Origin: Methanobacteriota archaeon
GTDB taxonomy: Archaea > Thermoplasmatota > Thermoplasmata > Methanomassiliicoccales > UBA472
Reading direction: 5' to 3'
Assembly: GCA_012729095.1 (NCBI GenBank)
Contig: JAAYDU010000061.1
Coordinates: forward strand, 11,779-75,778
DNA: 64,000 nucleotides
Positions 1 through 64,000 of the stretch are shown piece after piece. Position 1 is the first letter of the stretch. Every line of letters begins with the position of its first letter. A program made the translations under genes and the position numbers. A model generated the notes under the pieces. The model was given only the letters and a program-made list of their open reading frames with translations, had not been told where the DNA came from and made no database searches.

Positions 1-585
1 GATCAGTATCTTCGACTCGCAATCGGCGATGCGGTCCTTCAGCGACTCGGAGCTGAAGCCTCCGAACACGATACTGTGTATGGCGCCTATGCGGGTGCAG
101 GCCAGCATGGCGATGGCCAGCTCGGGTATCATCGGCAGGTACAGTGAGACGCGGTCACCCTTCTGCACCCCGTGCGACTTGAGCACGTTGGCGAAGCGAC
201 ACACCTCGGTGTGCAGCTGCTGGTAGGTGAACGTCCTCACATCCTCCTCGTTCTCGCCCTGCCATATGATGGCCGCCTTGTTCTTGCGGCCGTTCTCCAC
301 GTGGCGGTCCAGGCAGTTGTAGGAAACGTTCAACTTTCCGCCATCGAACCATTTGATGACGGCGTTCTCCTTGTCCCAGCTATGAAGGGTGTTCCACTTG
401 GCGAACCAGTGCAGTTCCTCGGAGGCTATATTGCCCCAGAACTTCTCAGGGTCCTCCACGGACTCCCTGTACATTTTATGGTACTGCTCAAGGCTCTTTA
501 TGTGCGCCTGCTGGCTGAACTCCTTCGAGGGCGGAAAACGCCGCACCTCCTCCATTACGCTCTCGATGGTATTTCCGTCGCTCAT
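1..585 (-). CDS. acs: Acetate--CoA ligase (AMP-forming acetyl-CoA synthetase), N-terminal part; runs off window start
   Basis: Not in ORF track; manual translation [20 protein letters not shown]...[17 protein letters not shown]...[31 protein letters not shown]; RBS GGGAGG upstream. Confidence 0.95.
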
Positions 586-748
586 TGACCGCTTCCTCCC
601 ATGGCGGGAACCTGCCGAAAAAGGGCAAATCTCCGGGCCCTCTTCCGTAAGATGATTAATAAAGATTGTGGAAAACGCATAGCGTGGGCGGAATTAATTA
701 TAATTTCCCACCTATCCTACTGGAATTGTCGATATTCTTACGGTATTT

Positions 749-767
749 GATTCCTTAATGGAATCTT
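749..767. promoter_or_regulatory. Inverted repeat GATTCC-N5-GGAATC upstream of acs; candidate operator
   Basis: Inverted repeat in AT-rich intergenic DNA; AATGGAATCTT recurs at 1207-1217. Confidence 0.35.
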
Positions 768-810
768 AGAATTCCGAGCGGAATACGGGAACGGCAGGGG
801 GGCACGCCGA

Positions 811-1176
811 TCAGGCATGGGTCTCCTTGAACATCATGCCCAGGTCTATGTCCAGGCAATCGTCGGTACTGCTGCCGTCCACCATATCGATGCGGGCACG
901 TATCCTGTTCCGCTCGAAGGTGATGTTGGCGTTGCGTACCATGGACTTGTACATGCTCATGCGCTTCCCCGACTGGGTGAGCCGTCTCTCGCTGCAGCGT
1001 ATCAGGCCAGCCTCCTCCAGGACCCGGATCTTCCGGTAGCAGGCGGCTATGGGAATGCCCAGGGCATCGCTCAGCTCGAAGGCGCTCTTGGCCCGTCCCA
1101 TGGTGGCCATCAGGATCTTGGCGGTGTACTCCTCGGTGAGCAGTCTAGACGTCTCTAGCACGTGCATCTTGCCCAT
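811..1176 (-). CDS. Winged-helix (ArsR-like) transcriptional regulator
   Basis: SAFELSDALGIPIAACYRKIRVLEEAGLI HTH plus wing. Confidence 0.85.
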   Translation of the reverse strand: MGKMHVLETSRLLTEEYTAKILMATMGRAKSAFELSDALGIPIAACYRKIRVLEEAGLIRCSERRLTQSGKRMSMYKSMVRNANITFERNRIRARIDMVDGSSTDDCLDIDLGMMFKETHA

Positions 1177-1442
1177 GAAAAGGCCTAGGGCTCCGCACGG
1201 TATATAAATGGAATCTTCACAGAATCACTATTGATTTTTGATAATCGGTTGCAGCCAGCTAGTGTTCTCGTCGTGATCATGATGCAAGGTTTATCAGACC
1301 AGGTAATCACGGGACCCGATGGAGGGGGATGGAGCGCGTTCCCCCCAGGCTTGGCGCGACATTAATTCTATTGGCAAGATAACATTAATATAAGCGCCTC
1401 GGCGATCCCTCATGTGTGGGTCTCCCCCATAGGAGGTCGAGC

Positions 1443-1502
1443 ATGTCCTGCGCAAAGTGCGGCGCCAAGGGTGAGAAGAAGAAGGAAGGCAAGAAGAAGT
1501 AA
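1443..1502 (+). CDS. Putative 19-aa Lys-rich CxxC microprotein (MSCAKCGAKGEKKKEGKKK)
   Basis: RBS AGGAGGT at 1431-1437, TATA-like TTAATATA at about 1385, clean ATG..TAA. Confidence 0.55.
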   Translation: MSCAKCGAKGEKKKEGKKK

Positions 1503-1577
1503 TACTCTTGCCCGTTCCGGAACCCAAACCCTTTGAACCTATTCCATTCCGAGGGGCTTTGCTCTCCTCAACGCTTC

Positions 1578-2465
1578 TCATTCCGATCTGGCCATGAGCA
1601 GGATGGCCGCGAATATCATGACCGCTCCGGTGACCACGTAGGCGTCTATCATCTCCCCCAGGAAGATCCAGCTCAGGAAAACTGCGAAGGCCGATTCTAC
1701 CATGAGGACGGTGGCCGAGGTGACCACGCTGATGTGCTTGAGGGCCGAGGTCCACAGCACCGTGGGCACGGTGGTACACGCGATCCCGATGAACAGGGCC
1801 GCCGGAAGGTTCGTCGGTGATAGCCCCCCGTCCATCGGCACCAGGAAGAAAAGCGCCAGGAGCGCTGGCGGAAGGAGCAGGTGCAGGCCGAGGCTCCACT
1901 GCTCGGGCCTCATGCTTCGCAAGGCTATGCGAGAGGTGACCACCGACACTCCTATGCAGACCGCGGAGACCAGCACCAGAAGGTTGCCTATCATCTGCGA
2001 GCCTTCCAGCAGTGAAAGGTCCCAGCGGGTGGTCAGGGTGATCAGTCCCAGCAGGGCCAGGACCAGTCCGAACGAGCGCCGCTTGCCCAAGCGCTCACCG
2101 AACAGGATGCGGCTGAACAGCGCCACGAACACCACGTTGGTCCCGATTATGAGCCCGGCGGCGGAGGCGGTGGTCATGGTCAGTCCCACGTAGGAAGGGG
2201 CCACCACGCCCGTGTTGATCAGCGGCGCCGCCCAGAACTCCCACCTTTTCAGCATTCCCTGGTCGATCATGCCCCTCAGGACCATGTAGGCCAGAAGCAG
2301 CGCTGAGCCGACGGCCATGGTCGCCGCTCCCAGCAGGAAGGGGTTCACCGAACCGACGGTCATCTTGACCGCCACGTACGATGTTCCAAGCATCAGGCTG
2401 GAGAGCAGGGTGGTGAGTATAGCACCGGTCTTTTGGTCGGCGATTCTGTCCATGGATGCGGTCAT
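1578..2465 (-). CDS. DMT/EamA family transporter
   Basis: About 10 hydrophobic helices in two EamA repeats; ILFGERL and IFLGE motifs. Confidence 0.9.
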   Translation of the reverse strand: MTASMDRIADQKTGAILTTLLSSLMLGTSYVAVKMTVGSVNPFLLGAATMAVGSALLLAYMVLRGMIDQGMLKRWEFWAAPLINTGVVAPSYVGLTMTTASAAGLIIGTNVVFVALFSRILFGERLGKRRSFGLVLALLGLITLTTRWDLSLLEGSQMIGNLLVLVSAVCIGVSVVTSRIALRSMRPEQWSLGLHLLLPPALLALFFLVPMDGGLSPTNLPAALFIGIACTTVPTVLWTSALKHISVVTSATVLMVESAFAVFLSWIFLGEMIDAYVVTGAVMIFAAILLMARSE

Positions 2466-2602
2466 TCCGGGCGTTCCAGTGTTGCGGTGAACAGGTACCC
2501 GGACATCAAGGTTGCGGAAAGGTCCCTGAAATTGTCGCCGTTAGCCCCGATGGAACCGAACAAAGCCTAATATCCTAGTCCTCAGGTTATAGGGGCGCTC
2601 CC

Positions 2603-3427
2603 ATGTTCAAGAAGCTCTTGGTCCCGGTGGACCTTTCCCCTCAGTCCATGATGATGGTAGAGATCGCCACCTGCATGGAAAAGTACGGCGTCAAGGAGGT
2701 CATGCTGTACTCCGCCCTTGACCACGTCTCCAAGCGGGACCCGCTGCTCAAGGCTTTGGACGAGAGGGTCAGCAAGGCCGGCCTCGGGCACGAACTGGTC
2801 ACCGAGGTGCGCAAGGAAGCGGCGCCGGCCATACTGAAGGCCGCCGAGTCGCACGGAGCGACCATGATCGCCATGGCCGCCTCGGGAAAGGGAAGGGTTA
2901 GGGAGTTCATAGTGGGCAGCACATCGCTGGAGCTGCTGCGCCGCACCAAGGTGCCCGTGCTCCTGGACAAGTTCCCTCTGGAGGCCAGCGACGACCCGCA
3001 GGCGTATTGTGACAAGGCAGCCCCGATCCTGGACCGGGTGCTGGTGTCCATCGACCTCAGCAAGGTCTCCCGGACCATGCTGCCCTTCGTCCAGCAGATC
3101 ATCGATGCCGGGGCGAGGGAGATGACGCTTTTGCACGTCGTCCGATCGTCCAAGTACAGCATGATCGACGACAAGCGCTTTCATGAGGTCAAGCACAGGA
3201 TGGAGGTGTACCTCGGCAAGCTGGACGCCAAGGATTGCGATGTGGGCATACACCTTCACTTCGGAACCGCGGCCTACAACATCCTGGAGGCAGCCCGGGA
3301 GATAGACGCCACCCTCATAGTGATGGGCACTACCGGAAAAGGCTATTTGCGGGGGATGACCCTGGGATCCACATCGGAAGAGGTGATAAAGGGCTCCACC
3401 CGCCCCCTTCTTCTCATCCCCTCCTGA
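2603..3427 (+). CDS. Tandem-domain universal stress protein
   Basis: MFKKLLVPVDLS start; two Usp domains ending VGSTS...PVLL and LGSTSEEVIKGSTRPLLLIP. Confidence 0.92.
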   Translation: MFKKLLVPVDLSPQSMMMVEIATCMEKYGVKEVMLYSALDHVSKRDPLLKALDERVSKAGLGHELVTEVRKEAAPAILKAAESHGATMIAMAASGKGRVREFIVGSTSLELLRRTKVPVLLDKFPLEASDDPQAYCDKAAPILDRVLVSIDLSKVSRTMLPFVQQIIDAGAREMTLLHVVRSSKYSMIDDKRFHEVKHRMEVYLGKLDAKDCDVGIHLHFGTAAYNILEAAREIDATLIVMGTTGKGYLRGMTLGSTSEEVIKGSTRPLLLIPS

Positions 3428-4297
3428 TCAGAACAGGTGCTCCCGGTCGTTCAGCTCCCTGACGTGCTGCCTCAGCCGCTCCCCGTACACGGGATGCTTG
3501 AGGGCCAGCTCGAACTGGGAGTTGAGCCATCCCGGTATGTCGCCAATATCGTAACGCTTGCCTTCGAACTCCCAGGCCAGCATCCCCTCCTTTCTCTGCA
3601 GCAGGCGCAGGGCGTCGGTGAGCTGCACCTCGCCGTTGTATCCTGGCGAGGTCTCCTCGATGCACTCGAATATGCCCGGCGTCAGAACGTACGTTCCGGC
3701 TATGCACAGGTCGGAGGGGGCCTCCTCGGGGCTGGGCTTCTCCACCAGGTCCCTTATCTCGTACAGCCGGTCCTCCAGCCTCACCGCGTCGAGGACGCCG
3801 TAGTCCTTGACCTTGTCGCCTGCCACTCGCTCCGCGGCGATGACCGACCTTCCCGTGCGGGCGTGAACGTCCATGAGCTGCTTGACCACCGGCACCTCGG
3901 AGACGTGAATGGTGTCGCCAAGCATGACCGCGAACGGCTCGTCCCCCACGTGATGCCTTGCATGGTACACGGCGTCGCCGAGGCCGCGCTGCTCGTGCTG
4001 CCGCACGTAATGCAGGTCGGCCAGATCGTGAAGGCCGTTGATGCTGTCTAGCAGAGCCTTGCGGTTCCCGTTCTTCAGTATGCTCTCCAGCTCGAAGGAG
4101 CGGTCGAAATGGTCCTCGATGGTCCGCTTGTGCCGGCCAGTGACTATGATGATGTCCTTGATGCCAGCATTGACGGCCTCCTCCACCACGTATTGGATCA
4201 CCGGCTTGTCTATCACAGGGAGCATCTCCTTGGGCTGCTCCTTGGTGAGGGGCAGGAAGCGCACCCCCCAACCGGCTGCCGGAATGACCGCCTTCAT
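3428..4297 (-). CDS. galU: UTP--glucose-1-phosphate uridylyltransferase
   Basis: MKAVIPAAGWGVRFLPLTKEQPKEMLP; VEKP; start placed at ATG 4297. Confidence 0.93.
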   Translation of the reverse strand: MKAVIPAAGWGVRFLPLTKEQPKEMLPVIDKPVIQYVVEEAVNAGIKDIIIVTGRHKRTIEDHFDRSFELESILKNGNRKALLDSINGLHDLADLHYVRQHEQRGLGDAVYHARHHVGDEPFAVMLGDTIHVSEVPVVKQLMDVHARTGRSVIAAERVAGDKVKDYGVLDAVRLEDRLYEIRDLVEKPSPEEAPSDLCIAGTYVLTPGIFECIEETSPGYNGEVQLTDALRLLQRKEGMLAWEFEGKRYDIGDIPGWLNSQFELALKHPVYGERLRQHVRELNDREHLF

Positions 4298-4299
4298 GT

Positions 4300-5559
4300 C
4301 TACCAACATATCCCTTCGTAGTTATTGGTTTTTACCACGCCACGGCCATCGACCACCAGCATGCTGCCGTAGAGCGAGGGGTCGGAGAACTCCTGCCATT
4401 CCGTCAGGACCAGTGCCGAGTCGGCCCCCTTGAGGCATTCCTTTGCCGAGCCGCAGTAGGTGACCTGCGGGAACTCCCTCCGGAAGTTGTCCATGGCCTG
4501 CGGGTCGTACGCCCGGACGCGGGCGCCCTTGCGCAAAAGCTCCTCCACTACCGTCAGCGAGCTGGCTTCCCGTATGTCGTCCGTGCCCGGCTTGAAGGCG
4601 AGGCCTAGCACGGCCACCGTGCTTCCGTATACCTCGCCCCGCTTCTCCAGCAGCTCGATGACCCGCCGAGGCTGCCTTTCGTTCACTGAGAGCGTGGCGT
4701 CGAGCATGTCGGTGCGAACGCCGAGCGAGCGCGCCTGCGCCCTGATCGACCGGACGTCCTTGGGGAAGCAGGAGCCGCCGAAGCCGCAGCCGGCCTTCAG
4801 GAACAAAGGTCCCACGCGGGGGTCCATGCCCACTCCCTCGGCCACCTTGCGGAAGTCCATTCCCAGGGACTTGCATATGTTCCCCAGTTCGTTGACCAGT
4901 GATATCCGGGCGGCCAGGAAGGCATTGGAGGCCATCTTGATCATCTCCGCCGTGGAGATGTCGGTGCGCAGCACGGGCGCTTGCAGCCCCTTGTAAAGGG
5001 AGGCGACCTCCCCGTACGTCCTGTCGTCCGATGCCCCTATGACCACACGGTCCGGGTTCAGGAAGTCGTACACGGCCATGCCCTCCTTCAGGAACTCGGG
5101 GTTCATGGCAAGCCCCATGTCCTCCGCCCCCTTTCCGGACGTTCTCATCAGCAGCGGCCCCACGACGTCCCGGGTCGTGTTCGGGGGTACGGTGCTCTTC
5201 ACCACCACCGTGTGCCTCCCCCTCTTCCCGGCAAGCGCCTTCCCCAGGTCCTCTGACGCCTGCAAGAGGTACTTCAGGTCCAGAGACCCGTCCTCGCGGG
5301 ATGGCGTTCCCACGCAGAGGAAGGTCATGTCCGTACCCACCACCTTCGAATGGTCACTGGTGGCCTTGAACGACCCGGACGAGAGATGGCTGCGCATCAT
5401 ATCCTCCAGCCCCTCCTCGAATATAGGGGCGACGCCGTCGTTTATGCTGCGCACCTTTTCTTTGACGGTGTCCACGCAGACCACCTGGTGTCCCAGCTCG
5501 GCGAAACAGACCCCGGAGACGAGCCCGACATACCCAGTGCCGATTATGGATACTCTCAT
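4300..5559 (-). CDS. ugd: UDP-glucose/GDP-mannose dehydrogenase
   Basis: IIGTGYVG, NPEFLKEG, GFGGSCFPKD, GLAFKPGTDDIRE. Confidence 0.93.
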   Translation of the reverse strand: MRVSIIGTGYVGLVSGVCFAELGHQVVCVDTVKEKVRSINDGVAPIFEEGLEDMMRSHLSSGSFKATSDHSKVVGTDMTFLCVGTPSREDGSLDLKYLLQASEDLGKALAGKRGRHTVVVKSTVPPNTTRDVVGPLLMRTSGKGAEDMGLAMNPEFLKEGMAVYDFLNPDRVVIGASDDRTYGEVASLYKGLQAPVLRTDISTAEMIKMASNAFLAARISLVNELGNICKSLGMDFRKVAEGVGMDPRVGPLFLKAGCGFGGSCFPKDVRSIRAQARSLGVRTDMLDATLSVNERQPRRVIELLEKRGEVYGSTVAVLGLAFKPGTDDIREASSLTVVEELLRKGARVRAYDPQAMDNFRREFPQVTYCGSAKECLKGADSALVLTEWQEFSDPSLYGSMLVVDGRGVVKTNNYEGICW

Positions 5560-5680
5560 TTTGAAGACCTTTCACAACAATGGGATGGGATTATTTAACC
5601 TCTCATCACCCCCCGCCTTTTCGGGAACAAGGAAAAACATTACCTAATGGCATGGGGATTGCCCTACGACTGGTGTTCCG

Positions 5681-6886
5681 TTGCCATCCACTCCCCGGCC
5701 CTATCGCGTCCTGGTGATAACCCCGGACTATCCACCCCGCTATACCGGCGGCTGCGCGTTCAGTTGCCAGCTGTTGGTGGAAGGGCTGCGGTCCCGCGGC
5801 GTGCGCACCGACGTGTGGGCCTTCAACGGCGATCGTTCTCCCGGCGTAGGGAGCGAGATGGGCGATACCCTGTTCTTCAGAACGTCCCCCACCCTCGGCG
5901 GGCTGAACAGGACGGCCTACCGGGAGCTGCGGAGAAGGGCGCCCGACTGCGACATCATTCACGTGTACAACACCCAGCAGATACCCGCCGCGGTGAGGTA
6001 CGGCAAGAGGCACGGCAAGAAGGTAACGGCCACCCTGAACAACCTGGCGCCGGTGTGCACCAATCCCAGCATGTACGTGGAGGGGAAGTGCGCCAACTGC
6101 CGTCCCTTGGATTCGCTGTCCTGCGCCCTGCGCCGCCCCGGCCCTCTACGCATGCGGGCATTCATGCCCTATCACTGGATGCAGTTCATATGGCTGCACC
6201 GCCTGTCCCGGAGGGCGGACGGGTACATAGCACTGTCCGAAGCGACCAGGCAATGCTATCTGGACGCCGGTTACGATCGGTCCCTGATAAGACTGATACC
6301 TAACATGTACGACCCCGGGCAGATGACCGTGTCCTCTCCGAGGCCCGCTTCCAAGTGGAAAAAGGTCATACTCTACGTGGGAAGGCTGGAGGCTGAGAAG
6401 GGGTTGCAGGTCCTTATCAAGGCGTTCACCGACCTGGGCGAGGGAAACGTGCTGTATATAGTTGGGAAGGGCAACTACGAGCCACAGCTCAAGAGGCTGA
6501 CCAACGAGCTGGGGCTGGAGGGCAGGGTCATATTCACCGGTTTCATGGAAAAGGAGGAGATAGGCCGTTACTACGACATGGCCGACGTGTTCGTCCATCC
6601 CGCCCTTTGGCCGGAACCTTTCCCCCGGACCATATTGGAGGCGCTGTCCCACAGGTTGCCCATGCTGGTGTCCGACAGCGGGTCCTCGGCGGCCATACTG
6701 GGCAAGGCGGCACTTTCATTCTCGAACGGAGACGATAAGGACCTGGCCCTTAAGCTGCAACTTTTACTTGATGACGATGACCTGCGGCATCTCACCGTGA
6801 AGGCCGGGGAGGAGGTACTGCACCGTTTCCATCCGGAAACCGTCATGGCGCAGGTATTGGATTTCTACGATTCCCTCTTTTCCTGA
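5681..6886 (+). CDS. Glycosyltransferase family 4 (GT-B)
   Basis: YPP..GG N-terminus, YVGRLEAEKG, EPFPRTILEA (EX7E). Confidence 0.9.
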   Translation: MPSTPRPYRVLVITPDYPPRYTGGCAFSCQLLVEGLRSRGVRTDVWAFNGDRSPGVGSEMGDTLFFRTSPTLGGLNRTAYRELRRRAPDCDIIHVYNTQQIPAAVRYGKRHGKKVTATLNNLAPVCTNPSMYVEGKCANCRPLDSLSCALRRPGPLRMRAFMPYHWMQFIWLHRLSRRADGYIALSEATRQCYLDAGYDRSLIRLIPNMYDPGQMTVSSPRPASKWKKVILYVGRLEAEKGLQVLIKAFTDLGEGNVLYIVGKGNYEPQLKRLTNELGLEGRVIFTGFMEKEEIGRYYDMADVFVHPALWPEPFPRTILEALSHRLPMLVSDSGSSAAILGKAALSFSNGDDKDLALKLQLLLDDDDLRHLTVKAGEEVLHRFHPETVMAQVLDFYDSLFS

Positions 6887-8148
6887 GGGGGCGGCTCGGG
6901 GTTGTCCGGAGCGCTCGTTGCTTCCGCCGCTTCCCCGGTGTCGCTCTCTGCTTCCGCAACAGCTCCCTCGGTCCTATCGCCCTCTGGAACGCTCTTTTCT
7001 TCCGCCGCTTCCCCGGCATCGCTATCGGGGGTCACCGCGCTCTCCGGCCCGGCCGTCCCGCCATCGCCGGAACCCTCCTCCGGCATCACGCCTTGGACGG
7101 CGCTCCCGTCCCCGCCCTTGCGCTTCTTCCGGGGGGACCTCTTAAGCAGGTCCCTCTGGAACCCGCCCTCCTTCCATTCCGGGCGGTGGAGCAGTAGCTC
7201 CAGCACGTAGTACACGATCCACAGCGCCATTCCTGCCATGATCAGCAGGAGAAGCCCGGTGTAGTCCAGCCCTATGTCGATCTCCTCGATGGCATCGAAA
7301 ACGAACTTCCCTTCCAGCCCCAGCGTCCATATCCAGTACAGCGTGATCAGTACCATGACCAACGCCGGTATCAACCGGGACAGAGATCCGCGGGGATAGA
7401 AGCCCTTGAAGAAGGACAGGGCGGTAAGGGGAATGCCTATCATCAGCATGTGGGGCCCCAGCTCCTCTATGTTCTCAAGCATCGGCCCCATCTCCTCCAG
7501 GTCCAGGGAGGAGAACCCCGCCACCAGCACGAATATTATGGCCAGGGGAAGCACCACGAAGCTTATCAGGGTGCTTCTGGTCAGCTTCAAACCCTTGAAC
7601 AGGGAACCGTAGCGGGGCCGGAGGTCATGGTAGAAGCGATGGTCCTCCGGCCTCTCCAGCTCCTTTGCCGGGATCCTCCCGCCCCCCTCCATCCAGATGC
7701 GGCGATGGTCGTACATCTCGGCGAACTGCATCAGCACCGCCAGTATCGCAGTGAAGAAATAGAGGACGAATAGCAGGTCCAGGTCCAGCTCGAAGGCCTC
7801 CCTGGAGATTACATTCTCGGCGCGGCCGCCCAGCAACATCGAGTAGACGTATACGATCACCAGCACCGCAGCTGTCGTTGCGAAGGCAAATCGCGAGTAG
7901 CTCCCCATGGGGTACATGCCCTTGAGGAACCCGAGCGCCGCGAGGACCACGCCGAAGACCAGGACCAGCATTCTGATCTCGGCCAGAACGTCGACCACCC
8001 TCTGCGGCCCGTCCATCTCGGCGAGCATCATGGTCAGCACGGTGATGAGCACCAGCGGCAGCACCAGGTACTTTACGGCATGCACCGCGGCGGTCACGGC
8101 CCCCTTGCCCGGCGAGATGTAAGCCTTGCCGAACTCTCCAAGGTTCAA
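6865..8148 (-). CDS. Polytopic membrane protein with internal duplication and acidic disordered tail
   Basis: Two repeats carrying FxKGxYPxGSxSR; TTG start overlaps upstream TGA. Confidence 0.75.
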   Translation of the reverse strand: MNLGEFGKAYISPGKGAVTAAVHAVKYLVLPLVLITVLTMMLAEMDGPQRVVDVLAEIRMLVLVFGVVLAALGFLKGMYPMGSYSRFAFATTAAVLVIVYVYSMLLGGRAENVISREAFELDLDLLFVLYFFTAILAVLMQFAEMYDHRRIWMEGGGRIPAKELERPEDHRFYHDLRPRYGSLFKGLKLTRSTLISFVVLPLAIIFVLVAGFSSLDLEEMGPMLENIEELGPHMLMIGIPLTALSFFKGFYPRGSLSRLIPALVMVLITLYWIWTLGLEGKFVFDAIEEIDIGLDYTGLLLLIMAGMALWIVYYVLELLLHRPEWKEGGFQRDLLKRSPRKKRKGGDGSAVQGVMPEEGSGDGGTAGPESAVTPDSDAGEAAEEKSVPEGDRTEGAVAEAESDTGEAAEATSAPDNPEPPPQEKRES

Positions 8149-9329
8149 AGCCCCGCCCCCCACTGCTCGTTCTGCTGCTGCTCGTCGAACCAGGACCAGA
8201 TGTCATAGTGCAGGGTGACCCTGGCATTGACCAGGTGGTCACCGTTGTTAAGAAGGTCGTACGTCTCCGGGGTCAGCATTATCCAGGCCTCTTCCCAGAC
8301 CATGTCCCACATGTCCACAGAATAAGATGTCGAACCGTAGAAACCGGTGGAGTCCCAGTACTCTATGGATACACTGGCCTGCTGTCCCATGTATGCCGGG
8401 TCGGTCTGGAAGCTGTAGGGTATGACCACGTAGTACGAACCGCCCGTTTCCATCAGATACGAGCCGGGCATCATCAGCTGAAGGTTCGTGATCGGCTCTC
8501 CCGGCCCTCCGCCGCCTCCCACGCTCACGTCCCCCTCGGCATGGTTGGAGCAGTCCAGGAAGAACAGGGTGGTGCGCACGGTGGCGTTGGCGGTGCCGTT
8601 CGCCAGGCGGTCGTAGGCCTCCTGGGAAAGGGGTATCGAGGCCTCTTCGTTCACCTGCTGCGTCAGCTCCACGGTCTGGGTGGCGTTGCTGGTGTAGCCG
8701 TACTCGTCACTGTACTCGGTAACGGTCACCGCCTGCCGTCCATCCAGGAAGTCGTCGGCGTGGAAGGAGTACGGGACCATGACGAACCTCTCGCCCCCCT
8801 CCTCGCGGAGCTGGGCGTTCCATGATTCCACCTGCAGGTCGCTGATGAAGGCGTCCCACTCCATGTCGGTCATGACCTTCACCTCCATGCTGACCAGGTC
8901 CATCGCGTACTTGGCCGAGACCTGCAGGTCGAGGGCCATCTCCGTACCGTTGAAAATGATGTCGGAACGGTCCTGGCGGTCCATGTCCATGAGGTCCAGC
9001 TCCATCCCTATGGGGACCTCGGTGTCCCCGCCGGCCTTTATGTCCACCGGGTCGCTGGAACTTACCGCGATCACGTCCCCGTTGGCCTCCTTGAAGGTGA
9101 ACACCACCGTCATGTCGTTTATGTCGAAGAAACCGTCATTGGTGACCAGCAGGGGAACGGACATGGTCAGGGTGGTACCGGTGAACTCCCAGGAGCCTTC
9201 CTCCCCGGTGTCCATGTCCACTCCCAGGTCGCCTGTGATGAGGGGGAGCACGCTGAGGACGACTATCGCCGCCACGATCACTTTGAAGGCTATTATGCCC
9301 AACCTGGTGGCCAACAGGGGCAGCTTCAT
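8145..9329 (-). CDS. Membrane-anchored exported protein, LEA_2-like domain plus duplicated C-terminal domain
   Basis: N-terminal TM helix; VTNDGFFDINDM LEA-like motif; two ~100-aa repeats. Confidence 0.7.
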   Translation of the reverse strand: MKLPLLATRLGIIAFKVIVAAIVVLSVLPLITGDLGVDMDTGEEGSWEFTGTTLTMSVPLLVTNDGFFDINDMTVVFTFKEANGDVIAVSSSDPVDIKAGGDTEVPIGMELDLMDMDRQDRSDIIFNGTEMALDLQVSAKYAMDLVSMEVKVMTDMEWDAFISDLQVESWNAQLREEGGERFVMVPYSFHADDFLDGRQAVTVTEYSDEYGYTSNATQTVELTQQVNEEASIPLSQEAYDRLANGTANATVRTTLFFLDCSNHAEGDVSVGGGGGPGEPITNLQLMMPGSYLMETGGSYYVVIPYSFQTDPAYMGQQASVSIEYWDSTGFYGSTSYSVDMWDMVWEEAWIMLTPETYDLLNNGDHLVNARVTLHYDIWSWFDEQQQNEQWGAGL

Positions 9330-9433
9330 GCAGGAACAAAGGTGAGTGGTTCCTAATGAACCTATGCCGCTGCCAGTCGCCGGCCCGGAACCAGGGCGTA
9401 AAGTTAATTGGTATCGGGAGCATAGGTCTGGGC

Positions 9434-9928
9434 GTGAGCGAGATCAGGGTAAGGAAGCGCAAGCGGCTTCGGGAGAAGGACCTGAAGGCCCTGTCGGATG
9501 GGCTGCTATCCGCCACTGGCGTGGAGGTCATAGGCCCCAAGGACACGGTGGACATCGCCGAGGGTCCGGACTGCGAGCTGATAATCATCAATAACGTGAT
9601 CGAGGGAATGATCGTGGAGGGCCGCCCGTTCCCCACCATAAGGGGGCTTCTGAGGAACATTGCCATTAAGAGCTTCGTCACGGTGGACATGGGCGCCGTG
9701 CCCTACGTCACGAACGGCGCGGACGTCATGGCCCCGGGCATAGTGGAGGTCGACCCCGATATCAAGGAGGGTGACATGGTATGGATAAGGGACGTTACCC
9801 ACAAGCGCCCCCTCGCCGTGGGCAGGGCGCTGGTGCCGGCCGAGGTGATGGCGGTCAAGACGTCAGGGAAGGCCATCAAGAACCTCCATTACGTTGGCGA
9901 CAAGATTTGGAAGTACGATGAAAGGTGA
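9434..9928 (+). CDS. PUA-domain RNA-binding protein (DUF1947/PUA)
   Basis: VTVDMGAVPYVTNGADVMAPGI...LHYVGDKIW; GTG start chosen. Confidence 0.9.
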   Translation: MSEIRVRKRKRLREKDLKALSDGLLSATGVEVIGPKDTVDIAEGPDCELIIINNVIEGMIVEGRPFPTIRGLLRNIAIKSFVTVDMGAVPYVTNGADVMAPGIVEVDPDIKEGDMVWIRDVTHKRPLAVGRALVPAEVMAVKTSGKAIKNLHYVGDKIWKYDER

Positions 9929-10007
9929 GCTCCCGGCCACCGCTGGGATGGTATTCAGATAGATTAATATTGATTAGATGCCATAACTCAGGCAACCGAG
10001 GGATGCA

Positions 10008-10385
10008 ATGCCGATTCTAAAGAAACCGCTGGGAAAGGGGAAGGAAGATGTCAAGAGCGTGGAGACCGACCAGTACATCGATCTTGGCGCCCTGTACTTC
10101 CAGGAGGAGAGCACCGTCTCCGCCGGGGGCATCAAGGTGGCCGAGATATACCGCTACGAGGACGTGGGTCCTATAACCCAGCCGGTGTATCAGGGCAACA
10201 TACTCATGATCGACTATTCCCCGATAGCCAATGACCAGAATACCTTGAAGCGCATAACGAACGAGCTGAAGTCGGTGGCCAGGGATACCAACGGGGACGT
10301 GGCCGCCATTGGCAACAACTTCATCGTGGTGGCGCCGAACGGCATCCGCATCGACCGGAAGAAGATAAAGGGCGGCTACCAGTAG
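10008..10385 (+). CDS. sepF: Cell division protein SepF (archaeal type)
   Basis: YIDL...GNILMID...GDVAAIG...VAPNGIRIDR. Confidence 0.85.
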   Translation: MPILKKPLGKGKEDVKSVETDQYIDLGALYFQEESTVSAGGIKVAEIYRYEDVGPITQPVYQGNILMIDYSPIANDQNTLKRITNELKSVARDTNGDVAAIGNNFIVVAPNGIRIDRKKIKGGYQ

Positions 10386-10425
10386 ACCCCAGGCCCCCTC
10401 CCGGGGCCCCAGCTCATTTTTTCCC

Positions 10426-11742
10426 ATGTCCGTGCAGAAGATAATACACGACAGCGTACATGGCAGCGTCAGGGTGGACGGCGCTTTCCTGGAGCTTTTG
10501 CACCGTCCGGAGATGCAGCGGCTGCACGGGGTGAAGCAGCTCGGCCTGGCACATCTCGTTTTCCCGGGCGCCAACCACACCCGGTTCGAGCACTCCCTGG
10601 GCACCTATCACGTGGCCGATCTCATGTGCTCCGCGCTAGAGCTCGACAGGGAGGACCGCGACCAGGCTCTGGCCTCGGCTCTGCTGCACGACCTGGGGCA
10701 CGCCCCCTTCTCCCACACGCTCGAGGAAGTGCTTGAGAACCGGTTCTCCATGGACCACATGGAAATCGGGGCTTCCCTTGTCGACGGTCGAAGGAGCGTA
10801 CTGCGGCCGGGGGAGGAGGACCTCATCGGTTGCAGGGAGACCATAGCCGAGCTGCTGGAGCGGCACGGCATTTCGGCCGAGGCGGTCTCCGACATAATCG
10901 TCTCGCCGGGACACAAGTCCCGCCGCGGGCAGCGCATGATAACCGAGACGAGCGGGCAATCGCACTTCAATTCCCACGATCACCTGAACCAGATGCTGCA
11001 CGGTCCGGTGGACGCCGATCAGATGGACTATCTTCTGCGCGACTCCCACTATACGGGCGTGGCCCACGGCACCATCGATATAGACCGCATCATACACACC
11101 ATCGCGCTGCATCATGGCGACATCGTCGTTAAAAAGAACGGCATGGTGGCCGCCGAGGGCCTGATGGTGGCCCGCGCCCTCATGTACACCTCAGTATACT
11201 TCCACAAGACCGTGCGCATAGCCGAGATGATGCTGTGCAAGGCGGTGGAGGCGGCGGACGATTCCATAGCCGACGGGCTGCAGATGGAGAACGACGCCTC
11301 GCTCATCGAAAGGCTGGTGGCGCAGGGCGGCCGTCCCCGTAGGATAGTCACCCTGCTGCGATATCGCCACCTTTACAAGCGCGCCTTCTCCGTTTACGTT
11401 CCGGACATGGGCGATGAGGACGCCGAAAGGCTGCTGCCCATCACCGAGTACCGCCGCCGAAAGTCCGCCGAGGCCATGATCGCCGACCGGGCGGGGGTGG
11501 ACACATCCGAGGTGATCCTTGACGTCCCATCCAAGCAGCTCATCACCGGGGAGATGCGCCTGGGCAAGACGGAGGTGCCCATACTGAACGGGGAAAAGGT
11601 GAGGCCCCTGACCCGGCTCAGCCCGGTCAGCAAGGCCCTGCAGTCCCGGGGGGTGCACGACTGGGCGGTCATGGTGTCCTGTCCCGAACGACACGTGGAA
11701 AGGGTGGAGAAGGCCGCCATAAGGACCTTGGGCGACCTCTAG
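10426..11742 (+). CDS. HD-domain phosphohydrolase (SAMHD1/YdhJ-like)
   Basis: IHDSVHG, QRLHGVKQLG, HTRFEHSLG, LLHDLGHAPFSH, DADQMDYLLRD. Confidence 0.92.
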   Translation: MSVQKIIHDSVHGSVRVDGAFLELLHRPEMQRLHGVKQLGLAHLVFPGANHTRFEHSLGTYHVADLMCSALELDREDRDQALASALLHDLGHAPFSHTLEEVLENRFSMDHMEIGASLVDGRRSVLRPGEEDLIGCRETIAELLERHGISAEAVSDIIVSPGHKSRRGQRMITETSGQSHFNSHDHLNQMLHGPVDADQMDYLLRDSHYTGVAHGTIDIDRIIHTIALHHGDIVVKKNGMVAAEGLMVARALMYTSVYFHKTVRIAEMMLCKAVEAADDSIADGLQMENDASLIERLVAQGGRPRRIVTLLRYRHLYKRAFSVYVPDMGDEDAERLLPITEYRRRKSAEAMIADRAGVDTSEVILDVPSKQLITGEMRLGKTEVPILNGEKVRPLTRLSPVSKALQSRGVHDWAVMVSCPERHVERVEKAAIRTLGDL

Positions 11743-13193
11743 CCCTTCATGACCCCGATGGGCGTGAGCTTGGCCACAGGCCGGGAGAGCCCTGCGCCGA
11801 CCACTACCCTGATCACGTCGTCTATGTCCTTGTAGGCACCCGGAGCCTCCTCTTGAATGCCGTCCCTGGTGCTTCCCTTGAGGTATATCCCCTTGGATTC
11901 CATCTCGCTCGTTATGGACCTGACGGAATAGGTGCGTATGGCCGCCTCCCTCGACATGGTCCGGCCGGCGCCGTGGCAGGTGGACCCGAACGACTCCTGC
12001 ATGGCGCGCTCCGTGCCGACCAGTACGTACGAGCCTGTACCCATGTCCCCCGGTATCAGCACCGGCTGCCCCACCGGACGGTATATGGACGGAACGTCCG
12101 GGTGCCCGGCCGGGAATGCCCTTGTCGCGCCCTTCCGATGCACGTACACCTTGCGGCGCCTACCCTCGTAGCTATGCTCCTCGACCTTGGCGATGTTGTG
12201 CGCAACGTCGTAGACCAGGTCCATACCCATGTCCTCGGCGCTGCGGCCGAACACTTTCTCGAAGGACTGGCGGACCCGATGCATTATCATCTGCCGGTTG
12301 GCCCAAGCGTAGTTGGCCCCGCAGGCCATGGCCGCGTGATAGTCCTGCCCCTCCTTGGAGTTCACCGGGGCGCAGGCAAGTTGCCGGTCCGGCAAGCGGA
12401 TGTTGCGGTCCTTGACCGACCTCTCCATTACCTGCAGGTAATCCGTGGCGATCTGATGCCCGCAGCCGCGGGAGCCGCAATGTATGGACACGGTGACCTG
12501 TCCCTCCTCCACCATCCCGAAGGCCTTGGCGGCCACGGGATCGAATATCCTCTCCACCCTGTCCACCTCAAGGAAGTGGTTGCCGGAACCCAGTGAACCG
12601 ACCTGGGGCACGCCGCGCTGCTTCGCTTTGGCGGAAACCTTGGAGGCGTCGGCGTTCTTCATGCGGCCGTTCTCCTCTGTGCGAACGAGGTCCTCCTCCC
12701 AGCCGAAACCCTCGGACACCGCCCATTCCGCGCCCTCTTCCAGGATACGGTCAATATGGTTCGCCGCCACACCGGTCACGCCTTTGGAGCCCACCCCGGC
12801 CGGCACGTTCTTGAAGAGCGTGTCTATGAGGTCCTTGATCCTCGGCCTCACATCATGGTCGCGCAGGCCAGTGGTGATAAGCCTCACCCCGCAGTTGATG
12901 TCGAAACCGATACCTCCGGGGGAGATCACCCCCTCCTCGGCGTCCATTGCCGCCACGCCGCCGATGGGGAAACCGTATCCCCAGTGTATGTCGGGCATGG
13001 CCATGGAGCTTCCGACGATCCCGGGCAGGCAGGCCACGTTGGCGGCCTGTTCCGGCGAGTTGTCGGAGATGATCGCCTTTATCATCCTCTCGTCCGCGAA
13101 TATGATCGCGTCCCCCTTCATGCACTCCTTGTAGGAGCGGGGGATCCTCCAGCGAAAATCGTCAACCTTTTCCAGCGGACCGTTCCAGCTCAT
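11739..13193 (-). CDS. rtcB: RNA-splicing ligase RtcB
   Basis: MPDIHWGYGFPIGG, DINCGVR, GSGNHFLE, HGAGR, EEAPGAYK; start placed at MSWNG. Confidence 0.96.
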   Translation of the reverse strand: MSWNGPLEKVDDFRWRIPRSYKECMKGDAIIFADERMIKAIISDNSPEQAANVACLPGIVGSSMAMPDIHWGYGFPIGGVAAMDAEEGVISPGGIGFDINCGVRLITTGLRDHDVRPRIKDLIDTLFKNVPAGVGSKGVTGVAANHIDRILEEGAEWAVSEGFGWEEDLVRTEENGRMKNADASKVSAKAKQRGVPQVGSLGSGNHFLEVDRVERIFDPVAAKAFGMVEEGQVTVSIHCGSRGCGHQIATDYLQVMERSVKDRNIRLPDRQLACAPVNSKEGQDYHAAMACGANYAWANRQMIMHRVRQSFEKVFGRSAEDMGMDLVYDVAHNIAKVEEHSYEGRRRKVYVHRKGATRAFPAGHPDVPSIYRPVGQPVLIPGDMGTGSYVLVGTERAMQESFGSTCHGAGRTMSREAAIRTYSVRSITSEMESKGIYLKGSTRDGIQEEAPGAYKDIDDVIRVVVGAGLSRPVAKLTPIGVMKG

Positions 13194-13319
13194 TTCTTCA
13201 ACCTCGGACAAAAACCCATGCAGCTTCCCTGATTTATAGGAAACCCCCAGGTTCGTTCCTTCAGGTGATAACCGGCGAACACCATTAATAGCCGTTCCTA
13301 GCATAGATGCAAAAAGTCC

Positions 13320-14483
13320 ATGGTCGAGCTAAGCCCACTGGCGCCCGCCTTCATTGTTCTGGCCCTGTCCAAGGTCACCCTCGGGTCCTACGTGCTCATG
13401 AAGGGGCGACTATCGCCGGTCAACCGCTACTTCTTCCTGCTCACCCTTCTGGCGGGTGCGGGCAGCGTGCTGGACCTGATGGTGGCCAGCCTCGGTTCCG
13501 AAAGGCAGGCCGCCCTGGCCTTCCGGGTGCTGGTGTTCATGCTCATCATCGAGATGGGCGTGGCCTATCGCCTGAGCACCATGGTGCCCCACACCGTGGC
13601 CATGCCCCTGTTCGGCAGCAAACGGTGGGCTTACGAGGCAAGCGTCACGTCAGTGGCCCTGGCCATGTCGCTGTCCGTAGGGGGCATGGTGAGCGACCAG
13701 TATGGATGGGTGCCGGATAGCGAACTGCCCTTCGCCGCGTTGACCGTTCTTCTCATCGCATACCTGGCGCTGCTGCTCACCACCCTGCATCGCAGATGGG
13801 GCGGTCTGAAGGGTCTCTTGAAGCGGCAGGCGGTACTGTTCACCTGCGCCCTGGCCGTTCCGGCCGTGGTGATGATCGGAACCATGGCCCTTTCCACGGC
13901 CGGTTTCCCCCGCATCCACGGTCTCGGAGAGCTGGTCTCCGTGGCGGCGGTGGCCTACGGCATCGTCCGTTACCAGCTGTTCATCCCTCCCCGCGTGAAC
14001 GAAGAGGTCGTCCTTCACCGTCCGGTCCCCTCTCTCGCAAAGGGCAGGGCATACCTCTTCGAGATGGAGACCCCCGACCGCATGTTCGAATCGGCGGTGC
14101 ACGAGATGAACGGGGGTATGTCCGCTTTCTTCATCGCCAGGACGCACCCCGATCAGCTGCGGGCGAGGTATCGGCTGACGCACACGCCCATAATATGGCT
14201 GGCCACCACGCCCGGTCCTGACCGGGTGAACCCCTCCAACGTGCAGATGCTCATGCACATGACCACCGAGTTCGTGCGCAGGGCCCCCTCCGTCATCGCA
14301 TTGGAGGGCCTGGAATACCTGATGGTGAACAATGACCTGAACCGGGTGCTCAAGTTCCTAGGCCAGCTCCGCGACGAGGTCATCGTGGAAGGCTCGATAC
14401 TGCTGGTGGCCGTGGACGCTCGGACGCTCACGGACAGGCAGAGGGCGATACTGGAGCGGGAGCTGGAAGTGATCAAGGAATGA
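13320..14483 (+). CDS. 7TM membrane protein with C-terminal DUF835 domain
   Basis: Seven hydrophobic segments, then ARTHPDQL, IIWL, VIALEGLEYLMVNN. Confidence 0.8.
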   Translation: MVELSPLAPAFIVLALSKVTLGSYVLMKGRLSPVNRYFFLLTLLAGAGSVLDLMVASLGSERQAALAFRVLVFMLIIEMGVAYRLSTMVPHTVAMPLFGSKRWAYEASVTSVALAMSLSVGGMVSDQYGWVPDSELPFAALTVLLIAYLALLLTTLHRRWGGLKGLLKRQAVLFTCALAVPAVVMIGTMALSTAGFPRIHGLGELVSVAAVAYGIVRYQLFIPPRVNEEVVLHRPVPSLAKGRAYLFEMETPDRMFESAVHEMNGGMSAFFIARTHPDQLRARYRLTHTPIIWLATTPGPDRVNPSNVQMLMHMTTEFVRRAPSVIALEGLEYLMVNNDLNRVLKFLGQLRDEVIVEGSILLVAVDARTLTDRQRAILERELEVIKE

Positions 14484-14489
14484 AAAAGG

Positions 14490-14564
14490 GGCCGAGACCG
14501 CGATTTGAACGCGAGTCCGGGGATCCACAATCCCCAAGGATAACCAGGCTACCCCATCCCGGCC
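14490..14564 (-). tRNA. tRNA-His(GUG) with genomically encoded G-1, CCA not encoded
   Basis: Reverse complement G-GCCGGGATGGGGTAGCCTGGTTATCCTTGGGGATTGTGGATCCCCGGACTCGCGTTCAAATCGCGGTCTCGGCC forms a cloverleaf; anticodon GTG; discriminator C. Confidence 0.96.
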
Positions 14565-14611
14565 ATGTTGAAGCTTCAGCAATGCATCAAGCTTAATAAA
14601 TATTCGCCCGC

Positions 14612-15184
14612 TCACTCGAAGGGGAACACCGAGTACAGGATGGCGAACTTCGGCCCCCCATCATCGGCGTGCTTGTCCGCGAGCTCCTTGAGACGGTCAT
14701 CCAGTTCGGATATCAGCGCCTCCGCTTCCTGGGCGGAGGATTCGTTGACAGGCAGGACGACGTAGTTGGCCCCGAACGGATAGTTGGGGCGGTCGGAGAC
14801 GTTCACGAAGTACTCCTTCCTCTCGTCCATGGTCCTTATGCCGCGGTTCAGTATGCCCTTGATGGCTCCCAGGGCGGCGAACACTATGTTCAATCGCTCG
14901 GCTATGTCCACAGAGCTGACCCCCGCGGCGTCCCCCATTATGCCCGGCTCGAACGCCGAGCGGTAGTACTTCTCCACCAGGTTCCCCACCAGCTCGGTGC
15001 GCGTCGGGACTATCAGATCCGCCTCCAGAAGCTTCTTCAGATGGTACTGGGCGTTCTGCACGCTCAATCCAAGTATGTCCGATATGGCGGTGGTGGTCAT
15101 CTCTCTTATGGCTAGCAAGGACAGTATGGCCAGACGGTTCGGGTCCGACAGCACCTTGATCTGTTCAACACCTATCTCGGTCAT
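14612..15184 (-). CDS. ArsR-family transcriptional regulator
   Basis: IKVLSDPNRLAILSLL...NAQYHLKKLLEADLI...EKYY. Confidence 0.88.
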   Translation of the reverse strand: MTEIGVEQIKVLSDPNRLAILSLLAIREMTTTAISDILGLSVQNAQYHLKKLLEADLIVPTRTELVGNLVEKYYRSAFEPGIMGDAAGVSSVDIAERLNIVFAALGAIKGILNRGIRTMDERKEYFVNVSDRPNYPFGANYVVLPVNESSAQEAEALISELDDRLKELADKHADDGGPKFAILYSVFPFE

Positions 15185-15228
15185 TTGGCACCACTAAAAT
15201 CATTTTTTAACGTTTCAGTAGCAAGATA

Positions 15229-15252
15229 ATGATTAAATATTATTTCAATCAT
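15229..15252. promoter_or_regulatory. Imperfect inverted repeat ATGATTAAATATTATTTCAATCAT; candidate ArsR operator in divergent promoter
   Basis: AT-rich palindrome about 45 bp upstream of the ArsR start. Confidence 0.5.
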
Positions 15253-15302
15253 CGTTCAAATGCGATTATACCGATATGAATTGGTTAAAAGAGGTGATGC
15301 AA

Positions 15303-15371
15303 GTGAAGAAGTACCAAGTCCAGCCTAGCTTTGTGATAGTCAACGGGAACATATTTTTCCTCCGGGCGTAA
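15303..15371 (+). CDS. Putative 22-aa peptide (MKKYQVQPSFVIVNGNIFFLRA)
   Basis: RBS GAGGTGA at 15291-15297, GTG start (in-frame ATG at 15297 possible), TAA stop, T-rich tract after. Confidence 0.5.
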   Translation: MKKYQVQPSFVIVNGNIFFLRA

Positions 15372-15462
15372 GTCCCGCTGCCGCTGACCAACTGTCCTTT
15401 TTCCTATTCTTTGCAAATCTCCAGGCGATAGTAATTAATGGTCCGCCCTCAATCAAGGGCGG

Positions 15463-16263
15463 ATGCGGGAAAAGGCCGGGCTGCTGCTTCCGATATTCAT
15501 CATAGCCGTAGCCGAGGCGTTCTATTTCGACGGATGGACCGAATCCTGCCTTGCCCTGCACGCCCTGAACATATTCATCTGCATACTCCTGCCGATATGG
15601 GCGGAGAAGCGAATGCTCATCTACCAATCCTTCGCACTGGTCTCCCTTCTGCGCACGCTCAACATCGGAATGCCGGTGTTCTTCACCGAGACCCTGCTGT
15701 GGATGCCCTTCGTGTACGCCCCAATCATCGTGGCCGGTTACATCATCTGGAGGCAGACGGTGGTGGATGCCGGCAAGCTCCACTGGCGCAACATAATCCG
15801 CTTCCTCAACGGACACGGGCTGCGCCCCATCGTGCAATGGAAATGGGAGTACCTGCTCATCGCCATAATATTCGGGTACCTGGCCTCCAACCTGGAATAC
15901 CTGGTACTGGACAACGACGCGCTGGTCAAGGACCTGGGCCCACTGGACCTGTCGAAACTGTTCCTGGTCATGGTGGTGTTCATCGGTTTAGGGGAGGAAC
16001 TGGTGTTCCGCGGGCTGCTGCAGAGCTCGGTGGGATCGCATCACGGCAAGTACGTGGCCGTCGCGGTCTCCGCTCTCTTGTTCTCCATGATGCACTCGGG
16101 ATACCAGAGCGTTCCCTACTTGCTATTCGTTTTCGGCGTGGGGCTGGTGCTGGCGTGCACGTACGAAAGGACGGGCAGCCTGGGCCTCGTCGCCCTGATG
16201 CACGGCATGCTGAACTTCTTCCTGTTCTCCTTCCTGCCGTTCGGATATGGTATGATCCCCTGA
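15463..16263 (+). CDS. CPBP family intramembrane glutamic endopeptidase (CAAX protease/Abi)
   Basis: EELVFRG, FSMMH, HGMLN motifs. Confidence 0.92.
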   Translation: MREKAGLLLPIFIIAVAEAFYFDGWTESCLALHALNIFICILLPIWAEKRMLIYQSFALVSLLRTLNIGMPVFFTETLLWMPFVYAPIIVAGYIIWRQTVVDAGKLHWRNIIRFLNGHGLRPIVQWKWEYLLIAIIFGYLASNLEYLVLDNDALVKDLGPLDLSKLFLVMVVFIGLGEELVFRGLLQSSVGSHHGKYVAVAVSALLFSMMHSGYQSVPYLLFVFGVGLVLACTYERTGSLGLVALMHGMLNFFLFSFLPFGYGMIP

Positions 16264-16470
16264 GGTCGCACTTGATATCGATGCCGAGGCGCAACGCCAT
16301 GCTGGCGCTTGATATATCGCCAGAGTAAGGGATGACAAGACCGGCAGGGGACAATAATCCCCGGCTTTGTTGAATTCGAATCATTCAATTTATCATCGAG
16401 GTCGGAATCCTACAGAACCCCGGCGATAGCAATAACTTCGCCAGGGTCTATATTGAAGAAGGTGCGATTT

Positions 16471-17382
16471 ATGAAACGGGACCTCACTACCATGCTGGAC
16501 ATCCAGGATGACATACTGGACATATTGGAGACGGCCGAGGAGATGAAGAGGAAGAGGGACATGGACTTCCAGCCTCTCAAGGGACAGGTCCTGGCCATGA
16601 TATTCGAGAAATCGTCCACCCGCACCAGGGTCTCCTTCGAGGTCGGCATGATCGAGCTGGGGGGTTTCGCGGTGACGCTGAACACCAAGGACCTGCAGAT
16701 GGGTCGCGGGGAGACGGTGGCGGACACCGCCCGCGTACTCTCGCGTTACGTCGACGGGATCATGTACCGTGCGTACGAGCACGACATGGTAATGGAGCTC
16801 GCGAAGCACGCCACCGTCCCGGTCATAAACGGCCTGGATAACTTCGAGCATCCCTGCCAGATCATGGCAGACCTGCTCACGGTGAAGGAGCGCTTCGGCA
16901 AGTTGAAGGGCATCAAGATGGCATACGTGGGGGACGGCAACAACGTCTGCAACTCCCTGATGCTCGGTTGCGCCATGGTGGGAATGGACCTGGCCTGCGG
17001 CTGCCCCGCCGGATACGAGCCGGACCCCGGGGTGACCAAGACCGCCAAGGCCATAGCCAAGAGGAACTGCTGCAAGCTCTCCATCGTGGAATCGCCCAAG
17101 GAAGCGGCCAAGGACGCTGACGTCGTTTACACGGACGTATGGGTGTCAATGGGTCAGGAGGAGGAGCAGAAGCTGAGGCAGAATGTCTTCAAGCCCTACC
17201 AGGTCAACGCCGGCCTGATGTCCGTGGCGCACGAGAACGCCATAGTGATGCACTGCCTCCCGGCGCATCGGGGCATGGAGATAACGGACGAGGTGATCGA
17301 CAGCGAGGCGTCGGTAGTGCTGGACCAGGCGGAGAACCGCCTGCACGCGCAGAAGGCCATCATGGTCGCTCTGATGGGGTGA
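16471..17382 (+). CDS. argF: Ornithine carbamoyltransferase
   Basis: SSTRTRVSF, HPCQ, DVWVSMG, HCLP, QAENR. Confidence 0.96.
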   Translation: MKRDLTTMLDIQDDILDILETAEEMKRKRDMDFQPLKGQVLAMIFEKSSTRTRVSFEVGMIELGGFAVTLNTKDLQMGRGETVADTARVLSRYVDGIMYRAYEHDMVMELAKHATVPVINGLDNFEHPCQIMADLLTVKERFGKLKGIKMAYVGDGNNVCNSLMLGCAMVGMDLACGCPAGYEPDPGVTKTAKAIAKRNCCKLSIVESPKEAAKDADVVYTDVWVSMGQEEEQKLRQNVFKPYQVNAGLMSVAHENAIVMHCLPAHRGMEITDEVIDSEASVVLDQAENRLHAQKAIMVALMG

Positions 17383-19021
17383 ACCGCTCCTTCTGAGCCC
17401 CGATCTCCGCATCCAAGGCATCCAGGAACGCCTTTATCTTCCTCTTTGGGATGGTGGCGCCGGCGGCGACGTTGTGACCCCCGCCCACTCCTTTCACTTT
17501 CAGGGAGGCCTGGTTCATCGCCTCCCCCAGGTGTATCCCCTTATCCACCAGTTCCCGCTTCATTCGCCCGGACACCTTCACGCGTTCTCCGGAAGATCCC
17601 TTGTTATCCTGTGCGAGGTCATCATCTTCCACGGAGTACGGGGACACGTCGGTCAGGGCGATCAGGGGCATATCTTCGCGAACGGAGAAGCGGGCATCGT
17701 CGACCTTCTGCCTCTGGTCCAGGGCCATTCCAACGATTATGCCAAGTATGGTGTCCTCGGCGGTGAGGGTATACTTGAACCTGTTCTTGTTCTCCTTGCT
17801 CTCGATGCGGCCTCTGATGTATTGGACGTGCTTCAGGGCGACTATGGAATGGATCTCTTCCATCCCCTTCTTCAAATTCTCACGATGATTTCCGAGCCTC
17901 GACATCGCGGCGGTGGAGAACGACACCGGGTCCAGGCAGGCCTTGATTATCAGCTCCCCCTGGAAGCCCTCGCTACTATCATTATCGGCCGATCGCTGCT
18001 CGCCGTTCTGCTCCTCAGGCGCGGCTTCGCTCTTGCTGTGAAGGTACCGTCCGGAGGCGTTCAGCATGGTGGCGAACTCTTTGGCCTCCCTGCTGGCCGA
18101 GCCTAGTGGGTACGAAGGGAACAGGTAGACATCCCCCAGCATCCCGTCCAGGATGGCGGGGTCCTTTACCTTGTCATGGAGCATTATCTTGAGCGCGTTG
18201 ATGATATCGCTGTGGTTCTCAACGGTAAGCTCGGACCAGCTGTAGAACTTGCTAAGGTTCTCGTCCTTTATGGACGGGTCGCGTCGACCGCGGTAGGTGG
18301 GCACTCCCTGATCTTTGAACAACTTGCTCACGTCGCTGAACGTGCACTCGCATCCGATGGCCTTCAGATCGTTGGAGAAGGCGATCATGGCCACCGCCGT
18401 CCGGGTGACCCAACCGAAGAAAGGCAGGTCCCTCTCGACCACCTGAAGGACCCCGGTGCCCTTCGCGTCCTCTATCACGGAGGCGTGAAGGGGCCCCCTC
18501 AATCCATTTCGCCTCCTGTCCTGGAGGTCCCCGACAGCGCCCACGATCGCCAGGTAGGCCAGGTCTACGTTCGACGGGTCCAATTCCCTGGCCACGAAAT
18601 AGGTGCATCCCGCCCCGCTAAAATGCGTAGAGCCCTCAAAACCGAACTCCACGGGGTTGAGCATGTTGTCCATCTCCCCGAAGAACTCCAAAAAGGACTG
18701 GCCGCTCCCGAATATATGGTGGTGATCGGTTATGATGCAGCGGGACCGGTCGATCGATCTGTACGATCCCGCCCCCAGATCGCAGATCCACACCAGGTCC
18801 TCCTTGCAGGAGTTTATAAGATCGACGTCCCTCTGGCCAAGGGATCTCAGGAAATGGACCTTGGGGGCCAGTCCAAGCCTTTCCACTGCGCGGTAGGCGA
18901 TAGCCGCGGAAGAGACGCCATCCGCATCGATATGCGAGAAAATCGCTACTGACCCGGCCTTCCTGACGCGGGCGGCAAGTGTCTTCGCCCTTTCCACGAA
19001 GGCCTCATAGTCCCCGGTCAT
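17360..19021 (-). CDS. DHH/DHHA1 phosphoesterase (archaeal RecJ-like)
   Basis: HIDADG, CDLG, TDHH, VSGR, GGGHNVAAG; ATGA overlap with upstream gene. Confidence 0.88.
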   Translation of the reverse strand: MTGDYEAFVERAKTLAARVRKAGSVAIFSHIDADGVSSAAIAYRAVERLGLAPKVHFLRSLGQRDVDLINSCKEDLVWICDLGAGSYRSIDRSRCIITDHHHIFGSGQSFLEFFGEMDNMLNPVEFGFEGSTHFSGAGCTYFVARELDPSNVDLAYLAIVGAVGDLQDRRRNGLRGPLHASVIEDAKGTGVLQVVERDLPFFGWVTRTAVAMIAFSNDLKAIGCECTFSDVSKLFKDQGVPTYRGRRDPSIKDENLSKFYSWSELTVENHSDIINALKIMLHDKVKDPAILDGMLGDVYLFPSYPLGSASREAKEFATMLNASGRYLHSKSEAAPEEQNGEQRSADNDSSEGFQGELIIKACLDPVSFSTAAMSRLGNHRENLKKGMEEIHSIVALKHVQYIRGRIESKENKNRFKYTLTAEDTILGIIVGMALDQRQKVDDARFSVREDMPLIALTDVSPYSVEDDDLAQDNKGSSGERVKVSGRMKRELVDKGIHLGEAMNQASLKVKGVGGGHNVAAGATIPKRKIKAFLDALDAEIGAQKERFTPSERP

Positions 19022-19782
19022 CTGACGCACCCCGCGAGGGACCTTTCCTCAAGCCTCCTATAAACGACCTCCGCCAGCGGCTCGAGGTTCCTGGTGTCCT
19101 CCTGGTTGTAGCGGCGCAACAGGTTCAGAGCGTTCTCGCTGCCCTTCTTCAGCCACAGGTGCCAGAGGTACACCGCCTCCTCCCCGGTAACGTACTCCAC
19201 CTCCTGAGGGCGACGGTGACCTATGAGCACCTCCACTTGCTTCAGCCCGCCGCGCAGCCCGACCTTTGGGCAGGCGTGCCGGAGGTCGTAATGCGGGACC
19301 TTGGGGACGGCGAAGGGAAACTCCTTCTCTATCATCGGCAGGTCGAAGGAGCTGCCATTGAAGGTGACCAGCATCTTCGTTCCGGACAGCGCCTTGCCAA
19401 GGCCTTCGGCGTTCAGGTCTATCCCCCTCGTAAGCGTGGTCATGCCTCCCGGACGGTAAACGGATACCATGGTGATGACCGTCCCCGGCCCCAGTCCGTC
19501 GGTCTCTATGTCCAGGTAGGCGGTGTCCTCCTTGAGGCGGCGGTACATGCGCCAATGCTGACCGCTGGGCAGAAGCCGGGTGAAGTACTCGGTGCGCCCC
19601 CGGTCCCAGAGGTCCTTGGCCGTCCCCAGCTCTCGGTCGAGCGCGTCCTTCCTCCTCTCGGATATGCCGTCAAGGCGCCTTCTCTCCATGAACTCCTCCC
19701 AGGAGAGCACCCCAGTGTCCCACAGCCTGCGCTCCTTCACTTGCCCTATGCCTGGCAGAAGCAGGAAGGTGCGCCTTATCAT
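19018..19782 (-). CDS. RNase H-like (YprB/RNase_H_2) exonuclease-domain protein
   Basis: LPGIG, AYLDIETDG, VTFNGSSFDLP, GGLKQVE, YNQED. Confidence 0.88.
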   Translation of the reverse strand: MIRRTFLLLPGIGQVKERRLWDTGVLSWEEFMERRRLDGISERRKDALDRELGTAKDLWDRGRTEYFTRLLPSGQHWRMYRRLKEDTAYLDIETDGLGPGTVITMVSVYRPGGMTTLTRGIDLNAEGLGKALSGTKMLVTFNGSSFDLPMIEKEFPFAVPKVPHYDLRHACPKVGLRGGLKQVEVLIGHRRPQEVEYVTGEEAVYLWHLWLKKGSENALNLLRRYNQEDTRNLEPLAEVVYRRLEERSLAGCVR

Positions 19783-19877
19783 GCCCCTTCCAGAGGGGCG
19801 TCCGTATAATATCCTATCGCCCCCAGCTTCGAAAATGTGCAAGGGATTGATATCCATCCTGCGGCCTTCATGGATGC

Positions 19878-20609
19878 ATGCAGCACATCGATGTCTCACC
19901 CAACCTGCGGGTCCTCAACGGGCGGTGCGCCATGGTCCTTCCCTCCCGGACGCTGGTGCTGGGCGACATGCACCTGGGCATCGAGGCCAGCCTGGAGCTG
20001 GACGGCATGCAGCTTCCCCGCGCCCAGTCCAGGGAGATGGGGCGCAGGGTCGACGAGGTCGTGAAGGCCCACCCCCCGGAAAGGATAGTCGTGCTGGGGG
20101 ACCTCAAGCACGAGTTCTCCCGCAACCTGGACCAGGAGTGGTCGCAGGTGCGGTCAATGCTGGAGCATCTCGGTTCCATCGCCGATGTCACCGTCGTGCG
20201 TGGCAACCATGACAACTATTTGGCAACCATCACCTCCAGGCTCGGTCTCGATCTGGTCGACGAGGCGGTGGTGGACGGCGTGCACCTGTCGCACGGCCAC
20301 CTACCGCATCCCGGCCGGCCATTGGTGCAGGGGCACGAGCACCCCTCGGTGCGCCTTTTCGACGGCGTGGGGGGCTTCGTCAAGCTTCCGGCGTTCCTAT
20401 ACCACAGACAGGCGGAGGTCCTTGTAATACCGGCCTTCAGCCCCCTGGCCGCCGGGAACGACGTGAGCGCCCTGCTCTCCGGGGACGTGCTCTCGCCTGG
20501 CCTCCGGGACCTGGACATGGGAGAGGCCGAGGCGTTCGGCTGCAGCGACATAGGGATGATAAGGCTGGGCAAGGTCAGGGACCTGGAAAAACAGCGGCGC
20601 CGGGCATAG
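19878..20609 (+). CDS. Metallophosphoesterase (calcineurin-like)
   Basis: GDMHLG, LGDLKH, RGNHD, HGH, GHEHP, PAFSP. Confidence 0.9.
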   Translation: MQHIDVSPNLRVLNGRCAMVLPSRTLVLGDMHLGIEASLELDGMQLPRAQSREMGRRVDEVVKAHPPERIVVLGDLKHEFSRNLDQEWSQVRSMLEHLGSIADVTVVRGNHDNYLATITSRLGLDLVDEAVVDGVHLSHGHLPHPGRPLVQGHEHPSVRLFDGVGGFVKLPAFLYHRQAEVLVIPAFSPLAAGNDVSALLSGDVLSPGLRDLDMGEAEAFGCSDIGMIRLGKVRDLEKQRRRA

Positions 20610-20647
20610 GTTCAATAGATTCCAGGAACTTCCGGGTCTTGTTTGAA

Positions 20648-21589
20648 ATGCGTACCATAAGCGGAAAGAAGGTGCTCGTCACCGGCGGCGCCGGTTTCAT
20701 AGGCTCCAACATCGCCCATGAGCTGTGCGGTGACAATGAGGTGCTGGTTCTGGACGACCTGTCATCGGGAAAGAAGGAGAACCTTGACGGGCTGGACGTA
20801 GAGCTCATCACCGCCAGCATCAGGGACGCCGACAGGGTCCGCGAGGCCATGGAAGGTGTGGATTACGTATTCCATCACGCGGCGATCGCCTCCGTCCCGC
20901 GAAGCGTGGACGACCCTGTCTCCAGCAACCAGGTGAACGTCTGCGGGACCCTCAGGGTGCTAGTGGAGGCCAGGGACGCCAAGGTGCGCAAGGTGGTCTT
21001 CGCCTCCTCCTCCGCGATTTACGGCGATACCCCCTCCGAGATGAAGCGGGAAGGGGACCTCCCCGCTCCCATATCTCCCTACGCCGTCACCAAGATGACC
21101 GGCGAGATGTACTGCCGCAACTTCTGGCTGAACTATGGACTGCCTACATGCAGCCTCCGCTACTTCAACGTGTACGGTCCCCGCCAGGACCCCTCTTCCG
21201 ATTACGCGGCGGTGATACCGCGCTTCATCTCCGCGGCCCTGGACGGAAGGCCGCTGACCATATACGGTGACGGAGGGCAGACAAGGGACTTCATCTTCGT
21301 CCAGGACGTGGTGCGGGCGAACATATTGGCCGCCACGGACGAGAGGCATCACGGGGAGGTCTTCAACGTGGCCAATCAGAAGAAGGTCTCGGTCAAAGAG
21401 CTGGCGTCACAGGTGCTGAAGGCCCTGGGACGGGCGGAGAAGGGGAACATAGTACACCTGGAGGAGAGAAAGGGGGATATCAGGCATTCCCTGGCCGACA
21501 TCGGGAAGGCCCGCCGCATGCTGGACCTCTCACCCGGATATGACCTGGAGAAAGGGCTGGCCATCACGGTGGCGAGCATGAATAGATAG
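20648..21589 (+). CDS. NAD-dependent nucleotide-sugar epimerase/dehydratase
   Basis: TGGAGFIGS, YAVTK (YxxxK), RYFNVYGPRQ. Confidence 0.93.
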   Translation: MRTISGKKVLVTGGAGFIGSNIAHELCGDNEVLVLDDLSSGKKENLDGLDVELITASIRDADRVREAMEGVDYVFHHAAIASVPRSVDDPVSSNQVNVCGTLRVLVEARDAKVRKVVFASSSAIYGDTPSEMKREGDLPAPISPYAVTKMTGEMYCRNFWLNYGLPTCSLRYFNVYGPRQDPSSDYAAVIPRFISAALDGRPLTIYGDGGQTRDFIFVQDVVRANILAATDERHHGEVFNVANQKKVSVKELASQVLKALGRAEKGNIVHLEERKGDIRHSLADIGKARRMLDLSPGYDLEKGLAITVASMNR

Positions 21590-21677
21590 ATCGCCGGAGG
21601 CATATCACCTCTTCTTTTTATGATTCGGACCGAAAATTAATTACTGTCATGACCCCTATGCATTTCAGAGGGTTGGT

Positions 21678-21773
21678 TTGACGGAGTGCATCGTCTGCGG
21701 TTGTATATTGAAGAAGAACCAGGACAAATGCCCTGTTTGTGGCGCCTCCCAGAACGAGGACGACGATTATTGA
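21678..21773 (+). CDS. 31-aa rubredoxin-like/zinc-ribbon microprotein (MTECIVCGCILKKNQDKCPVCGASQNEDDDY)
   Basis: Not in ORF track; TTG start, CxxCG...CPxCG knuckles, TGA stop. Confidence 0.75.
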   Translation: MTECIVCGCILKKNQDKCPVCGASQNEDDDY

Positions 21774-21860
21774 TAGGCGATCGTAGGTCAGGGCAAGGCG
21801 GTTCTAAGGGCTATCCAGATGGGACCAACCTATTTCATTCGTGCTTCATTCCACCAAGCT

Positions 21861-22075
21861 CAGGGGCTCACCTGCAGGAGGTCGTTACATCGCAAGTTCA
21901 TGAACGCTCCTTGACCATGCGGAAGGCGGTCAACAAGCGTCACGCTTCTATCGCGGAGATGCTGAGTAAAGGAGCGTGCAGGGCCTTTCCGGACGGCATG
22001 CTCTAAAGGCAGGGTTTCCTGTCACAGACCACAGGTACGCCAATGAACTAGTGATCGTTACATGCGGGGACTTTG
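21861..22075 (+). ncRNA. Candidate multibranched structured RNA element
   Basis: By eye: CCTGCA/TGCGGG and ATCGC-AGTTCAT/ATGAACT-GTGAT close four hairpins; G-U pairs favour + strand. Confidence 0.4.
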
Positions 22076-22160
22076 CTCCGCCTTCATGATATTTATCTTT
22101 GGCTTATTATGGATGTAAGGCGTTTAAACACCATTAACAATAGCTCATGACATTACCATG

Positions 22161-22210
22161 TGGATGTATAATCCATCCAATGAAAACGGTATGGATGTCA
22201 CATCCATCCA
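22161..22210. promoter_or_regulatory. Two copies of TGGATG-N7-CATCCA, 31 bp apart, just upstream of TATA-like TTTATTA
   Basis: TGGATGtataatcCATCCA (22161-22179) and TGGATGtcacatcCATCCA (22192-22210). Confidence 0.75.
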
Positions 22211-22274
22211 TCAAAGAGTTTATTACTCTCGATTGAAATTTGGACGCAGAAAACTTCTTTGGAGGAAAATAGAA

Positions 22275-22910
22275 ATGGCAAATATGGACGCATTGATTGA
22301 GATTGTCGTTAAGGGAAGGATCAAGGAGTCGAAGGGAGCAACCCAGGCCCTCCTCGATGCCGGAGTCACCGCAAGGGAGATCATCTTTGATGGGCTGAGC
22401 AAGGCCATGGAGATCGTCGGTGAGAAGTACGAGAAGAAGGAGTACTTCCTGCCCCAGGTTCTTCTGTCCGCCCAGACCCTGTACCAGGGATTGAACCTGG
22501 CCCTGCCGAAGTTGGACACCGCTTCCGCCGATGCTGCCGGAAAGATAGTCATCTGCGTGGTCGAGGGAGATGTCCACGACATCGGCAAGAACATCTGCAA
22601 GGCCCTGCTGACCGGCGCTGGCAACACCATGTTTGACATGGGTCGCGACGTGCCTCTGAAGGACATCATACAGAAGGCCAAGGACGAGAACGTCAACATC
22701 ATCGCCACCTCTACCCTCATGACCCCCACCCTGGCGGGCATGAAGGAGATCGAGAAGATGCTGGCCGAGGGCGGCCTGAAGGGCAAGATAAAGACCATGG
22801 TCGGCGGCGGTGCCACCTCCCAGGACTTTGCCAAGAGCATCGGTGCGGATGGCTGGGGCTACGACGCGAACGAGGCCGTTCGTGTTGCCGTCCAGCTCCT
22901 GAAACACTAA
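22275..22910 (+). CDS. Methyltransferase cognate corrinoid protein (MtaC/MtmC-like)
   Basis: EYFLPQVL cap; VEGDVHDIGKN (DxHxxG); STLMT; VGGG; RBS GGAGG. Confidence 0.93.
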   Translation: MANMDALIEIVVKGRIKESKGATQALLDAGVTAREIIFDGLSKAMEIVGEKYEKKEYFLPQVLLSAQTLYQGLNLALPKLDTASADAAGKIVICVVEGDVHDIGKNICKALLTGAGNTMFDMGRDVPLKDIIQKAKDENVNIIATSTLMTPTLAGMKEIEKMLAEGGLKGKIKTMVGGGATSQDFAKSIGADGWGYDANEAVRVAVQLLKH

Positions 22911-22928
22911 AGGGGCATCGCCCCAAAT

Positions 22929-22945
22929 TCCTTTTTTTTATTTAA
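22929..22945 (+). terminator. Oligo-T archaeal terminator
   Basis: T-run directly after the corrinoid gene. Confidence 0.55.
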
Positions 22946-23027
22946 TCTTATAATAATAAGATAGCTATAATAAAAATAACAGTGCAAAATTTTATACTTG
23001 CAGGTCATCATAATGTACAGGTTGAAA

Positions 23028-23837
23028 ATGTCCTCCAATGAGATCGCTGTAGAAAAGGAGATCGCGCATATCAAGCGAAAGGTGGAGGAGATGGGGCTCG
23101 AACTTCGGTACATAAGCGCCATGTTGCAGAGCTCTCAGGGGCCGGATTTCCGACGACCTGAGATGTTCGACATGCTGAGGGACGAGGCGCGGCAGAAGGC
23201 GGAAGGCCGTCTGGACGCGGGAATGGCCAAGAGATGCGAGATGCGTCCGGAATGCCGCCAAAGGTTCATGGAGCTCCTGGACGAGAACCTCCGGCTTCTG
23301 GACCGCCCGCGGATCGCCGAGGAGGACATTGAGCGTCAATCGGAAAAGCTGGCATCCCTGCGCTCGATGGCCGCCTCGGGAGGGTGCGAGGAGTGCTTCC
23401 GCGAGGTTGGCTCGATCTTCCAAGACCAGACCGAGCTGATGCATCAGCTGCAGCTTTACCGCAGCAGGGACGAGGTCCGGGACAGCATAGAGGTGATGCC
23501 GGAAGCGACGGTGGTGCGCGACATACTGGAGCCGCTTTCCAACCCCCAGAGGATGTTGATAATGAAGGCGCTTAGCCGTTCCCAAAGGTCGTTCACCGAA
23601 CTTTCCTCGATAACCAACCTTCGCGGGGGGAACCTGCTGTTCCACCTGCAGAGGCTGACAGGTACCGGCATGGTGTTCCAGAGAGGAGGGCATGGCGAAT
23701 ACGCCCTCACTCAAAAGGGCCAGAGGTCTCTGGAGGCGGTGAGCGACCTTTACATCAGAACGTCCGTCGCGGAGCAGCAGGGAACGGCCGTCATCAACGA
23801 TCACGAACGGGCGCCCATGTCCGCCAGGACCGAATGA
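23028..23837 (+). CDS. Winged-helix regulator with Cys-rich N-terminal domain
   Basis: CEMRPEC...CEEC, then EPLSNPQRMLIM...GGNLLFHLQRL...YALTQKG. Confidence 0.82.
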   Translation: MSSNEIAVEKEIAHIKRKVEEMGLELRYISAMLQSSQGPDFRRPEMFDMLRDEARQKAEGRLDAGMAKRCEMRPECRQRFMELLDENLRLLDRPRIAEEDIERQSEKLASLRSMAASGGCEECFREVGSIFQDQTELMHQLQLYRSRDEVRDSIEVMPEATVVRDILEPLSNPQRMLIMKALSRSQRSFTELSSITNLRGGNLLFHLQRLTGTGMVFQRGGHGEYALTQKGQRSLEAVSDLYIRTSVAEQQGTAVINDHERAPMSARTE

Positions 23838-23857
23838 TGGCGCAACTTGTATAATCA

Positions 23858-25255
23858 ATGAGATTGGTATCTAAAAAACCGGGGGAGTGGATGAAGGGTA
23901 TATCTAGCCGCACGTTGCCGGGTACGATACTGGGCTGGGTCCTCGCCTTCGAAGGTTTCTTCGCCCTGAGCATATCCGGTAGTGCCCACATAGATGGCAT
24001 AGGTACCATTACCGCCAGCACGTTCAACCTGGCGGCGGCGCAGCTGGTCGCCCTGGGGATATTCATCTCCGCCATATGGGCCTTCAAGATCGCGTTCCCC
24101 CTTATGGAAAGGCCCGCGCTGGTCAAACTTTTCAACATCCTCGCCTACCTGGCGATGGCTATCGTCGCCCTGGAAGGGCTGGCCATAACTTTGATGGCTG
24201 GCGATGTGAGCATCAGCGGTCTCGGAGGCGTGGGGAAGAGATGGATAGCGCTGACAGGCGCGCAGCTCTTCGCCATAGGGCTGATGTCCCTGCGCCTGTG
24301 GCGCCTGAGGAACTCCATCCCGGCCAACTGGCTTGCGGACCTGCTCGGTTCCATGGCCGCTGTACTGCTGGCCGCCGAGGGCCTCACGGCCATGGGTATC
24401 GCCGGCAATGCCACCATACAAGGGTTCGGCGGCATACTGGAACGAACGGTGTTCTACGGGGGGGCCGGTCTTCTCGCCCTTGGTCTGGCGATGTTCGCCA
24501 TGTGGTCCCTTCTCAACGACCCCTGGGCGGGAAAGCGCCTCGGCAAGCTGCTCAAGGCACGATGGTCCCTGGTCATCCTGACCGCCCTGGGCGCTGTAAT
24601 CATGGGAGCGGCGATAGCCGCCTCCACCGTTGCCGGAACGGTCACCGTGGAGGGTTCCTCCGGAGCCTCCAAGATATACGTGGTTGCGGGCATAGCCCAG
24701 CTGTTCGGGCTCGGGCTGATCTCCCCCATACTGTGGAAGTTAAGCCTGGACCCCCTGGACCGTTCTGGTCTGTACCACCTCATATCCTCCGCCTCCCTGG
24801 CCGTGCTGGCCATCGAGGGGGTGTTCGCCATGGGTTTGGCCGCGAACACAAACATCGAGGGGCTGGGCGGCATACTGGAACAGACGTTCCGAATGGCGGG
24901 CGCGCAGCTTCTGGTCCTTTCAGGCATAGGCATACTTGCCTGGCTGGTGAAGGACAGCCCGCTGCTTTCCGAATGGCCGAAGCGCGTGGTCTCCTCGGCG
25001 TTCCTGATCTCCTCGGCTATCATCGCCTTGGAGGGGATCGCGGTCATCGTCATGGCGGTCAACATTCGCATAGACGGGTTCAGCGGCGTCGGGGAAAGGT
25101 ACGTGCTCCTGGGCGGGGTGCAGATGCTTCTCCTGGCGTCCTTGGCGCTTCTGTGCTGGTCCCGGACCAGCGGCACGACAGCCAATTTCAGAACGGCGGG
25201 CACCGCCGCGGCGGCCTTCCTGGTGCTCATGATGCCCTTTGCCCTGCTGCTCTGA
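23858..25255 (+). CDS. Polytopic membrane protein built of six helical-hairpin repeats
   Basis: Repeated EG...IxGxGG...AQL units; about 13 TM segments. Confidence 0.8.
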   Translation: MRLVSKKPGEWMKGISSRTLPGTILGWVLAFEGFFALSISGSAHIDGIGTITASTFNLAAAQLVALGIFISAIWAFKIAFPLMERPALVKLFNILAYLAMAIVALEGLAITLMAGDVSISGLGGVGKRWIALTGAQLFAIGLMSLRLWRLRNSIPANWLADLLGSMAAVLLAAEGLTAMGIAGNATIQGFGGILERTVFYGGAGLLALGLAMFAMWSLLNDPWAGKRLGKLLKARWSLVILTALGAVIMGAAIAASTVAGTVTVEGSSGASKIYVVAGIAQLFGLGLISPILWKLSLDPLDRSGLYHLISSASLAVLAIEGVFAMGLAANTNIEGLGGILEQTFRMAGAQLLVLSGIGILAWLVKDSPLLSEWPKRVVSSAFLISSAIIALEGIAVIVMAVNIRIDGFSGVGERYVLLGGVQMLLLASLALLCWSRTSGTTANFRTAGTAAAAFLVLMMPFALLL

Positions 25256-25306
25256 CCCAGTTAATTTCTTATATATCGGCCTTCGTAGATGCGGAGAGAG
25301 ATCAAC

Positions 25307-27277
25307 ATGGCTGCTAGAAGATTGGGATTGGGACTGGACACTGGCGGTACCTACACCGACGCCGCGATCGTTGACATGGACACATTGGAGGTGTTGGCCA
25401 AGGGCAAGTCCCAGACCACCTATCAGGACCTTTCCATCGGAATGCTCGGTGCGATAGACGAGGCATTGCATAGCGACGCTTACGATCGGGCGGACATAAA
25501 TTTCGTGGGGCTGTCCACCACCCTGGCCACCAACTCCATACTCACCGGAAAAGGGGGAAAGGTCGGCCACATAGGCATCGGCTGGACGCCCATGCCCGGT
25601 TACAGGTCCGGCGCAGACATGGACGCCTACGTGCAAGGTGGCCACGGGGTATGGGCGCAGCAGCAGGCCCCCCTGGACACAAAGGCTTTGGACGAAGCGA
25701 TCGGGTCCATGAGGGACGAGGTGGACTCCTTCGTGGTCTCTAGCCATTTCAGCGTTTACAACCCCTCCCACGAGCTGGAGGCGGCCCGCAGGATCAAGGA
25801 GCTCACCGGGTTGCCGGTGGTGCTGGGTCATCATCTGACATCTCAGCTGGGAGTGCCCGAGAGGAGCGTGACGGCCGTATTGAACGCCCGGCTGCTTCCG
25901 ATAATCTCTGATTTCCTGGACGGAGTGGAGAGGTCCCTGATGGAAAGGGGGGTAGATGCCACCATACTGGTGTTCAAGGGCGACGGCACCCTGATGAACA
26001 TCGAGAAGGCCAGGGAAAGGCCGGTGGAGACCATACTGTCCGGACCGGCGGCCAGCCTGATGGGCGGCAAGCTGCTGTGCAAGAAGGACAACTTCATGGT
26101 GGTGGACATCGGGGGAACCTCCACGGACATAGCGTATCTGGACGACGGGTTCCCTCGCATATCCAAGGAGGGGGCCACCGTCGGTCACTGGCGGACCAGG
26201 GTACGGGCCATAGACATATGGACGGTGGGGCTGGGAGGCGATTCCCACGTCATCTCCGACCAGCGCGGCCGTTTCAAGATAGGTCCGGAAAGGGTGGTCC
26301 CCCTGTCCGTGGCCTCATCCTCCTATCCCAACATCAAGGACAAGATGAACTCCACCAGCGAGACCAATTACTACCTTCACGTGGAAAGGAACACCTCCAA
26401 GCTGTCCGAGAAGGAGAGGGCGCTCTATCAGTTCGTCAAGGCCAACCCGATATGCACCCTGGAGGAGATACGCCTTGGCGTTCCGGAGGTGTACACCTAC
26501 CGGGACCTGGTCAAGCGGCTCAAGGACCGCGGCTTCCTGCAGATGACCGGGCTCACCGCCACGGACTTCATGCACGTGCAGGGGCACTTCGACCGTTTCG
26601 ATACGGAAGCAGCCACGTTAGGGGTACAATTCATGGCCAACTGGGGGCACAAGCCCTTCGACGAGTACGTCGGATCGTTCCAGAGGGAGTTCGTCACCCG
26701 GGTGGGCGAGGAGGTCATGCGCAAGGTGGTCTTGGACGAATCGGGGGACATGCCCGAGAGCCCCGGTTTCAACTACGTGCTGAGATCCATGGTCAACGGG
26801 AACTCGGGGAGCAGCATAGGCGCCCATACCGCTCTGGACCGGCCATTGGTGGGCATAGGGGCTCCCACGCACATTTACATGCCGCCGCTGGAGGAAAGGA
26901 TGGACGTCGAGGTGATCATGCCCAGGGACCACGATGTCGGGAACGCAGTGGGAGCGGTGTGCAGCCAGATATCCGAGACGGTGACCGCGCAGGTCTTCCC
27001 GAACATGGACAACGTGTTCTTCGTGCTCGGGCCGTTCGGCTCTCCGATGACCTATTCCCACGTGGAGCAGGCCATCAGCTCCGCCCGCCGGCATGCTGAG
27101 GAGTACGTGAGGCAGAGGGTGTACGAGGCGGGGGCGGAGAACATCCGCGTGCGCAGCGACACATACGAGAACAAGTTCTTCGGCGGTGACAACGTGGAAG
27201 GGGAGCAGGTGGCATGGGTGGACATCGTGGCCAGGGCGACCGGGGACCCCGTCTCCAAGGATAAGAAGGCTCTCTGA
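25307..27277 (+). CDS. Hydantoinase/oxoprolinase family protein (ASKHA ATPase)
   Basis: GLDTGGTYTDA, STTLATN, TILSGPAAS, VDIGGTSTD, GLGGDS, GNAVGA. Confidence 0.9.
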   Translation: MAARRLGLGLDTGGTYTDAAIVDMDTLEVLAKGKSQTTYQDLSIGMLGAIDEALHSDAYDRADINFVGLSTTLATNSILTGKGGKVGHIGIGWTPMPGYRSGADMDAYVQGGHGVWAQQQAPLDTKALDEAIGSMRDEVDSFVVSSHFSVYNPSHELEAARRIKELTGLPVVLGHHLTSQLGVPERSVTAVLNARLLPIISDFLDGVERSLMERGVDATILVFKGDGTLMNIEKARERPVETILSGPAASLMGGKLLCKKDNFMVVDIGGTSTDIAYLDDGFPRISKEGATVGHWRTRVRAIDIWTVGLGGDSHVISDQRGRFKIGPERVVPLSVASSSYPNIKDKMNSTSETNYYLHVERNTSKLSEKERALYQFVKANPICTLEEIRLGVPEVYTYRDLVKRLKDRGFLQMTGLTATDFMHVQGHFDRFDTEAATLGVQFMANWGHKPFDEYVGSFQREFVTRVGEEVMRKVVLDESGDMPESPGFNYVLRSMVNGNSGSSIGAHTALDRPLVGIGAPTHIYMPPLEERMDVEVIMPRDHDVGNAVGAVCSQISETVTAQVFPNMDNVFFVLGPFGSPMTYSHVEQAISSARRHAEEYVRQRVYEAGAENIRVRSDTYENKFFGGDNVEGEQVAWVDIVARATGDPVSKDKKAL

Positions 27278-27467
27278 CATCAACAACCGGACCTACACAG
27301 GTCCTACGCTACCGCGGGACGGGATCGCCAACCGGGGGCGATCGGAATGGCGAGCGCCCGGTCAATGAGCTTTCGCCCGAAGCGTGCTATGGACGAATGT
27401 CAAAGAACAGTCCCAAAAAACAATTCTCAATGAAAAAAATGAAAAAAGAAAGGATTTGAGGGCCTTT

Positions 27468-28493
27468 TTAGCCCTTTATGGCCTTGACGATGGCAGCCAG
27501 GTTCTCGTCGGCTATGAGCGCGGACAGCCCGCATCCCGGAGATATGACATCGAAACCGGCAGCCGCACAGCGCTTGGCATGTGCCGCGCAGTCCGCAGGG
27601 GTTCCCTGCAGCAGCGGGTTCACAACGCCGATGTTCCCGATGAGCGCGGCGCGCTTGTTGACGATCTTGACGCCCTCTTCAGGAACGACCTTCTCCTCGA
27701 TGGACAGGGCCTTGACGCCGACATTGATCATGTTGTTCAGGATGTCGGTGGTGTTGCCGCATATGTGCAGGACACCGGTGGCGCCCTTCACGCTAGCGAG
27801 GGAGTCTCCCATGTAGTATCCAGCATACTCGTCGAACATGTCCGGGGACAGCAGGTCGGTGCTGGCGGACGGCTCGGACATCTGGACCACATCGGCCCCG
27901 GCATCCGACAGCGCCTGGGTGTATCCCTTGCATATCACGTTGGCGGCGGCGACCCACTTCTTGACGAGGTCCGGGTCGACCATGATGTACAGCACGAGGT
28001 TCTCGGTGCTGACGCAGTGGCCAGCCAAGGTGAACGGTCCGGTGTTGCCGGCGATGATCGGGTACTCGGCCCCGAACTCCGCCTTCATCTTCGTTATGGC
28101 CTCCTGGCAGATGGCCGCGCGGCCGCTCTTCAGGAAATCGTCGACGCCCATCAGGTTAGGCTCGTCCTCGAGTGCGAAGGGGTGTCCCTTCACCATCGGG
28201 GTCCTGTCCTTGCGGCCCTGGTCGACGGTGGTCACTTTAAGGCTGTCTATCTCAACGGTCAAGCAGAACGGGGCGCGAACGGCCTCGAACCCGAATACCT
28301 TGGCCTGTCCAGATCCCAGCTTGACCATCTTGTCGACGTCGTAGTGGGCCTCAGGCCATGATACTCCCAGCTTGTCCATCTGTCCCATGGTTGCGCTCTG
28401 CGTGAAAACGGCGACCGGCGGCCGGTCGTGCTGCTTTCCCGCCAACGCGTCCAACACTCTGTCCCTTGGAGTCAATTTTTCAGACAAATTCAT
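27468..28493 (-). CDS. mtaA: MtaA/CmuA family methylcobamide:CoM methyltransferase
   Basis: UroD fold; VSWPEAH, PFCLTVE, GPFTLA, Zn ligands HICG and PGCG. Confidence 0.85.
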   Translation of the reverse strand: MNLSEKLTPRDRVLDALAGKQHDRPPVAVFTQSATMGQMDKLGVSWPEAHYDVDKMVKLGSGQAKVFGFEAVRAPFCLTVEIDSLKVTTVDQGRKDRTPMVKGHPFALEDEPNLMGVDDFLKSGRAAICQEAITKMKAEFGAEYPIIAGNTGPFTLAGHCVSTENLVLYIMVDPDLVKKWVAAANVICKGYTQALSDAGADVVQMSEPSASTDLLSPDMFDEYAGYYMGDSLASVKGATGVLHICGNTTDILNNMINVGVKALSIEEKVVPEEGVKIVNKRAALIGNIGVVNPLLQGTPADCAAHAKRCAAAGFDVISPGCGLSALIADENLAAIVKAIKG

Positions 28494-28669
28494 TCCCCCT
28501 ATAATCCAGTAGGATTCTGACCTGTTTCGAGTATCATATTTTCCGTACATTAATCTATCGGGTATGATTGTGAGCATTACATCCTTTAACGTGGTTAAAC
28601 CCGTGATATCTGGCATGGTAGAGGCCCTATGAAACGATTGTAAAAAACATTAACAAACGTTCAACCAAC

Positions 28670-29710
28670 CTAGGGGGAAGGCAACCGTCCTGCTACCGCC
28701 TCGCGAAGGGCGGCAATGTTCTCCAACGGGGTCTTGAAGGCCATCTCGCATCCCGGGGCCATCATGTAACCCGGTCCTTCTCCCCAGTCGGACATCATAG
28801 CCCTCGCCTCGAGGGCCACCTCCTCCGGGGAGCCCCTGAACATCAGGAACATCTGGTCAATGCCCCCGACCACCGTTGTCCTGGAGCGGAACATGTCGTA
28901 AACGTCCTTGCGGTCCTCGGCCTTGGGGGTGACGTGCAGGGCGTCAACCTTCATTTCCAGGTATCCATCGAGGTAAGGGTTCGCGGCGCAGTTGTGCACT
29001 ATGGACCTCAGGCCTTTCGAGCTGAACGAGGAGAGCACATCGGAAAGGAAGCCGAGGTCGAACCTCCGCAACCCCTCCACGGAGTTCACGTCGGCGCTGC
29101 AGGTGCCATCCTCTATGAAGACATGGTACACGCCCATTCTCGCCAGGTGCTCTCCGTACATGGCCGAGGACATGACCAGCTTCTTCATCAGCTCCTCGAC
29201 AGGCCCAGGTTCCGACCAGGTGGCGATCAGAAGGTCCTCGTACCCCATGACCTCCCCGCACATCATCATCGGCCCGTTTATGCACCCGACCACGGCCACC
29301 TCCTTTCCGCAGGTCTCATGAAGCGTTCCCGCCGCCCTGAGCGGAACGGACCAGAACTCGTCCTTCATGGGATCGACGGGTTGCACCTTATCGATGTCAG
29401 CAAGTGAGGATATGGCGTAAACGTCGGAGCGGGGGTAATAGTCCTTCTCCGGCCACTTCCAGGAGGTCCCGTGCGCGTGCGCCTCCACCAGAATGTCTCC
29501 CCATCCGGCCATGACGTTGTCGAAACCGGTGACCCTCTGGGCGGCCATGCATATCCTGGCGAACCTCTCCGGGTCGTGATAGCCCTCCCGCATGGTCAGC
29601 CCGGCGGCCTTCAGGACGGACCTGGCCGCTCCGAGGTGCTGGTACATTATCGGTGGCCGATCCACCGGCGACCTCTCGATGGCCGCCTCGAACCTCTCCC
29701 GCGGGAACAT
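28670..29710 (-). CDS. Second UroD/MtaA-like methyltransferase
   Basis: DRPP start, VEAHAHG, HNCA and APGCE Zn-ligand motifs, TPLENI. Confidence 0.8.
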   Translation of the reverse strand: MFPRERFEAAIERSPVDRPPIMYQHLGAARSVLKAAGLTMREGYHDPERFARICMAAQRVTGFDNVMAGWGDILVEAHAHGTSWKWPEKDYYPRSDVYAISSLADIDKVQPVDPMKDEFWSVPLRAAGTLHETCGKEVAVVGCINGPMMMCGEVMGYEDLLIATWSEPGPVEELMKKLVMSSAMYGEHLARMGVYHVFIEDGTCSADVNSVEGLRRFDLGFLSDVLSSFSSKGLRSIVHNCAANPYLDGYLEMKVDALHVTPKAEDRKDVYDMFRSRTTVVGGIDQMFLMFRGSPEEVALEARAMMSDWGEGPGYMMAPGCEMAFKTPLENIAALREAVAGRLPSP

Positions 29711-29749
29711 GTCACTCGAAGTGCCTGCCCTTTAGATATCCTTTACCGC

Positions 29750-30202
29750 TCACTCCTTGACGCGCTTCTCCTTCTCGTAGAAGTCGTTGATGACCTCGTA
29801 ATCCATGGAGCGCTCGGCCATGAACCCATTGGTGAACTCCAAGGAGGTCTCCCTCACCTGGGGGTCCCACATGCCGTGCACGATCACGTGGACGATCAGC
29901 TCGCCCCGCTTCATGTTCGCGGAGCCGAAGCGGTTCTGAACCGTCGGTGGAATGTCCATGTCTATGAGGCTGACGGAGATGGTGGGGCCTCCCTCGGCGG
30001 TCAGGAAGGCCTTCACATGGCCGATCATGTCCGCCCCCCGGGCGAAGCATTCCCCGGTTATCCCGTTCATAAGGTCAAGCACCATTCTCTCCGAGCGTTC
30101 ACCGTCCAAAGGGTCCTCCGCGTAAAGCCGTAGCCACATGGAGAACTTACCCAGCTCGTCCGAGGCCCGGTGCGTGAGCAGCTGTCTTTCCTTCAGGTCC
30201 AT
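29750..30202 (-). CDS. Hypothetical protein associated with CobW-type GTPase (IGHVK motif)
   Basis: Co-oriented and tightly spaced between GTPase and UroD-like genes. Confidence 0.7.
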   Translation of the reverse strand: MDLKERQLLTHRASDELGKFSMWLRLYAEDPLDGERSERMVLDLMNGITGECFARGADMIGHVKAFLTAEGGPTISVSLIDMDIPPTVQNRFGSANMKRGELIVHVIVHGMWDPQVRETSLEFTNGFMAERSMDYEVINDFYEKEKRVKE

Positions 30203-30206
30203 CCGT

Positions 30207-30872
30207 TCACTCCCCGTACCTCTTGTCGAAGCGGTCCTCCGCCTCCGTCAGGTCGTACACCACCGCCTCTCCGTGCACCATTAGGTCGGCCACCTCCTTG
30301 ATGCCCTGCCCGGTGCGCGATGAGCCGTAGTAAAGCCGGACATCGGGGTTGAGCCCCCTGACCATCTCCGTGACCGTTCGCAGCCTCTCCTCCCCGACCG
30401 CGTCCACCTTGTTTATCAGCACGGCATCCGCCTCCACGATCTGGGTCTCTACCAGCCTGCGCACGTTGTTCATGAGCTTGTCGATGCGCAACGCGTCAAC
30501 GAAGGTCACTATCGGGGACTGTTCCAGCATCTTCGGCATCTTCTTCACCGTCTCCGCCGCGGCCTGGCGCAGGCCAAGGGGTATTGCCACTCCGGTAGGC
30601 TCCACCAGTATTATGTCCGGGCGATAGCTCATGTAAATGCCAGTGACGGTGGTGGTCAGGGTGCCCTGCACCTCGCAGCATATGCACCCGCCGGATATCT
30701 CCCGGGTGTTGATGCCGTGCACCTCCATGCACTTGCGGTCAACATTGATATGGCCAACGTCGTTCACTATGGTGGCCACCTTGAGCCCGCGCGTGTTGAG
30801 CTCCTTGGCCACCTCGATCAAGAATGTCGTCTTGCCGCTTCCCAAGAAACCTGTGACCTGGGCTATCCTCAT
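30207..30872 (-). CDS. CobW/HypB/UreG (G3E) metallochaperone GTPase
   Basis: GFLGSGKTT, GGCICC, VEPTG, INKVD. Confidence 0.92.
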   Translation of the reverse strand: MRIAQVTGFLGSGKTTFLIEVAKELNTRGLKVATIVNDVGHINVDRKCMEVHGINTREISGGCICCEVQGTLTTTVTGIYMSYRPDIILVEPTGVAIPLGLRQAAAETVKKMPKMLEQSPIVTFVDALRIDKLMNNVRRLVETQIVEADAVLINKVDAVGEERLRTVTEMVRGLNPDVRLYYGSSRTGQGIKEVADLMVHGEAVVYDLTEAEDRFDKRYGE

Positions 30873-31038
30873 GGTATCATTCCATCGCCGTTAAGGTCCT
30901 TACGGGTATAATTCCGTTGCCTCGCAGCGTGCATGGAGGGTCGCAAGGAACATGGGAAGCTGGATACCTCCGCAAAGTCCGAACCTCCGGGAACAGTATT
31001 ATAAATCCGACGAAAGCTTTCTCCCCACGAGGTTATCC

Positions 31039-32685
31039 ATGGCATTGGGAGTCGCGCTCGATTTGGGCACTAGCGGTTACCGGGGACACCTGGTAGATCT
31101 GGACAAGAAAGGTAAGATCCTGGCTACGGCCATTACCATGAGGCACCCGCTACCTGGGGCCAACATCATGGACCATTTGCACTTCTGGATGGAGAACGGT
31201 CCTGAGGTAGGCCATCGTATAGTCATCGAGACCGTGGACAAGCTGATCGGTACCTTGGGGGCCAAGCCAGAGGAGATCGAGAGGGTGTCCGTGTGCGGCA
31301 ACCCCGCGCAGATGTCCATGTTCGAGAAGATCGAGGTACGTGATCTGGCGTACGCCGGGCAATCCATACTCAAGAGGCTGAACGTCAAGATCCCCGAACG
31401 CAAGGCGCACTCCATCAAGGCCGAGGAGCTGGGAATGAACTCGGTGAGGCGCACCGCCGAGGTCAGGATACCTCCATCGATCCGCCACGAGATAGGAGCT
31501 GACGCTCTTGCCATGATCATGAAGACCGGGCTGATGGACAAGAAGGAGACCTGCCTGGTCACCGATTACGGCACCAACGCCGAGATGGGCCTGTTCTACA
31601 AGGGTGAACTGTACACTGGCTCCGCCGCTGCCGGGCCGGCCATGGAGGGGCAGTCCATCGACTTTGGGATGCTGGCCGCGCCCCAGGCCATTTCCGATAT
31701 CACACTGGGCGAGAACGGCAAATGGTACAACATAGTACTCAACGACAAGCTGCACCCGACAAAATCCTCATTGGTCGATCCACGCACCGGGGAAGAGCAG
31801 CGCCTTGACGGGGTAATAGCCCGCGGCATAACCGGAACAGGGACCGTGGCCGCCATGGCCGTAGGGTTGGAGACCGGCATCATCAAGCTGCCGTACGTGG
31901 ACACTCCGGACCACAAGATACATCTCACCAACGGCATACACTTCTGCGAGGAGGACGTCCGGGAGGCCGGCAAGGCCACCGGGGCCATACGCGCCGGGCA
32001 CCGCACCCTCATAGAGGAGGTGGGAGTGGATGAGCGCGATATCAAGACCATGTACATGGCCGGGGCCTCCGGTACCTACGTCGATCCTATCAAGGCGCAG
32101 ACCGTAGGGCTCATCCCCAGGATCCTGGAGAAGACCGTGCAGGCCGGGAACACCTCCCTCATGATGTCCTACGACATACTGGTGGACGATGACGGCCTGG
32201 ACAAGATGCAGGACGTGGCCAACGCCATTTCCAGCAAGCACATCATGTTCGCCACCAGCAAGGTTTTCGAGGACATATACGTCAACGAGATAGCCTACTG
32301 GACCGAGGGCATGTCCATGGAGATGTACAACGAGATGATCAAGCATGCCGGGCTTCGGCCGCTGCCTGACATCGTCCGTCCCAAGGAGACCATACGCCTG
32401 GTGTTGTCCGACATACCGGTGATCGGCGCTCGCGGACTGAAGACCTTGGACGATGTGGGCGTCTACCTCATGGGGTCCTTCGAGGGATGCATAGGCTGCA
32501 AGAAGTGCCAGAAGGAATGCCCCGAGTGCGCCCTGCAGGTATCGACCGTCGGCGAGAAGAAGTACCAGATCAGGATAAACACCGAGCACTGCTTGGGAAC
32601 GGCCTGCAAGAACTGCCAGTCCGTCTGTCCGGAAGGGGTCTTCGACTTCTCCGGTCTCAAGATAGTCAAGAAGGGAGAAGCTTAG
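31039..32685 (+). CDS. ramA: Corrinoid protein reductive activase RamA
   Basis: ALDLGTSGYR, HPLPGANIMDHL, DYGTNAE, SAAAGPA; C-terminal 2x[4Fe-4S] CIGCKKC...C and CLGTACKNC...CP. Confidence 0.92.
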   Translation: MALGVALDLGTSGYRGHLVDLDKKGKILATAITMRHPLPGANIMDHLHFWMENGPEVGHRIVIETVDKLIGTLGAKPEEIERVSVCGNPAQMSMFEKIEVRDLAYAGQSILKRLNVKIPERKAHSIKAEELGMNSVRRTAEVRIPPSIRHEIGADALAMIMKTGLMDKKETCLVTDYGTNAEMGLFYKGELYTGSAAAGPAMEGQSIDFGMLAAPQAISDITLGENGKWYNIVLNDKLHPTKSSLVDPRTGEEQRLDGVIARGITGTGTVAAMAVGLETGIIKLPYVDTPDHKIHLTNGIHFCEEDVREAGKATGAIRAGHRTLIEEVGVDERDIKTMYMAGASGTYVDPIKAQTVGLIPRILEKTVQAGNTSLMMSYDILVDDDGLDKMQDVANAISSKHIMFATSKVFEDIYVNEIAYWTEGMSMEMYNEMIKHAGLRPLPDIVRPKETIRLVLSDIPVIGARGLKTLDDVGVYLMGSFEGCIGCKKCQKECPECALQVSTVGEKKYQIRINTEHCLGTACKNCQSVCPEGVFDFSGLKIVKKGEA

Positions 32686-33531
32686 TTGAGGCTCACCTGC
32701 CTGGTAGAGGATAGCTCGGGCACCGCGAACCCCGGCATGTCCATTTCCAAGGCCGCCGGCAACTTCCTCGCCGAGCACGGCCTGTCCATACTGGTGGAGA
32801 CCGACAGGGGCAAGAAGGTGCTGCTCGACACCGGTACCTCGGAAAGGGCGTTCCTGAACAACATCGGCCTGATCGGCCTTAGACCGAAGGACATAGACCT
32901 GGTGTTCATCTCTCACGGACACTACGATCACCTGGGCGCTTTGCCTCTGCTTCTGAGGGAAGGGGTACCGGTGCACACCCACCCCCTGACCTTCCATGGC
33001 CGGCGCTTCTTCGGGACGCCCAGCTCGAAAAGGGACATAGGGCCTTCCGCGGAGCTCATAGCGCTACTGAAGGAGAACCCCCCGGTATGCGACGACCGGC
33101 CCAGGGAGCTGGTGACGGGGGTGAGCACCACCGGGGAGATCGCCAGGAGCACCGACTTCGAAGTTCCCGCCAACTTCCTCATCGAGAGGGGCGGCGTGAT
33201 CTCCCAGGACCTCATCCAAGAGGAGCAGGCGATATGCATATCCACCCGTAGGGGCCCCCTGGTGCTCACTGGCTGCGGACATCCCGGGGTCGTGAACATA
33301 TTGACCCAGGTCCGCTCCCGCAGCGATGGCGAGATCTTCATGCTGGCCGGCGGGTTCCACCTGTGGAAGGCCGGTCCGGACGTACTTCAGCGCACCGTGG
33401 AGGGGGTCAAGGGCGTCGGCGTGGAAAAGGTGGCACCGATGCACTGCACCGGGTTCGAGGCGACCAAGATGTTCTCGGACCGTTTCCCCGGCTTCGTCCT
33501 CATGGGCACTGGCTGTTCCATGGAGATCTAG
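32686..33531 (+). CDS. MBL-fold metallo-hydrolase (COG1237-like)
   Basis: AEHGLS, LLDTG, SHGHYDHLG, TGCGHPG, GGFHL, PMHCTG. Confidence 0.9.
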   Translation: MRLTCLVEDSSGTANPGMSISKAAGNFLAEHGLSILVETDRGKKVLLDTGTSERAFLNNIGLIGLRPKDIDLVFISHGHYDHLGALPLLLREGVPVHTHPLTFHGRRFFGTPSSKRDIGPSAELIALLKENPPVCDDRPRELVTGVSTTGEIARSTDFEVPANFLIERGGVISQDLIQEEQAICISTRRGPLVLTGCGHPGVVNILTQVRSRSDGEIFMLAGGFHLWKAGPDVLQRTVEGVKGVGVEKVAPMHCTGFEATKMFSDRFPGFVLMGTGCSMEI

Positions 33532-34412
33532 AGGTCCCTGGTCGCCTGCTCCATCATCATGTCGGCGAAGGTGGCCACGGGCAGGGCGCGCTTGGCGTAT
33601 TCCAGTGGTCCGTAGACGACGTGATCGGCCCCGGCAGCTATGGTGATGGCCACCGCCGAGCTGTCAACGCTTCGCCTGGCCTCCTTGGGGTCCTTCATTC
33701 CTTCCAGGTTCAGGCACTCCACCGCGTTGTGCAGCGCGCAGCCCGTGGGCAGCCCCCACTTGGCCTTGGCCACCAGAATGGAACGGAGGGCGGAACCGGC
33801 ACTGAGGTCCGGGGAGGTGACCGCGGTGTCCACCAGGACCTTCTCGATCCCCAGGTCCTCCGCCGTCTGTACCAGCCCCTGCGGTATCAGATCGTCCCCG
33901 TTCTCCAGCATGTATATCCTCCCCTTAACGTCGTCCCCGCGCGGGTTGAAGGCCAGCACGACCGCGTTGACCGGCGGGCAGGCGCGCAGGGCTTCCATCT
34001 CCTCGCCAGAGAGGCCGGCATTGATGGTGTTGTACACCACCCTGTCCAATATCCCCATCTCCCGCGCGCTCTTCAGGAAAGACAGGCGCACCTCGGAGCT
34101 GCCTGAATCGGCGAACAGCGGTCCCGGCACCGCGTCGCACACCGCCTCCAAGTAGGATCGGGCCGCCTCCTTGCTCTCGGCGTAGAGCATAAGGCCGGAG
34201 GGGCATTCGCAGCTCTTCACCAGATCGAGATGGTCGTTGAGCCGGTCCTTCAGCTTGACAAGGTCCAATGTGCCCTGTCGTGGGTCCAGGACCACCGAGT
34301 GCCGGGGATAGAAAAGCGAACCGACCATCATCGTCCTCCTCCTTCCAGGCTGCCCGCCGACCTTGACCCCCCCTATGACGTGCTCCCTTTGCGCGGTCTG
34401 GAACTTGTACAT
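33528..34412 (-). CDS. mtrH: MtrH-like pterin-binding methyltransferase
   Basis: MYKFQTAQ...GVKVGGQPG...GSLFY, YNTIN, KAKWGLPTG, YGP. Confidence 0.85.
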   Translation of the reverse strand: MYKFQTAQREHVIGGVKVGGQPGRRRTMMVGSLFYPRHSVVLDPRQGTLDLVKLKDRLNDHLDLVKSCECPSGLMLYAESKEAARSYLEAVCDAVPGPLFADSGSSEVRLSFLKSAREMGILDRVVYNTINAGLSGEEMEALRACPPVNAVVLAFNPRGDDVKGRIYMLENGDDLIPQGLVQTAEDLGIEKVLVDTAVTSPDLSAGSALRSILVAKAKWGLPTGCALHNAVECLNLEGMKDPKEARRSVDSSAVAITIAAGADHVVYGPLEYAKRALPVATFADMMMEQATRDL

Positions 34413-34413
34413 G

Positions 34414-35181
34414 TCAGACCCCCATAAGATAGGAGCGCATTCTCAGGGCCAGTTCCACCGAGGGCACGGTGATCATCCTTCCCTGCAGGGGCTCCAGAAG
34501 CACCCCGAACTCCTGGGAGACCACTATCATGCCCATGTCCGTGTTCAGTCCCTCGGAGGGGAGGCGCAGCATGGGGCTAATGAAGTCGTCCGAGGCCAGG
34601 TGCATCTGGCGGGCGATGCTCCCCCCATCTCCCGTCAGACCATTTGAACCAACGAGCAACCCTTCGCCGGGGTACGGTTCGTAGCTCCGCTCCGCCAGTG
34701 ACCGAAGAGTTCGCTCCAGCCGGTCCCTGCTCTCCGGCTCGAACTCGTATATTGGATCGTAAGCGGCTATCTCCTGGGGCGTGGTATCGTCCATGATGTC
34801 CACTAGCTCCACCTGCTCGCGGAAACGCTCTATGGCCTGCAGGGAAAGGTCGCATAGGAATGGGATGGCGGACCTGGTGTTCCGGATCCGCCGGTGCTCG
34901 TCCACGCCGTTCTCCATCAGAGCGTGCAAGGCCGCTCCCGGAAAGTGCCCGAACTCCTCCTTGCCGCAAAGCACCAGCACCCTCAACCGGGGGTTGGACA
35001 CGACGTTCATGATCACCTTCTCCAGACCGATGTTCTCAGTTTTCAGTATCCCCTTTATTCGGTAGAGTTCCGGCGGCACCTCCACCGCACCCCTGCCGAC
35101 TATCAGCACCGCGACATACGAACTCTCTTTGCCCAACACGTAATCGCCGCTGGCCACGGGCCATTCGTCCTTTCCCGCCAT
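34414..35181 (-). CDS. mtrA: MtrA-like corrinoid protein without membrane anchor
   Basis: WPVASGDYVLG, KTENIGLEKVIMNVVSNP, GH cobalt ligand, AIPF, IERFREQVELVD. Confidence 0.82.
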   Translation of the reverse strand: MAGKDEWPVASGDYVLGKESSYVAVLIVGRGAVEVPPELYRIKGILKTENIGLEKVIMNVVSNPRLRVLVLCGKEEFGHFPGAALHALMENGVDEHRRIRNTRSAIPFLCDLSLQAIERFREQVELVDIMDDTTPQEIAAYDPIYEFEPESRDRLERTLRSLAERSYEPYPGEGLLVGSNGLTGDGGSIARQMHLASDDFISPMLRLPSEGLNTDMGMIVVSQEFGVLLEPLQGRMITVPSVELALRMRSYLMGV

Positions 35182-35340
35182 TACCGTTCCCCTGGCGAAT
35201 TGAATTTGAACGATATATTAAACAATGTGTGGCCAGCTATCACCCGTTAACCCGTTCCTGCATAAGAAGGCCGGATCCGATGGTCCGAGGATAACCGTTT
35301 TATACCGCCATTTTTGTAATACGCGACAGGAAGGGATGAA

Positions 35341-36066
35341 ATGGGAGTATCAATAGCCATTTGCGAGACAGACAGCGACAGTGCCTTGTGCAAGGTCGGG
35401 AAGACAACGCTGCTGAAGGTGAACCTGAAGGACGTAGCGGGCTTCGAGGACATCGCCGAGTTCGACCTGGTGGTGCCAGCAAGCCAGGCCAAGCTGGTGC
35501 TGGGCGCTGAATGGGAGGCGTTCCTGAAGCGGAACCGCCTGGACCCCGAGCTGGGATCGCTGTACCTGGAGAAGGTGAAGAACGAGGCGGACCGAGCCCT
35601 GCTCACCGCCGAGAGCCAGAAGCTCTATACCGGATGGATATCCCTGGACAAGGTCCCGGCCGAGCGCATGTCCGACCTGATGGACAGGGCCGGCAAGGAC
35701 GACCGGCTGACCGGTTGGGACATGCTGTCCTTCGATGAGATGTCCGACACCTGCAAGAGGTGCCCACTGTCTTGGGACGAGGGAAGGGGTTGCATGGGCA
35801 CGTTCGGCCCGGAGAGCAGCGCCCTGCCCGGCATAGCTCAGAAGTATGGATGTGCCATAGTTGCCAGCGTCCCTTCCTCCGTGGAAAGCAGGAAGGCGTT
35901 CTCCGTGGAGGACGCCGGCAAGCTCCTGGAGGAGGTCAAAGTGCTGAGGGAGAAGCTGCCGGACGAGGGCAAGGTCATGGTTCGCCGCTACTCCGGGGTT
36001 CTGGACCGGTTGGAGAAGATGGGGAACACGTGCATCACGTACAAGACCCGGTTCTACTTCCTCTAG
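35341..36066 (+). CDS. Hypothetical protein with Cys cluster (CKRCPLS...CMG...C)
   Basis: Long ORF with host-like codon usage, T-rich tract after. Confidence 0.75.
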   Translation: MGVSIAICETDSDSALCKVGKTTLLKVNLKDVAGFEDIAEFDLVVPASQAKLVLGAEWEAFLKRNRLDPELGSLYLEKVKNEADRALLTAESQKLYTGWISLDKVPAERMSDLMDRAGKDDRLTGWDMLSFDEMSDTCKRCPLSWDEGRGCMGTFGPESSALPGIAQKYGCAIVASVPSSVESRKAFSVEDAGKLLEEVKVLREKLPDEGKVMVRRYSGVLDRLEKMGNTCITYKTRFYFL

Positions 36067-36112
36067 ACCGAAACCCTTTTTTTCACATTTTTCCATTGTT
36101 TTCCGAACCGAG

Positions 36113-36394
36113 ATGAGCGACGAACCACCACGAACGAACTGTTTAGGATGCAGCACCGGCCTCTCGATCAGCGAGGGGGAGATGATACTGGTGAACGGTC
36201 AGCTAACGGAGATCAAAGGTCTGGACGAGATCATGGAAGAGGTACGCAAGCTCAAGCTCCAGAAACGGAAGGATATCGCCGATGGGCTGCTGGAAAGAAC
36301 GCAAGCGCGCAACCCTGTTCCAGAGGGATCGGAGCGGCAGTACCGCGACGCGCTGATGGACGAGTACGACCGGCGCTATCTCACCGTGATGTGA
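36113..36394 (+). CDS. Small hypothetical protein with N-terminal CxxC
   Basis: 93-aa ORF filling the gap; abuts stop of convergent gene. Confidence 0.65.
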   Translation: MSDEPPRTNCLGCSTGLSISEGEMILVNGQLTEIKGLDEIMEEVRKLKLQKRKDIADGLLERTQARNPVPEGSERQYRDALMDEYDRRYLTVM

Positions 36395-37387
36395 TCACGC
36401 CGTCACGCGCAGGTTGAGGTTCAGGCTCTGCACCTCGTTCTCCACCGCACCCAATATCCTTTCCTCGGCGGAGGTGCCCGTGAAATCGAGCATCGGCAGC
36501 GGGGCGTAGGGGAGGGATGGAACGCCGTCCGCGTAGAGGAGGAACCACAGCTTGTAGTTGCCCTCCAAGCTCACATTGAAATCGTAGGGTACCTCCCATT
36601 GCGCCTCCCACTCTCCCTCCAGGTCAACGTCGGTGTGCTCCAGGGTCACGTTGAACGAATCAAAGTAGTACATAGCGTGGACCTGCGTCACGTTTTCCAC
36701 GAAGCTCATGTTCACCAGCCACAACTCCACGGTGTAGTCCACGGTCCGGTGCTCGTGGTTGGCGATGCCGATGATTATGGACGCGTCCTCCCCCACGGTC
36801 AGGTTCCTGGGGTACCCGGTGGCATTGCCACCCGGTCCAAGAACGTAGAACTCCGTGAAGCTCTCGCCCTGCCGAGGGACGGCCACCACGTAAACCAGTG
36901 CGATGACGGACGACAGTATGGATATCACCAGGACCACGGTCAGCAGCTTGTCCACGCCCTTCTCCGCCCTGAACTGCGCGGAGTATCTCTTCCACACGGC
37001 GGCGGGATCGAACGGGAGGTATGGCTTTTTGGCCATGTCCCTTCGGAACAGCCCCCCGGCGCTTAGGGCCACGTTCAACGCGGCCAACGAGAACAGTATC
37101 GGGGCTAGCCGGATCCCGAAAGGCGTGTAGTTCAGGCCGAAACCGACCAGCGGGGATATGGCGATGCTGAGGCCGAAAGACAGTGCCACCCTCTCTATGA
37201 TCTCCAGGTCCTTGCCCTCCGGGAACAGCACAGAGAGCGCCGCGTAGCCTGGGAAGAACAGTATGAACGGGAGCCCGATGACGATGCGCAGCGCGCTGTC
37301 CGGCAACGCGTATATCACCAATATGAGTATCAGGGACAGGATGCCGATGGACCAAAGGTCCCAGTCCCTCCTGGGCTGCGCTCTCAT
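36395..37387 (-). CDS. DUF1616 family membrane protein
   Basis: LFFPGYA...LFP...ERVALSFGLSI, ESFTEFYVLG, YP, IANHE; start placed at MRAQP. Confidence 0.88.
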   Translation of the reverse strand: MRAQPRRDWDLWSIGILSLILILVIYALPDSALRIVIGLPFILFFPGYAALSVLFPEGKDLEIIERVALSFGLSIAISPLVGFGLNYTPFGIRLAPILFSLAALNVALSAGGLFRRDMAKKPYLPFDPAAVWKRYSAQFRAEKGVDKLLTVVLVISILSSVIALVYVVAVPRQGESFTEFYVLGPGGNATGYPRNLTVGEDASIIIGIANHEHRTVDYTVELWLVNMSFVENVTQVHAMYYFDSFNVTLEHTDVDLEGEWEAQWEVPYDFNVSLEGNYKLWFLLYADGVPSLPYAPLPMLDFTGTSAEERILGAVENEVQSLNLNLRVTA

Positions 37388-37483
37388 CCCTATCGGGGAG
37401 TGAGTGAGCGTATTTATCCATTTGCGACCCTTTCTCATCGATTGACCAGTTATTAATAATCCGTGCGGCATTCCAGCCTTGCC

Positions 37484-38308
37484 ATGTCCATCTGCGAGCT
37501 CTTCGACCTTGAGGAAATTAGGATGATCGAGATGAACTTCCAGGACGTGTCCAACGAGGCCCTGCTGGTCCACATGCTGCGCGGGGGCAGCGAGGCGCGC
37601 CTGCTGATCAGCCAGGACGAGGTCCCCCTGGCGATGGCCAGGGAGGACGATGGCTGGAAGGTCGTTAGCTTCCTCTGGAAGGAACCGTCCGAGGAACTGA
37701 TCGAATCGCTCCCGGAACTGGACATAAAGGTGTATACCTGCGACACCGAGACCTACCGGGAAGCCGTGTACGACCATTTCTCCCGTATGATGCTTCAGGA
37801 GTTGGAACCGGCCATGGAGGACGTGCCCCATGACCGGACCAAGAAGGTGTCCGATCTGGTCTGGAAGGAGTGGAACTTCAAGCCAGGTGACCTCTGCTAC
37901 GATTGCTGCTGCGGTTCCGGAGTGGGCAGCCTGGCATTGTCCAAGGTGGGTATGAGGGCCTTCTCCTTCGACATAGACGGGTCCCTTCTCTGCCGGGGCC
38001 TCAAGCAGGGAAGGCTGCAGACCTACAGCACCGTGCAGATGGACGCCACCAAGGCCTCTCAATACCTGGAACGGGCGCATTTCGCCCTCATGCTGATGGC
38101 CGGCGACATCGGACCGGGGACGTCATGGGTGTGGCAGGCGATATTCGAGCAGGTTTTGCAGCTGGCGGACCACGTCATGGTCACGGTCGGCACCAAGGAG
38201 GAGGCGGAGCAGCTCAGGGCCTGGTCGGAGGCCAAGGGAAGGAGCTCCCGCGTCTTCGAGAACCCCCGGGACAAGTTCTACGACCGTTGGGTGCTAGTGG
38301 CGGATTAA
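37484..38308 (+). CDS. Hypothetical protein with class I SAM-methyltransferase-like domain
   Basis: YDCCCGSGVGS motif I-like, FDID, MDA. Confidence 0.7.
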   Translation: MSICELFDLEEIRMIEMNFQDVSNEALLVHMLRGGSEARLLISQDEVPLAMAREDDGWKVVSFLWKEPSEELIESLPELDIKVYTCDTETYREAVYDHFSRMMLQELEPAMEDVPHDRTKKVSDLVWKEWNFKPGDLCYDCCCGSGVGSLALSKVGMRAFSFDIDGSLLCRGLKQGRLQTYSTVQMDATKASQYLERAHFALMLMAGDIGPGTSWVWQAIFEQVLQLADHVMVTVGTKEEAEQLRAWSEAKGRSSRVFENPRDKFYDRWVLVAD

Positions 38309-38364
38309 GGCCGGCCTACAAACCTTTTATCTATTCCTTTGGGCCTTTTCTATCAGGTGTTAAT

Positions 38365-39072
38365 TTGACCGACTACGCGAAATGCTCCCAGGTCATCAAG
38401 GACGTGCTGGGAATAGATAACGAGCCGGTGGCGGTCACCCTGGTAAAGAAGGGTCAGACCCTTCCCGAGGGCTACAAGGTCCCGGAGAAGAACATCCGCC
38501 ACTGCCAATCGATCATGAGGGCCAGGAGAGGGGAGAAGTTGCTTTTGACCGGCGACAAGCACGCCTGTCACGTGGGCGCCTCGGCCCTTGGCCTGGTGCC
38601 AATACCCGACAAGGTCAAGACGGGGGAGTTCCATTATAACATCGGTCTCTTCGACTCCCCCGCGGCGGCCAAGAAGATGATAGAGGAACGCCCTGAGCTG
38701 GAATGCGGGAGCGTGGTGGCCACGGCCATCTCTCCTCTGAGCAAGACCGAGATACCTCCCGATGTGGTCATCGTTACGGGCATGCCAGAGCAGATATACT
38801 GGCTGCTGCCGGTCGCCGCTAAGTTCAAGGAGGGCGGGGAGGTAACGGTGAAGCTGGAACCTTTCCAGGCCAGCTGCGCCTATTCTACCGTGTACCCATA
38901 CAAGAGCAACAGCCTGAGCATGTCCATTGGATGCTACGGGTGCCGTCGCTCCACGGACCTGGAACCCTCCGAGATGCTGGTAGGCATTCCCGCCACCAAG
39001 CTGGAGGAAGTGGTGGAGATACTGGACAAGATAAGGGCTCAAAGAGAGAAGGGCAAGGTCAAGACCGGTTGA
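38365..39072 (+). CDS. DUF169 family protein
   Basis: EPVAV, RHCQ, HACHVGASALG, PDVVIV, CYGCR; TTG start after AGGTG. Confidence 0.85.
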   Translation: MTDYAKCSQVIKDVLGIDNEPVAVTLVKKGQTLPEGYKVPEKNIRHCQSIMRARRGEKLLLTGDKHACHVGASALGLVPIPDKVKTGEFHYNIGLFDSPAAAKKMIEERPELECGSVVATAISPLSKTEIPPDVVIVTGMPEQIYWLLPVAAKFKEGGEVTVKLEPFQASCAYSTVYPYKSNSLSMSIGCYGCRRSTDLEPSEMLVGIPATKLEEVVEILDKIRAQREKGKVKTG

Positions 39073-39180
39073 ACAAAACGATTTTCTAAACATTTTTTTA
39101 TTTTTCGCATATAATTGGAACAAAGGTCCAAATATGACCGAAATCCATAGACTTTTTGCAAATAATTTGCAGGAACCATC

Positions 39181-39660
39181 ATGGACGTTATAGACCTCAA
39201 GATATTGAGGATGCTTAGGAAGAACGCCCGGGAGAATCTGGGGACCATCGGTGATGAGATGGGCGTTTCCAAGGCCACGGTCAGCAGGCGCATATCCCGT
39301 CTTGAGGAGGAGGGCTATGTCAACGCCTACACCATGCAGGTGAACACGGGCAAGATGGGGTTGATGAGGGCGCTGATCGGGCTGCAGGTGGTGGGGTCGC
39401 CACTGAGCTCGGTCATCGACGAGCTGAAGAAGTTTCCTGGGGTGCAGTACGTCCACAAGGTGTTCGGAGACCATTCCCTCATTTGCGAGGTGTACTCGAC
39501 CAGCGTCGACAGTCTGTACGACCTCATACAGGACAAGATCGTGAGCATTCCAAGCGTTCAGAGGGTGGAGGTCGACATACTCATCGAGAGGATACCAATA
39601 AACGAGGATGCCATGTTCGATCTGGCCTTGCCGATCACTGAGAGCTCGTCCCGGGACTGA
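39181..39660 (+). CDS. Lrp/AsnC family regulator
   Basis: MDVIDLKILRMLRKNAR...TVSRRISRLEEEG. Confidence 0.92.
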   Translation: MDVIDLKILRMLRKNARENLGTIGDEMGVSKATVSRRISRLEEEGYVNAYTMQVNTGKMGLMRALIGLQVVGSPLSSVIDELKKFPGVQYVHKVFGDHSLICEVYSTSVDSLYDLIQDKIVSIPSVQRVEVDILIERIPINEDAMFDLALPITESSSRD

Positions 39661-39702
39661 GCACGCGTAACCTTTTAGACAGCTTGCACGATTTCCCCTT
39701 CC

Positions 39703-40899
39703 ATGGAACTGCACCCCGCTCCCAAGACATACACCAAGGACGGCCATAGGGCCATAAGTCCCGCGGCCACATTAAAGCGGATAGAACCGCTCATGCCCCG
39801 GGCGGGCATCACCAGGGTGGCGGACATAACCGAACTGGACCGCATCGGTGTGCCGGTTTTCTCCAGCATACGGCCAGGGGCCAAGGAGGGTGCGATATCC
39901 ATTTACAACGGCAAGGGGGCCAGCAAGGAGCAGGCCAAGGTCTCCGCTATAATGGAGGCCATGGAGCGCTGCTCAGCAGAGCCCAGGGCCGATGACAGGT
40001 ACCGCCGGGACATGATGGACAACATGCTGTCGTCCGAGAACGCCCTGGACCCCCGAACCCTCATACTGCCTCCATTGATGAACATGCACGTCCTTCAGCA
40101 GCCCATAGCCTGGGTGAAGGGCTTCGACCTGATGGAGGGTGAGGAAATATGGGTACCGGCATGCGCAGTGTACCATCCATACGTGGCCGTGAACGACCTG
40201 CAGCTGTTCCGATCGAACACCAACGGGCTGGCATCCGGGAACAACATGGAGGAGGCGGTGCTGCACGCCATGTGCGAGGTGGTGGAGAGGGACGCCTGGT
40301 CCATCTGCGAGGCCCGGCGCAAGCCCCGGCAGGACATCTTGGTTGGCGATGACTGTCCTGTTGTCTCCGAACTATTGGAAAAGTTCAGCAGCCAAGGCGT
40401 GGAGGTCCATCTGAAGGACCTGACCAGCGATGTGGGCATACCCACCATAGCCGCGGCGGCCGATGACGTGCGCATGAAGGACCCGGCACTTTTGAACCTG
40501 GGTGTCGGGACGCATCTCAGCGCAAGGGTAGCGGCGATAAGAGCGCTCACCGAGGTGGCGCAGAGCAGGTGCACGCAGATACACGGCGCCCGGGAGGACA
40601 CCACCAAGGCCGACCTGAACCGAACCGTTGGATACGAGAAGATGAAGAAGCTCAACTCCATGTACTTCTCTTCGTCGGAAGGGACCGGCATCGCGGACTT
40701 TCCCGAGCAGGACACCAAGGACCTGCTGGAGGACATCGAGCTTGTTCTCGCACGCCTGGACTCCATCGGCGCTGACAAGGTCATCGCCGTTGATCTCACC
40801 CGTCCCGACCTGAACGTTCCAGTGGTGCGCATGATCGTACCGGGCATGGAAATATACGCCATGGACATGGACCGCTTGGGTCCGAGGCTGCTCGAATGA
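39703..40899 (+). CDS. ycaO: YcaO, McrA-glycine thioamidation protein (methanogenesis marker 1)
   Basis: GITRVADITELDRIGVP, GKG, SNTNGLASGN, EVVERDA, ALTEVAQSR; adjacent to tfuA and mcr. Confidence 0.93.
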   Translation: MELHPAPKTYTKDGHRAISPAATLKRIEPLMPRAGITRVADITELDRIGVPVFSSIRPGAKEGAISIYNGKGASKEQAKVSAIMEAMERCSAEPRADDRYRRDMMDNMLSSENALDPRTLILPPLMNMHVLQQPIAWVKGFDLMEGEEIWVPACAVYHPYVAVNDLQLFRSNTNGLASGNNMEEAVLHAMCEVVERDAWSICEARRKPRQDILVGDDCPVVSELLEKFSSQGVEVHLKDLTSDVGIPTIAAAADDVRMKDPALLNLGVGTHLSARVAAIRALTEVAQSRCTQIHGAREDTTKADLNRTVGYEKMKKLNSMYFSSSEGTGIADFPEQDTKDLLEDIELVLARLDSIGADKVIAVDLTRPDLNVPVVRMIVPGMEIYAMDMDRLGPRLLE

Positions 40900-41531
40900 G
40901 CCGCCCGGTCGTGTATCTCGGTCCCAGCCTGCCCGTCGAGGAGGCCAGGGCCCTGCTGGACGCCGAATACCGGCCACCGGTGAAAAGAGGCGACCTGTCC
41001 GCCCTCGGCCCCGCCGAGGTCGTAGGGATAATCGACGGTGCGTTCCTGCAGAACTGCTCGGTCGGACACCGGGAGATACTCTCCCTGCTATCGAGAGGGG
41101 TAAAGGTGATCGGCGGGGGAAGCATGGGAGCCCTGCGGGCCGCAGAGATGCAGGCGTACGGGATGATCGGCGTGGGAAGGATATTCCAGATGTACGCCGA
41201 CGGTGTCATCGAGGGAGATGACGAGGTGGCCCTGGTGTTCGACCCAGCTTCTATGGAACCCCTGTCCGAGCCCATGGTCAACCTGCGTTTTTTGATGGAT
41301 AAGATGCTAAAGGAGGGAAAGGTCTCCGCCGGGGAACATCACGGCATTCTGTCTTCCTATCGTTCGATCTACTATCCAAGACGCACCATAGCCGCCTTCC
41401 TCGATACTTCGGAAAAGTTCCTAGGGGAGGAGAGGGGCCGCGTTTTCCGTCAGGATTTCCCAATTCTCTATCAGGATGTGAAAAGGGAGGATGCTATTTC
41501 CGTCATTAAACGCATTGGAGAACTGGTGTAA
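40896..41531 (+). CDS. tfuA: TfuA, McrA-glycine thioamidation partner
   Basis: VYLGPSL, PPVKRGD, IIDG, SMGALRAAE, DDEVA. Confidence 0.93.
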   Translation: MSRPVVYLGPSLPVEEARALLDAEYRPPVKRGDLSALGPAEVVGIIDGAFLQNCSVGHREILSLLSRGVKVIGGGSMGALRAAEMQAYGMIGVGRIFQMYADGVIEGDDEVALVFDPASMEPLSEPMVNLRFLMDKMLKEGKVSAGEHHGILSSYRSIYYPRRTIAAFLDTSEKFLGEERGRVFRQDFPILYQDVKREDAISVIKRIGELV

Positions 41532-41682
41532 AGGGCGCATTCCTTAATATAGTGCCTCCATAAAAAAATTAAAACGAGCCTCTAATATAATATTAAATAT
41601 TTTCAATATAAAAAATTTTTACACCGTTAAAGTAACACCGTTCATGCCTGGACGGTGTGGAAAATTAAGCTATTGTTTAACA

Positions 41683-41701
41683 TGGATGGATTGTCCATCC
41701 A
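41683..41701. promoter_or_regulatory. TGGATG-N7-CATCCA palindrome 9 bp upstream of TATA-like TTATAT of mcrB
   Basis: TGGATGgattgtcCATCCA. Confidence 0.75.
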
Positions 41702-41814
41702 TCATCAAGCTTATATTCTAACTTAACATTCACAAGTCCGCAAGGGGTACCGGTTTTCTCATGAATGATGCAAATCTGATCGAGGAGACCGAGTAAATGA
41801 ACAGGAGGTAAAAA

Positions 41815-43146
41815 ATGGCAAAGTACAAGGACAAGGTGGACTTGTATGACGACAGAGGCAAACTGATCGAGAAAGACGTGTCTCTGGACGCTATAAGTCC
41901 TTTAAACAACGCCGCCATTAAGCGAACCATATCTCTGACGAAGAGAACTATCGCCGTCAACCTTGAGGGTATTGAGAAGGGTCTCAAGACCGGAGCGGTT
42001 GGAGGATTGAACGTTCCCGGCAGGGTCTTGGACATCGCTGTAGTGGCGAACGCTGACAAGCTGGCCAAGAAGATCAAGGACACTCTGAAGGTCGCCAAGG
42101 ACGATGACACTGAGATCAAGATGATGGCGGGCGGAAAGAGAATGGCCGTGACCTGCCCCAGTAGCAGGATAGACACTGGAGCCGAGTACACCACGGGATA
42201 CACCGCGGTGGCCGCCGCTGTCACCGAGGCAATCATCGAACAGTTCGATGTGAACATGTTCGAGGCCTCGATGGTCAAGGCAGCTGTCTGGGGAAGGTAC
42301 CCGCAGACCATCAACATGGTCGGGTCCAACCTGAAGAGCATCCTCGACGTCCCGCAGCTGAACGAAGGTACCGGCTACGCCCTCAGGAACATCATGGCTA
42401 ACCACATAGTCATGCTGACCGGCAGGAACGCCATGAACGCCGCCGCGCTGTCTTCTATATATGAGACCGTGGCCGCCTACGAGATGGGCGATGCGATCGG
42501 CAACTTCGAGAGGCAGCACCTGCTGTCCCTGGCCTATCAGGGACTGAACGCCAACAACCTGGTCTACAGCTGGGTAAAGGAGAACGGCAAGACCGGCACC
42601 GTCGGTGATGTCGTAGCTTCCATGGTTGGCCGCGCTCTTGATGACAAGGTCATCAAGAAGGGAAAGAAGTTCCCCTCCGGATTCGTTGAGTACACAACCA
42701 ACGACTTCCCGCTGTGGAACGCCTATGTTTCCGCTGGTCTGCTGGCTGCGATCTGCGTGAACATCGGTGCCGCTAGGGCTGCGCAGGGTATCCCATCCAC
42801 CATTCTGTACTACAACGACCTGGTGGAGCACGAGACCAGCCTGCCCGGAACTGACTACGGTAGGGCCATGGGTACTTCCGTCGGTATGTCCTTCTTCAGC
42901 CACTCTATCTATGGTGGCGGCGGTCCTGGACTGTTCCACGGAAACCACGTGGTTACCAGGCACGCCAAGGGAACCGTCATACCCGTTATCGCCGCTGGAT
43001 GCTCTCTCGATGCTGGTACTCAGTACTTCAGCGCAGAGAACACCTCTCTGATGATGGGGGAAGTGTTCGGTGAGATCGACGTGTTCAAGGGCCCGTTGAA
43101 GATGGTCGGCAAGGAGGCCAAGAAGCTGAAGGAGCAGGGTGCTTAA
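41815..43146 (+). CDS. mcrB: Methyl-coenzyme M reductase beta subunit
   Basis: [40 protein letters not shown]. Confidence 0.99.
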
Positions 43147-43148
43147 AC

Positions 43149-43571
43149 ATGAGTCAGCCTACCTCCGAGGAGGTACCCCTTCCTGAGATCATGGTATTTC
43201 CGGAGCGTATGCTCTTGGCCGATACCACCGAAACGCTGCTGAACAAGCTGCATGAGGTGAAGAACGTCAAGAGGATCACCGTGCAGGGCGAGGACCTGCC
43301 GGCGATCATGAAGGCAGGCCCCGGTACCGGCGGTCCGGTGGATCATCCAGAACGCCGCGTCATCAAGGTCGCAGGCAAAGATATGGAACTGAAGGTATTG
43401 GTCGGTAGGATACTCGTAGAGATATCCGACATGGACTTCGTACCTCAGGCCATGAAGGATATTAAAGAGGTATGCGAAAGCGTGTTCCCCTTTAATTTCA
43501 CTCTAGAGGTAGGCAGATACTCAAAGTTCAAGCCAACTGTATCCGACTACAAAAAAGGATTGGTGAAATAA
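43149..43571 (+). CDS. mcrD: MCR operon protein D
   Basis: [31 protein letters not shown]. Confidence 0.95.
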
Positions 43572-43572
43572 C

Positions 43573-44355
43573 ATGGCTAAATCAAAGTATAAGGCACAAT
43601 TCTATCCTGGCAACACCCTGCCCGCCAAGAACCGGAGACGCTTCTTGGACCCCAGCGAGAAGCTGGAGAAACTCCGCGACGTTCCGATGGACGACGTGGT
43701 CAAGATCCTGGGTCACAGGACCCCTGGTTCCGACTACGCTACCATCCACCCGCCGCTGGAGGAGGGTAACGAGCCCGACTGCCCTATCAGGGCGCTGGTC
43801 GAGCCCATCGAGGGTGCGAAGAAGGGAGACAGAATCAGGTACGTTCAGTTCACTGACTCCGTGTACTATGCCCCTATCATTCCGTATGTTAGAGCTCAGA
43901 TGTACATGTGGAGATTCAGGGGAATCGATACCGGTACCCTGTCTGGAAGGCAGATCATCGAGATGAGGGAGAGGGACGTCGAAAAGGTGGCCAAGGAACT
44001 CATCGACAACGAGACCTTCGATACCGCTAGGACCGGTATCAGGGGAGCGACCGTGCACGGCCACGCCGTTAGGCTGGACGAGAACGGGCTGATGTTCGAT
44101 GCCTGGCAGAGGTTCCGGTGGAACGCGAAGAAGGGCGAGGTCGAGTATGTGAAGGACCAGGTCGGTGTCCCGTTGGACAAGCCTGTTCCGGTCGGAAAGC
44201 CCATGCCCGAGAAGTGGTTGAAGGACCACACTACCATGTTCCGCGCCGACGGCGTAGACATGAGGGACGACGAGGAGGTCATGAGGCAGAACCTCAGAAT
44301 ACACACCCTCAGGACCAAGTGTGGCTTCCAATCCTTCAATGTTAAGGAGGACTAA
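43573..44355 (+). CDS. mcrG: Methyl-coenzyme M reductase gamma subunit
   Basis: [33 protein letters not shown]. Confidence 0.99.
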
Positions 44356-44357
44356 AT

Positions 44358-46022
44358 ATGGCGAAGGAAAAGGAAAAGATGTTCATCGCCGCCATGCACA
44401 AGAAGTTCAAGGAGGAACCCACCGAGGTCCGCTCCAAGCACTATTCCTACGGAGGCTGGAGACAGTCGAAGAGGAAGCGGGAGTGGGTTGAGCAGTCCAA
44501 CAAGATTGCCAAGGCCCGTGGAATCCCCATGATGAACCAGGATGTTGGTGTGGCTCTCGGCCAGCGTGTCTTGATGCCCTACCAGTTGTCCCACACGGAC
44601 ATCTATGGCGAGGCCGATGACCTTCACTGGGTCAACAACGCTGCTATGCAGCAGTGCTGGGACGACATACGCAGGACCGTCATCGTCGGTCTGGATGTGG
44701 CCCACAACGTTATCGAGAAGAGGCTGTCAAAGGAGGTCACCCCTGAGACCATCAACCGCTACCTGGAGGCTGTTAACCACACCATGCCGGGCGGCGCAGT
44801 GGTACAGGAGCACATGGCCGAACTTTGCCCTGAACTCGTGAAGGACTCCTATGTCAAGGTGTTCTCTGGTGACGACGAGCTTATCGACGAGATCGACAAG
44901 TGCTACGTCATCGACATAAACAAGGAGTTCCCCGCGAAGCAGGCCAAGGAGCTGAAGGCCGCTGTCGGCAAGAAGCTGTGGCAGGTCGTTCGTGTCCCGT
45001 CCATCGTTGGACGTGTGTGCGATGGTGGTACCATATCCAGGCACTCTGCTATGCAGATATCCATGGCCTTCATCACCGCGTACAGACTGGCTGCCGGTGA
45101 AGCGGCTATCGCCGACTTCGCCTTCGCCGCCAAGCACGCCGCGATGGTCGAGATGGGTACCATGATGCCCGCCAGGAGGGCTAGGGGTAACAACGAGCCC
45201 GGTGGAATTCCGTTCGGTGTACTGGCCGACTGCGTCCAGAGCACCAGGACCCACCCTGACGACCCCTGCAGGTCTTCCCTGGAGGCTGTCGCTCTCGGTT
45301 CCGTCATCTACGACCAGATATACCTCGGATCGTACATGTCCGGCGGTGTCGGGTTCACTCAGTACGCAACCGCCTCCTACACCGACAACATTCTGGAGGA
45401 CTACACCTACTGGGCGTACGACCTGCTGAAGGACAAGTACGGCGGTCTCTGCGCAAGCGAGCCGAGCACCGAGCTGATGGAGAAGCTGGGTTCCGAGATC
45501 AACTCGTACTCCCTCGAGATGTACGAGCGCTACCCGGCCGCCATGGAAGCCCACTTCGGTGGGTCCCAGAGGGCCTTCGTGGCCGCTGCCGCCACTGGTA
45601 TCGGCTGTGCATTTGCCACCGGCAACGCCAACTTCGGTGTGAACGGATGGTATCTGTCTCAGTACCAGCACAGGGAGAGGCTCGGAAGGCTCGGGTTCTA
45701 CGGATACGATCTGCAGGACATGTGCGGTGCATCCAACTCGTTCTCTTACAGGAGCGACGAGGGTCTGCCCCACGAGCTGAGAGGACCGAACTTCCCGAAC
45801 TACGCCATGAACGTGGGCCACCTCGGTGGTTACTGCGGTATATCCATGGCCCCGCACGCTGCTCGCGGCGACGCGTTCGTGTGCAACCCGCTGGTCAAGA
45901 TCGCCTTCTCGGACAAGAACCTGCCCTTCGACTTCGGCAACATCACCCGGGACTTCGGGCGCGGTTGCCTCAGGGAGTTCATGCCTGTGGGTGAGAGGAC
46001 CGCGATCATACCCGCTAAGTGA
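44358..46022 (+). CDS. mcrA: Methyl-coenzyme M reductase alpha subunit
   Basis: [51 protein letters not shown]. Confidence 0.99.
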
Positions 46023-46030
46023 GGTGTCCG

Positions 46031-46300
46031 ATGGAAGTAGGAGATTACGCGAAGTACAGAGTCACCGGGACGGTGGGAAAGATACTGGAAGTGCAAGAGC
46101 GCGACGGGGTGGAATGGGCACTGCTCGACACCTACGAACTCTGGTACGTCTCCAGTCTGCTGGACCCTGCCCAGGCGAGCGAGTACAAGCGTACCTCCTA
46201 CAAGGAGCGGACCCACACGGTGACTCTGGGGGAGCTGCAAGGCCTGGACGAAGAGATCGAGGCCGACATATCCTCCATGACACCCAGCGGGGCTGGTTGA
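46031..46300 (+). CDS. DUF2098 family protein (MCR-associated)
   Basis: VGDYAKYRVTGTVGKI...WALLD...LWY...SGAG; RBS GAGGTG. Confidence 0.8.
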   Translation: MEVGDYAKYRVTGTVGKILEVQERDGVEWALLDTYELWYVSSLLDPAQASEYKRTSYKERTHTVTLGELQGLDEEIEADISSMTPSGAG

Positions 46301-46313
46301 AGCAAGAAACAAA

Positions 46314-46338
46314 CCCTTTCCTTTTATCCCTTTTTTTA
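46314..46338 (+). terminator. Pyrimidine/oligo-T terminator of mcrBDGA-DUF2098
   Basis: CCCTTTCCTTTTATCCCTTTTTTT after the stop codon. Confidence 0.6.
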
Positions 46339-46388
46339 AAATTGAAACATCGGAACAGTGTCCGATGGTCTGAGTTTTTTTGAACGGA

Positions 46389-46931
46389 CTATTGAAGGTC
46401 GAAACCCACCAATATGCTGGCCAGCTTCGGATCGTCCTCAAGGTCGTAATAGTTCTTTATTATCAAATCCCCTAGCGGGGAGGGGCTGCAGGAGACGATG
46501 TTGGTGGCTCCCGGGACCTGCTCCAGCTCCGGAAAGGACACCGGGGGCATCAGGAAGTACTCCTTGGTCTTGGGCACCCTGTCAGTGAAGACAACGAAAT
46601 CCTCACCAAGCCAGCATATGTTATCCATCTCCTTAAAATGAGAGTGCTGCCCGGGAAGTATCTCCATGCCGATCACCAAGTCGGAATCTCCCATCATGAG
46701 CACCGTCGGCTCCGGGGGAGGTCTGAAACGGGTGTCTTTGATGACGCATATGATATGCTTCCTTCTCAAACACTGGTTCACTCCCTCGTTGATAACGTCA
46801 AGACCGATCTGGGACTTGATGTTGTCCTCGATCTTCTGAATTGCAGCGATGACATCTTGGCTCAGCAGGAAGGCTTTGCAAGTGCCGGTCATTCCCTTGA
46901 TTATCTCGACAGCTCTCTCCTCTGGTTGCAC
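46389..46931 (-). CDS. Uncharacterised protein, paralog A
   Basis: 180-aa ORF aligning by eye with 52673-53236. Confidence 0.8.
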   Translation of the reverse strand: MQPEERAVEIIKGMTGTCKAFLLSQDVIAAIQKIEDNIKSQIGLDVINEGVNQCLRRKHIICVIKDTRFRPPPEPTVLMMGDSDLVIGMEILPGQHSHFKEMDNICWLGEDFVVFTDRVPKTKEYFLMPPVSFPELEQVPGATNIVSCSPSPLGDLIIKNYYDLEDDPKLASILVGFDLQ

Positions 46932-47063
46932 GCCGTCGATAACGCCATGGTGTTAGAAATAGATTGTTTTAGTTCGGAAGGATGAGGTGCCGGGGATGGC
47001 TGCCCTCCTTGAGATCGGACCTGAGGCCATCGCTAACGGGCACCTCACCGCCCTGACGCCCGA

Positions 47064-47405
47064 TCAGGGAACGAACTCCACGAATACCGGTTTTTTGAGG
47101 GCCATGTCGGTGGCGACCTCCGCGGCCTTGATCATGGCCATAGGCACCGGGCAGGAGGAGTGCTTCAGCACTTCACCGCACAGCTGGTAGACGGTGTTGT
47201 CCGAGAAGGGCATTCTCATGACGTCCCACACCTCCATGCGCTTCAGGACCTTGTTCAGGTTGCGTACCTGCGGGCAATCGCTTTGCAGGACCTCGAACTC
47301 CACCAGCATCCCGTCGCTGCGGGCCTGGATGGTGCTGTGCAATCGGCAAACGCCAGGGTCCACCTTTACCGTGGCCTGAAGAGGGAGCTCTACATCATCG
47401 GACAT
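47064..47405 (-). CDS. Small Cys-containing protein (DUF6951-like)
   Basis: VDPGVC, SDCP, HSSCPVP, IKAAEV...L; RBS GGAGGT. Confidence 0.75.
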   Translation of the reverse strand: MSDDVELPLQATVKVDPGVCRLHSTIQARSDGMLVEFEVLQSDCPQVRNLNKVLKRMEVWDVMRMPFSDNTVYQLCGEVLKHSSCPVPMAMIKAAEVATDMALKKPVFVEFVP

Positions 47406-47547
47406 TCGACCTCCATTGTCATGATGCCAGATAATCGTATGCCCTCGGGACGGGGGAAACGATAAGTAAGATGGGCCTCTATTGAAGAACGTCGCCCTTC
47501 GAGACTACCTCTTTTACGGTTAGGTCAGGGCGACGAAGGTGAGAATT

Positions 47548-49374
47548 ATGCAAAACATTAGGGCCTCAGCCGAGGCTTCCCCCGGAACGGATCTGAAGAG
47601 CGACAGCCCCTGCCAGAACCTGCTGCGCGCGGGCGATCCACAGGTGTTCGCCGTATTGATGTCGTCGGAGGACGTCGTATCCGCCAGTGCGGCCCTCAAG
47701 GGATTGTTGGCCGAGAGGGAGGCCGCTCTCCACTCGTGGGATTGTCACGTTCATCCCCTGGAACGGTCCAATGCCCTTCACTGCATCCGGGTGATGCACA
47801 ACTTCCTTTCGCCTAGGAACGAAAGGGTGAGCGGCATCTCGGTGATAACGCATCTCTTCAACGTTTCGCACGGCTCGGACGAGGGCGTTCACCCGGCCTT
47901 CGTCAGTGACGTGCTGCACATACTGAGGGGTACCACCGGCGAACCGGTCCTGGACCTTCAGGAGGCCCCTGACTTCGCCACGCTCGACGGGCATGAAGGG
48001 GGCATCGTGCGCTCCGATTACCTTGACGGGATGGCCGAGGCTATGGAGGGCTGGACGCGCAGATACCCCAGCGGGCTGTTGCCGAACGTCATTGCCAGGC
48101 GCAAGGAGAACCGTGCCCGGATATTGGAATACCTGAGCGCCGACCTGGACGATTGGAACGATTATGCCTGGCAGATGAGAAACGTCATGCTGAGCCAGGA
48201 GGTCATAGGCGACCTTATCGAGCTGACAGCGGAGGAACGCGAATCCATATCGCTTTGCATGGAGCGCCGCATCCCCTTCGGCATCACTCCCTATTACCTC
48301 TCCTTGATGGACCGCGAACCCTCTCGGAAATGGGACCACGCGGTGCGCGCCCAGGTCATCCCGCCCCTGAGCTATGTGAAAGAGGTGTTGAGGTCTCGTT
48401 CGGACCCGTCCTCCAGCCTGGACTTCATGATGGAAGGGCAGACCTCCCCGGTGGACCTGGTGACCAGGCGGTATCCCGTGATAGCGATATTCAAGCCTTA
48501 CAACACCTGCGCCCAGATATGCGTCTACTGTCAGAGGAACTGGGAGATCGAAGGCGTTCTCTCCGAGGATGCCATGGCCCCCCCGGAAAAGATAGATGCG
48601 GCCCTGGATTGGTTCGAGGGGCATCCCGCGGTGACCGAGGTCCTGGTGACCGGGGGGGACCCCGCCATACTCGCCAACGGACAACTGCGCTCGATGCTCG
48701 GTCGGCTGGGCAGCATGCCGCACATCAAAAGGATGCGCTTCGGCACGAGGGTGCCTGTTGTCATGCCTATGAGGATCGATGAAGGGTTCCTGGGGCTGCT
48801 GGCTGAACTGCATGACCCCCCCAGGCGGGAGTTCGCGCTGGTCACCCATTTCGAGCATCCCTACGAGGTGACCCCCGAATCGGCCGCGGCGATCAGATCG
48901 ATGCGCTCACTGGGCATTCCCGCCTATAATCAGCAGGTGTTCACCATGGAGAACTGCCGGCGCTTCGAGACCGTGGCGCTCCGTTCCGCCCTGAAGGAGA
49001 TCGGGGTGGACCCATATTACACGTTCAACGCCAAAGGCAAGGAGGAGACGTCCGAGTACCGGGTTCCCATATCCCGGCTGCTGCAGGAACGCAAGGAGGA
49101 GGCCAGGCTTCTTCCCGGGTTGAGCAGGACCGATGAACCGGTGTTCAACATTCCCGCGCTGGGCAAGAACCATCTGCGGGCCTGGCAGCATCACGACCTG
49201 ATCTCCCTTACTCCCAGAGGGGAAAGGGTGTACGAGTTCCATCCGTGGGAGAAGAACATCGCCATGGCACCTACCTACGTGCACCGGGACGTGCCCATAG
49301 CGGACTTCCTGGACAATTTGGCGGAAAGAGGCGAGGACCCTGAACTGTACCGCAGCATCTGGTACTACTTCTAG
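47548..49374 (+). CDS. KamA-family radical SAM protein, long N-terminal form
   Basis: WQMRN, PFGITPYY, VTRRYP, CAQICVYCQR, VTGGDP, RFGTRVP, PALGK. Confidence 0.9.
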   Translation: MQNIRASAEASPGTDLKSDSPCQNLLRAGDPQVFAVLMSSEDVVSASAALKGLLAEREAALHSWDCHVHPLERSNALHCIRVMHNFLSPRNERVSGISVITHLFNVSHGSDEGVHPAFVSDVLHILRGTTGEPVLDLQEAPDFATLDGHEGGIVRSDYLDGMAEAMEGWTRRYPSGLLPNVIARRKENRARILEYLSADLDDWNDYAWQMRNVMLSQEVIGDLIELTAEERESISLCMERRIPFGITPYYLSLMDREPSRKWDHAVRAQVIPPLSYVKEVLRSRSDPSSSLDFMMEGQTSPVDLVTRRYPVIAIFKPYNTCAQICVYCQRNWEIEGVLSEDAMAPPEKIDAALDWFEGHPAVTEVLVTGGDPAILANGQLRSMLGRLGSMPHIKRMRFGTRVPVVMPMRIDEGFLGLLAELHDPPRREFALVTHFEHPYEVTPESAAAIRSMRSLGIPAYNQQVFTMENCRRFETVALRSALKEIGVDPYYTFNAKGKEETSEYRVPISRLLQERKEEARLLPGLSRTDEPVFNIPALGKNHLRAWQHHDLISLTPRGERVYEFHPWEKNIAMAPTYVHRDVPIADFLDNLAERGEDPELYRSIWYYF

Positions 49375-50327
49375 TACCGCTCGGCCAGCTTGGCGAGCAG
49401 GTCCGAATACGTACCTTTCCCCAAATCCATGGTCGCCATGCAGGCTATGGCCTCTCGCTTGCGCATGATCGGGACGGCAATGATTGGCAATCCCCGATAG
49501 GGGCCGCTGGTCGACAACCGGCGTACTATCGAACCCCTCTTCATGGATTCCTCCAGCATCGGTCCGGTGTAATGGGTGTCAATGACCTCCCCGTCCTCGC
49601 ATCGAACACCGGGGCGGTTCCTGCTGCGCATGGTGACCGGCAATCGTCCCAGCAGCTCGTGTATGGCCAGGGCCAAGCATCTCAGTTCATCCGCCTCAGT
49701 ATCGTGGCTAAGTATGCTCGTTCCCTCGCTCCAGCATCTCCTGGCCAAATTTCCCAAAGAAAGGGCGGCTGTGACGGCTCCCTTCTCCGCCGCGTCGTAG
49801 TTGAACGCTGAACCGATTATGATCACGTCCCCATCGTCCATCCGGAAGTAGTTCTTCAGGGGCGCTACCAGGGATTGGTCTGGATACTCCTCGTCCCCTG
49901 GAAACACTATGCGGGATTCTTTGACGACCAAGGTGGTGGCGCCTACCGCCCCGGCCCTGACCGCCTCGTCCCTCTGCTCGCAGCCCATGTTGACCCTGTC
50001 GGATGCGCATTTTACCAGCACCGCGCAGTTGAACTTGCCTAAGGTTAGATCGGAAAGGTCGATCTGCCTCACCTCCACGCCGGAGTTGTCCAACTTCCGT
50101 TTTCCGCGGTCGGTTATCGTGATGCCCAAGCGGGAGCTTTCGATGCACCCCTCCCTCATCATCTTGTCCAGGATCGTCCTGGTGCTTCCCTCCCCTATCT
50201 GCAGTACGCCGGCCAAGGCCTTCCTGCCTATAGGTCCTTCCTTGGCCACCACCTGATGCGCTTTCCATATATGATAGGCGTTGAACTTTGGCGTTGGACC
50301 CCCTGCAAAGTAGGAATTGAAGGACAT
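49371..50327 (-). CDS. HTH + DUF4443-like + DUF2111 fusion protein; probable transcription regulator
   Basis: GPIGRKALAGVLQIGEGSTRTIL HTH; EQRDEAVRAGAVGATTL; LAIHELLGRLPVTMRS...YTGPMLE...GPYRGLP. Confidence 0.8.
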   Translation of the reverse strand: MSFNSYFAGGPTPKFNAYHIWKAHQVVAKEGPIGRKALAGVLQIGEGSTRTILDKMMREGCIESSRLGITITDRGKRKLDNSGVEVRQIDLSDLTLGKFNCAVLVKCASDRVNMGCEQRDEAVRAGAVGATTLVVKESRIVFPGDEEYPDQSLVAPLKNYFRMDDGDVIIIGSAFNYDAAEKGAVTAALSLGNLARRCWSEGTSILSHDTEADELRCLALAIHELLGRLPVTMRSRNRPGVRCEDGEVIDTHYTGPMLEESMKRGSIVRRLSTSGPYRGLPIIAVPIMRKREAIACMATMDLGKGTYSDLLAKLAERY

Positions 50328-50340
50328 TGGCATTATGGGA

Positions 50341-50359
50341 TGGATATATAATCCATCCA
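50341..50359. promoter_or_regulatory. TGGATA-N7-CATCCA palindrome in the divergent HTH-DUF2111 / atwA promoter
   Basis: TGGATAtataatcCATCCA; spacer identical to the copy at 22161; extra CATCCA half-site at 50374. Confidence 0.72.
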
Positions 50360-50445
50360 TAAATATGTTACATCATCCAATTGTTAAAGCCAGGAGATTT
50401 GAACGGGGTAAGTATTATATCTGCAATAATCGTTGGCAAACAGGT

Positions 50446-52068
50446 ATGCCCGAGGGTTCAGAGGTTCTAATAATATTGGACAAGGTCTCCAAGAGCTTCA
50501 ATGGAAACCAAGTTCTGAAGGACATAACGACTACCGTCCGCACCGGCGAGGTCCTCGGGCTTATCGGCAAGAGCGGTAGCGGAAAGTCCGTCCTTATCAA
50601 CGCCATGCGCGGGAACGAGGAGTACAGGCCTGACTCCGGACGCATCATCTATCGCGTGAACCATTGCGAATCATGCGGATGGATCGACCTGCCCGCAGCT
50701 GGCGTAAAATGCCCAATGTGCGGAAAGGCGACCAAGATCATCGAGGTCGATTTCTGGGCCTTGAACGAAAGAGACCCCGTGCGCATGGCCATGCGCGGCC
50801 GCATCGCCATCATGCTGCAGAGGACCTTCGCCCTGTACGGTGACCTCAGCGTCATAGAGAACGTGTTCGAGGCCATGAAGGAGAAGTCCGACGAGAAGAA
50901 AGTGGAGAAGGCCATTAAATTGCTGGAGATGGTCAATATGACCCATCGTACCATGCACATCGCTCGCGACCTCTCCGGAGGCGAGAAGCAGAGGACCGTG
51001 CTCGCCAGACAACTTGCCCGCAAACCTCTGCTGTTCCTGGCCGACGAACCAACTGGTACCCTGGACCCGGAGACAGCGGACATCGTGCACAAAGCGCTGA
51101 TAAACGCGGTCAAGGACAGCGGCATGGCAATGGTGGTCACCTCGCACTGGCCAAAGGCCATAGAACTTCTTTCGGACCGGGCCATCTGGCTCGAGGAAGG
51201 GATGATCAAGGAGGAGGGAGAACCGAGCGAGATCACCAAGGCCTTCGACGTCAAGTTCGTCAAGACCAAGGAGATGGAGGTCAAGGTCGGTCTGCCGGTC
51301 ATCCGCGTGGATGGCGCAAAGAAATACTTCTATTCCATCGTCCGGGGCGTGGTCAAGGCCGTGGACGACGTAACATTGGAGGTCGGGGAAAAGGAGATAT
51401 TCGGTCTGATCGGTCTAAGCGGGGCCGGGAAGACCACCCTGTCCCGCATGATATCCGGGATCACCCCTGCCACGCACGGCGAGGTGCTGGTGCGTATCGG
51501 GGACGACTGGGTGAACATGTCCGATCTGGGCGAGGAGGGCAGAGGCCGCGCCACCCAGTACATCGGCATTATGCATCAAGAGAACGCACTTTATCCGTTC
51601 AACACCGTCCTGCAGAACCTCACGGTCTGCCTGGGCATGAAGCTGCCGCAGGAGCTCGCCAAGATGAAGGCCATTCAGGTGCTTCGCGGCGTGGGCTTCA
51701 CGGCCAAGGAGGTAGAGCGCATACTTTACGCCTACCCGGACTCCCTCAGCGTGGGAGAGAAACAGCGCATAGCCTTGGCGCGCACCATGATCATCGAGCC
51801 CCGCTTCGTGGTCCTTGACGAACCTACCGGCACAATGGACCCCATTACCCGTCAGGCGGTGGCCAAGTCCGTGCTGCACGCCCGCAAGGAACTGAACGAG
51901 ACATTCCTCATAGTCAGTCACGACATGGACTTCGTTCTAGCATGCTGCGACCGCGTCGCTCTGATGAGGGGCGGCAAGATGGTCGCCCTGGGGACCCCTC
52001 AGGAAGTGCTCAGGGACATGACCCAGGAAGATCTGGAAGGCGACGAGTCTGAGGTCTGCGAGGTCTAA
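50446..52068 (+). CDS. atwA: MCR system component A2 (ABC-type ATPase)
   Basis: Two Walker A motifs ([16 protein letters not shown]), CESC/CPMC zinc knuckle, [13 protein letters not shown]. Confidence 0.96.
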
Positions 52069-52070
52069 GC

Positions 52071-52676
52071 TTGAAAGATTCCATAGGCCGTAAGACGCGC
52101 TTCGTGGAATGCCGCGAGGCCCGGGGCATGGGCGTGGGCGGAAGCCTGGCCCAGAGGGCTACCATATCCGACAGCGGGCGCGACGTGGTCGCGGTGGCCA
52201 TGGGTCCCGGCAAGAGGCACATCACAAAACCCGTATGCGAGATCACATACGGGCTGAGGGAGGAGGGCATCGACACATCCGTGATCGTGATAACCGCAGG
52301 TTCTGGCGTTCCCTCCGACGCGGTGGACGTTTCCACCAGCTCCCTTTTCGGATTGGACCCCGTCGAGGTGGCCCGCATACAGCAGTTCAAGGTGGCGCTC
52401 ATTCACCTTGGTAACGTGCGAAACCACATCATATACAAGGCCCGCCTGATCCTGAGGAACGTGGACCTTCCGGCGGTCATCTGTTGCCAGGCCCCGGTGG
52501 ACTTCGAGGACTTCGCCCGGATCGGCTGCAAGACCCGTCAGGTTATGCCCAGCGAGGGTAACATCGGGACCAAGGGGACCATAATGGAGATAATCACCGG
52601 CGTGGTCCGTGGCACCACCGTGAGCCAGGTGAAGCTCGACGAGATCGTGGCCAAGGTCAAGCGCACCATGCCTTAA
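52071..52676 (+). CDS. mcrC: MCR operon protein C
   Basis: [40 protein letters not shown]. Confidence 0.95.
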
Positions 52677-53236
52677 ATGTCGTAACCAATTATGTGCGTC
52701 CAGCAGTTAGTGTTCCCGTAGCCGAGACGTTCGCGTATGTAATCATCGGACACCGTTGATATGCTGGCGCTGACCAGTCTTTTCAGTCCGGGTATGCCTT
52801 CCAATGGGGGAAAGGTCAAGGGAGGTATCAGGAAGTACGGCTCGCCGACTATGTCCACGTCGCCGTACAGAACGAAGTCCTCGCTGAGCATGTAGGCGTT
52901 GTCCCTGAGCTTCACCCCTTCCCGCTTTCCTTCCGGCAGGTACTCCCCTATTATCTGGCCTTTCTGGTCCACCATGTGCACCGCCTGGTTCTGGGAATGG
53001 AGCATGTCCACTTCGTGCTGGGCGACCACCACCAACACCTCCTGCCTGGTGAGCACGTCCCAGACGCCCATGTTGACGAAGGCCATGAGGCCTCCGACCG
53101 CGCCGTTGCCCTCGGCATACCGCTCACGCCGCTCCAATTCCTGGCGGAATTCTTGGTCGAGGAACACCAGGGTCTCTATCCCCTCCATCGCCAGTATCCT
53201 CTCCTCCACGGACTGCCGGATCTCTTTCCTGTCCAC
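52673..53236 (-). CDS. Uncharacterised protein, paralog B
   Basis: 187-aa ORF aligning by eye with 46389-46931. Confidence 0.8.
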
Positions 53237-53390
53237 GTCAGCCCCAGGGGTTTCCGCCTATTCATAATTTGCACCCTTTTTCCCAGGCGGGACCAGGTTA
53301 ACCATCGGTAAGCGTCCAAGAACATTGGCCAGATTGAACAAAACAGGAATAACCTTATAATCGGTTCTCTACATCCATGAGGGAGACAAG

Positions 53391-54998
53391 ATGAAAGCTG
53401 TCGTCAACGGTAAGGAAAAGGATCTGCCCGATGGCGCGTCGGTGGCTCAGGCCATCGAAGGGGAGCCCTACGTGCCGGGCAGCTCGGTGGCTTTGATCCG
53501 CCCCATGGATGCCCAGCGTAAGTTGACCAACGAATACATGGTCAAGACCCCCCGTGGCTGCTTCATCATAGAGCTTAATGGAAGCAAGTACTCCGAGGCC
53601 TGGAAGAGGTTGTACAACGACGTGATAGGCAAGAACCTGCGCTGGCAGACAAGCCGCTTGCACGCCTTCGGGTCCTTTCCCACTCAATTCGAGAAGTCCC
53701 GCGGTACGACCGACTACAAACGCTACGACTGCTTCTTCGCACTTGGCGGTTACGATACGGACACCACCTATCTGATGGTCGCACGGGTGGACATGAGCGA
53801 TGACCTTGGCCTGCAGGACGCGGTGTTCGGAAGGGTTACCAGGGGCCGACATATACTGGACCTCATGAGAGAAGGGGACATCATCGAGCACATAGAACCG
53901 GTGGTTCTGCGCATGACCTCCCAGGACGCGTTCTCGGTGACCGACCTGGACGTTCCCGTAGAGGACGGCATGTTGATCGAGACCTTCATCGGCGTGAAGC
54001 TCGATGAAAGGTCTCCGCTGTGCTGCGAGCACTTCCTCGTGGTCACCAGCGAGGGGAGCCTGCCCATAGACGAGAAGGGGTTCAGCTACACCGCCAGCGA
54101 GGCCAACATGGACACCTCCCTGGGACAGGAGCACAGCGAGGTCCGGCACCCGGACTCGGTCACAGTGCGTCACAAAGGCCATCAGGCCGGAAAGATATAC
54201 TTCTACAACCAGGTCCGCCAGCTCAACCGCTCGCACAACCTGGTCGGTAAGGTTACCAACGGGCACAACCTGGTGCATCTCGTCCCGCTCAAGGGCAGGG
54301 TGCTGGTCCGATCCGATCCCCTGAGGATCATGACCATAGGGAAGACCCAGGCCCAGGCCCAGGAATTTCTGGAATCCATTGGTAAGGTCCAGAAGCGCAC
54401 GGGGGACACGGCGGACGATGCCATTGTGGTTGAGCAGGAACCGGAGATGACCATTTACGCCTACAAGGAGAAGGAGGTCGAGACCATGGGCGTCCCCAAG
54501 GACAAGGTGTTCCCGTTGACCATGGACCCCGAGGCCTCTCCCTGGACCGTCCGTTACTTCCGCAAGGTCACCGGGCTTGACCACAAGCCCGTGGGAACCA
54601 TGCGGGTGCATTTCACCTTCGAGGGCATGCCGATGATAACATTCGAGGGAAACCCGAAGCTGGCCGCGGACCTTTACCCCGAAAAAACGTTCGAGGGGCA
54701 CTGCTACCGTGGGGATGTGGCCATCACCAACATGTCAAGGCCGCAGCGCGGATTGATGGGAATACGCCTGGAGGACAGCGACGAGTTCGGTTCTACCGGG
54801 GAGGAGCCCCATGGGACCAATCTGCTCGGGCGCTTCATCGGAGACCTGACCGCCATGATGTCCAGTATATCCGAAGGGGACATCGTCTACGTGCGCAGGG
54901 CCACTCCCGAGGAGGCCGCGTCAAAGGCGGTACAGAAACCGATCAAGAAGAAGGCGAACGGGAAGAACGCCAAGAGGCCCAAGGCCAAGGGGGACTGA
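53391..54998 (+). CDS. mmp3: Methanogenesis marker protein 3
   Basis: KTPRG, AFGSF, VVEQEP, YFRKVTGL...PVG, TNMSR, EFGSTGE. Confidence 0.92.
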   Translation: MKAVVNGKEKDLPDGASVAQAIEGEPYVPGSSVALIRPMDAQRKLTNEYMVKTPRGCFIIELNGSKYSEAWKRLYNDVIGKNLRWQTSRLHAFGSFPTQFEKSRGTTDYKRYDCFFALGGYDTDTTYLMVARVDMSDDLGLQDAVFGRVTRGRHILDLMREGDIIEHIEPVVLRMTSQDAFSVTDLDVPVEDGMLIETFIGVKLDERSPLCCEHFLVVTSEGSLPIDEKGFSYTASEANMDTSLGQEHSEVRHPDSVTVRHKGHQAGKIYFYNQVRQLNRSHNLVGKVTNGHNLVHLVPLKGRVLVRSDPLRIMTIGKTQAQAQEFLESIGKVQKRTGDTADDAIVVEQEPEMTIYAYKEKEVETMGVPKDKVFPLTMDPEASPWTVRYFRKVTGLDHKPVGTMRVHFTFEGMPMITFEGNPKLAADLYPEKTFEGHCYRGDVAITNMSRPQRGLMGIRLEDSDEFGSTGEEPHGTNLLGRFIGDLTAMMSSISEGDIVYVRRATPEEAASKAVQKPIKKKANGKNAKRPKAKGD

Positions 54999-54999
54999 G

Positions 55000-55425
55000 A
55001 TGGATATCAAGACAGAGACCAGGATAGTGTTCATAGCTCCGACCTCCGACCTAACCCCTGACCGCATCGCCCGCCTAGTGCACAATCTGGGCCACGAGGT
55101 CTCCGTGAAGGAGACCTGCTATGGGGTGGTGCTGCAAGGCCCCAAGGACGCCGTCAAACTTACCCTGGACGAGGTCCGCAAGATGGACCCGAACCGCATC
55201 TACTCCAAGATACGGGCGTTCCCCATGGGCGACCTCCGCCGCTGCCGGGCGCATCACGGCTCCCGCCCCGGTTTCGCCCAGCTGGAAAAGGAATGGAAGG
55301 ACCTGTGTCTGGTGGAACAGGGCCTCATCTGCTTGGAAAAGGGCGAGGTTCCGCCCACGCCCAGCAAACGTCAGAGAATCCCGGTCAACGAACTTAAGAA
55401 GCTCATAGACGAGGTGCCACAATGA
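55000..55425 (+). CDS. mmp6: Methanogenesis marker protein 6
   Basis: VKETCYG, FPMGDLRRCRA, RPGF. Confidence 0.9.
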   Translation: MDIKTETRIVFIAPTSDLTPDRIARLVHNLGHEVSVKETCYGVVLQGPKDAVKLTLDEVRKMDPNRIYSKIRAFPMGDLRRCRAHHGSRPGFAQLEKEWKDLCLVEQGLICLEKGEVPPTPSKRQRIPVNELKKLIDEVPQ

Positions 55426-55856
55426 AGATATTCCTAATGCCGCCGAACAGCCTGATCCTATTCGATCTGGTGGAGAGGTTCGGTCACGAACCGCTGAGCC
55501 TGATGAAGGCCCTCCGCGACCGCGTCACGTCCAACGAGATCGAGGCACCGCCCTTGAACGTCACTCTGGACGATGTCAAGCTGGGCCTGAAGTATGCCGG
55601 GATCGAGATCCCTTCCGGCATACGGGGGAGATTGGCCGTGTACGGGCCGCTCATAGACGAGGCCGAGGCCGCGATATTCATGGAGGACGCGCCCTACAGC
55701 TTCGGGTGCGTGGGGTGCCAGAGGACCAATGAGCTCGCCAAGCTCCTGGTCCGCAAACGCAAGGTGCCCATCCTTTCCCTGGACTACCCGGCCAACGAGG
55801 AAGAGGCCAAGGACATGGTCTACAAGGTGAAGAGTTTCCTGGAGGGTTTGAAATGA
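55422..55856 (+). CDS. mmp5: Methanogenesis marker protein 5
   Basis: [37 protein letters not shown]. Confidence 0.92.
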
Positions 55857-57076
55857 TCAAGATAGCCCAGCTTTCCTGCGGGACGGAATACAGTGCCGTG
55901 CAGGGGGAGATCGAGAACGCCGCGGAGACCGTGGGGGCCAAGATGGTCTACCCGGACGTGGACATGAACAAGATAGACCGGGCCGTGGAGGAGTTCGGGT
56001 TCAACCCCGCAAGTCCCCAGCTCAAGCTGATGATCGCCCGGGCCATGGAACTTGCCGACAAGAACTATGACGCTGACGCGATATTCATCGCCACCTGCTT
56101 CCGTTGCGCCGAGGCGGCACTGGTGCGCACCGAGCTGCGCAAGTTCGTGCAGGAAAAGGTGAGGCTTCCAGTTGTCACGTATTCCTTCACGGAGAGGACC
56201 AAGGCCGCCCAGCTCCTGACGAGGATGGAGGCGCTGGTGACCATAGTGGAAAGGAAGGAACTGCTGGCCAGGGAGAGGCAGGTAGGACTGACCGCCGGAC
56301 TGGACTCCGGTTCCTCCACAACCAAGGCGGTCATCATGCGCGACAACGTGATAATCGGCAAGTACTGGCTTCCGACGGGGGACGTGTACTCGTCCGCCGA
56401 GACCGCCCTCACCCATGCTTTGGAGGAGGCCGGGGTGAAGCTGGAGGAGCTGGAGGGCATAGGCACCACCGGCTACGGGCGTTTCACGCTTGGCAAGAAG
56501 TTCAAAGCCAAGCTGGTGCAGGAAGAGCTTACGGTCAACTCCAAGGGAGCCGTCTGGCTGGCCGACAGGCAGAAGGGCGAGGCCACCATAATCGACATCG
56601 GAGGAATGGACAACAAAGCCATCACCGTTCGTGACGGTATACCGGACAACTTCACCATGGGCGGCATTTGTGCCGGCGCCTCCGGAAGGTTCCTGGAGAT
56701 GACAGCCAAGCGCCTCAAGATAGAGATAACCGAGCTGGGGGAGCTCGCCGATCAAGGCATGCACGGAAAGGTGAAGATGAACTCCTACTGCTCCGTGTTC
56801 GGAATACAGGACCTGGTCACGTCTCTGGCCGCCGGGAACACTCTCGCGGACGTCGCTTCCGCGGCGTGTCACAGCGTGGCCGAGCAGGTCTACGAGCAGC
56901 AGCTGCAGGAGATCGAGGTCCGCCAGCCGATCATTCAGGTCGGCGGCACGTCCTTGATATCCGGGCTTGTAACGGCCATGGAGCACACCCTTGGGCAACG
57001 TCCCATCGTGCCCAATGACTCTCAGTACATCGGGGCCGTCGGCGCGGCGTTGCTGGTATCAGGCCTGCTGGGGTGA
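55853..57076 (+). CDS. mmp15: Methanogenesis marker protein 15 (activase-type ATPase)
   Basis: [44 protein letters not shown]. Confidence 0.93.
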
Positions 57077-57080
57077 GAGC

Positions 57081-57653
57081 ATGGTCGAATTCGAGCTGGA
57101 GGGCACCGAGCAATACGCCCTTGAATCGTATCAATGGCTGTTGCAGCGCATACTGATGGACATGGGGATAAGCACCATGGTGGAGCGGGTACGCTTGGTG
57201 ATCCGCCCGGACCAGACCCTTTTCATCATATCCATGCGCATCAAGCAGTCCGGCAGCAAGCGTCCGCTGTACGACATTGCCGACACGGAGTCGCAGGAAG
57301 GCGGGACCTTCATCACCATCAAGGACGAGTCCTACGCCCCGAGGCTTCTGTCCAATCTCTGGCATAAGTACGGGAGGGAACGCGTTCAGCAGCTCACCCG
57401 CCTTGAGATATTCGTGGAGGGCGCCCCGGTCGAGGAGATCACGGACATCAGGCTAGATCCCGAGGAGGAGGTTCGCTCCCAGCTCCTCGATGCCATGTGG
57501 AGGCTGTTGCCCGAAGGACTGAAGGTGAGGAACGAATACTTCAACGACGATGTTATGACCATCGTTGCCACGGAGCACGGCATGACCGTGGACTTCATCG
57601 CGGAGGCGCAGAACGTGCACAGAAACATGATCAAGGGGCCGGAGGAGGACTGA
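57081..57653 (+). CDS. mmp17: Methanogenesis marker protein 17
   Basis: IKDESYAPRLL...YG...Q, RLLPEGLKVR; position between markers 15 and 7. Confidence 0.85.
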   Translation: MVEFELEGTEQYALESYQWLLQRILMDMGISTMVERVRLVIRPDQTLFIISMRIKQSGSKRPLYDIADTESQEGGTFITIKDESYAPRLLSNLWHKYGRERVQQLTRLEIFVEGAPVEEITDIRLDPEEEVRSQLLDAMWRLLPEGLKVRNEYFNDDVMTIVATEHGMTVDFIAEAQNVHRNMIKGPEED

Positions 57654-58570
57654 TGTACGAGGTACTGATGTTCGATGGCGGGGTCCACAAGGTGGATGAA
57701 CTGCTGGACCTCATTGAGGACGTGGGAGGTTTCATACTCCAGCGCACCCAGATACAGGTTATGATAACCCTGACCATAGCCATCCCGGGCGAGGACCGCC
57801 CGCTCATAGAGAAGAAGGCGGCGGAGCTCGGGGGCAAGATCATAGAGGTTCCGTTGGCCGGAACGGAGATAGCGGTCATAGGCCCGACCCTGGGAAGGCA
57901 TCACATGCCGCATCCGATATGCGATATCGCCGAGCACCTGCGCAGGTACGGGGCGATAACCATAGTCATGGGACTGGCCCGCGGGCGAGGAAGGAAGACC
58001 TGTCAGATCTCGGCGGCGGAGAAGGCCATCATCGAGGAGTACGACGCGGCCATATTCATGCTGGGCAACTTCACCGAATGCGTAACTCACGAAAAGATCG
58101 ACCTCTACAAGGACATACAGATCCCGGTGGTCACGGTAATAGGCCCGGAACTTGAATCGCTCCCGCACTGCGAAGCGCTGGTCTGCGGTGTCGGCCGCAA
58201 GGTGGAACGCATGCGGCGCTCGGAGGAGATCGCCAAGCTGGAGGAGATCGCGGACCGGGTGAAGGAGGTCATCGACAAGCGTCGCGTGGAGATCGACGAG
58301 GACCCCCTTTTCGTGCATCCTTCCGAGATCAAGGATGCCTTGGAGGACATGGAGGCGGTCCAGGTCTGCCTGCGCCCCGCGCCCATAGTCTTGCACGTTG
58401 ACGGTCTTCGGGTCAAGATACCTTACAAGAAGCACGTCAAGGAGCTTGAGGAGCTGGAGGTTTACGGCCACAAGCTGAAGGACATAGCCATCATTTCCGA
58501 CTGCCGGCTTGGCGACAGCACCATGATCAAGATCAAGACCAAGGCCGAGGTCGAGGGCAAGGTACGCTGA
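57653..58570 (+). CDS. mmp7: Methanogenesis marker protein 7
   Basis: MYEVLMFDGGVHK, PLAGTEIAV, HHMPHPICDIAE, GLARG, DGLRVK. Confidence 0.92.
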   Translation: MYEVLMFDGGVHKVDELLDLIEDVGGFILQRTQIQVMITLTIAIPGEDRPLIEKKAAELGGKIIEVPLAGTEIAVIGPTLGRHHMPHPICDIAEHLRRYGAITIVMGLARGRGRKTCQISAAEKAIIEEYDAAIFMLGNFTECVTHEKIDLYKDIQIPVVTVIGPELESLPHCEALVCGVGRKVERMRRSEEIAKLEEIADRVKEVIDKRRVEIDEDPLFVHPSEIKDALEDMEAVQVCLRPAPIVLHVDGLRVKIPYKKHVKELEELEVYGHKLKDIAIISDCRLGDSTMIKIKTKAEVEGKVR

Positions 58571-58577
58571 GCGGCAT

Positions 58578-59018
58578 ATGCGCTCCTCGCCGGGTGCCTA
58601 CGTACTGCTGGTCTTTCTTCCCGACCCCCTCACCGTTCAGGTAGGGGCCCTGGGGAGGCTGGACCTCCCGGCCGGGCACTATCTGTACTGCGGCTCGGCC
58701 CAGGCAGGGCTGCTGCCCCGCCTGGCAAGGCACATGCGTCCTGATAAGAAAGTTCACTGGCACATAGATTCTCTGACGTCCGAGGGGCAGGTCATCGGCG
58801 CGCTCACCTTCGAGGGGGGCAAGGAAACGGAATGCCGCCTGGCCCGTTTCCTATCCTATGTCCCTTTCGTGCTTCCCGCGGCCAAGGGCTTCGGCTCCTC
58901 CGATTGCCACTGCCACACGCATCTCTTTTACGTTGGAGAGGACACCCAACTGTCGTTCGTACTGAACGCCCTGCTCGGCTCCTTCCAAGGTCGCGAGCTG
59001 AACGGAGAATCTATTTAA
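58578..59018 (+). CDS. GIY-YIG / DUF123 (Uri superfamily) nuclease
   Basis: GAYVL, GHYLYCGSA, HWHID, EC, GFGSSDCHCHTHL. Confidence 0.9.
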   Translation: MRSSPGAYVLLVFLPDPLTVQVGALGRLDLPAGHYLYCGSAQAGLLPRLARHMRPDKKVHWHIDSLTSEGQVIGALTFEGGKETECRLARFLSYVPFVLPAAKGFGSSDCHCHTHLFYVGEDTQLSFVLNALLGSFQGRELNGESI

Positions 59019-59050
59019 CCGGCGTCGAACGTTATTATCCCGGTAGATGC

Positions 59051-59275
59051 ATGTTCGGTTCCAGGAGGTCCAAGCTGGAGGCTAGGATTAAGCAGCTGAA
59101 CGCTTTGCGCGCCGAATATCGGGCCGAGGTTGAAGAGGCGGAACGCCTTCACAAGCGAAGGGAGATGGACGAGGAAGAACTGCAACGGATACGGCGGAGA
59201 TGCCTGGCGAAGATGGACGACATCGCCGAGAAGGTCCGGGCGGCCCGCAAGGAATTGGACTCGACAAGGGAGTGA
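59051..59275 (+). CDS. Small coiled-coil hypothetical protein
   Basis: 74-aa charged heptad-like ORF MFGSRRSKLEARIKQL... Confidence 0.65.
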   Translation: MFGSRRSKLEARIKQLNALRAEYRAEVEEAERLHKRREMDEEELQRIRRRCLAKMDDIAEKVRAARKELDSTRE

Positions 59276-59346
59276 AAGGCGTTTTAATTTTCCAGTTCAG
59301 GCCATAAAAACAATTTATATATAGTCAGGAAGACAAAGTATTATGT

Positions 59347-59573
59347 TGCCCGTGGAATGGAGAGGGTAGGACCTGCGGATGCATCTCTGCCCGCCTTCAT
59401 CGGCCAATACGGTCATCCGTGCGCTAACGCGATGGAAATTCGCGAGCGACGGTTCCCCCCGCGCCCTACGTGCGATCGGCGGGAGATGAAGGGGTGGTCG
59501 CCCGAGGAACTTCTCCATTTTGAGGAATGGGTCGGACCGAAGGTCGCCTTCCTCCTCCCCTCCGCCCGGGCAC
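59347..59573 (+). ncRNA. Candidate structured ncRNA 1 (~225 nt)
   Basis: TATA TTTATATA at 59314; closing helix TGCCCG/CGGGCA; CCTTCATC/GATGAAGG; internal hairpins; pyrimidine tail. Confidence 0.55.
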
Positions 59574-59691
59574 TTCTATCCCTTATCATCTCATGTTCCT
59601 TTCTTAATTTATTATTATATTTATAATAATATTCTGGCTAGTGTATTAATCATGCAAAACTATAAGTATTATAGGAAACAATAGTAATAAT

Positions 59692-59968
59692 TGCCCGAGT
59701 CGGAAAGGCTGTGGGGAAACCAGGATGGATCCAGCATGGTTTGAGGACCATGTCCATAGGAATAGGTCCTATCCGCGCGCTCCTCCTGGAGCGGGTCCGA
59801 CCACACGCTTCCTGACTTAAGACGGGAAAGTGGTGAGACGGATGGTGATCCAACCCCTTCGGGGATCGGAAAGCCAGGAAGGACGTCATCGAAATGGCGA
59901 ATTCCCCATCTGCAGATGCGTGTTCGTCAAGTAGGGACGAAGTACCTTCAAGCACCGATCTCGGGCAC
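59692..59968 (+). ncRNA. Candidate structured ncRNA 2 (~275 nt)
   Basis: BRE/TATA-like CAAAACTATAAG at 59655; closing helix TGCCCGAG-TCGG/CCGA-CTCGGGCA; at least seven hairpins including a cUUCGg loop. Confidence 0.6.
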
Positions 59969-60087
59969 CCTTATCCATACGTATATTTCTAAAATTCTCA
60001 TTTTTCGTGTATGGCTCAGGAATAGATTTAAAATACTTCACAGACTTCAGGGTATAATCTCATTTATAACCTAACAGAGGTCTTCAC

Positions 60088-61665
60088 ATGTCAGCTGAGG
60101 AAGAGAACGTGAGCAGGGCAATGGCCCCCGTGGTGGCCAAGCTGCAAGATGCGATCGGAAGGGAGAACGTAAGGACCAGCAAGATGGAGAGGCTTCTGTA
60201 CAGCCATGATCTCGCGCCGTTGCCGAGCATCGCACAGATAGCCTTCAAGAACCTTCCGGACATTGTTGTCCGGCCTCACACCACCGAGGACGTTGTAAAG
60301 ATCGTCAAGATCGCCGCTGAGGAGAAGATACCGATCACCCCGCGCGGGGCCTCCACTTGGGGCCTGGGCGGTTCCACCCCGGTTTTCGGAGGTATACTGA
60401 TCGACATGTCAGGCGGCATGAACAAGATCATCAAGATCGACAAGGAGAACCTCTGCGTCAAGGCGCAGGCCGGCATAACCTGGAAGGAGGTCTACGACGC
60501 CTGTCTCGAGCAGGGGCTTCTGCTCGGAGGATACCCGAGTTCCTTCCCCTCCGCCACCCTTGGCGGCTGGATATCCGTGAACGGTGTCGGGATCGGTTCC
60601 ATGAAGTACGGTACCAGCGGCGACCTGGTCCGGAACATGGAGGTCGTCATGCCCAACGGCACTTTGGTGGAGACCGGTTATGACCTCATCGTAGACAACG
60701 AGACCGGATACAACCTCAACAGGTTGATAGTGGGTGCCGAGGGGACCCTGGCACACATCTGCACCGTCACCTTCAAGCTGGAGCCCGCCCCGGAGCTCAT
60801 GAAGTCGCTCACCTACGCCTTCCCTACGCTCAGGGAGGCAGGTCAGCCTCTCATGGAGATATGCCGCTCCCGCGTCAGGCCGCTGCACATCGGATTCAGC
60901 GATCCCAACCACTTCGAGCTCCTTCGCAAGGCGGGCAAGCACGCCATCGAGGACGGCGCCGTGCTCAACGTACAGCTGGAAGGCGACAAGGAGATCGTGG
61001 ACTGGGAGGAGAAGAAGATCGACGAGATCATGACCAAGCACGGCGGAAAGAGGCTGGCGGACGATGTGGCCTCCCACGAGTGGGATGAGCGCTGCTACGA
61101 GTACCGCTGCCGCGAGGTCGGCATAGGAAGCATACCTGGAGAGGCGGTGCTCCCCCTCAACAAGTTCGCGGAGACCGTGGACTATTGCTACGACCTGCTC
61201 AAGGATCTGAAGCTGACCGGCGCCATAATCGGATCCATGGTAGACCGTAACACGGTCATGTTCATGCCCTACTACCTGTTCGACCCGGACGACCTCCCGG
61301 AGATGACCGCCTTCGGCTTCAATGCAAAGTTCGCCAACTACTCGCTGACGATCGGCGGCAGGCCGCTGGGCTTCGGGGCCTTCTTCGCCTCCAACCTGGA
61401 TCCCATACGCGGCACCGGCGCGAAGTACATCAGGGACATCAAGAAGCTGATCGACCCGAACGACATCATGAACCCCGGGAAGCTGACCGGCACCACCCTG
61501 CGCTACGGCATCAAGATACCGCCCGCGCTGTTCAACGTGGGAATGGGGGCCATGGGCATCATCAAGAAGATGATCCCCACCGAGGACGTGGTCGCCCAGC
61601 GTCAGGAAGCCTACGCCCAGGAGCGCGCCAACAAGGAGCGCGACGGAAGGCACGGAAGCCACTGA
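60088..61665 (+). CDS. FAD-binding oxidoreductase (GlcD/D-lactate dehydrogenase-like)
   Basis: PDIVVRP, ITPRGAST, ATLGG, KYG, GYNL...GAEGTL, DPNDIMNPGK. Confidence 0.9.
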   Translation: MSAEEENVSRAMAPVVAKLQDAIGRENVRTSKMERLLYSHDLAPLPSIAQIAFKNLPDIVVRPHTTEDVVKIVKIAAEEKIPITPRGASTWGLGGSTPVFGGILIDMSGGMNKIIKIDKENLCVKAQAGITWKEVYDACLEQGLLLGGYPSSFPSATLGGWISVNGVGIGSMKYGTSGDLVRNMEVVMPNGTLVETGYDLIVDNETGYNLNRLIVGAEGTLAHICTVTFKLEPAPELMKSLTYAFPTLREAGQPLMEICRSRVRPLHIGFSDPNHFELLRKAGKHAIEDGAVLNVQLEGDKEIVDWEEKKIDEIMTKHGGKRLADDVASHEWDERCYEYRCREVGIGSIPGEAVLPLNKFAETVDYCYDLLKDLKLTGAIIGSMVDRNTVMFMPYYLFDPDDLPEMTAFGFNAKFANYSLTIGGRPLGFGAFFASNLDPIRGTGAKYIRDIKKLIDPNDIMNPGKLTGTTLRYGIKIPPALFNVGMGAMGIIKKMIPTEDVVAQRQEAYAQERANKERDGRHGSH

Positions 61666-61673
61666 GAACACAT

Positions 61674-61708
61674 GCGGGCCCCTGGCCCGCTCCCATTCCC
61701 CTTTTTTT
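61674..61708 (+). terminator. Hairpin plus oligo-T terminator
   Basis: GCGGGCC-cct-GGCCCGC followed by a T-run. Confidence 0.6.
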
Positions 61709-61736
61709 AACGATCTAAGATGTAAGGTGTTTCATT

Positions 61737-64000
61737 TCAATCCTTGGCGTACTTGTCGGGGTCCGCGTCGAACTTCTTCTTGCAGCCCGGGGCGCAGAAG
61801 TAGTACCTTTTCCCCTTGTGGACCGAGGTCCACTTGGCGCTCTTCTCATCGACCTCCATCTTGCATATCGGGTCTATTGCCATTCGCTCACCTCCTTTGC
61901 GTTTGATCTCTGGCGTGTAGCGTTTGAGCAGAGCGGCATTGGACACCACGGAAACGGAGGAGAAGGCCATTGCCCCGGCCGCAATTATCGGGGAGAGCAG
62001 GATGCCGAAGAACGGGTAAAGGACACCGGCGGCCACAGGTATGCCTGCCGTGTTGTATCCGAATGCCCAGAACAGGTTCTGGCGTATCTTGCGCATGGTC
62101 TGCCTGCTGAGCTGTATGGCCGCAACAGCGTCGCGCGGGTCATCCTTGATAAGGACGATGTCTCCGGCCTCCACCGCCACGTCCGTACCGGAACCGATGG
62201 CCATTCCCACGTCAGCTTGGGCGAGCGCAGGCGCGTCGTTGATGCCGTCACCCACCATGGCCACCACCTTGCCCTCGGCCTGTAGCTTGGCCACCTCCTT
62301 GGCCTTGTCCCCGGGCAGGACCTCGGCAAGCACGTTATCGATATCAAGCATCGAGGCTATAGCCTCGGCCGTCCTGCGATTGTCGCCGGTAATCATCAGC
62401 ACGTCCATTCCCATGAGCCTGAGCTCGGCCACGGCCTCCTTGGAGGTTGGCTTTACGGTGTCGGCCACGCCTATGGCGCCGCACAACCTTCCGTCCACCA
62501 GGGCCAATGCCACGGTCATTCCCCCGGCCTCCATCTCCGCGACCGCGTTCTCATGGACTCCCAGGGCCACGCCCATCTCCTGCATAAGGCCCCGGTTCCC
62601 GACGATGACCGAACGACCCCTGACGACCGCCCTTACCCCCTTGCCGGCCAGTCCCTCGAACTCCACCGCGTCCGGAACCTCCAGGCCACTCGACCTGGCC
62701 TTGCGCACGATCGCCTCCCCCAGTGGATGCTCGGAGCCGACCTCCGCCCCGGCGACCAGGGCCAGAAGGTCCGGGCAGGGAACGTCGAGATCGATCACCT
62801 CCATCACCTCCGGACGGCCGACGGTCAGCGTCCCGGTCTTGTCGAAGATCACCGTGTTCACGCGGCCAGCAACCTCCAGTGAGTCACCTCCTTTGATCAG
62901 GATTCCGTTCTCCGCACCCTTTCCCGTCCCGACCATTATGGCGGTCGGCGTTGCCAGTCCAAGGGCGCAGGGGCAGGCGATGACCAGCACCGTGATGAAA
63001 ACGGTCAGGGAGAAGGTGAATGGGGGTTCTTCCGGTGCGAAGGCCGGTACCCCCAGTAAGTACCACGCCAAAAACGCGGCCAAGGCTATCGTTATCACGG
63101 CTGGAACGAACACCGAGGCCACGCGGTCCGCCAGCCTCTGAATGGGGGCCTTGGCCACCTGGGCATCCTCTACCAGCTTGACGATTTGAGCCAATGCCGT
63201 ATCCTTCCCGACCTTGACGGCCCTCACCTTCAGCACGCCGCTGCCGTTGATCGTGGCGCCGATCACCTCTGAACCCTCTTCTTTGCCGACAGGCAGGCTC
63301 TCCCCAGAGATTATGCTCTCGTCCACCGCGGAGCGGCCCTCCACGACGACGCCGTCGGTAGGTATCTTCTCCCCTGGCCTGACCATCATGACATCTCCAA
63401 CGTCAAGCTCGTCGACGAGTATCTCGACCTCCTCGCCGTCGCGGATGACCCGGGCGGTCTTGGCCTGCAGCCCCATCAAGCGCTTGATCGCCTCGGACGT
63501 GCTCCCTTTGGCCTTGGCCTCCAGGTACTTGCCGAACAGGATGAGGGCGATGATCATGGCGGAGCTGTCGAAGTACACGTGTTCCAGGGCGACCGTGCCC
63601 GGAAAGAACATGACCGCCACGCTGTAGAAGTAGGCGGCCGAGGTACCGACGGCGATCAGGGTATCCATGTTGGCGGTCCGGTTGCGCAGGGCCTTGTACG
63701 CCCCGATGTAGAACTGGTAACCGGCCACGAACTGAACGGGCGTGGCCAGGGAGAACATGACGAGGTTGCCCCATTCCATCAGGAAGTGGCGGGCGAAGCC
63801 GGTGAAGTCCATCAGGATCATTATGACCATCGTGGGCAGCGCCAGGGATATCGAGAGCGTCAGGAGGAACCTCTGGCGCCTAGTTTCCTTCTCCCGGGCC
63901 TCCTTCTCCGCATCCTTGGATTCCGTTTCGATGACCTCGTAACCTGCCTCGGTGACCGCCTTTCCAATGCGGGCCACTCGCACCTTCTGGGGATCGTAGC
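61737..64000 (-). CDS. copA: Cu(I)-type P1B ATPase with C-terminal YHS/TRASH domain; 5' end beyond window
   Basis: [38 protein letters not shown]...P, MAFSS; C-terminal DPICKM...YYFCAPGC; frame open to 64000. Confidence 0.95.

Follow-up and report, generated by a model that had tools for sequence, protein, structure and literature searches.

A conserved palindromic box at mcr, corrinoid and regulator promoters of Methanomassiliicoccales and its candidate HTH-DUF4443-DUF2111 regulator

Genes and palindromic boxes in the window

The window, i.e., the whole 64-kb stretch of DNA analyzed, carries a corrinoid protein gene, the mcrBDGA operon, atwA with mcrC, a cluster of mmp genes and, divergent from atwA, the gene of a three-domain regulator (Table 1). 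The products of atwA and mcrC scored above the cut-offs of their families (754 bits against 517 and 290 bits against 213.5, respectively). The corrinoid protein, encoded by a single genomic copy according to tblastn, matched the NCBIfam methyltransferase cognate corrinoid protein family below its cut-off. An earlier sequence-only reading had placed four copies of a 19-bp palindrome upstream of these genes, and all four proved to be exact matches at the coordinates it gave. Its description of the spacers was also accurate: every one ends in TC, and the first is identical to the fourth.

Table 1. Coordinates of the boxes, putative promoter elements and genes discussed in the text.
Feature	Position	Strand	Basis or remark
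Distal box, corrinoid promoter	22161..22179		exact match
Proximal box, corrinoid promoter	22192..22210		exact match
Putative TATA-like element, corrinoid gene	22219..22226	+	read from sequence
Corrinoid protein gene	22275..22910	+	Pfam B12-binding + B12-binding_2
Second conserved element (CGATTGT / AATTGTTTA type)	41670..41679	+	3 nt upstream of mcrB box
Box, mcrBDGA promoter (8+3+8 palindrome)	41683..41701		exact match
Putative TATA-like element, mcrB	41710..41717	+	
Conserved mcr 5' leader start (GCAAGGGGA...TTTTC)	41740..41760	+	kept in all seven families
mcrB, mcrD, mcrG, mcrA	41815..46022	+	Pfam MCR_beta, MCR_D, MCR_gamma, MCR_alpha
Regulator gene, PH0730-like wHTH + DUF4443 + DUF2111	49371..50333	-	Pfam; PDB 2p8t
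Box, regulator promoter	50341..50359		exact match; second register 50337-50355, one mismatch
Putative TATA-like element, regulator gene	50360..50367	-	AT-rich octamer abutting box, upstream on the gene's strand
Putative TATA-like element, atwA	50413..50420	+	26 nt before ATG 50446
atwA (component A2) and mcrC, divergent from regulator gene	50446..52676	+	TIGR03269, TIGR03264
mmp3, mmp6, mmp5, mmp15	53391..57073	+	NCBIfam TIGR03268, TIGR03272, TIGR03271, TIGR03286

The four matches to TGGATR-N7-YATCCA in the window compare with 0.04 expected from shuffled sequences, and four or more were reached in none of 100 shuffles. Throughout the genome (1,680,434 bases, 72 contigs) the strict pattern is confined to these four sites, and the looser TGGAT-N9-ATCCA likewise has no further one. 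All four are situated in A+T-rich intergenic DNA, while the 36 one-mismatch matches of the genome fall in G+C-rich DNA (0.46-0.71), with the exception of the overlapping second register at 50337. Outside Methanomassiliicoccales, 94 strict matches were counted in 74 genomes, i.e., 1.27 per genome, and a reversed-pattern control, which underestimates chance, gave 17 matches in 101 genomes. Chance alone is expected to produce about one strict match per genome of this size. Given this level (0.04 per 64 kb in the window, 1.27 per genome outside the order), the signal of the box lies in its placement and not in its number.

Placement was conspicuously regular across the order, for which the refined consensus is TGGATGG-N5-CCATCCA with TGGAT-N9-ATCCA as the core. 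Among 30 box loci sampled blind from other families, seven are upstream of mcrB and nine upstream of a corrinoid gene (16/30); 12 of the remaining 14, to which no target was assigned, fall within open frames. In four further genomes, six sites of the extended type, all intergenic and A+T-rich, were found upstream of five B12-binding genes and one hydantoinase-like gene. An exact box occupies the orthologous position in 41 of the 89 mcrB promoters examined (f1 25/27, f2 1/1, f3 3/3, f4 1/1, f5 6/8, f6 5/20, f7 0/29), and the layout of box, 8-10 nt and TTATAT is constant among families. In genomes G037 and G048 both arms of the mcrB box carry the same change, so that its symmetry is kept. The canonical mcrB box was found in none of the four genomes of genus g13. 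Since the exact mcrB box is missing from family f7, control of mcr through the box is not universal. The content of the regulon varies by family, the mcrB box being absent in 29/29 f7 genomes; the box sites of this family are found upstream of corrinoid genes.

The corrinoid promoter of the window carries two boxes spaced 31 bp centre to centre, and boxes paired at 31-32 bp occur in 5/5 corrinoid promoters of the same genus. Its proximal box ends 9 nt upstream of the TATA-like TTTATTA, with the same spacing to TTTAT/TTTAA in relatives, and in family f1 an exact box was found at the orthologous position in 22/26 corrinoid promoters. A box ending 9 nt before TTAT, as previously claimed, was thus seen both here and at mcrB. 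The scan of the genome and of the order that the sequence-only reading had proposed returned the four genomic sites alone and showed the box to be conserved in orthologous promoters, which bears out its view that the box belongs to the promoters of mcrBDGA and of corrinoid/methyl-transfer operons. In addition, a second element, 3-5 nt ahead of the box, is kept in the mcrB promoters of f1-f6, and a related one also precedes the corrinoid boxes; judging from this conservation, it may be the site of another factor sharing these promoters. Metatranscriptome contigs from two studies start at 41751, a weak hint of the mcr transcript start.

At the regulator gene the geometry is different. The box is located 7 nt from the ATG at 50333 and 13 nt from that at 50327, in agreement with the earlier remark on its proximity to the possible starts. 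The former ATG yields a protein of 320 aa and is directly followed by a conserved GGPxPKF in all families, while the nine codons upstream of it, up to 50360, are box sequence. An exact box is present at the 5' end of the regulator gene in 38/47 genomes, with all seven families represented, and one-mismatch or shifted variants were found in another 6/47; in G006, the sole g13 genome in which this promoter was read, the site is degenerate. The AT-rich octamer that adjoins the box on its upstream side is present in relatives too, and the order of TATA-like element, box and ATG is conserved among them. The proposed distinction therefore stands: at mcrB and the corrinoid gene the box precedes BRE/TATA, and at the regulator gene it comes between TATA and start codon. 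The same box had also been taken as an atwA promoter site. However, atwA possesses a TATA-like element of its own, and the distance from the box to the atwA start ranges from about 85 to 430 bp in relatives; the box is consequently assigned to the regulator promoter, and direct control of atwA by it is not supported by position. RNA contigs from four runs of three studies start at 50456-50463, a weak hint concerning this TATA-like element of atwA.

The regulator protein and its relatives

All three domains of the regulator exceeded their Pfam cut-offs, namely the PH0730-like winged HTH (PF22167, residues 42-87, 45.2 bits against 30.2), DUF4443 (PF14544, residues 107-202, 98.2 bits against 27) and DUF2111 (PF09884, residues 233-312, 94.1 bits against 27). 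A further protein, P0018, also unites these domains, though in reversed order, and a search of 14 named control genomes detected DUF2111 in the two methanogens alone. The HTH motif GRK..L...GEGS.RT.L does not vary among 23 regulator sequences from seven families, a feature that parallels the invariant outer pentamers of the box.

The winged HTH and DUF4443 of PH0730 from Pyrococcus horikoshii (PDB 2p8t, deposited as a hypothetical protein) align to regulator residues 40-199 with an E value of 1.7e-13. Several hundred PH0730-like HTH-DUF4443 proteins of about 200 aa were found, which, unlike the regulator of the window, are devoid of DUF2111. In an excerpt of a transcription-factor table PH0730 is only a family name (PMC6316755), and our literature search retrieved no operator or regulon for any PH0730-like HTH-DUF4443 member. 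The DNA-binding domain also resembles the N-terminal one of SorC/CggR regulators (PF21715, 29.5 bits against a cut-off of 30; CggR-like PDB 2o0m, E 0.078), but the Pfam scan detected no C-terminal sugar-phosphate-binding SorC domain, the effector side consisting of DUF4443 and DUF2111. The scan likewise revealed no AsnC-type HTH or RAM (AsnC_trans_reg) domain, so the regulator is not an Lrp/AsnC protein, while the neighbouring gene at 39181-39660 encodes a true member of that family. Neither an ArsR-type HTH nor DUF1724, as in the Msr and FilR1 type, was detected by it. The Msr proteins of Methanosarcina acetivorans, composed of an ArsR-type HTH and DUF1724, are regulators of methanol and methylsulfide methyltransferase operons. 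They share with the regulator of the window, where this role is putative, a dedication to corrinoid/methyltransferase operons of methylotrophic methanogenesis; they are not known to control mcr.

A homodimer model of the regulator scored 0.55, a value attained by 20/30 proteins whose solved structure is a pair of one chain and by 1/23 proteins solved as single chains, compared with 0.00 for the best of three controls. The runs had at least 51% of contacts in common, the pLDDT of the partner was at least 73, and the symmetric interface of the model is located in the DUF2111 domain. This domain was itself modeled with a pLDDT of 91.6, and searches with Foldseek and VIA-align returned lists full of PAS/GAF/Cache sensor domains, whose alpha/beta fold has helices on either side of a central antiparallel sheet. 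The best matches reached an E value of 2.5e-4 with a TM of about 0.5 (Foldseek) and a Z of 7.6 (VIA-align), all DUF2111 matches falling below a Z of 8, a range that can reflect merely a common arrangement. The C-terminal domain of SpoVT, the effector domain of IclR and the GAF domain of NifA, all from GAF/PAS-bearing one-component regulators, were aligned over 90-104 residues (Z 6.0-7.5), with sequence identities of only 9-18%. DUF2111 may thus adopt a PAS/GAF-like sensor fold; the Pfam scan of the regulator gave no GAF or PAS match.

Binder of the box and mode of control

The box would serve a one-component transcription factor, the product of the regulator gene, as its operator. The protein would combine a PH0730/CggR-like winged HTH and DUF4443 with a C-terminal DUF2111 sensor that probably forms the dimer interface, and the dimer would set two recognition helices on two half-sites with centres about 11 bp apart. 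From the sequence data we consider it fairly probable that this dimeric regulator represses its own gene and controls, probably by activation, the promoters of mcr and of methyl-transfer genes. Autorepression is likely, as the operator of this gene separates the TATA-like element from a (near-)leaderless start, and binding should therefore block RNA polymerase. At the mcrBDGA and corrinoid genes the operators end 8-10 nt before TATA, where BRE has its upstream edge, a placement typical of archaeal activators. Ptr2 of Methanocaldococcus jannaschii, an Lrp-family activator, has its site just upstream of BRE/TATA, and the palindrome similarly ends a few bases upstream of these elements. Judged by this position, activation at mcrBDGA and the corrinoid/methyl-transfer operons is slightly favored, and repression there retains an appreciable, if smaller, chance.

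The same protein could alternatively be a repressor throughout, occluding BRE at mcrB and the corrinoid gene and blocking TFB recruitment until a DUF2111 signal releases it, which we regard as conceivable but doubtful. A box ending 8-10 nt before TATA may overlap BRE, and two phased corrinoid boxes, as in the genus of the window, are a layout also common for repressors. Moreover, the box-less genomes G021, G029 and G057 as well as family f7 still possess an mcr promoter that looks intact and has the same TATA, so the mcr promoter does not need the factor. On the other hand, the box clears TATA and the presumed start at mcrB and the corrinoid gene, unlike at the regulator's own gene, and an enhancing site fits the high expression of mcr, which usually ranks with the most strongly expressed genes.

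Regarding the identity of the binder, the phyletic pattern favors the HTH-DUF4443-DUF2111 protein, already put forward by the sequence-only reading. A DUF2111-bearing protein is present in 94/101 genomes. Genomes G021, G029 and G057, which belong to one genus, carry mcrB, atwA and mcrC, while DUF2111 was not found in them despite 99% completeness. They contain 0, 1 and 0 strict boxes, respectively, the lone match being within an open frame, and their mcrB promoter retains the TATA box and the remnant of a single half-site; in the seven sister genomes with the regulator, G037 and G048 among them, a box is retained at the mcrB promoter. The only near-complete mcr-bearing genomes without the protein are also devoid of the boxes, and together with the box at the protein's own promoter in seven families this makes it the best candidate. 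Four genomes (G011, G026, G067, and G090) carry the regulator and no strict box.

It is nevertheless possible, though unlikely, that another protein binds the box and that the HTH-DUF2111 gene is a mere target, the candidates being the Lrp/AsnC protein, the ArsR-type protein encoded at 22998-23837, a short HTH-DUF4443 paralogue or some further factor. The Lrp gene is syntenic with ycaO-tfuA-mcrB in f1-f6, and its orthologue is likewise absent from G021, G029 and G057; as these lack both proteins, their loss cannot separate the candidates, and the separation rests on f7. The box and this Lrp gene, located upstream of ycaO, are dissociated: 27/30 f7 genomes are devoid of the Lrp orthologue yet carry boxes at their regulator and corrinoid promoters, and G017 and G042 carry Lrp beside an mcrB without a box. 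The ArsR-type gene lies downstream of the corrinoid gene in 15/27 f1 loci, but it is not beside the box-bearing corrinoid genes of g2, g4, g7 and other families. As for the short paralogue, its HTH is homologous to that of the regulator, yet it is present in the box-less G021, G029 and G057. Finally, it is highly improbable that the palindrome is a DNA/RNA structure (e.g., a hairpin ending upstream transcripts) or a mobile-element repeat and no protein site, for although the transcript of such a perfect or near-perfect inverted repeat would fold into a hairpin, the arm sequence itself is conserved beyond pairing with a freely varying spacer, no T run follows the box, its position is fixed to TATA and not to the end of the upstream gene, and there are just four genomic copies.

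DUF2111 and the MCR activation genes

The mmp cluster of the window has no DUF2111 gene between mmp6 and mmp5, the place where a separate DUF2111 gene was found in 16/16 Methanobacteriaceae-labelled loci. The stand-alone protein represents the same domain as that of the regulator (38-49% identity) and both are genomically linked to MCR activation genes, but only the latter has a DNA-binding part. In an excerpt of the report on the purified MCR activation complex, McrC, Mmp7, Mmp17, Mmp3, A2 and DUF2098 are given, and DUF2111 is not named among the parts (PMC12176620). DUF2111 was probably recruited to the regulator from the mmp cluster and would couple the box promoters to some signal related to MCR activation. 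That the fused DUF2111 reports the activation or cofactor state of MCR to the mcr and methyl-transfer promoters, with F430 or a coenzyme, the ATP or redox state, or else an Mmp partner as the possible signal, is a tentative suggestion.

Our literature search found no paper on MCR control in Methanomassiliicoccales, nothing on DUF2111 or DUF4443, and nothing relevant on a Methanomassiliicoccales regulon, regulator, mcr or promoter. Methanomassiliicoccales are methane producers of digesters, the rumen and the gut, and MCR is the enzyme that makes the methane. The occurrence of the box across the order suggests that a genetic switch not described so far governs methane production, and the control of MCR becomes directly testable now that the operator is defined, a candidate protein is named and a clade with natural loss of the regulator is at hand. 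Furthermore, three functionally uncharacterized families, i.e., the PH0730-like HTH, DUF4443 and DUF2111, obtain a first functional lead, and DUF2111 is tied to the recently solved MCR activation system (PMC12176620). If DUF2111 indeed senses the state of MCR, this protein would give MCR its first dedicated transcriptional regulator, and enzyme activation would be linked to gene expression in hydrogen-dependent methylotrophic methanogens. The stand-alone DUF2111 of other methanogens would in that case gain a sensing role within the activation system.

Occurrence and conservation of the box

The 19-bp palindrome TGGATR-N7-YATCCA (the strict pattern) had been claimed in the sequence-only reading at four positions, with a 31-bp distance between the corrinoid pair, spacers that all end in TC, two of them identical, and nine bases between box and TTAT. 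All of this holds at 22161, 22192, 41683 and 50341, the nine bases applying to mcrB and the proximal corrinoid box. The strict pattern is seen four times in the window versus 0.04 expected from shuffles, and none of 100 shuffles contained four or more matches. Even the looser TGGAT-N9-ATCCA matches in the assembly (1.68 Mb in 72 contigs, 59.7% G+C) only at the four window sites, and the 36 one-mismatch matches in the genome have G+C-rich surroundings with the sole exception of 50337, which is a second register overlapping the fourth site.

Outside the order, 94 strict matches were counted in 74 genomes (1.27 per genome). From this and the 0.04 per 64 kb of the shuffles, chance alone should give about one strict match in each genome, and the weight of the observation therefore lies in the positions of the boxes. 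A reversed-pattern control (17 matches in 101 genomes) was dropped as a measure of chance given that outside rate of the forward pattern. Two outside occurrences of the extended type, TGGATGG-N5-CCATCCA, were treated as chance or unrelated: one in genome G173, inside an open frame, and a perfect one in genome G179 of another order of the phylum (locus L287, contig G179:C92, position 2493). The latter is flanked by a DUF4430 gene and a kinase gene, and only a short HTH-DUF4443 gene is present in that genome, 25 kb from the box. The four matches of genome G158 lack the extended arms.

A scan of the genome and of other Methanomassiliicoccales, which had been proposed as a check, revealed that the box is kept at many orthologous mcrB and corrinoid promoters. 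The strict pattern is present in 93 of the 101 genomes of the order, with 338 matches in sum (3.35 per genome). Among 30 box loci drawn blind, one per genome, the box was located 105-170 bp upstream of mcrB in seven and 65-75 bp upstream of a corrinoid gene in nine; 12 of the remaining 14 lie inside open frames of at least 120 codons and are probably chance matches. The census of 89 mcrB promoters, scored for an exact box by family (f1 to f7, the window's genome belonging to f1), is presented below. We regard the box as almost certainly a real, conserved promoter element.

Box at mcrB promoters by family and genus (g)
Group	Result
f1	25/27 exact; other two loci clipped to 55 bp by contig ends
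f2	1/1 exact
f3	3/3 exact
f4	1/1 exact
f5	6/8 exact, 2 with one mismatch
f6, g19	4/4 exact
f6, g26	1/1 exact
f6, g30	1 with one mismatch
f6, g18 with regulator	7 variant boxes
f6, g18 without regulator	3 promoters, none with box
f6, g13	0/4
f7	0/29 exact; one-mismatch box correctly placed in one genome

Layout of the box-bearing promoters

The layout of the mcrB promoter is constant: a CGATTGT/AATTGTTTA element precedes the box by 3-5 nt, TTATAT follows 8-10 nt after the box, and the conserved GCAAGGGGA leader start comes about 22 nt further on. The refined consensus of the box is the extended type, and the mcrB version is often a full 8+3+8 palindrome. At the orthologous corrinoid promoter of f1, the box was exact in 22 of 26 cases, had one mismatch in two and was degenerate in two, the TATA-like element always following it by 8-9 nt; in the window's genus, two corrinoid boxes stand 31-32 bp apart in all five genomes. 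Boxes in f7 are located upstream of corrinoid genes. Four further genomes carry other A+T-rich intergenic boxes, which stand before B12-binding genes in five cases and before a hydantoinase-like gene in one. Downstream of the window's corrinoid gene come an ArsR-type HTH gene, the 465-aa gene, the hydantoinase-like gene and two MtaA-like genes.

Genes of the window
Feature	Position	Strand or orientation	Remarks
Corrinoid protein gene	22275-22910		only one in genome
ArsR-type HTH gene	22998-23837		279 aa, HTH C-terminal; precedes 465-aa gene
465-aa gene	23858-25255		internal repeats; no Pfam/NCBIfam family matched; in place expected of substrate-specific methyltransferase
Hydantoinase-like gene	25289-27277		662 aa; weak likeness to glutamate-mutase accessory protein GlmL/MutL; directly after corrinoid genes in several families; own box in one genome
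RamA	30952-32682		
MtrH-like and MtrA-like genes	33528-35178		below equivalog cut-offs; order not known to have Mtr complex
Lrp/AsnC gene, ycaO, tfuA	39181-41531		
mcrBDGA	41815-46022		
180-aa gene	46389-46931		no family; between mcrA and regulator gene in all families
KamA-family radical SAM gene	47539-49374	convergent with regulator gene	611 aa; N-terminal extension of ~190 residues
Regulator ORF	49371-50360	minus	PH0730-like winged HTH, DUF4443, DUF2111
atwA, then mcrC		divergent from regulator gene	atwA by TIGR03269, 754 bits
Distant paralogue of 180-aa gene	52673-53236		after mcrC
mmp3, mmp6, mmp5, mmp15			following atwA-mcrC

The CGATTGT/AATTGTTTA type of element was observed at window positions 41670-41679, 22134-22143 and 50380-50387. 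It precedes the mcrB box in families f1 to f6, stands 15-25 nt upstream of the box at corrinoid promoters, and is also found within the spacer between the regulator gene and atwA; a different factor may bind to it, or it may form part of a longer operator. The mcr leader start, GCAAGGGGA...TTTTC (41740-41760), is kept in all seven families, also in f7 and in the regulator-less genomes, and may be a conserved element of the mcr 5'-UTR.

Every family has the box at the regulator gene's own 5' end. It was exact in 38 of 47 genomes, shifted or with one mismatch in six and degenerate in one, the other two not being classed. On the strand of this gene, an AT-rich TATA-like octamer is followed by the box and, 0-10 nt on, by an ATG; the additional codons of the long ORF, upstream of this ATG, consist of the box sequence itself. 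The conserved protein begins with GGPxPKF immediately past that ATG, which puts its true start in the window at 50333 or 50327. Accordingly placed between the TATA-like element and a (near-)leaderless start, the box occupies the classical position of archaeal repression.

The same box had also been read as a promoter site of atwA, and this was not borne out. Since its distance to atwA varies among relatives from ~85 to ~430 bp, and since a separate TATA-like element stands 26 nt ahead of the atwA ATG, the box at 50341 is not supported as a direct control site of atwA. Transcription is predicted to start near 41740 at mcrB, near 22246 at the corrinoid gene, at 50333-50337 at the regulator gene and near 50443 at atwA. 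Metatranscriptome contigs begin at 41751 for mcr (two studies) and at 50456-50463 for atwA (three studies), which is a weak hint only; these are assembled contigs, and that none of those listed spans 41000-41750 or 50305-50455 is not evidence of silence.

The candidate binding protein

Matches covering DUF2111 were found in 94 of the 101 genomes (one a contig-end fragment, two split in two pieces); five genomes gave only matches as strong as the short HTH-DUF4443 paralogue, and two incomplete ones gave no match to the regulator. The suggested co-occurrence of the box with the HTH-DUF2111 fusion is supported by genus g18, where three 99% complete genomes (G021, G029 and G057) possess mcrB, atwA and mcrC, and no DUF2111 was found anywhere in them. 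Their strict boxes number 0, 1 and 0, the single one inside an open frame, and their mcrB promoters have kept the TATA box and lost the left half-site. The mcrB box is kept in the seven sister genomes with the regulator gene, and in two genomes, G037 and G048, an identical A-to-T change affects both of its arms, as expected for a symmetric dimer.

That another protein binds the box, namely the Lrp protein, the ArsR-type protein or the short HTH-DUF4443 paralogue, appears unlikely. The Lrp orthologue is also absent from G021, G029 and G057, so these genomes alone cannot separate it from the regulator. In f7, however, it is missing in 27 of 30 genomes, yet boxes occur at the regulator and corrinoid promoters, while two f7 genomes with an Lrp gene adjoining mcrB have no box at mcrB; this pattern separates the two candidates. 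As for the ArsR-type gene, no more than 15 of 27 f1 loci have it after the corrinoid gene, and it is not seen there in other families. The short paralogue occurs where boxes are absent.

As to the HTH-DUF4443-DUF2111 protein, its HTH motif does not vary among the seven families. Modeled as a homodimer, the protein scored 0.55 versus 0.00 for the best of three controls. Among proteins of solved structure, 20 of 30 pairs of one chain and 1 of 23 single chains reach this mark. The runs had at least 51% of contacts in common and a partner pLDDT of at least 73, with a symmetric interface in the DUF2111 domain, and the model supports a regulator dimer, short of demonstrating one. We consider this protein the most likely owner of the box as its operator, with reasonable though not high confidence.

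The DUF2111 domain and the predicted regulon

The regulator belongs to both the PH0730-like family, whose structure (PDB 2p8t) was deposited as a hypothetical protein, and the DUF2111 family; membership in the SorC, Lrp or ArsR/DUF1724 families was not found by Pfam scan. Whole-protein prediction from the single sequence reached a pLDDT of 30.3, and the structure model, based on 50 aligned sequences, covers the DUF2111 domain only (pLDDT 91.6). Foldseek gave a best E of 2.5e-4 (TM ~0.5) and VIA-align a best Z of 7.6 for the CitA PAS domain, followed by the SpoVT C-terminal domain, dCache, IclR and the NifA GAF domain. Nearly all entries in both lists are PAS/GAF/Cache sensor domains; because the scores are moderate, the modeled fold is called PAS/GAF-like only with reservation.

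A search of 1.84 billion representatives returned 809 matching proteins, the three-domain form being confined to few clusters. Two metagenomic proteins deviate in architecture, P0018 with the reversed order DUF2111-HTH-DUF4443 and P0017 with a tandem pair of DUF2111 domains. A word-based homologue search for short DUF2111 proteins yielded only 10 close fragments. Among 14 control genomes, DUF2111 is present in the two methanogens. We take COG4029 to be the same family. COG4029 is listed among methanogen-specific proteins in a table of PMC1852104. In 16 of 16 Methanobacteriaceae-labelled loci, DUF2111 is encoded by a gene of its own between mmp6 and mmp5 (mmp3-mmp6-DUF2111-mmp5-mmp15); in the window, mmp6 adjoins mmp5, and DUF2111 is found 3 kb upstream as a fusion with the DNA-binding module. 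Such mmp neighbours were not found at the DUF2111 loci of Methanosuratincola, Methanopyri and some others. The published MCR activation complex comprises McrC, Mmp7, Mmp17, Mmp3, A2 and DUF2098, and the available part of the article does not name DUF2111 in it (PMC12176620).

Our literature search retrieved no description of the box or of a regulon in this order, and no function assigned to DUF2111 or DUF4443. By analogy, the predicted regulator would resemble an autoregulated archaeal one-component factor with a palindromic operator. Sites upstream of BRE recall activators such as Ptr2, and in its predicted targets the protein is reminiscent of the Msr regulators of Methanosarcina. With genus g13 and the regulator-less species excluded from the predicted regulation of mcrBDGA, the predicted regulon is composed of the regulator gene and the corrinoid/methyl-transfer operons in all families, and of mcrBDGA in families f1 to f6.

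Follow-up and report, generated by a model that had tools for sequence, protein, structure and literature searches.

To our knowledge, archaea have few large structured RNAs beyond rRNA, tRNA, RNase P RNA, SRP RNA and the guide sRNAs. RNase P and SRP (7S) RNAs are stable ribonucleoprotein RNAs, and HgcC, HgcE, HgcF, HgcG and SscA are archaeal G+C-rich structured islands of unknown function in A+T-rich DNA. The Y and vault RNA genes are tandem paralogues with conserved ends and variable interiors, and the bacterial OLE RNA has partner proteins. Large structured RNAs of this kind have earlier proved to be ribozymes, ribonucleoprotein scaffolds or global regulators. The locus described here lies in a 64,000-nt stretch of Methanomassiliicoccales DNA (the window, meaning the whole stretch that was analysed) and carries two RNA blocks in tandem, termed type 1 and type 2. 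Taken together, the data make it very probable that the blocks are two genes in their own right, encoding stable, abundant, highly structured non-coding RNAs, paralogues of an undescribed superfamily, which may act in trans as ribonucleoprotein scaffolds.

The order Methanomassiliicoccales comprises seven families, here f1 to f7, with f1 being the family of the window's genome. The gene order around the RNAs is conserved, a DUF123 gene being followed by a small coiled-coil ORF, the RNA or RNAs, and a FAD-oxidase gene. The main features are as follows.

59051..59275, + strand: small coiled-coil ORF of 74 aa, adjoining the RNA cluster on its upstream side in f1 (context only)
59314..59321, + strand: type-1 TATA box TTTATATA, -34 to -27 from G59348, kept in the genus alignment
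59348-59572, + strand: type-1 RNA ('block 1'), ~225 nt, as judged from consensus fold, single copy and contig 3' ends
59573..59661, + strand: type-1 3' spacer, T-rich/A+T-rich, a likely terminator, with the genus-conserved AATAATATTCTGGC at 59626-59639
59662..59669, + strand: type-2 TATA box TATAAGTA, -31 to -24 from G59693
59693-59967, + strand: type-2 RNA ('block 2'), ~275 nt, as judged from covarying fold and contig 3' end
59968..60006, + strand: T-rich DNA 3' of type 2, with TTTTT at 60002-60006, a likely terminator
60027..60035, + strand: FAD-oxidase TATA box TTTAAAATA, ~55 nt before the ATG, kept in the loci read
60088-61665, + strand: FAD-oxidase gene (Pfam FAD_binding_4 and FAD-oxidase_C)

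In 15 of the 17 loci tested the RNAs are followed by the FAD-oxidase gene, and the remaining two loci are truncated by contig ends. The constant position of the RNAs beside this gene leaves room for a role in cis. Both the DUF123 and the FAD-oxidase genes are also found in families without the RNA.

All strings quoted in a first-pass annotation of this DNA are located where it had placed them, including its two TATA-like boxes, TTGCCCG (59346-59352 and 59691-59697) and CGGGCAC (59567-59573 and 59962-59968). The A+T content peaks at about -31 to -24 in type-1 units (n=14, four families) and at about -32 to -26 in type-2 units (n=17), and the TATA spacing of the RNA blocks equals that of the RNase P and SRP RNA genes of the same genome. 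Transcription would start at the G of GCCCG. T-rich 3' flanks were also observed behind the RNA units in the other loci inspected and, since archaeal transcription stops at oligo-T, these T-rich spacers probably act as terminators. The element CCCTTATC, which had been reported after each RNA, is indeed present at 59580-59587 and 59968-59975, but is not conserved in congeners.

The transcripts that the first-pass annotation had predicted were found in metatranscriptomes: contigs identical to the window cover both RNAs in four runs from four studies. Runs with the RNA come from anaerobic digesters, bioreactors and sludge. Contig depth on the RNAs was 1051-8790, whereas FAD-oxidase contigs of these four runs had 3-11; depth of this kind is a poor guide to expression, and contigs show neither strand nor level. 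The high-depth contigs start inside the predicted RNAs, by 8-9 nt for type 2 and 47 nt for type 1, with breaks at 59701 and 59395 respectively. At the other end, type-1 contigs from two studies carry adapter-like letters directly after 59570 and 59572, and a type-2 contig carries them directly after 59964. The 3' end of the transcript, whether formed directly or by trimming, would lie at the base of the terminal helix.

These data bear on the possibility that the RNAs are cis-acting leaders or riboswitch-like regulators of the downstream FAD-oxidase gene. In every RNA-bearing family they lie directly upstream of that gene and in the same orientation, whatever their upstream neighbours, as such leaders would. 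Nevertheless, we consider this reading very unlikely, because every RNA comes with a TATA box and a T-rich 3' flank of its own, the adapter-like letters put the RNA ends at the terminal helix, and the oxidase has a separate conserved TTTAAAATA box. Moreover, runs of one to three paralogues would be unusual for a leader, and the oxidase gene occurs without the RNA in f4 and f7. As a weak hint in the same direction, the oxidase contigs end at 60071-60103 in all four runs and no contig joins an RNA to the oxidase; the spacer at 59605-59671 and the interval 58801-59001 are without contig cover and are no evidence either way.

A second alternative sees the blocks as an element acting at the DNA level, such as a MITE or some other mobile repeat, or as genes for small proteins. 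The short inverted ends TGCCCG/CGGGCA would fit the former and the ORFs of 89-101 aa that overlap both RNA blocks would fit the latter. A search for further TGCCCG...CGGGCA units (150-330 nt apart), which had been proposed as a way of finding more members, returned many among the matches listed, mostly in coding sequences; as this arrangement is frequent in a 60% G+C genome, shared ends alone prove nothing. Each block is single-copy, giving only self-matches in the genome (next best E 0.18 and 0.41), and holds a fixed syntenic place across the order. No match was found in phage records, and the sole plasmid match covers 81 nt within the A+T-rich spacer. The MITE-like option, which the first-pass annotation had kept as the less likely one, is excluded, each genome having a single copy and this copy always the same syntenic position. 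As for small proteins, the longest reading frame across block 2, a 101-aa ORF on the minus strand (59650-59955), contains one to three stops in six of 14 congeners and frameshifts in others, and the longest open stretch switches strand and frame among congeners. Block 2 is not protein-coding, and the first-pass statement that the gap lacks a credible protein gene is borne out. With the substitutions in stems being compensatory, this second alternative has next to no probability.

The type-1 RNA comprises a terminal helix, a variable inner domain and a conserved core.

59348..59371, + strand: type-1 terminal helix, 5' strand, pairing with 59553-59571
59394..59492, + strand: variable inner domain, closed by CCUUCAUC (59394-59401) and GAUGAAGG (59485-59492)
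59488..59560, + strand: conserved core domain of ~70 nt, consisting of outer stem and hexaloop hairpin
59496-59502 / 59542-59548, + strand: core outer stem, GGUCGCC / GGUCGCC
59515-59530, + strand: core hairpin CCAUU-UUGAGG-AAUGG, with the hexaloop at 59520-59525

In the type-1 consensus, 10 of 53 pairs show compensatory change, as against 3.9 ± 1.4 in shuffled alignments (0/500) and 1-7 in slid ones. The terminal helix and the CCTTCATC/GATGAAGG pairing, both proposed for block 1 at the outset, are kept by this consensus. Within the terminal helix a C-G pair is replaced by U-A in two of 15 congeners, and in other families the sequence is new with the pairing retained, namely GCCUGAAG/CUUCAGGC in f2 and GCAAGAG/CUCUUGC in f3. 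The closing stem of the inner domain (helix 3) has eight pairs, one of them compensatory, with 96.7% of cells paired; the type-1 interior cannot be aligned between genera. The core is conserved, and an alignment of 22 sequences from four families (A4) shows compensatory change in eight of its 14 pairs. The corresponding covariance model (R3) scores the window's type-1 core at 52.2 bits, and no second copy of the hairpin motif occurs in the genome when up to one mismatch is allowed.

Two readings of the hexaloop hairpin are disfavoured by the pattern of conservation. A K-turn or K-loop would need an A at a base that is variable, and a Shine-Dalgarno-like element would be at odds both with the variable base and with an AUG that is not kept. 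The type-1 AUUUUG resembles an Sm site, but type 2 has fewer U residues. Among 15 type-1 RNAs, no consistent internal complement covarying with the variable base of the hexaloop was found.

The type-2 RNA is larger and more branched.

59692..59703, + strand: type-2 terminal helix, 5' strand, pairing with 59955-59967
59713..59720, + strand: GGGGAAAC, with GGG 59714-16 pairing with CCU 59945-47 and GAA opposite AGUA of CGAAGUACC (59938-59946)
59734..59753, + strand: hairpin GCAUGGU-UUGAGG-ACCAUGU, with the YUGNGG hexaloop at 59741-59746
59766..59884, + strand: central variable domain, closed by GUCCUAUC and GGAAGGAC
59778-59793, 59795-59843 and 59849-59870, + strand: three inner hairpins of the central domain, from the consensus fold
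59885..59938, + strand: 3' arm, GUCAUC/GGGAC and then a long stem tipped by CUGCAG (59910-59915)

Within the genus, 18 of 86 type-2 pairs are compensatory (14 congeners), as against 8.4 ± 1.7 in shuffled and 4-9 in slid alignments. Across the family the figure rises to 66 of 86 (27 members), as against 51.8 ± 2.6 shuffled and 22-36 slid, in an alignment that had been fitted to the model. At eight positions G-U is the commonest pair, where the other strand would give A-C, which places the type-2 RNA on the + strand. Most of the compensatory changes lie in the central domain, where six of the eight pairs of helix 11 have changed on both sides, and in the terminal helix both sides have changed in four of the first eight pairs across the family. 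This helix carries a 3'-strand bulge, GUAA/UAAG in most genera. The GGG/CCU pairs are invariant in the genus; GGGRA is found in 27 of 27 family members and GA[AC][GCA]UACC in 22 of 27, and GGGGAAAC with CGAAGUACC forms what we take, by comparison with the consensus of that motif, to be a putative loop E/sarcin-ricin-like module. A match to YUGNGG lies near position 50 in 26 of the 27 RNAs, and a covarying 7-bp stem stands beside the hexaloop in 22. In the type-2 RNA of locus L064 the pattern picks position 42, and the hexaloop hairpin is visible in the aligned rows.

Folding energy was only modestly better than that of shuffles (z -2.13 for block 1 and -3.31 for block 2), and it is the covarying homologues, found within the genus, in the wider family and in four families of the order, that bear out the structures. 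For block 2, the consensus retains the proposed terminal helix together with CATGGT/ACCATG, CGCTCC/GGAGCG, TTCCTG/CGGGAA and CCC-UUCG-GGG, but TGGGGAA/TTCCCCA, ATAGGA/TCCTAT, CGTCAT/ATGGCG and TTCGTC/GACGAA are absent from the conserved structure. In their place, covariation identifies the GGG/CCU pairing, GUCCU/AGGAC, GUCAUC/GGGAC and UGGCG.../...CGUCA.

The whole tandem is present in 15 of 16 congeners at 73-89% identity. The type-2 model (R1) matches 39 of 47 family genomes, in seven of eight genera, and the core model R3 matches once per genome in 33 of 46 genomes of f1, 1 of 1 of f2, 3 of 4 of f3 and 9 of 10 of f5. The type-1 core is therefore present in four of the seven families of the order, and was found in none of 133 genomes from other orders of the class; among the sampled genomes of f4, f6 and f7 the RNA was not found with models trained on the positive families. 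With default filters R1 matched none of 104 genomes outside f1, a figure that understates its range because, with filters off, it gave weak full-length matches in six of six f5 loci (E 9e-10 to 1.5e-3). A 17-nt pattern from the 5' end gave chance matches in G+C-rich bacteria among the matches listed for genome contigs; of 80 pattern loci that were then scored with R1, two gave a match, L123 and L147, both of them Methanomassiliicoccales MAGs, and L134 was confirmed with model R2. Among the genomes searched, only some families of the Methanomassiliicoccales carry the RNA superfamily.

The two types are paralogues. In other genera they have the first ~17 and last ~15 nt in common and differ in their interiors, and the ends of the terminal helix read GCCCGGAGGCGGAAUGC...CGUAAnCUCCGGGC in most genera. 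This agrees with the first-pass description of architecture and ends being shared rather than sequence, to which the common hexaloop hairpin can now be added. Clusters contain one to three paralogues depending on the genus. In f2, f3 and f5 only type-1-like RNAs occupy the locus (one each in f2 and f3), so that type 1 looks ancestral. Type 2 would then seem to stem from a duplication within the family of the window's genome, with type 1 appearing to have been lost later in some genera.

None of the 4227 families of Rfam 15, including OLE, raiA, ROOL, GOLLD, Hgc and 6S, matched the window at gathering score. At E<=10 the interval 59250-60090 gave only three chance-level matches (E 3-5.5), all on the other strand, in keeping with the first-pass annotation, which had recognised no known class. 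Likewise, six loci of other genera gave no Rfam match at gathering score, and seven loci of five families gave none at E<=1. Borrel et al. (2014; PMC4153887) list Rfam-predicted ncRNAs. No published description of the present RNAs was found in the literature, and the family of multibranched RNAs is previously undescribed. The main proposal of the first-pass annotation, an undescribed family of multibranched archaeal RNAs with promoters of their own, thus survives all the tests that it had named.

Highly diverged representatives of an established RNA class, such as RNase P, SRP, Y or 6S-like RNAs, would share the size, closed terminal helix and stable-RNA-type promoter seen here, and tandem paralogues with conserved ends and variable interiors recall, by analogy, the Y and vault RNA genes. 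This is nonetheless highly improbable, even more so than a leader function. The archaeal RNase P (RF00373, with its conserved P4 core) and SRP (RF01857, with its helix 5/6/8 core) models give no score on the RNA blocks at E<=10, and the genome's own RNase P RNA (C12:11163-11457, 205.5 bits) and SRP RNA (C22:4109-4420, 167.8 bits) lie on other contigs. Moreover, Ro60/TROVE (PF05731) has no match in this 99.4%-complete genome (the control search matched in 2 of 14 genomes).

A protein-binding scaffold is our best guess at function; the RNA would act in trans, providing the framework for a ribonucleoprotein. The terminal helix and the YUGNGG hexaloop hairpin are taken as the partner sites because they are common to both types and to all families with the RNA; one common partner would recognise both, and the variable interior may be a spacer or lineage-specific. 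The partner protein was not found in Pfam, family-distribution and atlas checks of the neighbouring 74-aa ORF. This ORF is present in 44 of 46 genomes of f1 and 9 of 10 of f5 and, with this query, in none of f2, f3, f4, f6 or f7; it matches no Pfam family, and its neighbours in the protein atlas are Thermoplasmatota hypothetical proteins only. Its absence from f2 and f3, although both carry the RNA, counts against a partnership.

That the checks yielded no partner would also fit a protein-free functional RNA, either a ribozyme or a self-assembling RNA such as a type-2 dimer formed through the palindromic CUGCAG loop. This element is self-complementary, tips a hairpin whose stem covaries, and is kept in 26 of 27 type-2 RNAs; many type-2 junction nucleotides, moreover, never vary. 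We regard such a function as rather unlikely, since the consensus closes CUGCAG as a C-G pair around a 4-nt loop, which makes it a poor kissing partner, since type 1 is without the element, and since a fixed catalytic core would not be compatible with so variable a type-1 interior. A wider proposal, possible but on balance doubtful, is that the RNAs are subunits of an undiscovered archaeal machine, whether a new ribonucleoprotein or a self-assembling RNA that pairs via CUGCAG in type 2. If so, the terminal helix and hexaloop common to both types would be recognised by a factor, and the RNAs would form a new functional class on the level of OLE, ROOL or GOLLD. This class would be confined to a single branch of the hydrogen-dependent methylotrophic methanogens and would rank with the cell's most abundant transcripts.

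The methanogen RNA measures 225-300 nt and combines dozens of covarying pairs with invariant loops, a promoter of its own and what appears to be very high abundance. It is a clean marker for telling families apart within the Methanomassiliicoccales. Its occurrence there and in digester, bioreactor and sludge runs offers a testable handle on poorly tractable methanogens, and alignments A1-A4 and models R1-R3 suffice for an Rfam seed and for probe design. Compared with archaeal RNase P and SRP RNA it has the same size class, terminal helix and TATA-to-start spacing, but it is confined to part of one order and their covariance models do not score. As in the Y and vault RNAs, clustered paralogues have their own promoters, 5' and 3' ends that pair and an interior that varies, and by this analogy a conserved terminal helix around a varying interior suggests a protein that reads the helix; however, the methanogen RNAs are two to three times longer, have no Rfam match, and Ro60/TROVE was not found in the genome. 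They differ from HgcC/E/F/G and SscA in lineage, in size and in not matching those Rfam families, yet are likewise archaeal and form structured, G+C-rich islands with A+T-rich DNA on either side. The bacterial OLE, raiA, ROOL and GOLLD RNAs differ in that their Rfam models do not match, in that the methanogen RNAs are archaeal and occur as one to three tandem paralogues and, for OLE, in that an associated protein gene was not found here. In other respects the two groups are alike, being RNAs of a few hundred nucleotides with ornate multi-branched folds and strong covariation, which are lineage-restricted, highly expressed and encoded by stand-alone genes in contexts that do not reveal their function.

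In the gap between the stop codon of the small upstream ORF (59275) and the start of the FAD-oxidase gene (60088), two G+C-rich blocks are present with A+T-rich DNA between them, and all strings quoted in the first-pass annotation were located at their positions. The blocks, as delimited by sequence reading, and their RNAs are:

59347 to 59572, plus strand: block 1, TGCCCG to CGGGCA; type-1 RNA at 59348-59572 (~225 nt)
59692 to 59967, plus strand: block 2; type-2 RNA at 59693-59967 (~275 nt)

The longest block-overlapping ORF (59650-59955, minus strand, 101 aa) has one to three stops in its frame in 6 of 14 congeners and frame shifts in further congeners, and in block 1 the longest open stretch differs in strand and frame between genomes. 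The ORFs that overlap the blocks are not genes, in agreement with the earlier statement that the gap holds no credible protein gene. Upstream, the DUF123 gene is overlapped by a mechanical ORF (58832-59275, 147 aa); judged against other genera, the small ORF really starts at ATG 59051 and is 74 aa long.

BLASTN recovered the entire tandem in 15 of 16 congeneric genomes, with identities of 73-89%, the single genome without a match being an 81%-complete assembly. The genus alignment displays near-invariant segments broken by variable hairpins, both sides of which change together. For type 2 (14 sequences) the RNAalifold consensus has 86 pairs, with 96.4% of cells paired versus 34-48% when the 3' partners were slid, and two-sided changes at 18 pairs versus 8.4 ± 1.7 in shuffles (0/500 reach 18) and 4-9 when slid. 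For type 1 (15 sequences) the consensus has 53 pairs, with 95.5% of cells paired versus 43-56% slid, and two-sided changes at 10 pairs versus 3.9 ± 1.4 shuffled (0/500) and 1-7 slid; the measure ‘further pair types’ gave no excess over shuffles for type 1 (326/500). Both blocks had been described as highly structured, and single-sequence folding energy was indeed better than in shuffles, but only modestly so (z = -2.13 for block 1 and -3.31 for block 2); it is thus covariation that carries the structural case. At eight type-2 positions the most frequent pair is G-U, and the RNA is therefore the plus strand. Four hairpins proposed earlier for block 2 (TGGGGAA/TTCCCCA, ATAGGA/TCCTAT, CGTCAT/ATGGCG and TTCGTC/GACGAA) fall outside the conserved fold, with covarying alternatives in their place, and CCCTTATC, recorded behind each block, is present but unconserved in the genus alignment.

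In the spacer between the RNAs, AATAATATTCTGGC (59626-59639) is almost invariant in the genus, the A+T-rich DNA around it being variable, and may serve the type-2 promoter as a regulatory site. Three of the 16 congener assemblies are broken or contain Ns inside the locus (genomes G004, two contig ends; G005, Ns; G013, contig end; loci L031, L038, L039 and L042), and in a fourth (G009) the locus starts 720 nt from the contig start. Differences between strains at the variable hairpins are a possible cause of these breaks and Ns.

Beyond the genus, the type-2 covariance model R1 gave full-length matches in 39 of 47 family genomes, representing 7 of 8 genera. In 27 family members aligned to R1, 90.1% of cells are paired versus 35-46% slid, and two-sided changes occur at 66 of 86 pairs versus 51.8 ± 2.6 shuffled and 22-36 slid, the alignment being model-fitted and thus biased towards the model. 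With the type-1 model R2, type 1 was found adjacent to type 2 in several further genera. Cluster composition differs between genera: the window's genus has type 1 followed by type 2, two genera have type 2', type 1 and type 2, and two have type 2 only; the order is reversed in one genome.

Other families of the order were reached by tracking the FAD-oxidase orthologue. At this locus families f2 and f3 have one type-1-like RNA, the terminal helix of which is changed in sequence with pairing kept (GCCUGAAG/CUUCAGGC in f2, GCAAGAG/CUCUUGC in f3), and f5 has two type-1-like RNAs preceded by inserted moaA and mobB genes. These f5 genes (L108:1256-3270), a moaA-like radical-SAM gene and a mobB-like gene, separate the small ORF from the RNAs, and the gene immediately 5' of the RNA in f2 and f3 is mobB-like; all of them were identified by sequence reading, not by family search. 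No RNA was found at the oxidase locus in f4 and f7. The type-1 core alignment A4 (22 sequences) has compensatory changes at 8 of 14 pairs, and R3, a 70-position model of this core, gave exactly one match per positive genome (f1 33/46, f2 1/1, f3 3/4, f5 9/10). R3 had no match in f4 (0/1), f6 (0/24), f7 (0/64) or 133 genomes from other orders of the class, where, the genomes being sampled and the models trained on positives, ‘not found’ is meant rather than ‘absent’. Three public loci matching the models are annotated as order Methanomassiliicoccales. Covarying relatives, for which the first-pass annotation had suggested a search, are found across the genus, the family and further families of the order.

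One f6 genus (g13) has at the oxidase locus a shorter G+C block of unrelated appearance (L240:1169-1345, ~175 nt, between the DUF123 and FAD-oxidase genes). It has the ends GCCUGGGA...UCCCGGGC, lacks the hexaloop motif, is kept at 78-97% in 4/4 genomes of the genus with a fold showing five compensatory pairs (four sequences), and had no BLASTN match in 20 other f6 genomes. This block is perhaps a third relative, of shorter length.

Within the window only short ends are common to both types, and in most other genera both start GCCCGGAGGCGGAAUGC and finish CGUAAnCUCCGGGC. Both types contain a hairpin with the hexaloop YUGNGG and a U-A closing pair. In type 1 this hairpin (CAUU-UUGNGG-AAUG in 22/22 A4 sequences) sits in a core whose closing stem is GGYCGCC/GGYCRCY. 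In type 2 a script placed it near position 50 in 26 of 27 sequences (in the exception, L064, the script chose another string and the hairpin is visible in the aligned rows), and a covarying 7-bp stem surrounds the hexaloop in 22 of 27. In addition, type 2 has an invariant CUGCAG at a hairpin tip (26/27); it also has GGGGAAAC opposite CGAAGUACC, a putative loop E/sarcin-ricin motif that we take to fit the consensus. Apart from the terminal helix and hexaloop, no element is retained across all types and families. The earlier reading of shared architecture and ends with differing interiors holds, the ends and YUGNGG hairpin being shared and the interior variable, and the two types are paralogs.

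No internal complement covarying with the variable base of the hexaloop was found, which points to an outside partner. The best guess, held tentatively, is that the RNA works in trans and scaffolds a ribonucleoprotein; one partner would recognise the terminal helix and hexaloop, and the variable interior would drift freely. It is also possible that the RNA is catalytic or self-assembling and protein-free, with the palindromic CUGCAG as a pairing site.

Among 31 units from five families, A+T content is highest roughly 31 to 24 nt before the first G, with TATA boxes including TTTATATA, CTTAAATA and CTATAAATA, and the DNA behind the last C or A is T-rich. The TATA-to-start spacing (23-26 nt) is matched at the RNase P and SRP RNA genes of this genome. 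Such geometry marks archaeal promoters, and oligo-T marks termination in archaea. Part of the stretch is contained in 16 runs (15 recorded as RNA) from 13 studies, and four runs, one from each of four studies, were compared with the window. Transcripts had been anticipated, and metatranscriptome contigs from these four runs are identical to the window over both RNAs (59395-59572 and 59397-59510 on type 1; 59701-59964 and 59709-59885 on type 2). Depth was 1051-8790 for RNA contigs versus 3-11 for oxidase-gene contigs in the same runs, a hint that both RNAs are highly abundant, although contig depth cannot rank genes and the contigs carry no strand or 5'-end information. Letters directly behind 59570 and 59572 (two studies) and behind 59964 are presumably the start of an Illumina adapter, so that the ends of the molecules sequenced coincide with the base of the terminal helix. 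The high-depth contigs begin inside the predicted RNAs, by 8-9 nt in type 2 (59701, preceded by unrelated letters in two studies) and 47 nt in type 1 (59395-59397); possible causes are an assembly break, an RT stop and 5' processing.

The locus is syntenic, with the FAD-oxidase gene immediately 3' of the RNAs in 15 of the 17 loci tested, the other two being cut by contig ends. A cis role on this gene is a rival to the trans-acting scaffold; as a weak hint against it, oxidase contigs end at 60071-60103 in 4/4 runs without any of them extending into the RNA. Both DUF123 and the oxidase also occur in families without the RNA. On the upstream side are the 74-aa ORF and DUF123; the former, a coiled-coil ORF of no protein family, had no match in f2 or f3, though both have the RNA. 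Directly upstream in the window (50317-59018) is a methanogenesis-marker/Mcr-activation cluster (ABC ATPase, MCR_C-like gene, DUF2102, DUF2112, BcrAD/BadFG ATPase, DUF2113, McrC) followed by the GIY-YIG-like DUF123 gene. This cluster adjoins the RNA locus in the window's genus only. The neighbouring genes give no lead on RNA function.

The first-pass annotation had also considered mobile repeats. In the 1.68-Mb, 99.4%-complete genome each block matched only itself (next best E 0.18 and 0.41), phage records gave no match, and a single plasmid match (81 nt) lies within the A+T-rich spacer; the repeat reading was rejected. The TGCCCG...CGGGCA ends, previously offered as a signature, are by themselves uninformative because such pairs at block spacing occur many times in this 60% G+C genome, among the matches listed mostly within coding sequence.

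For this order, a comparative-genomics study of 2014 (PMC4153887) gives, in the portion consulted, only ncRNAs predicted from Rfam. Against Rfam 15 (4227 families) the whole 64-kb window gave no match at gathering score, so that the scan proposed earlier assigned no known class; permissive filters over 59250-60090 gave three chance-level matches only, on the opposite strand (E 3.1-5.5), and loci from other genera and families were likewise without an Rfam match. Because no Rfam family matches and no paper on these RNAs was found in the literature searched, we regard the two RNAs as forming a new RNA family. ARAGORN placed the window's one tRNA distant from the blocks, and a normal RNase P RNA (contig C12, 205.5 bits) and a normal SRP RNA (contig C22, 167.8 bits) are encoded elsewhere in the genome, on contigs other than that of the window.
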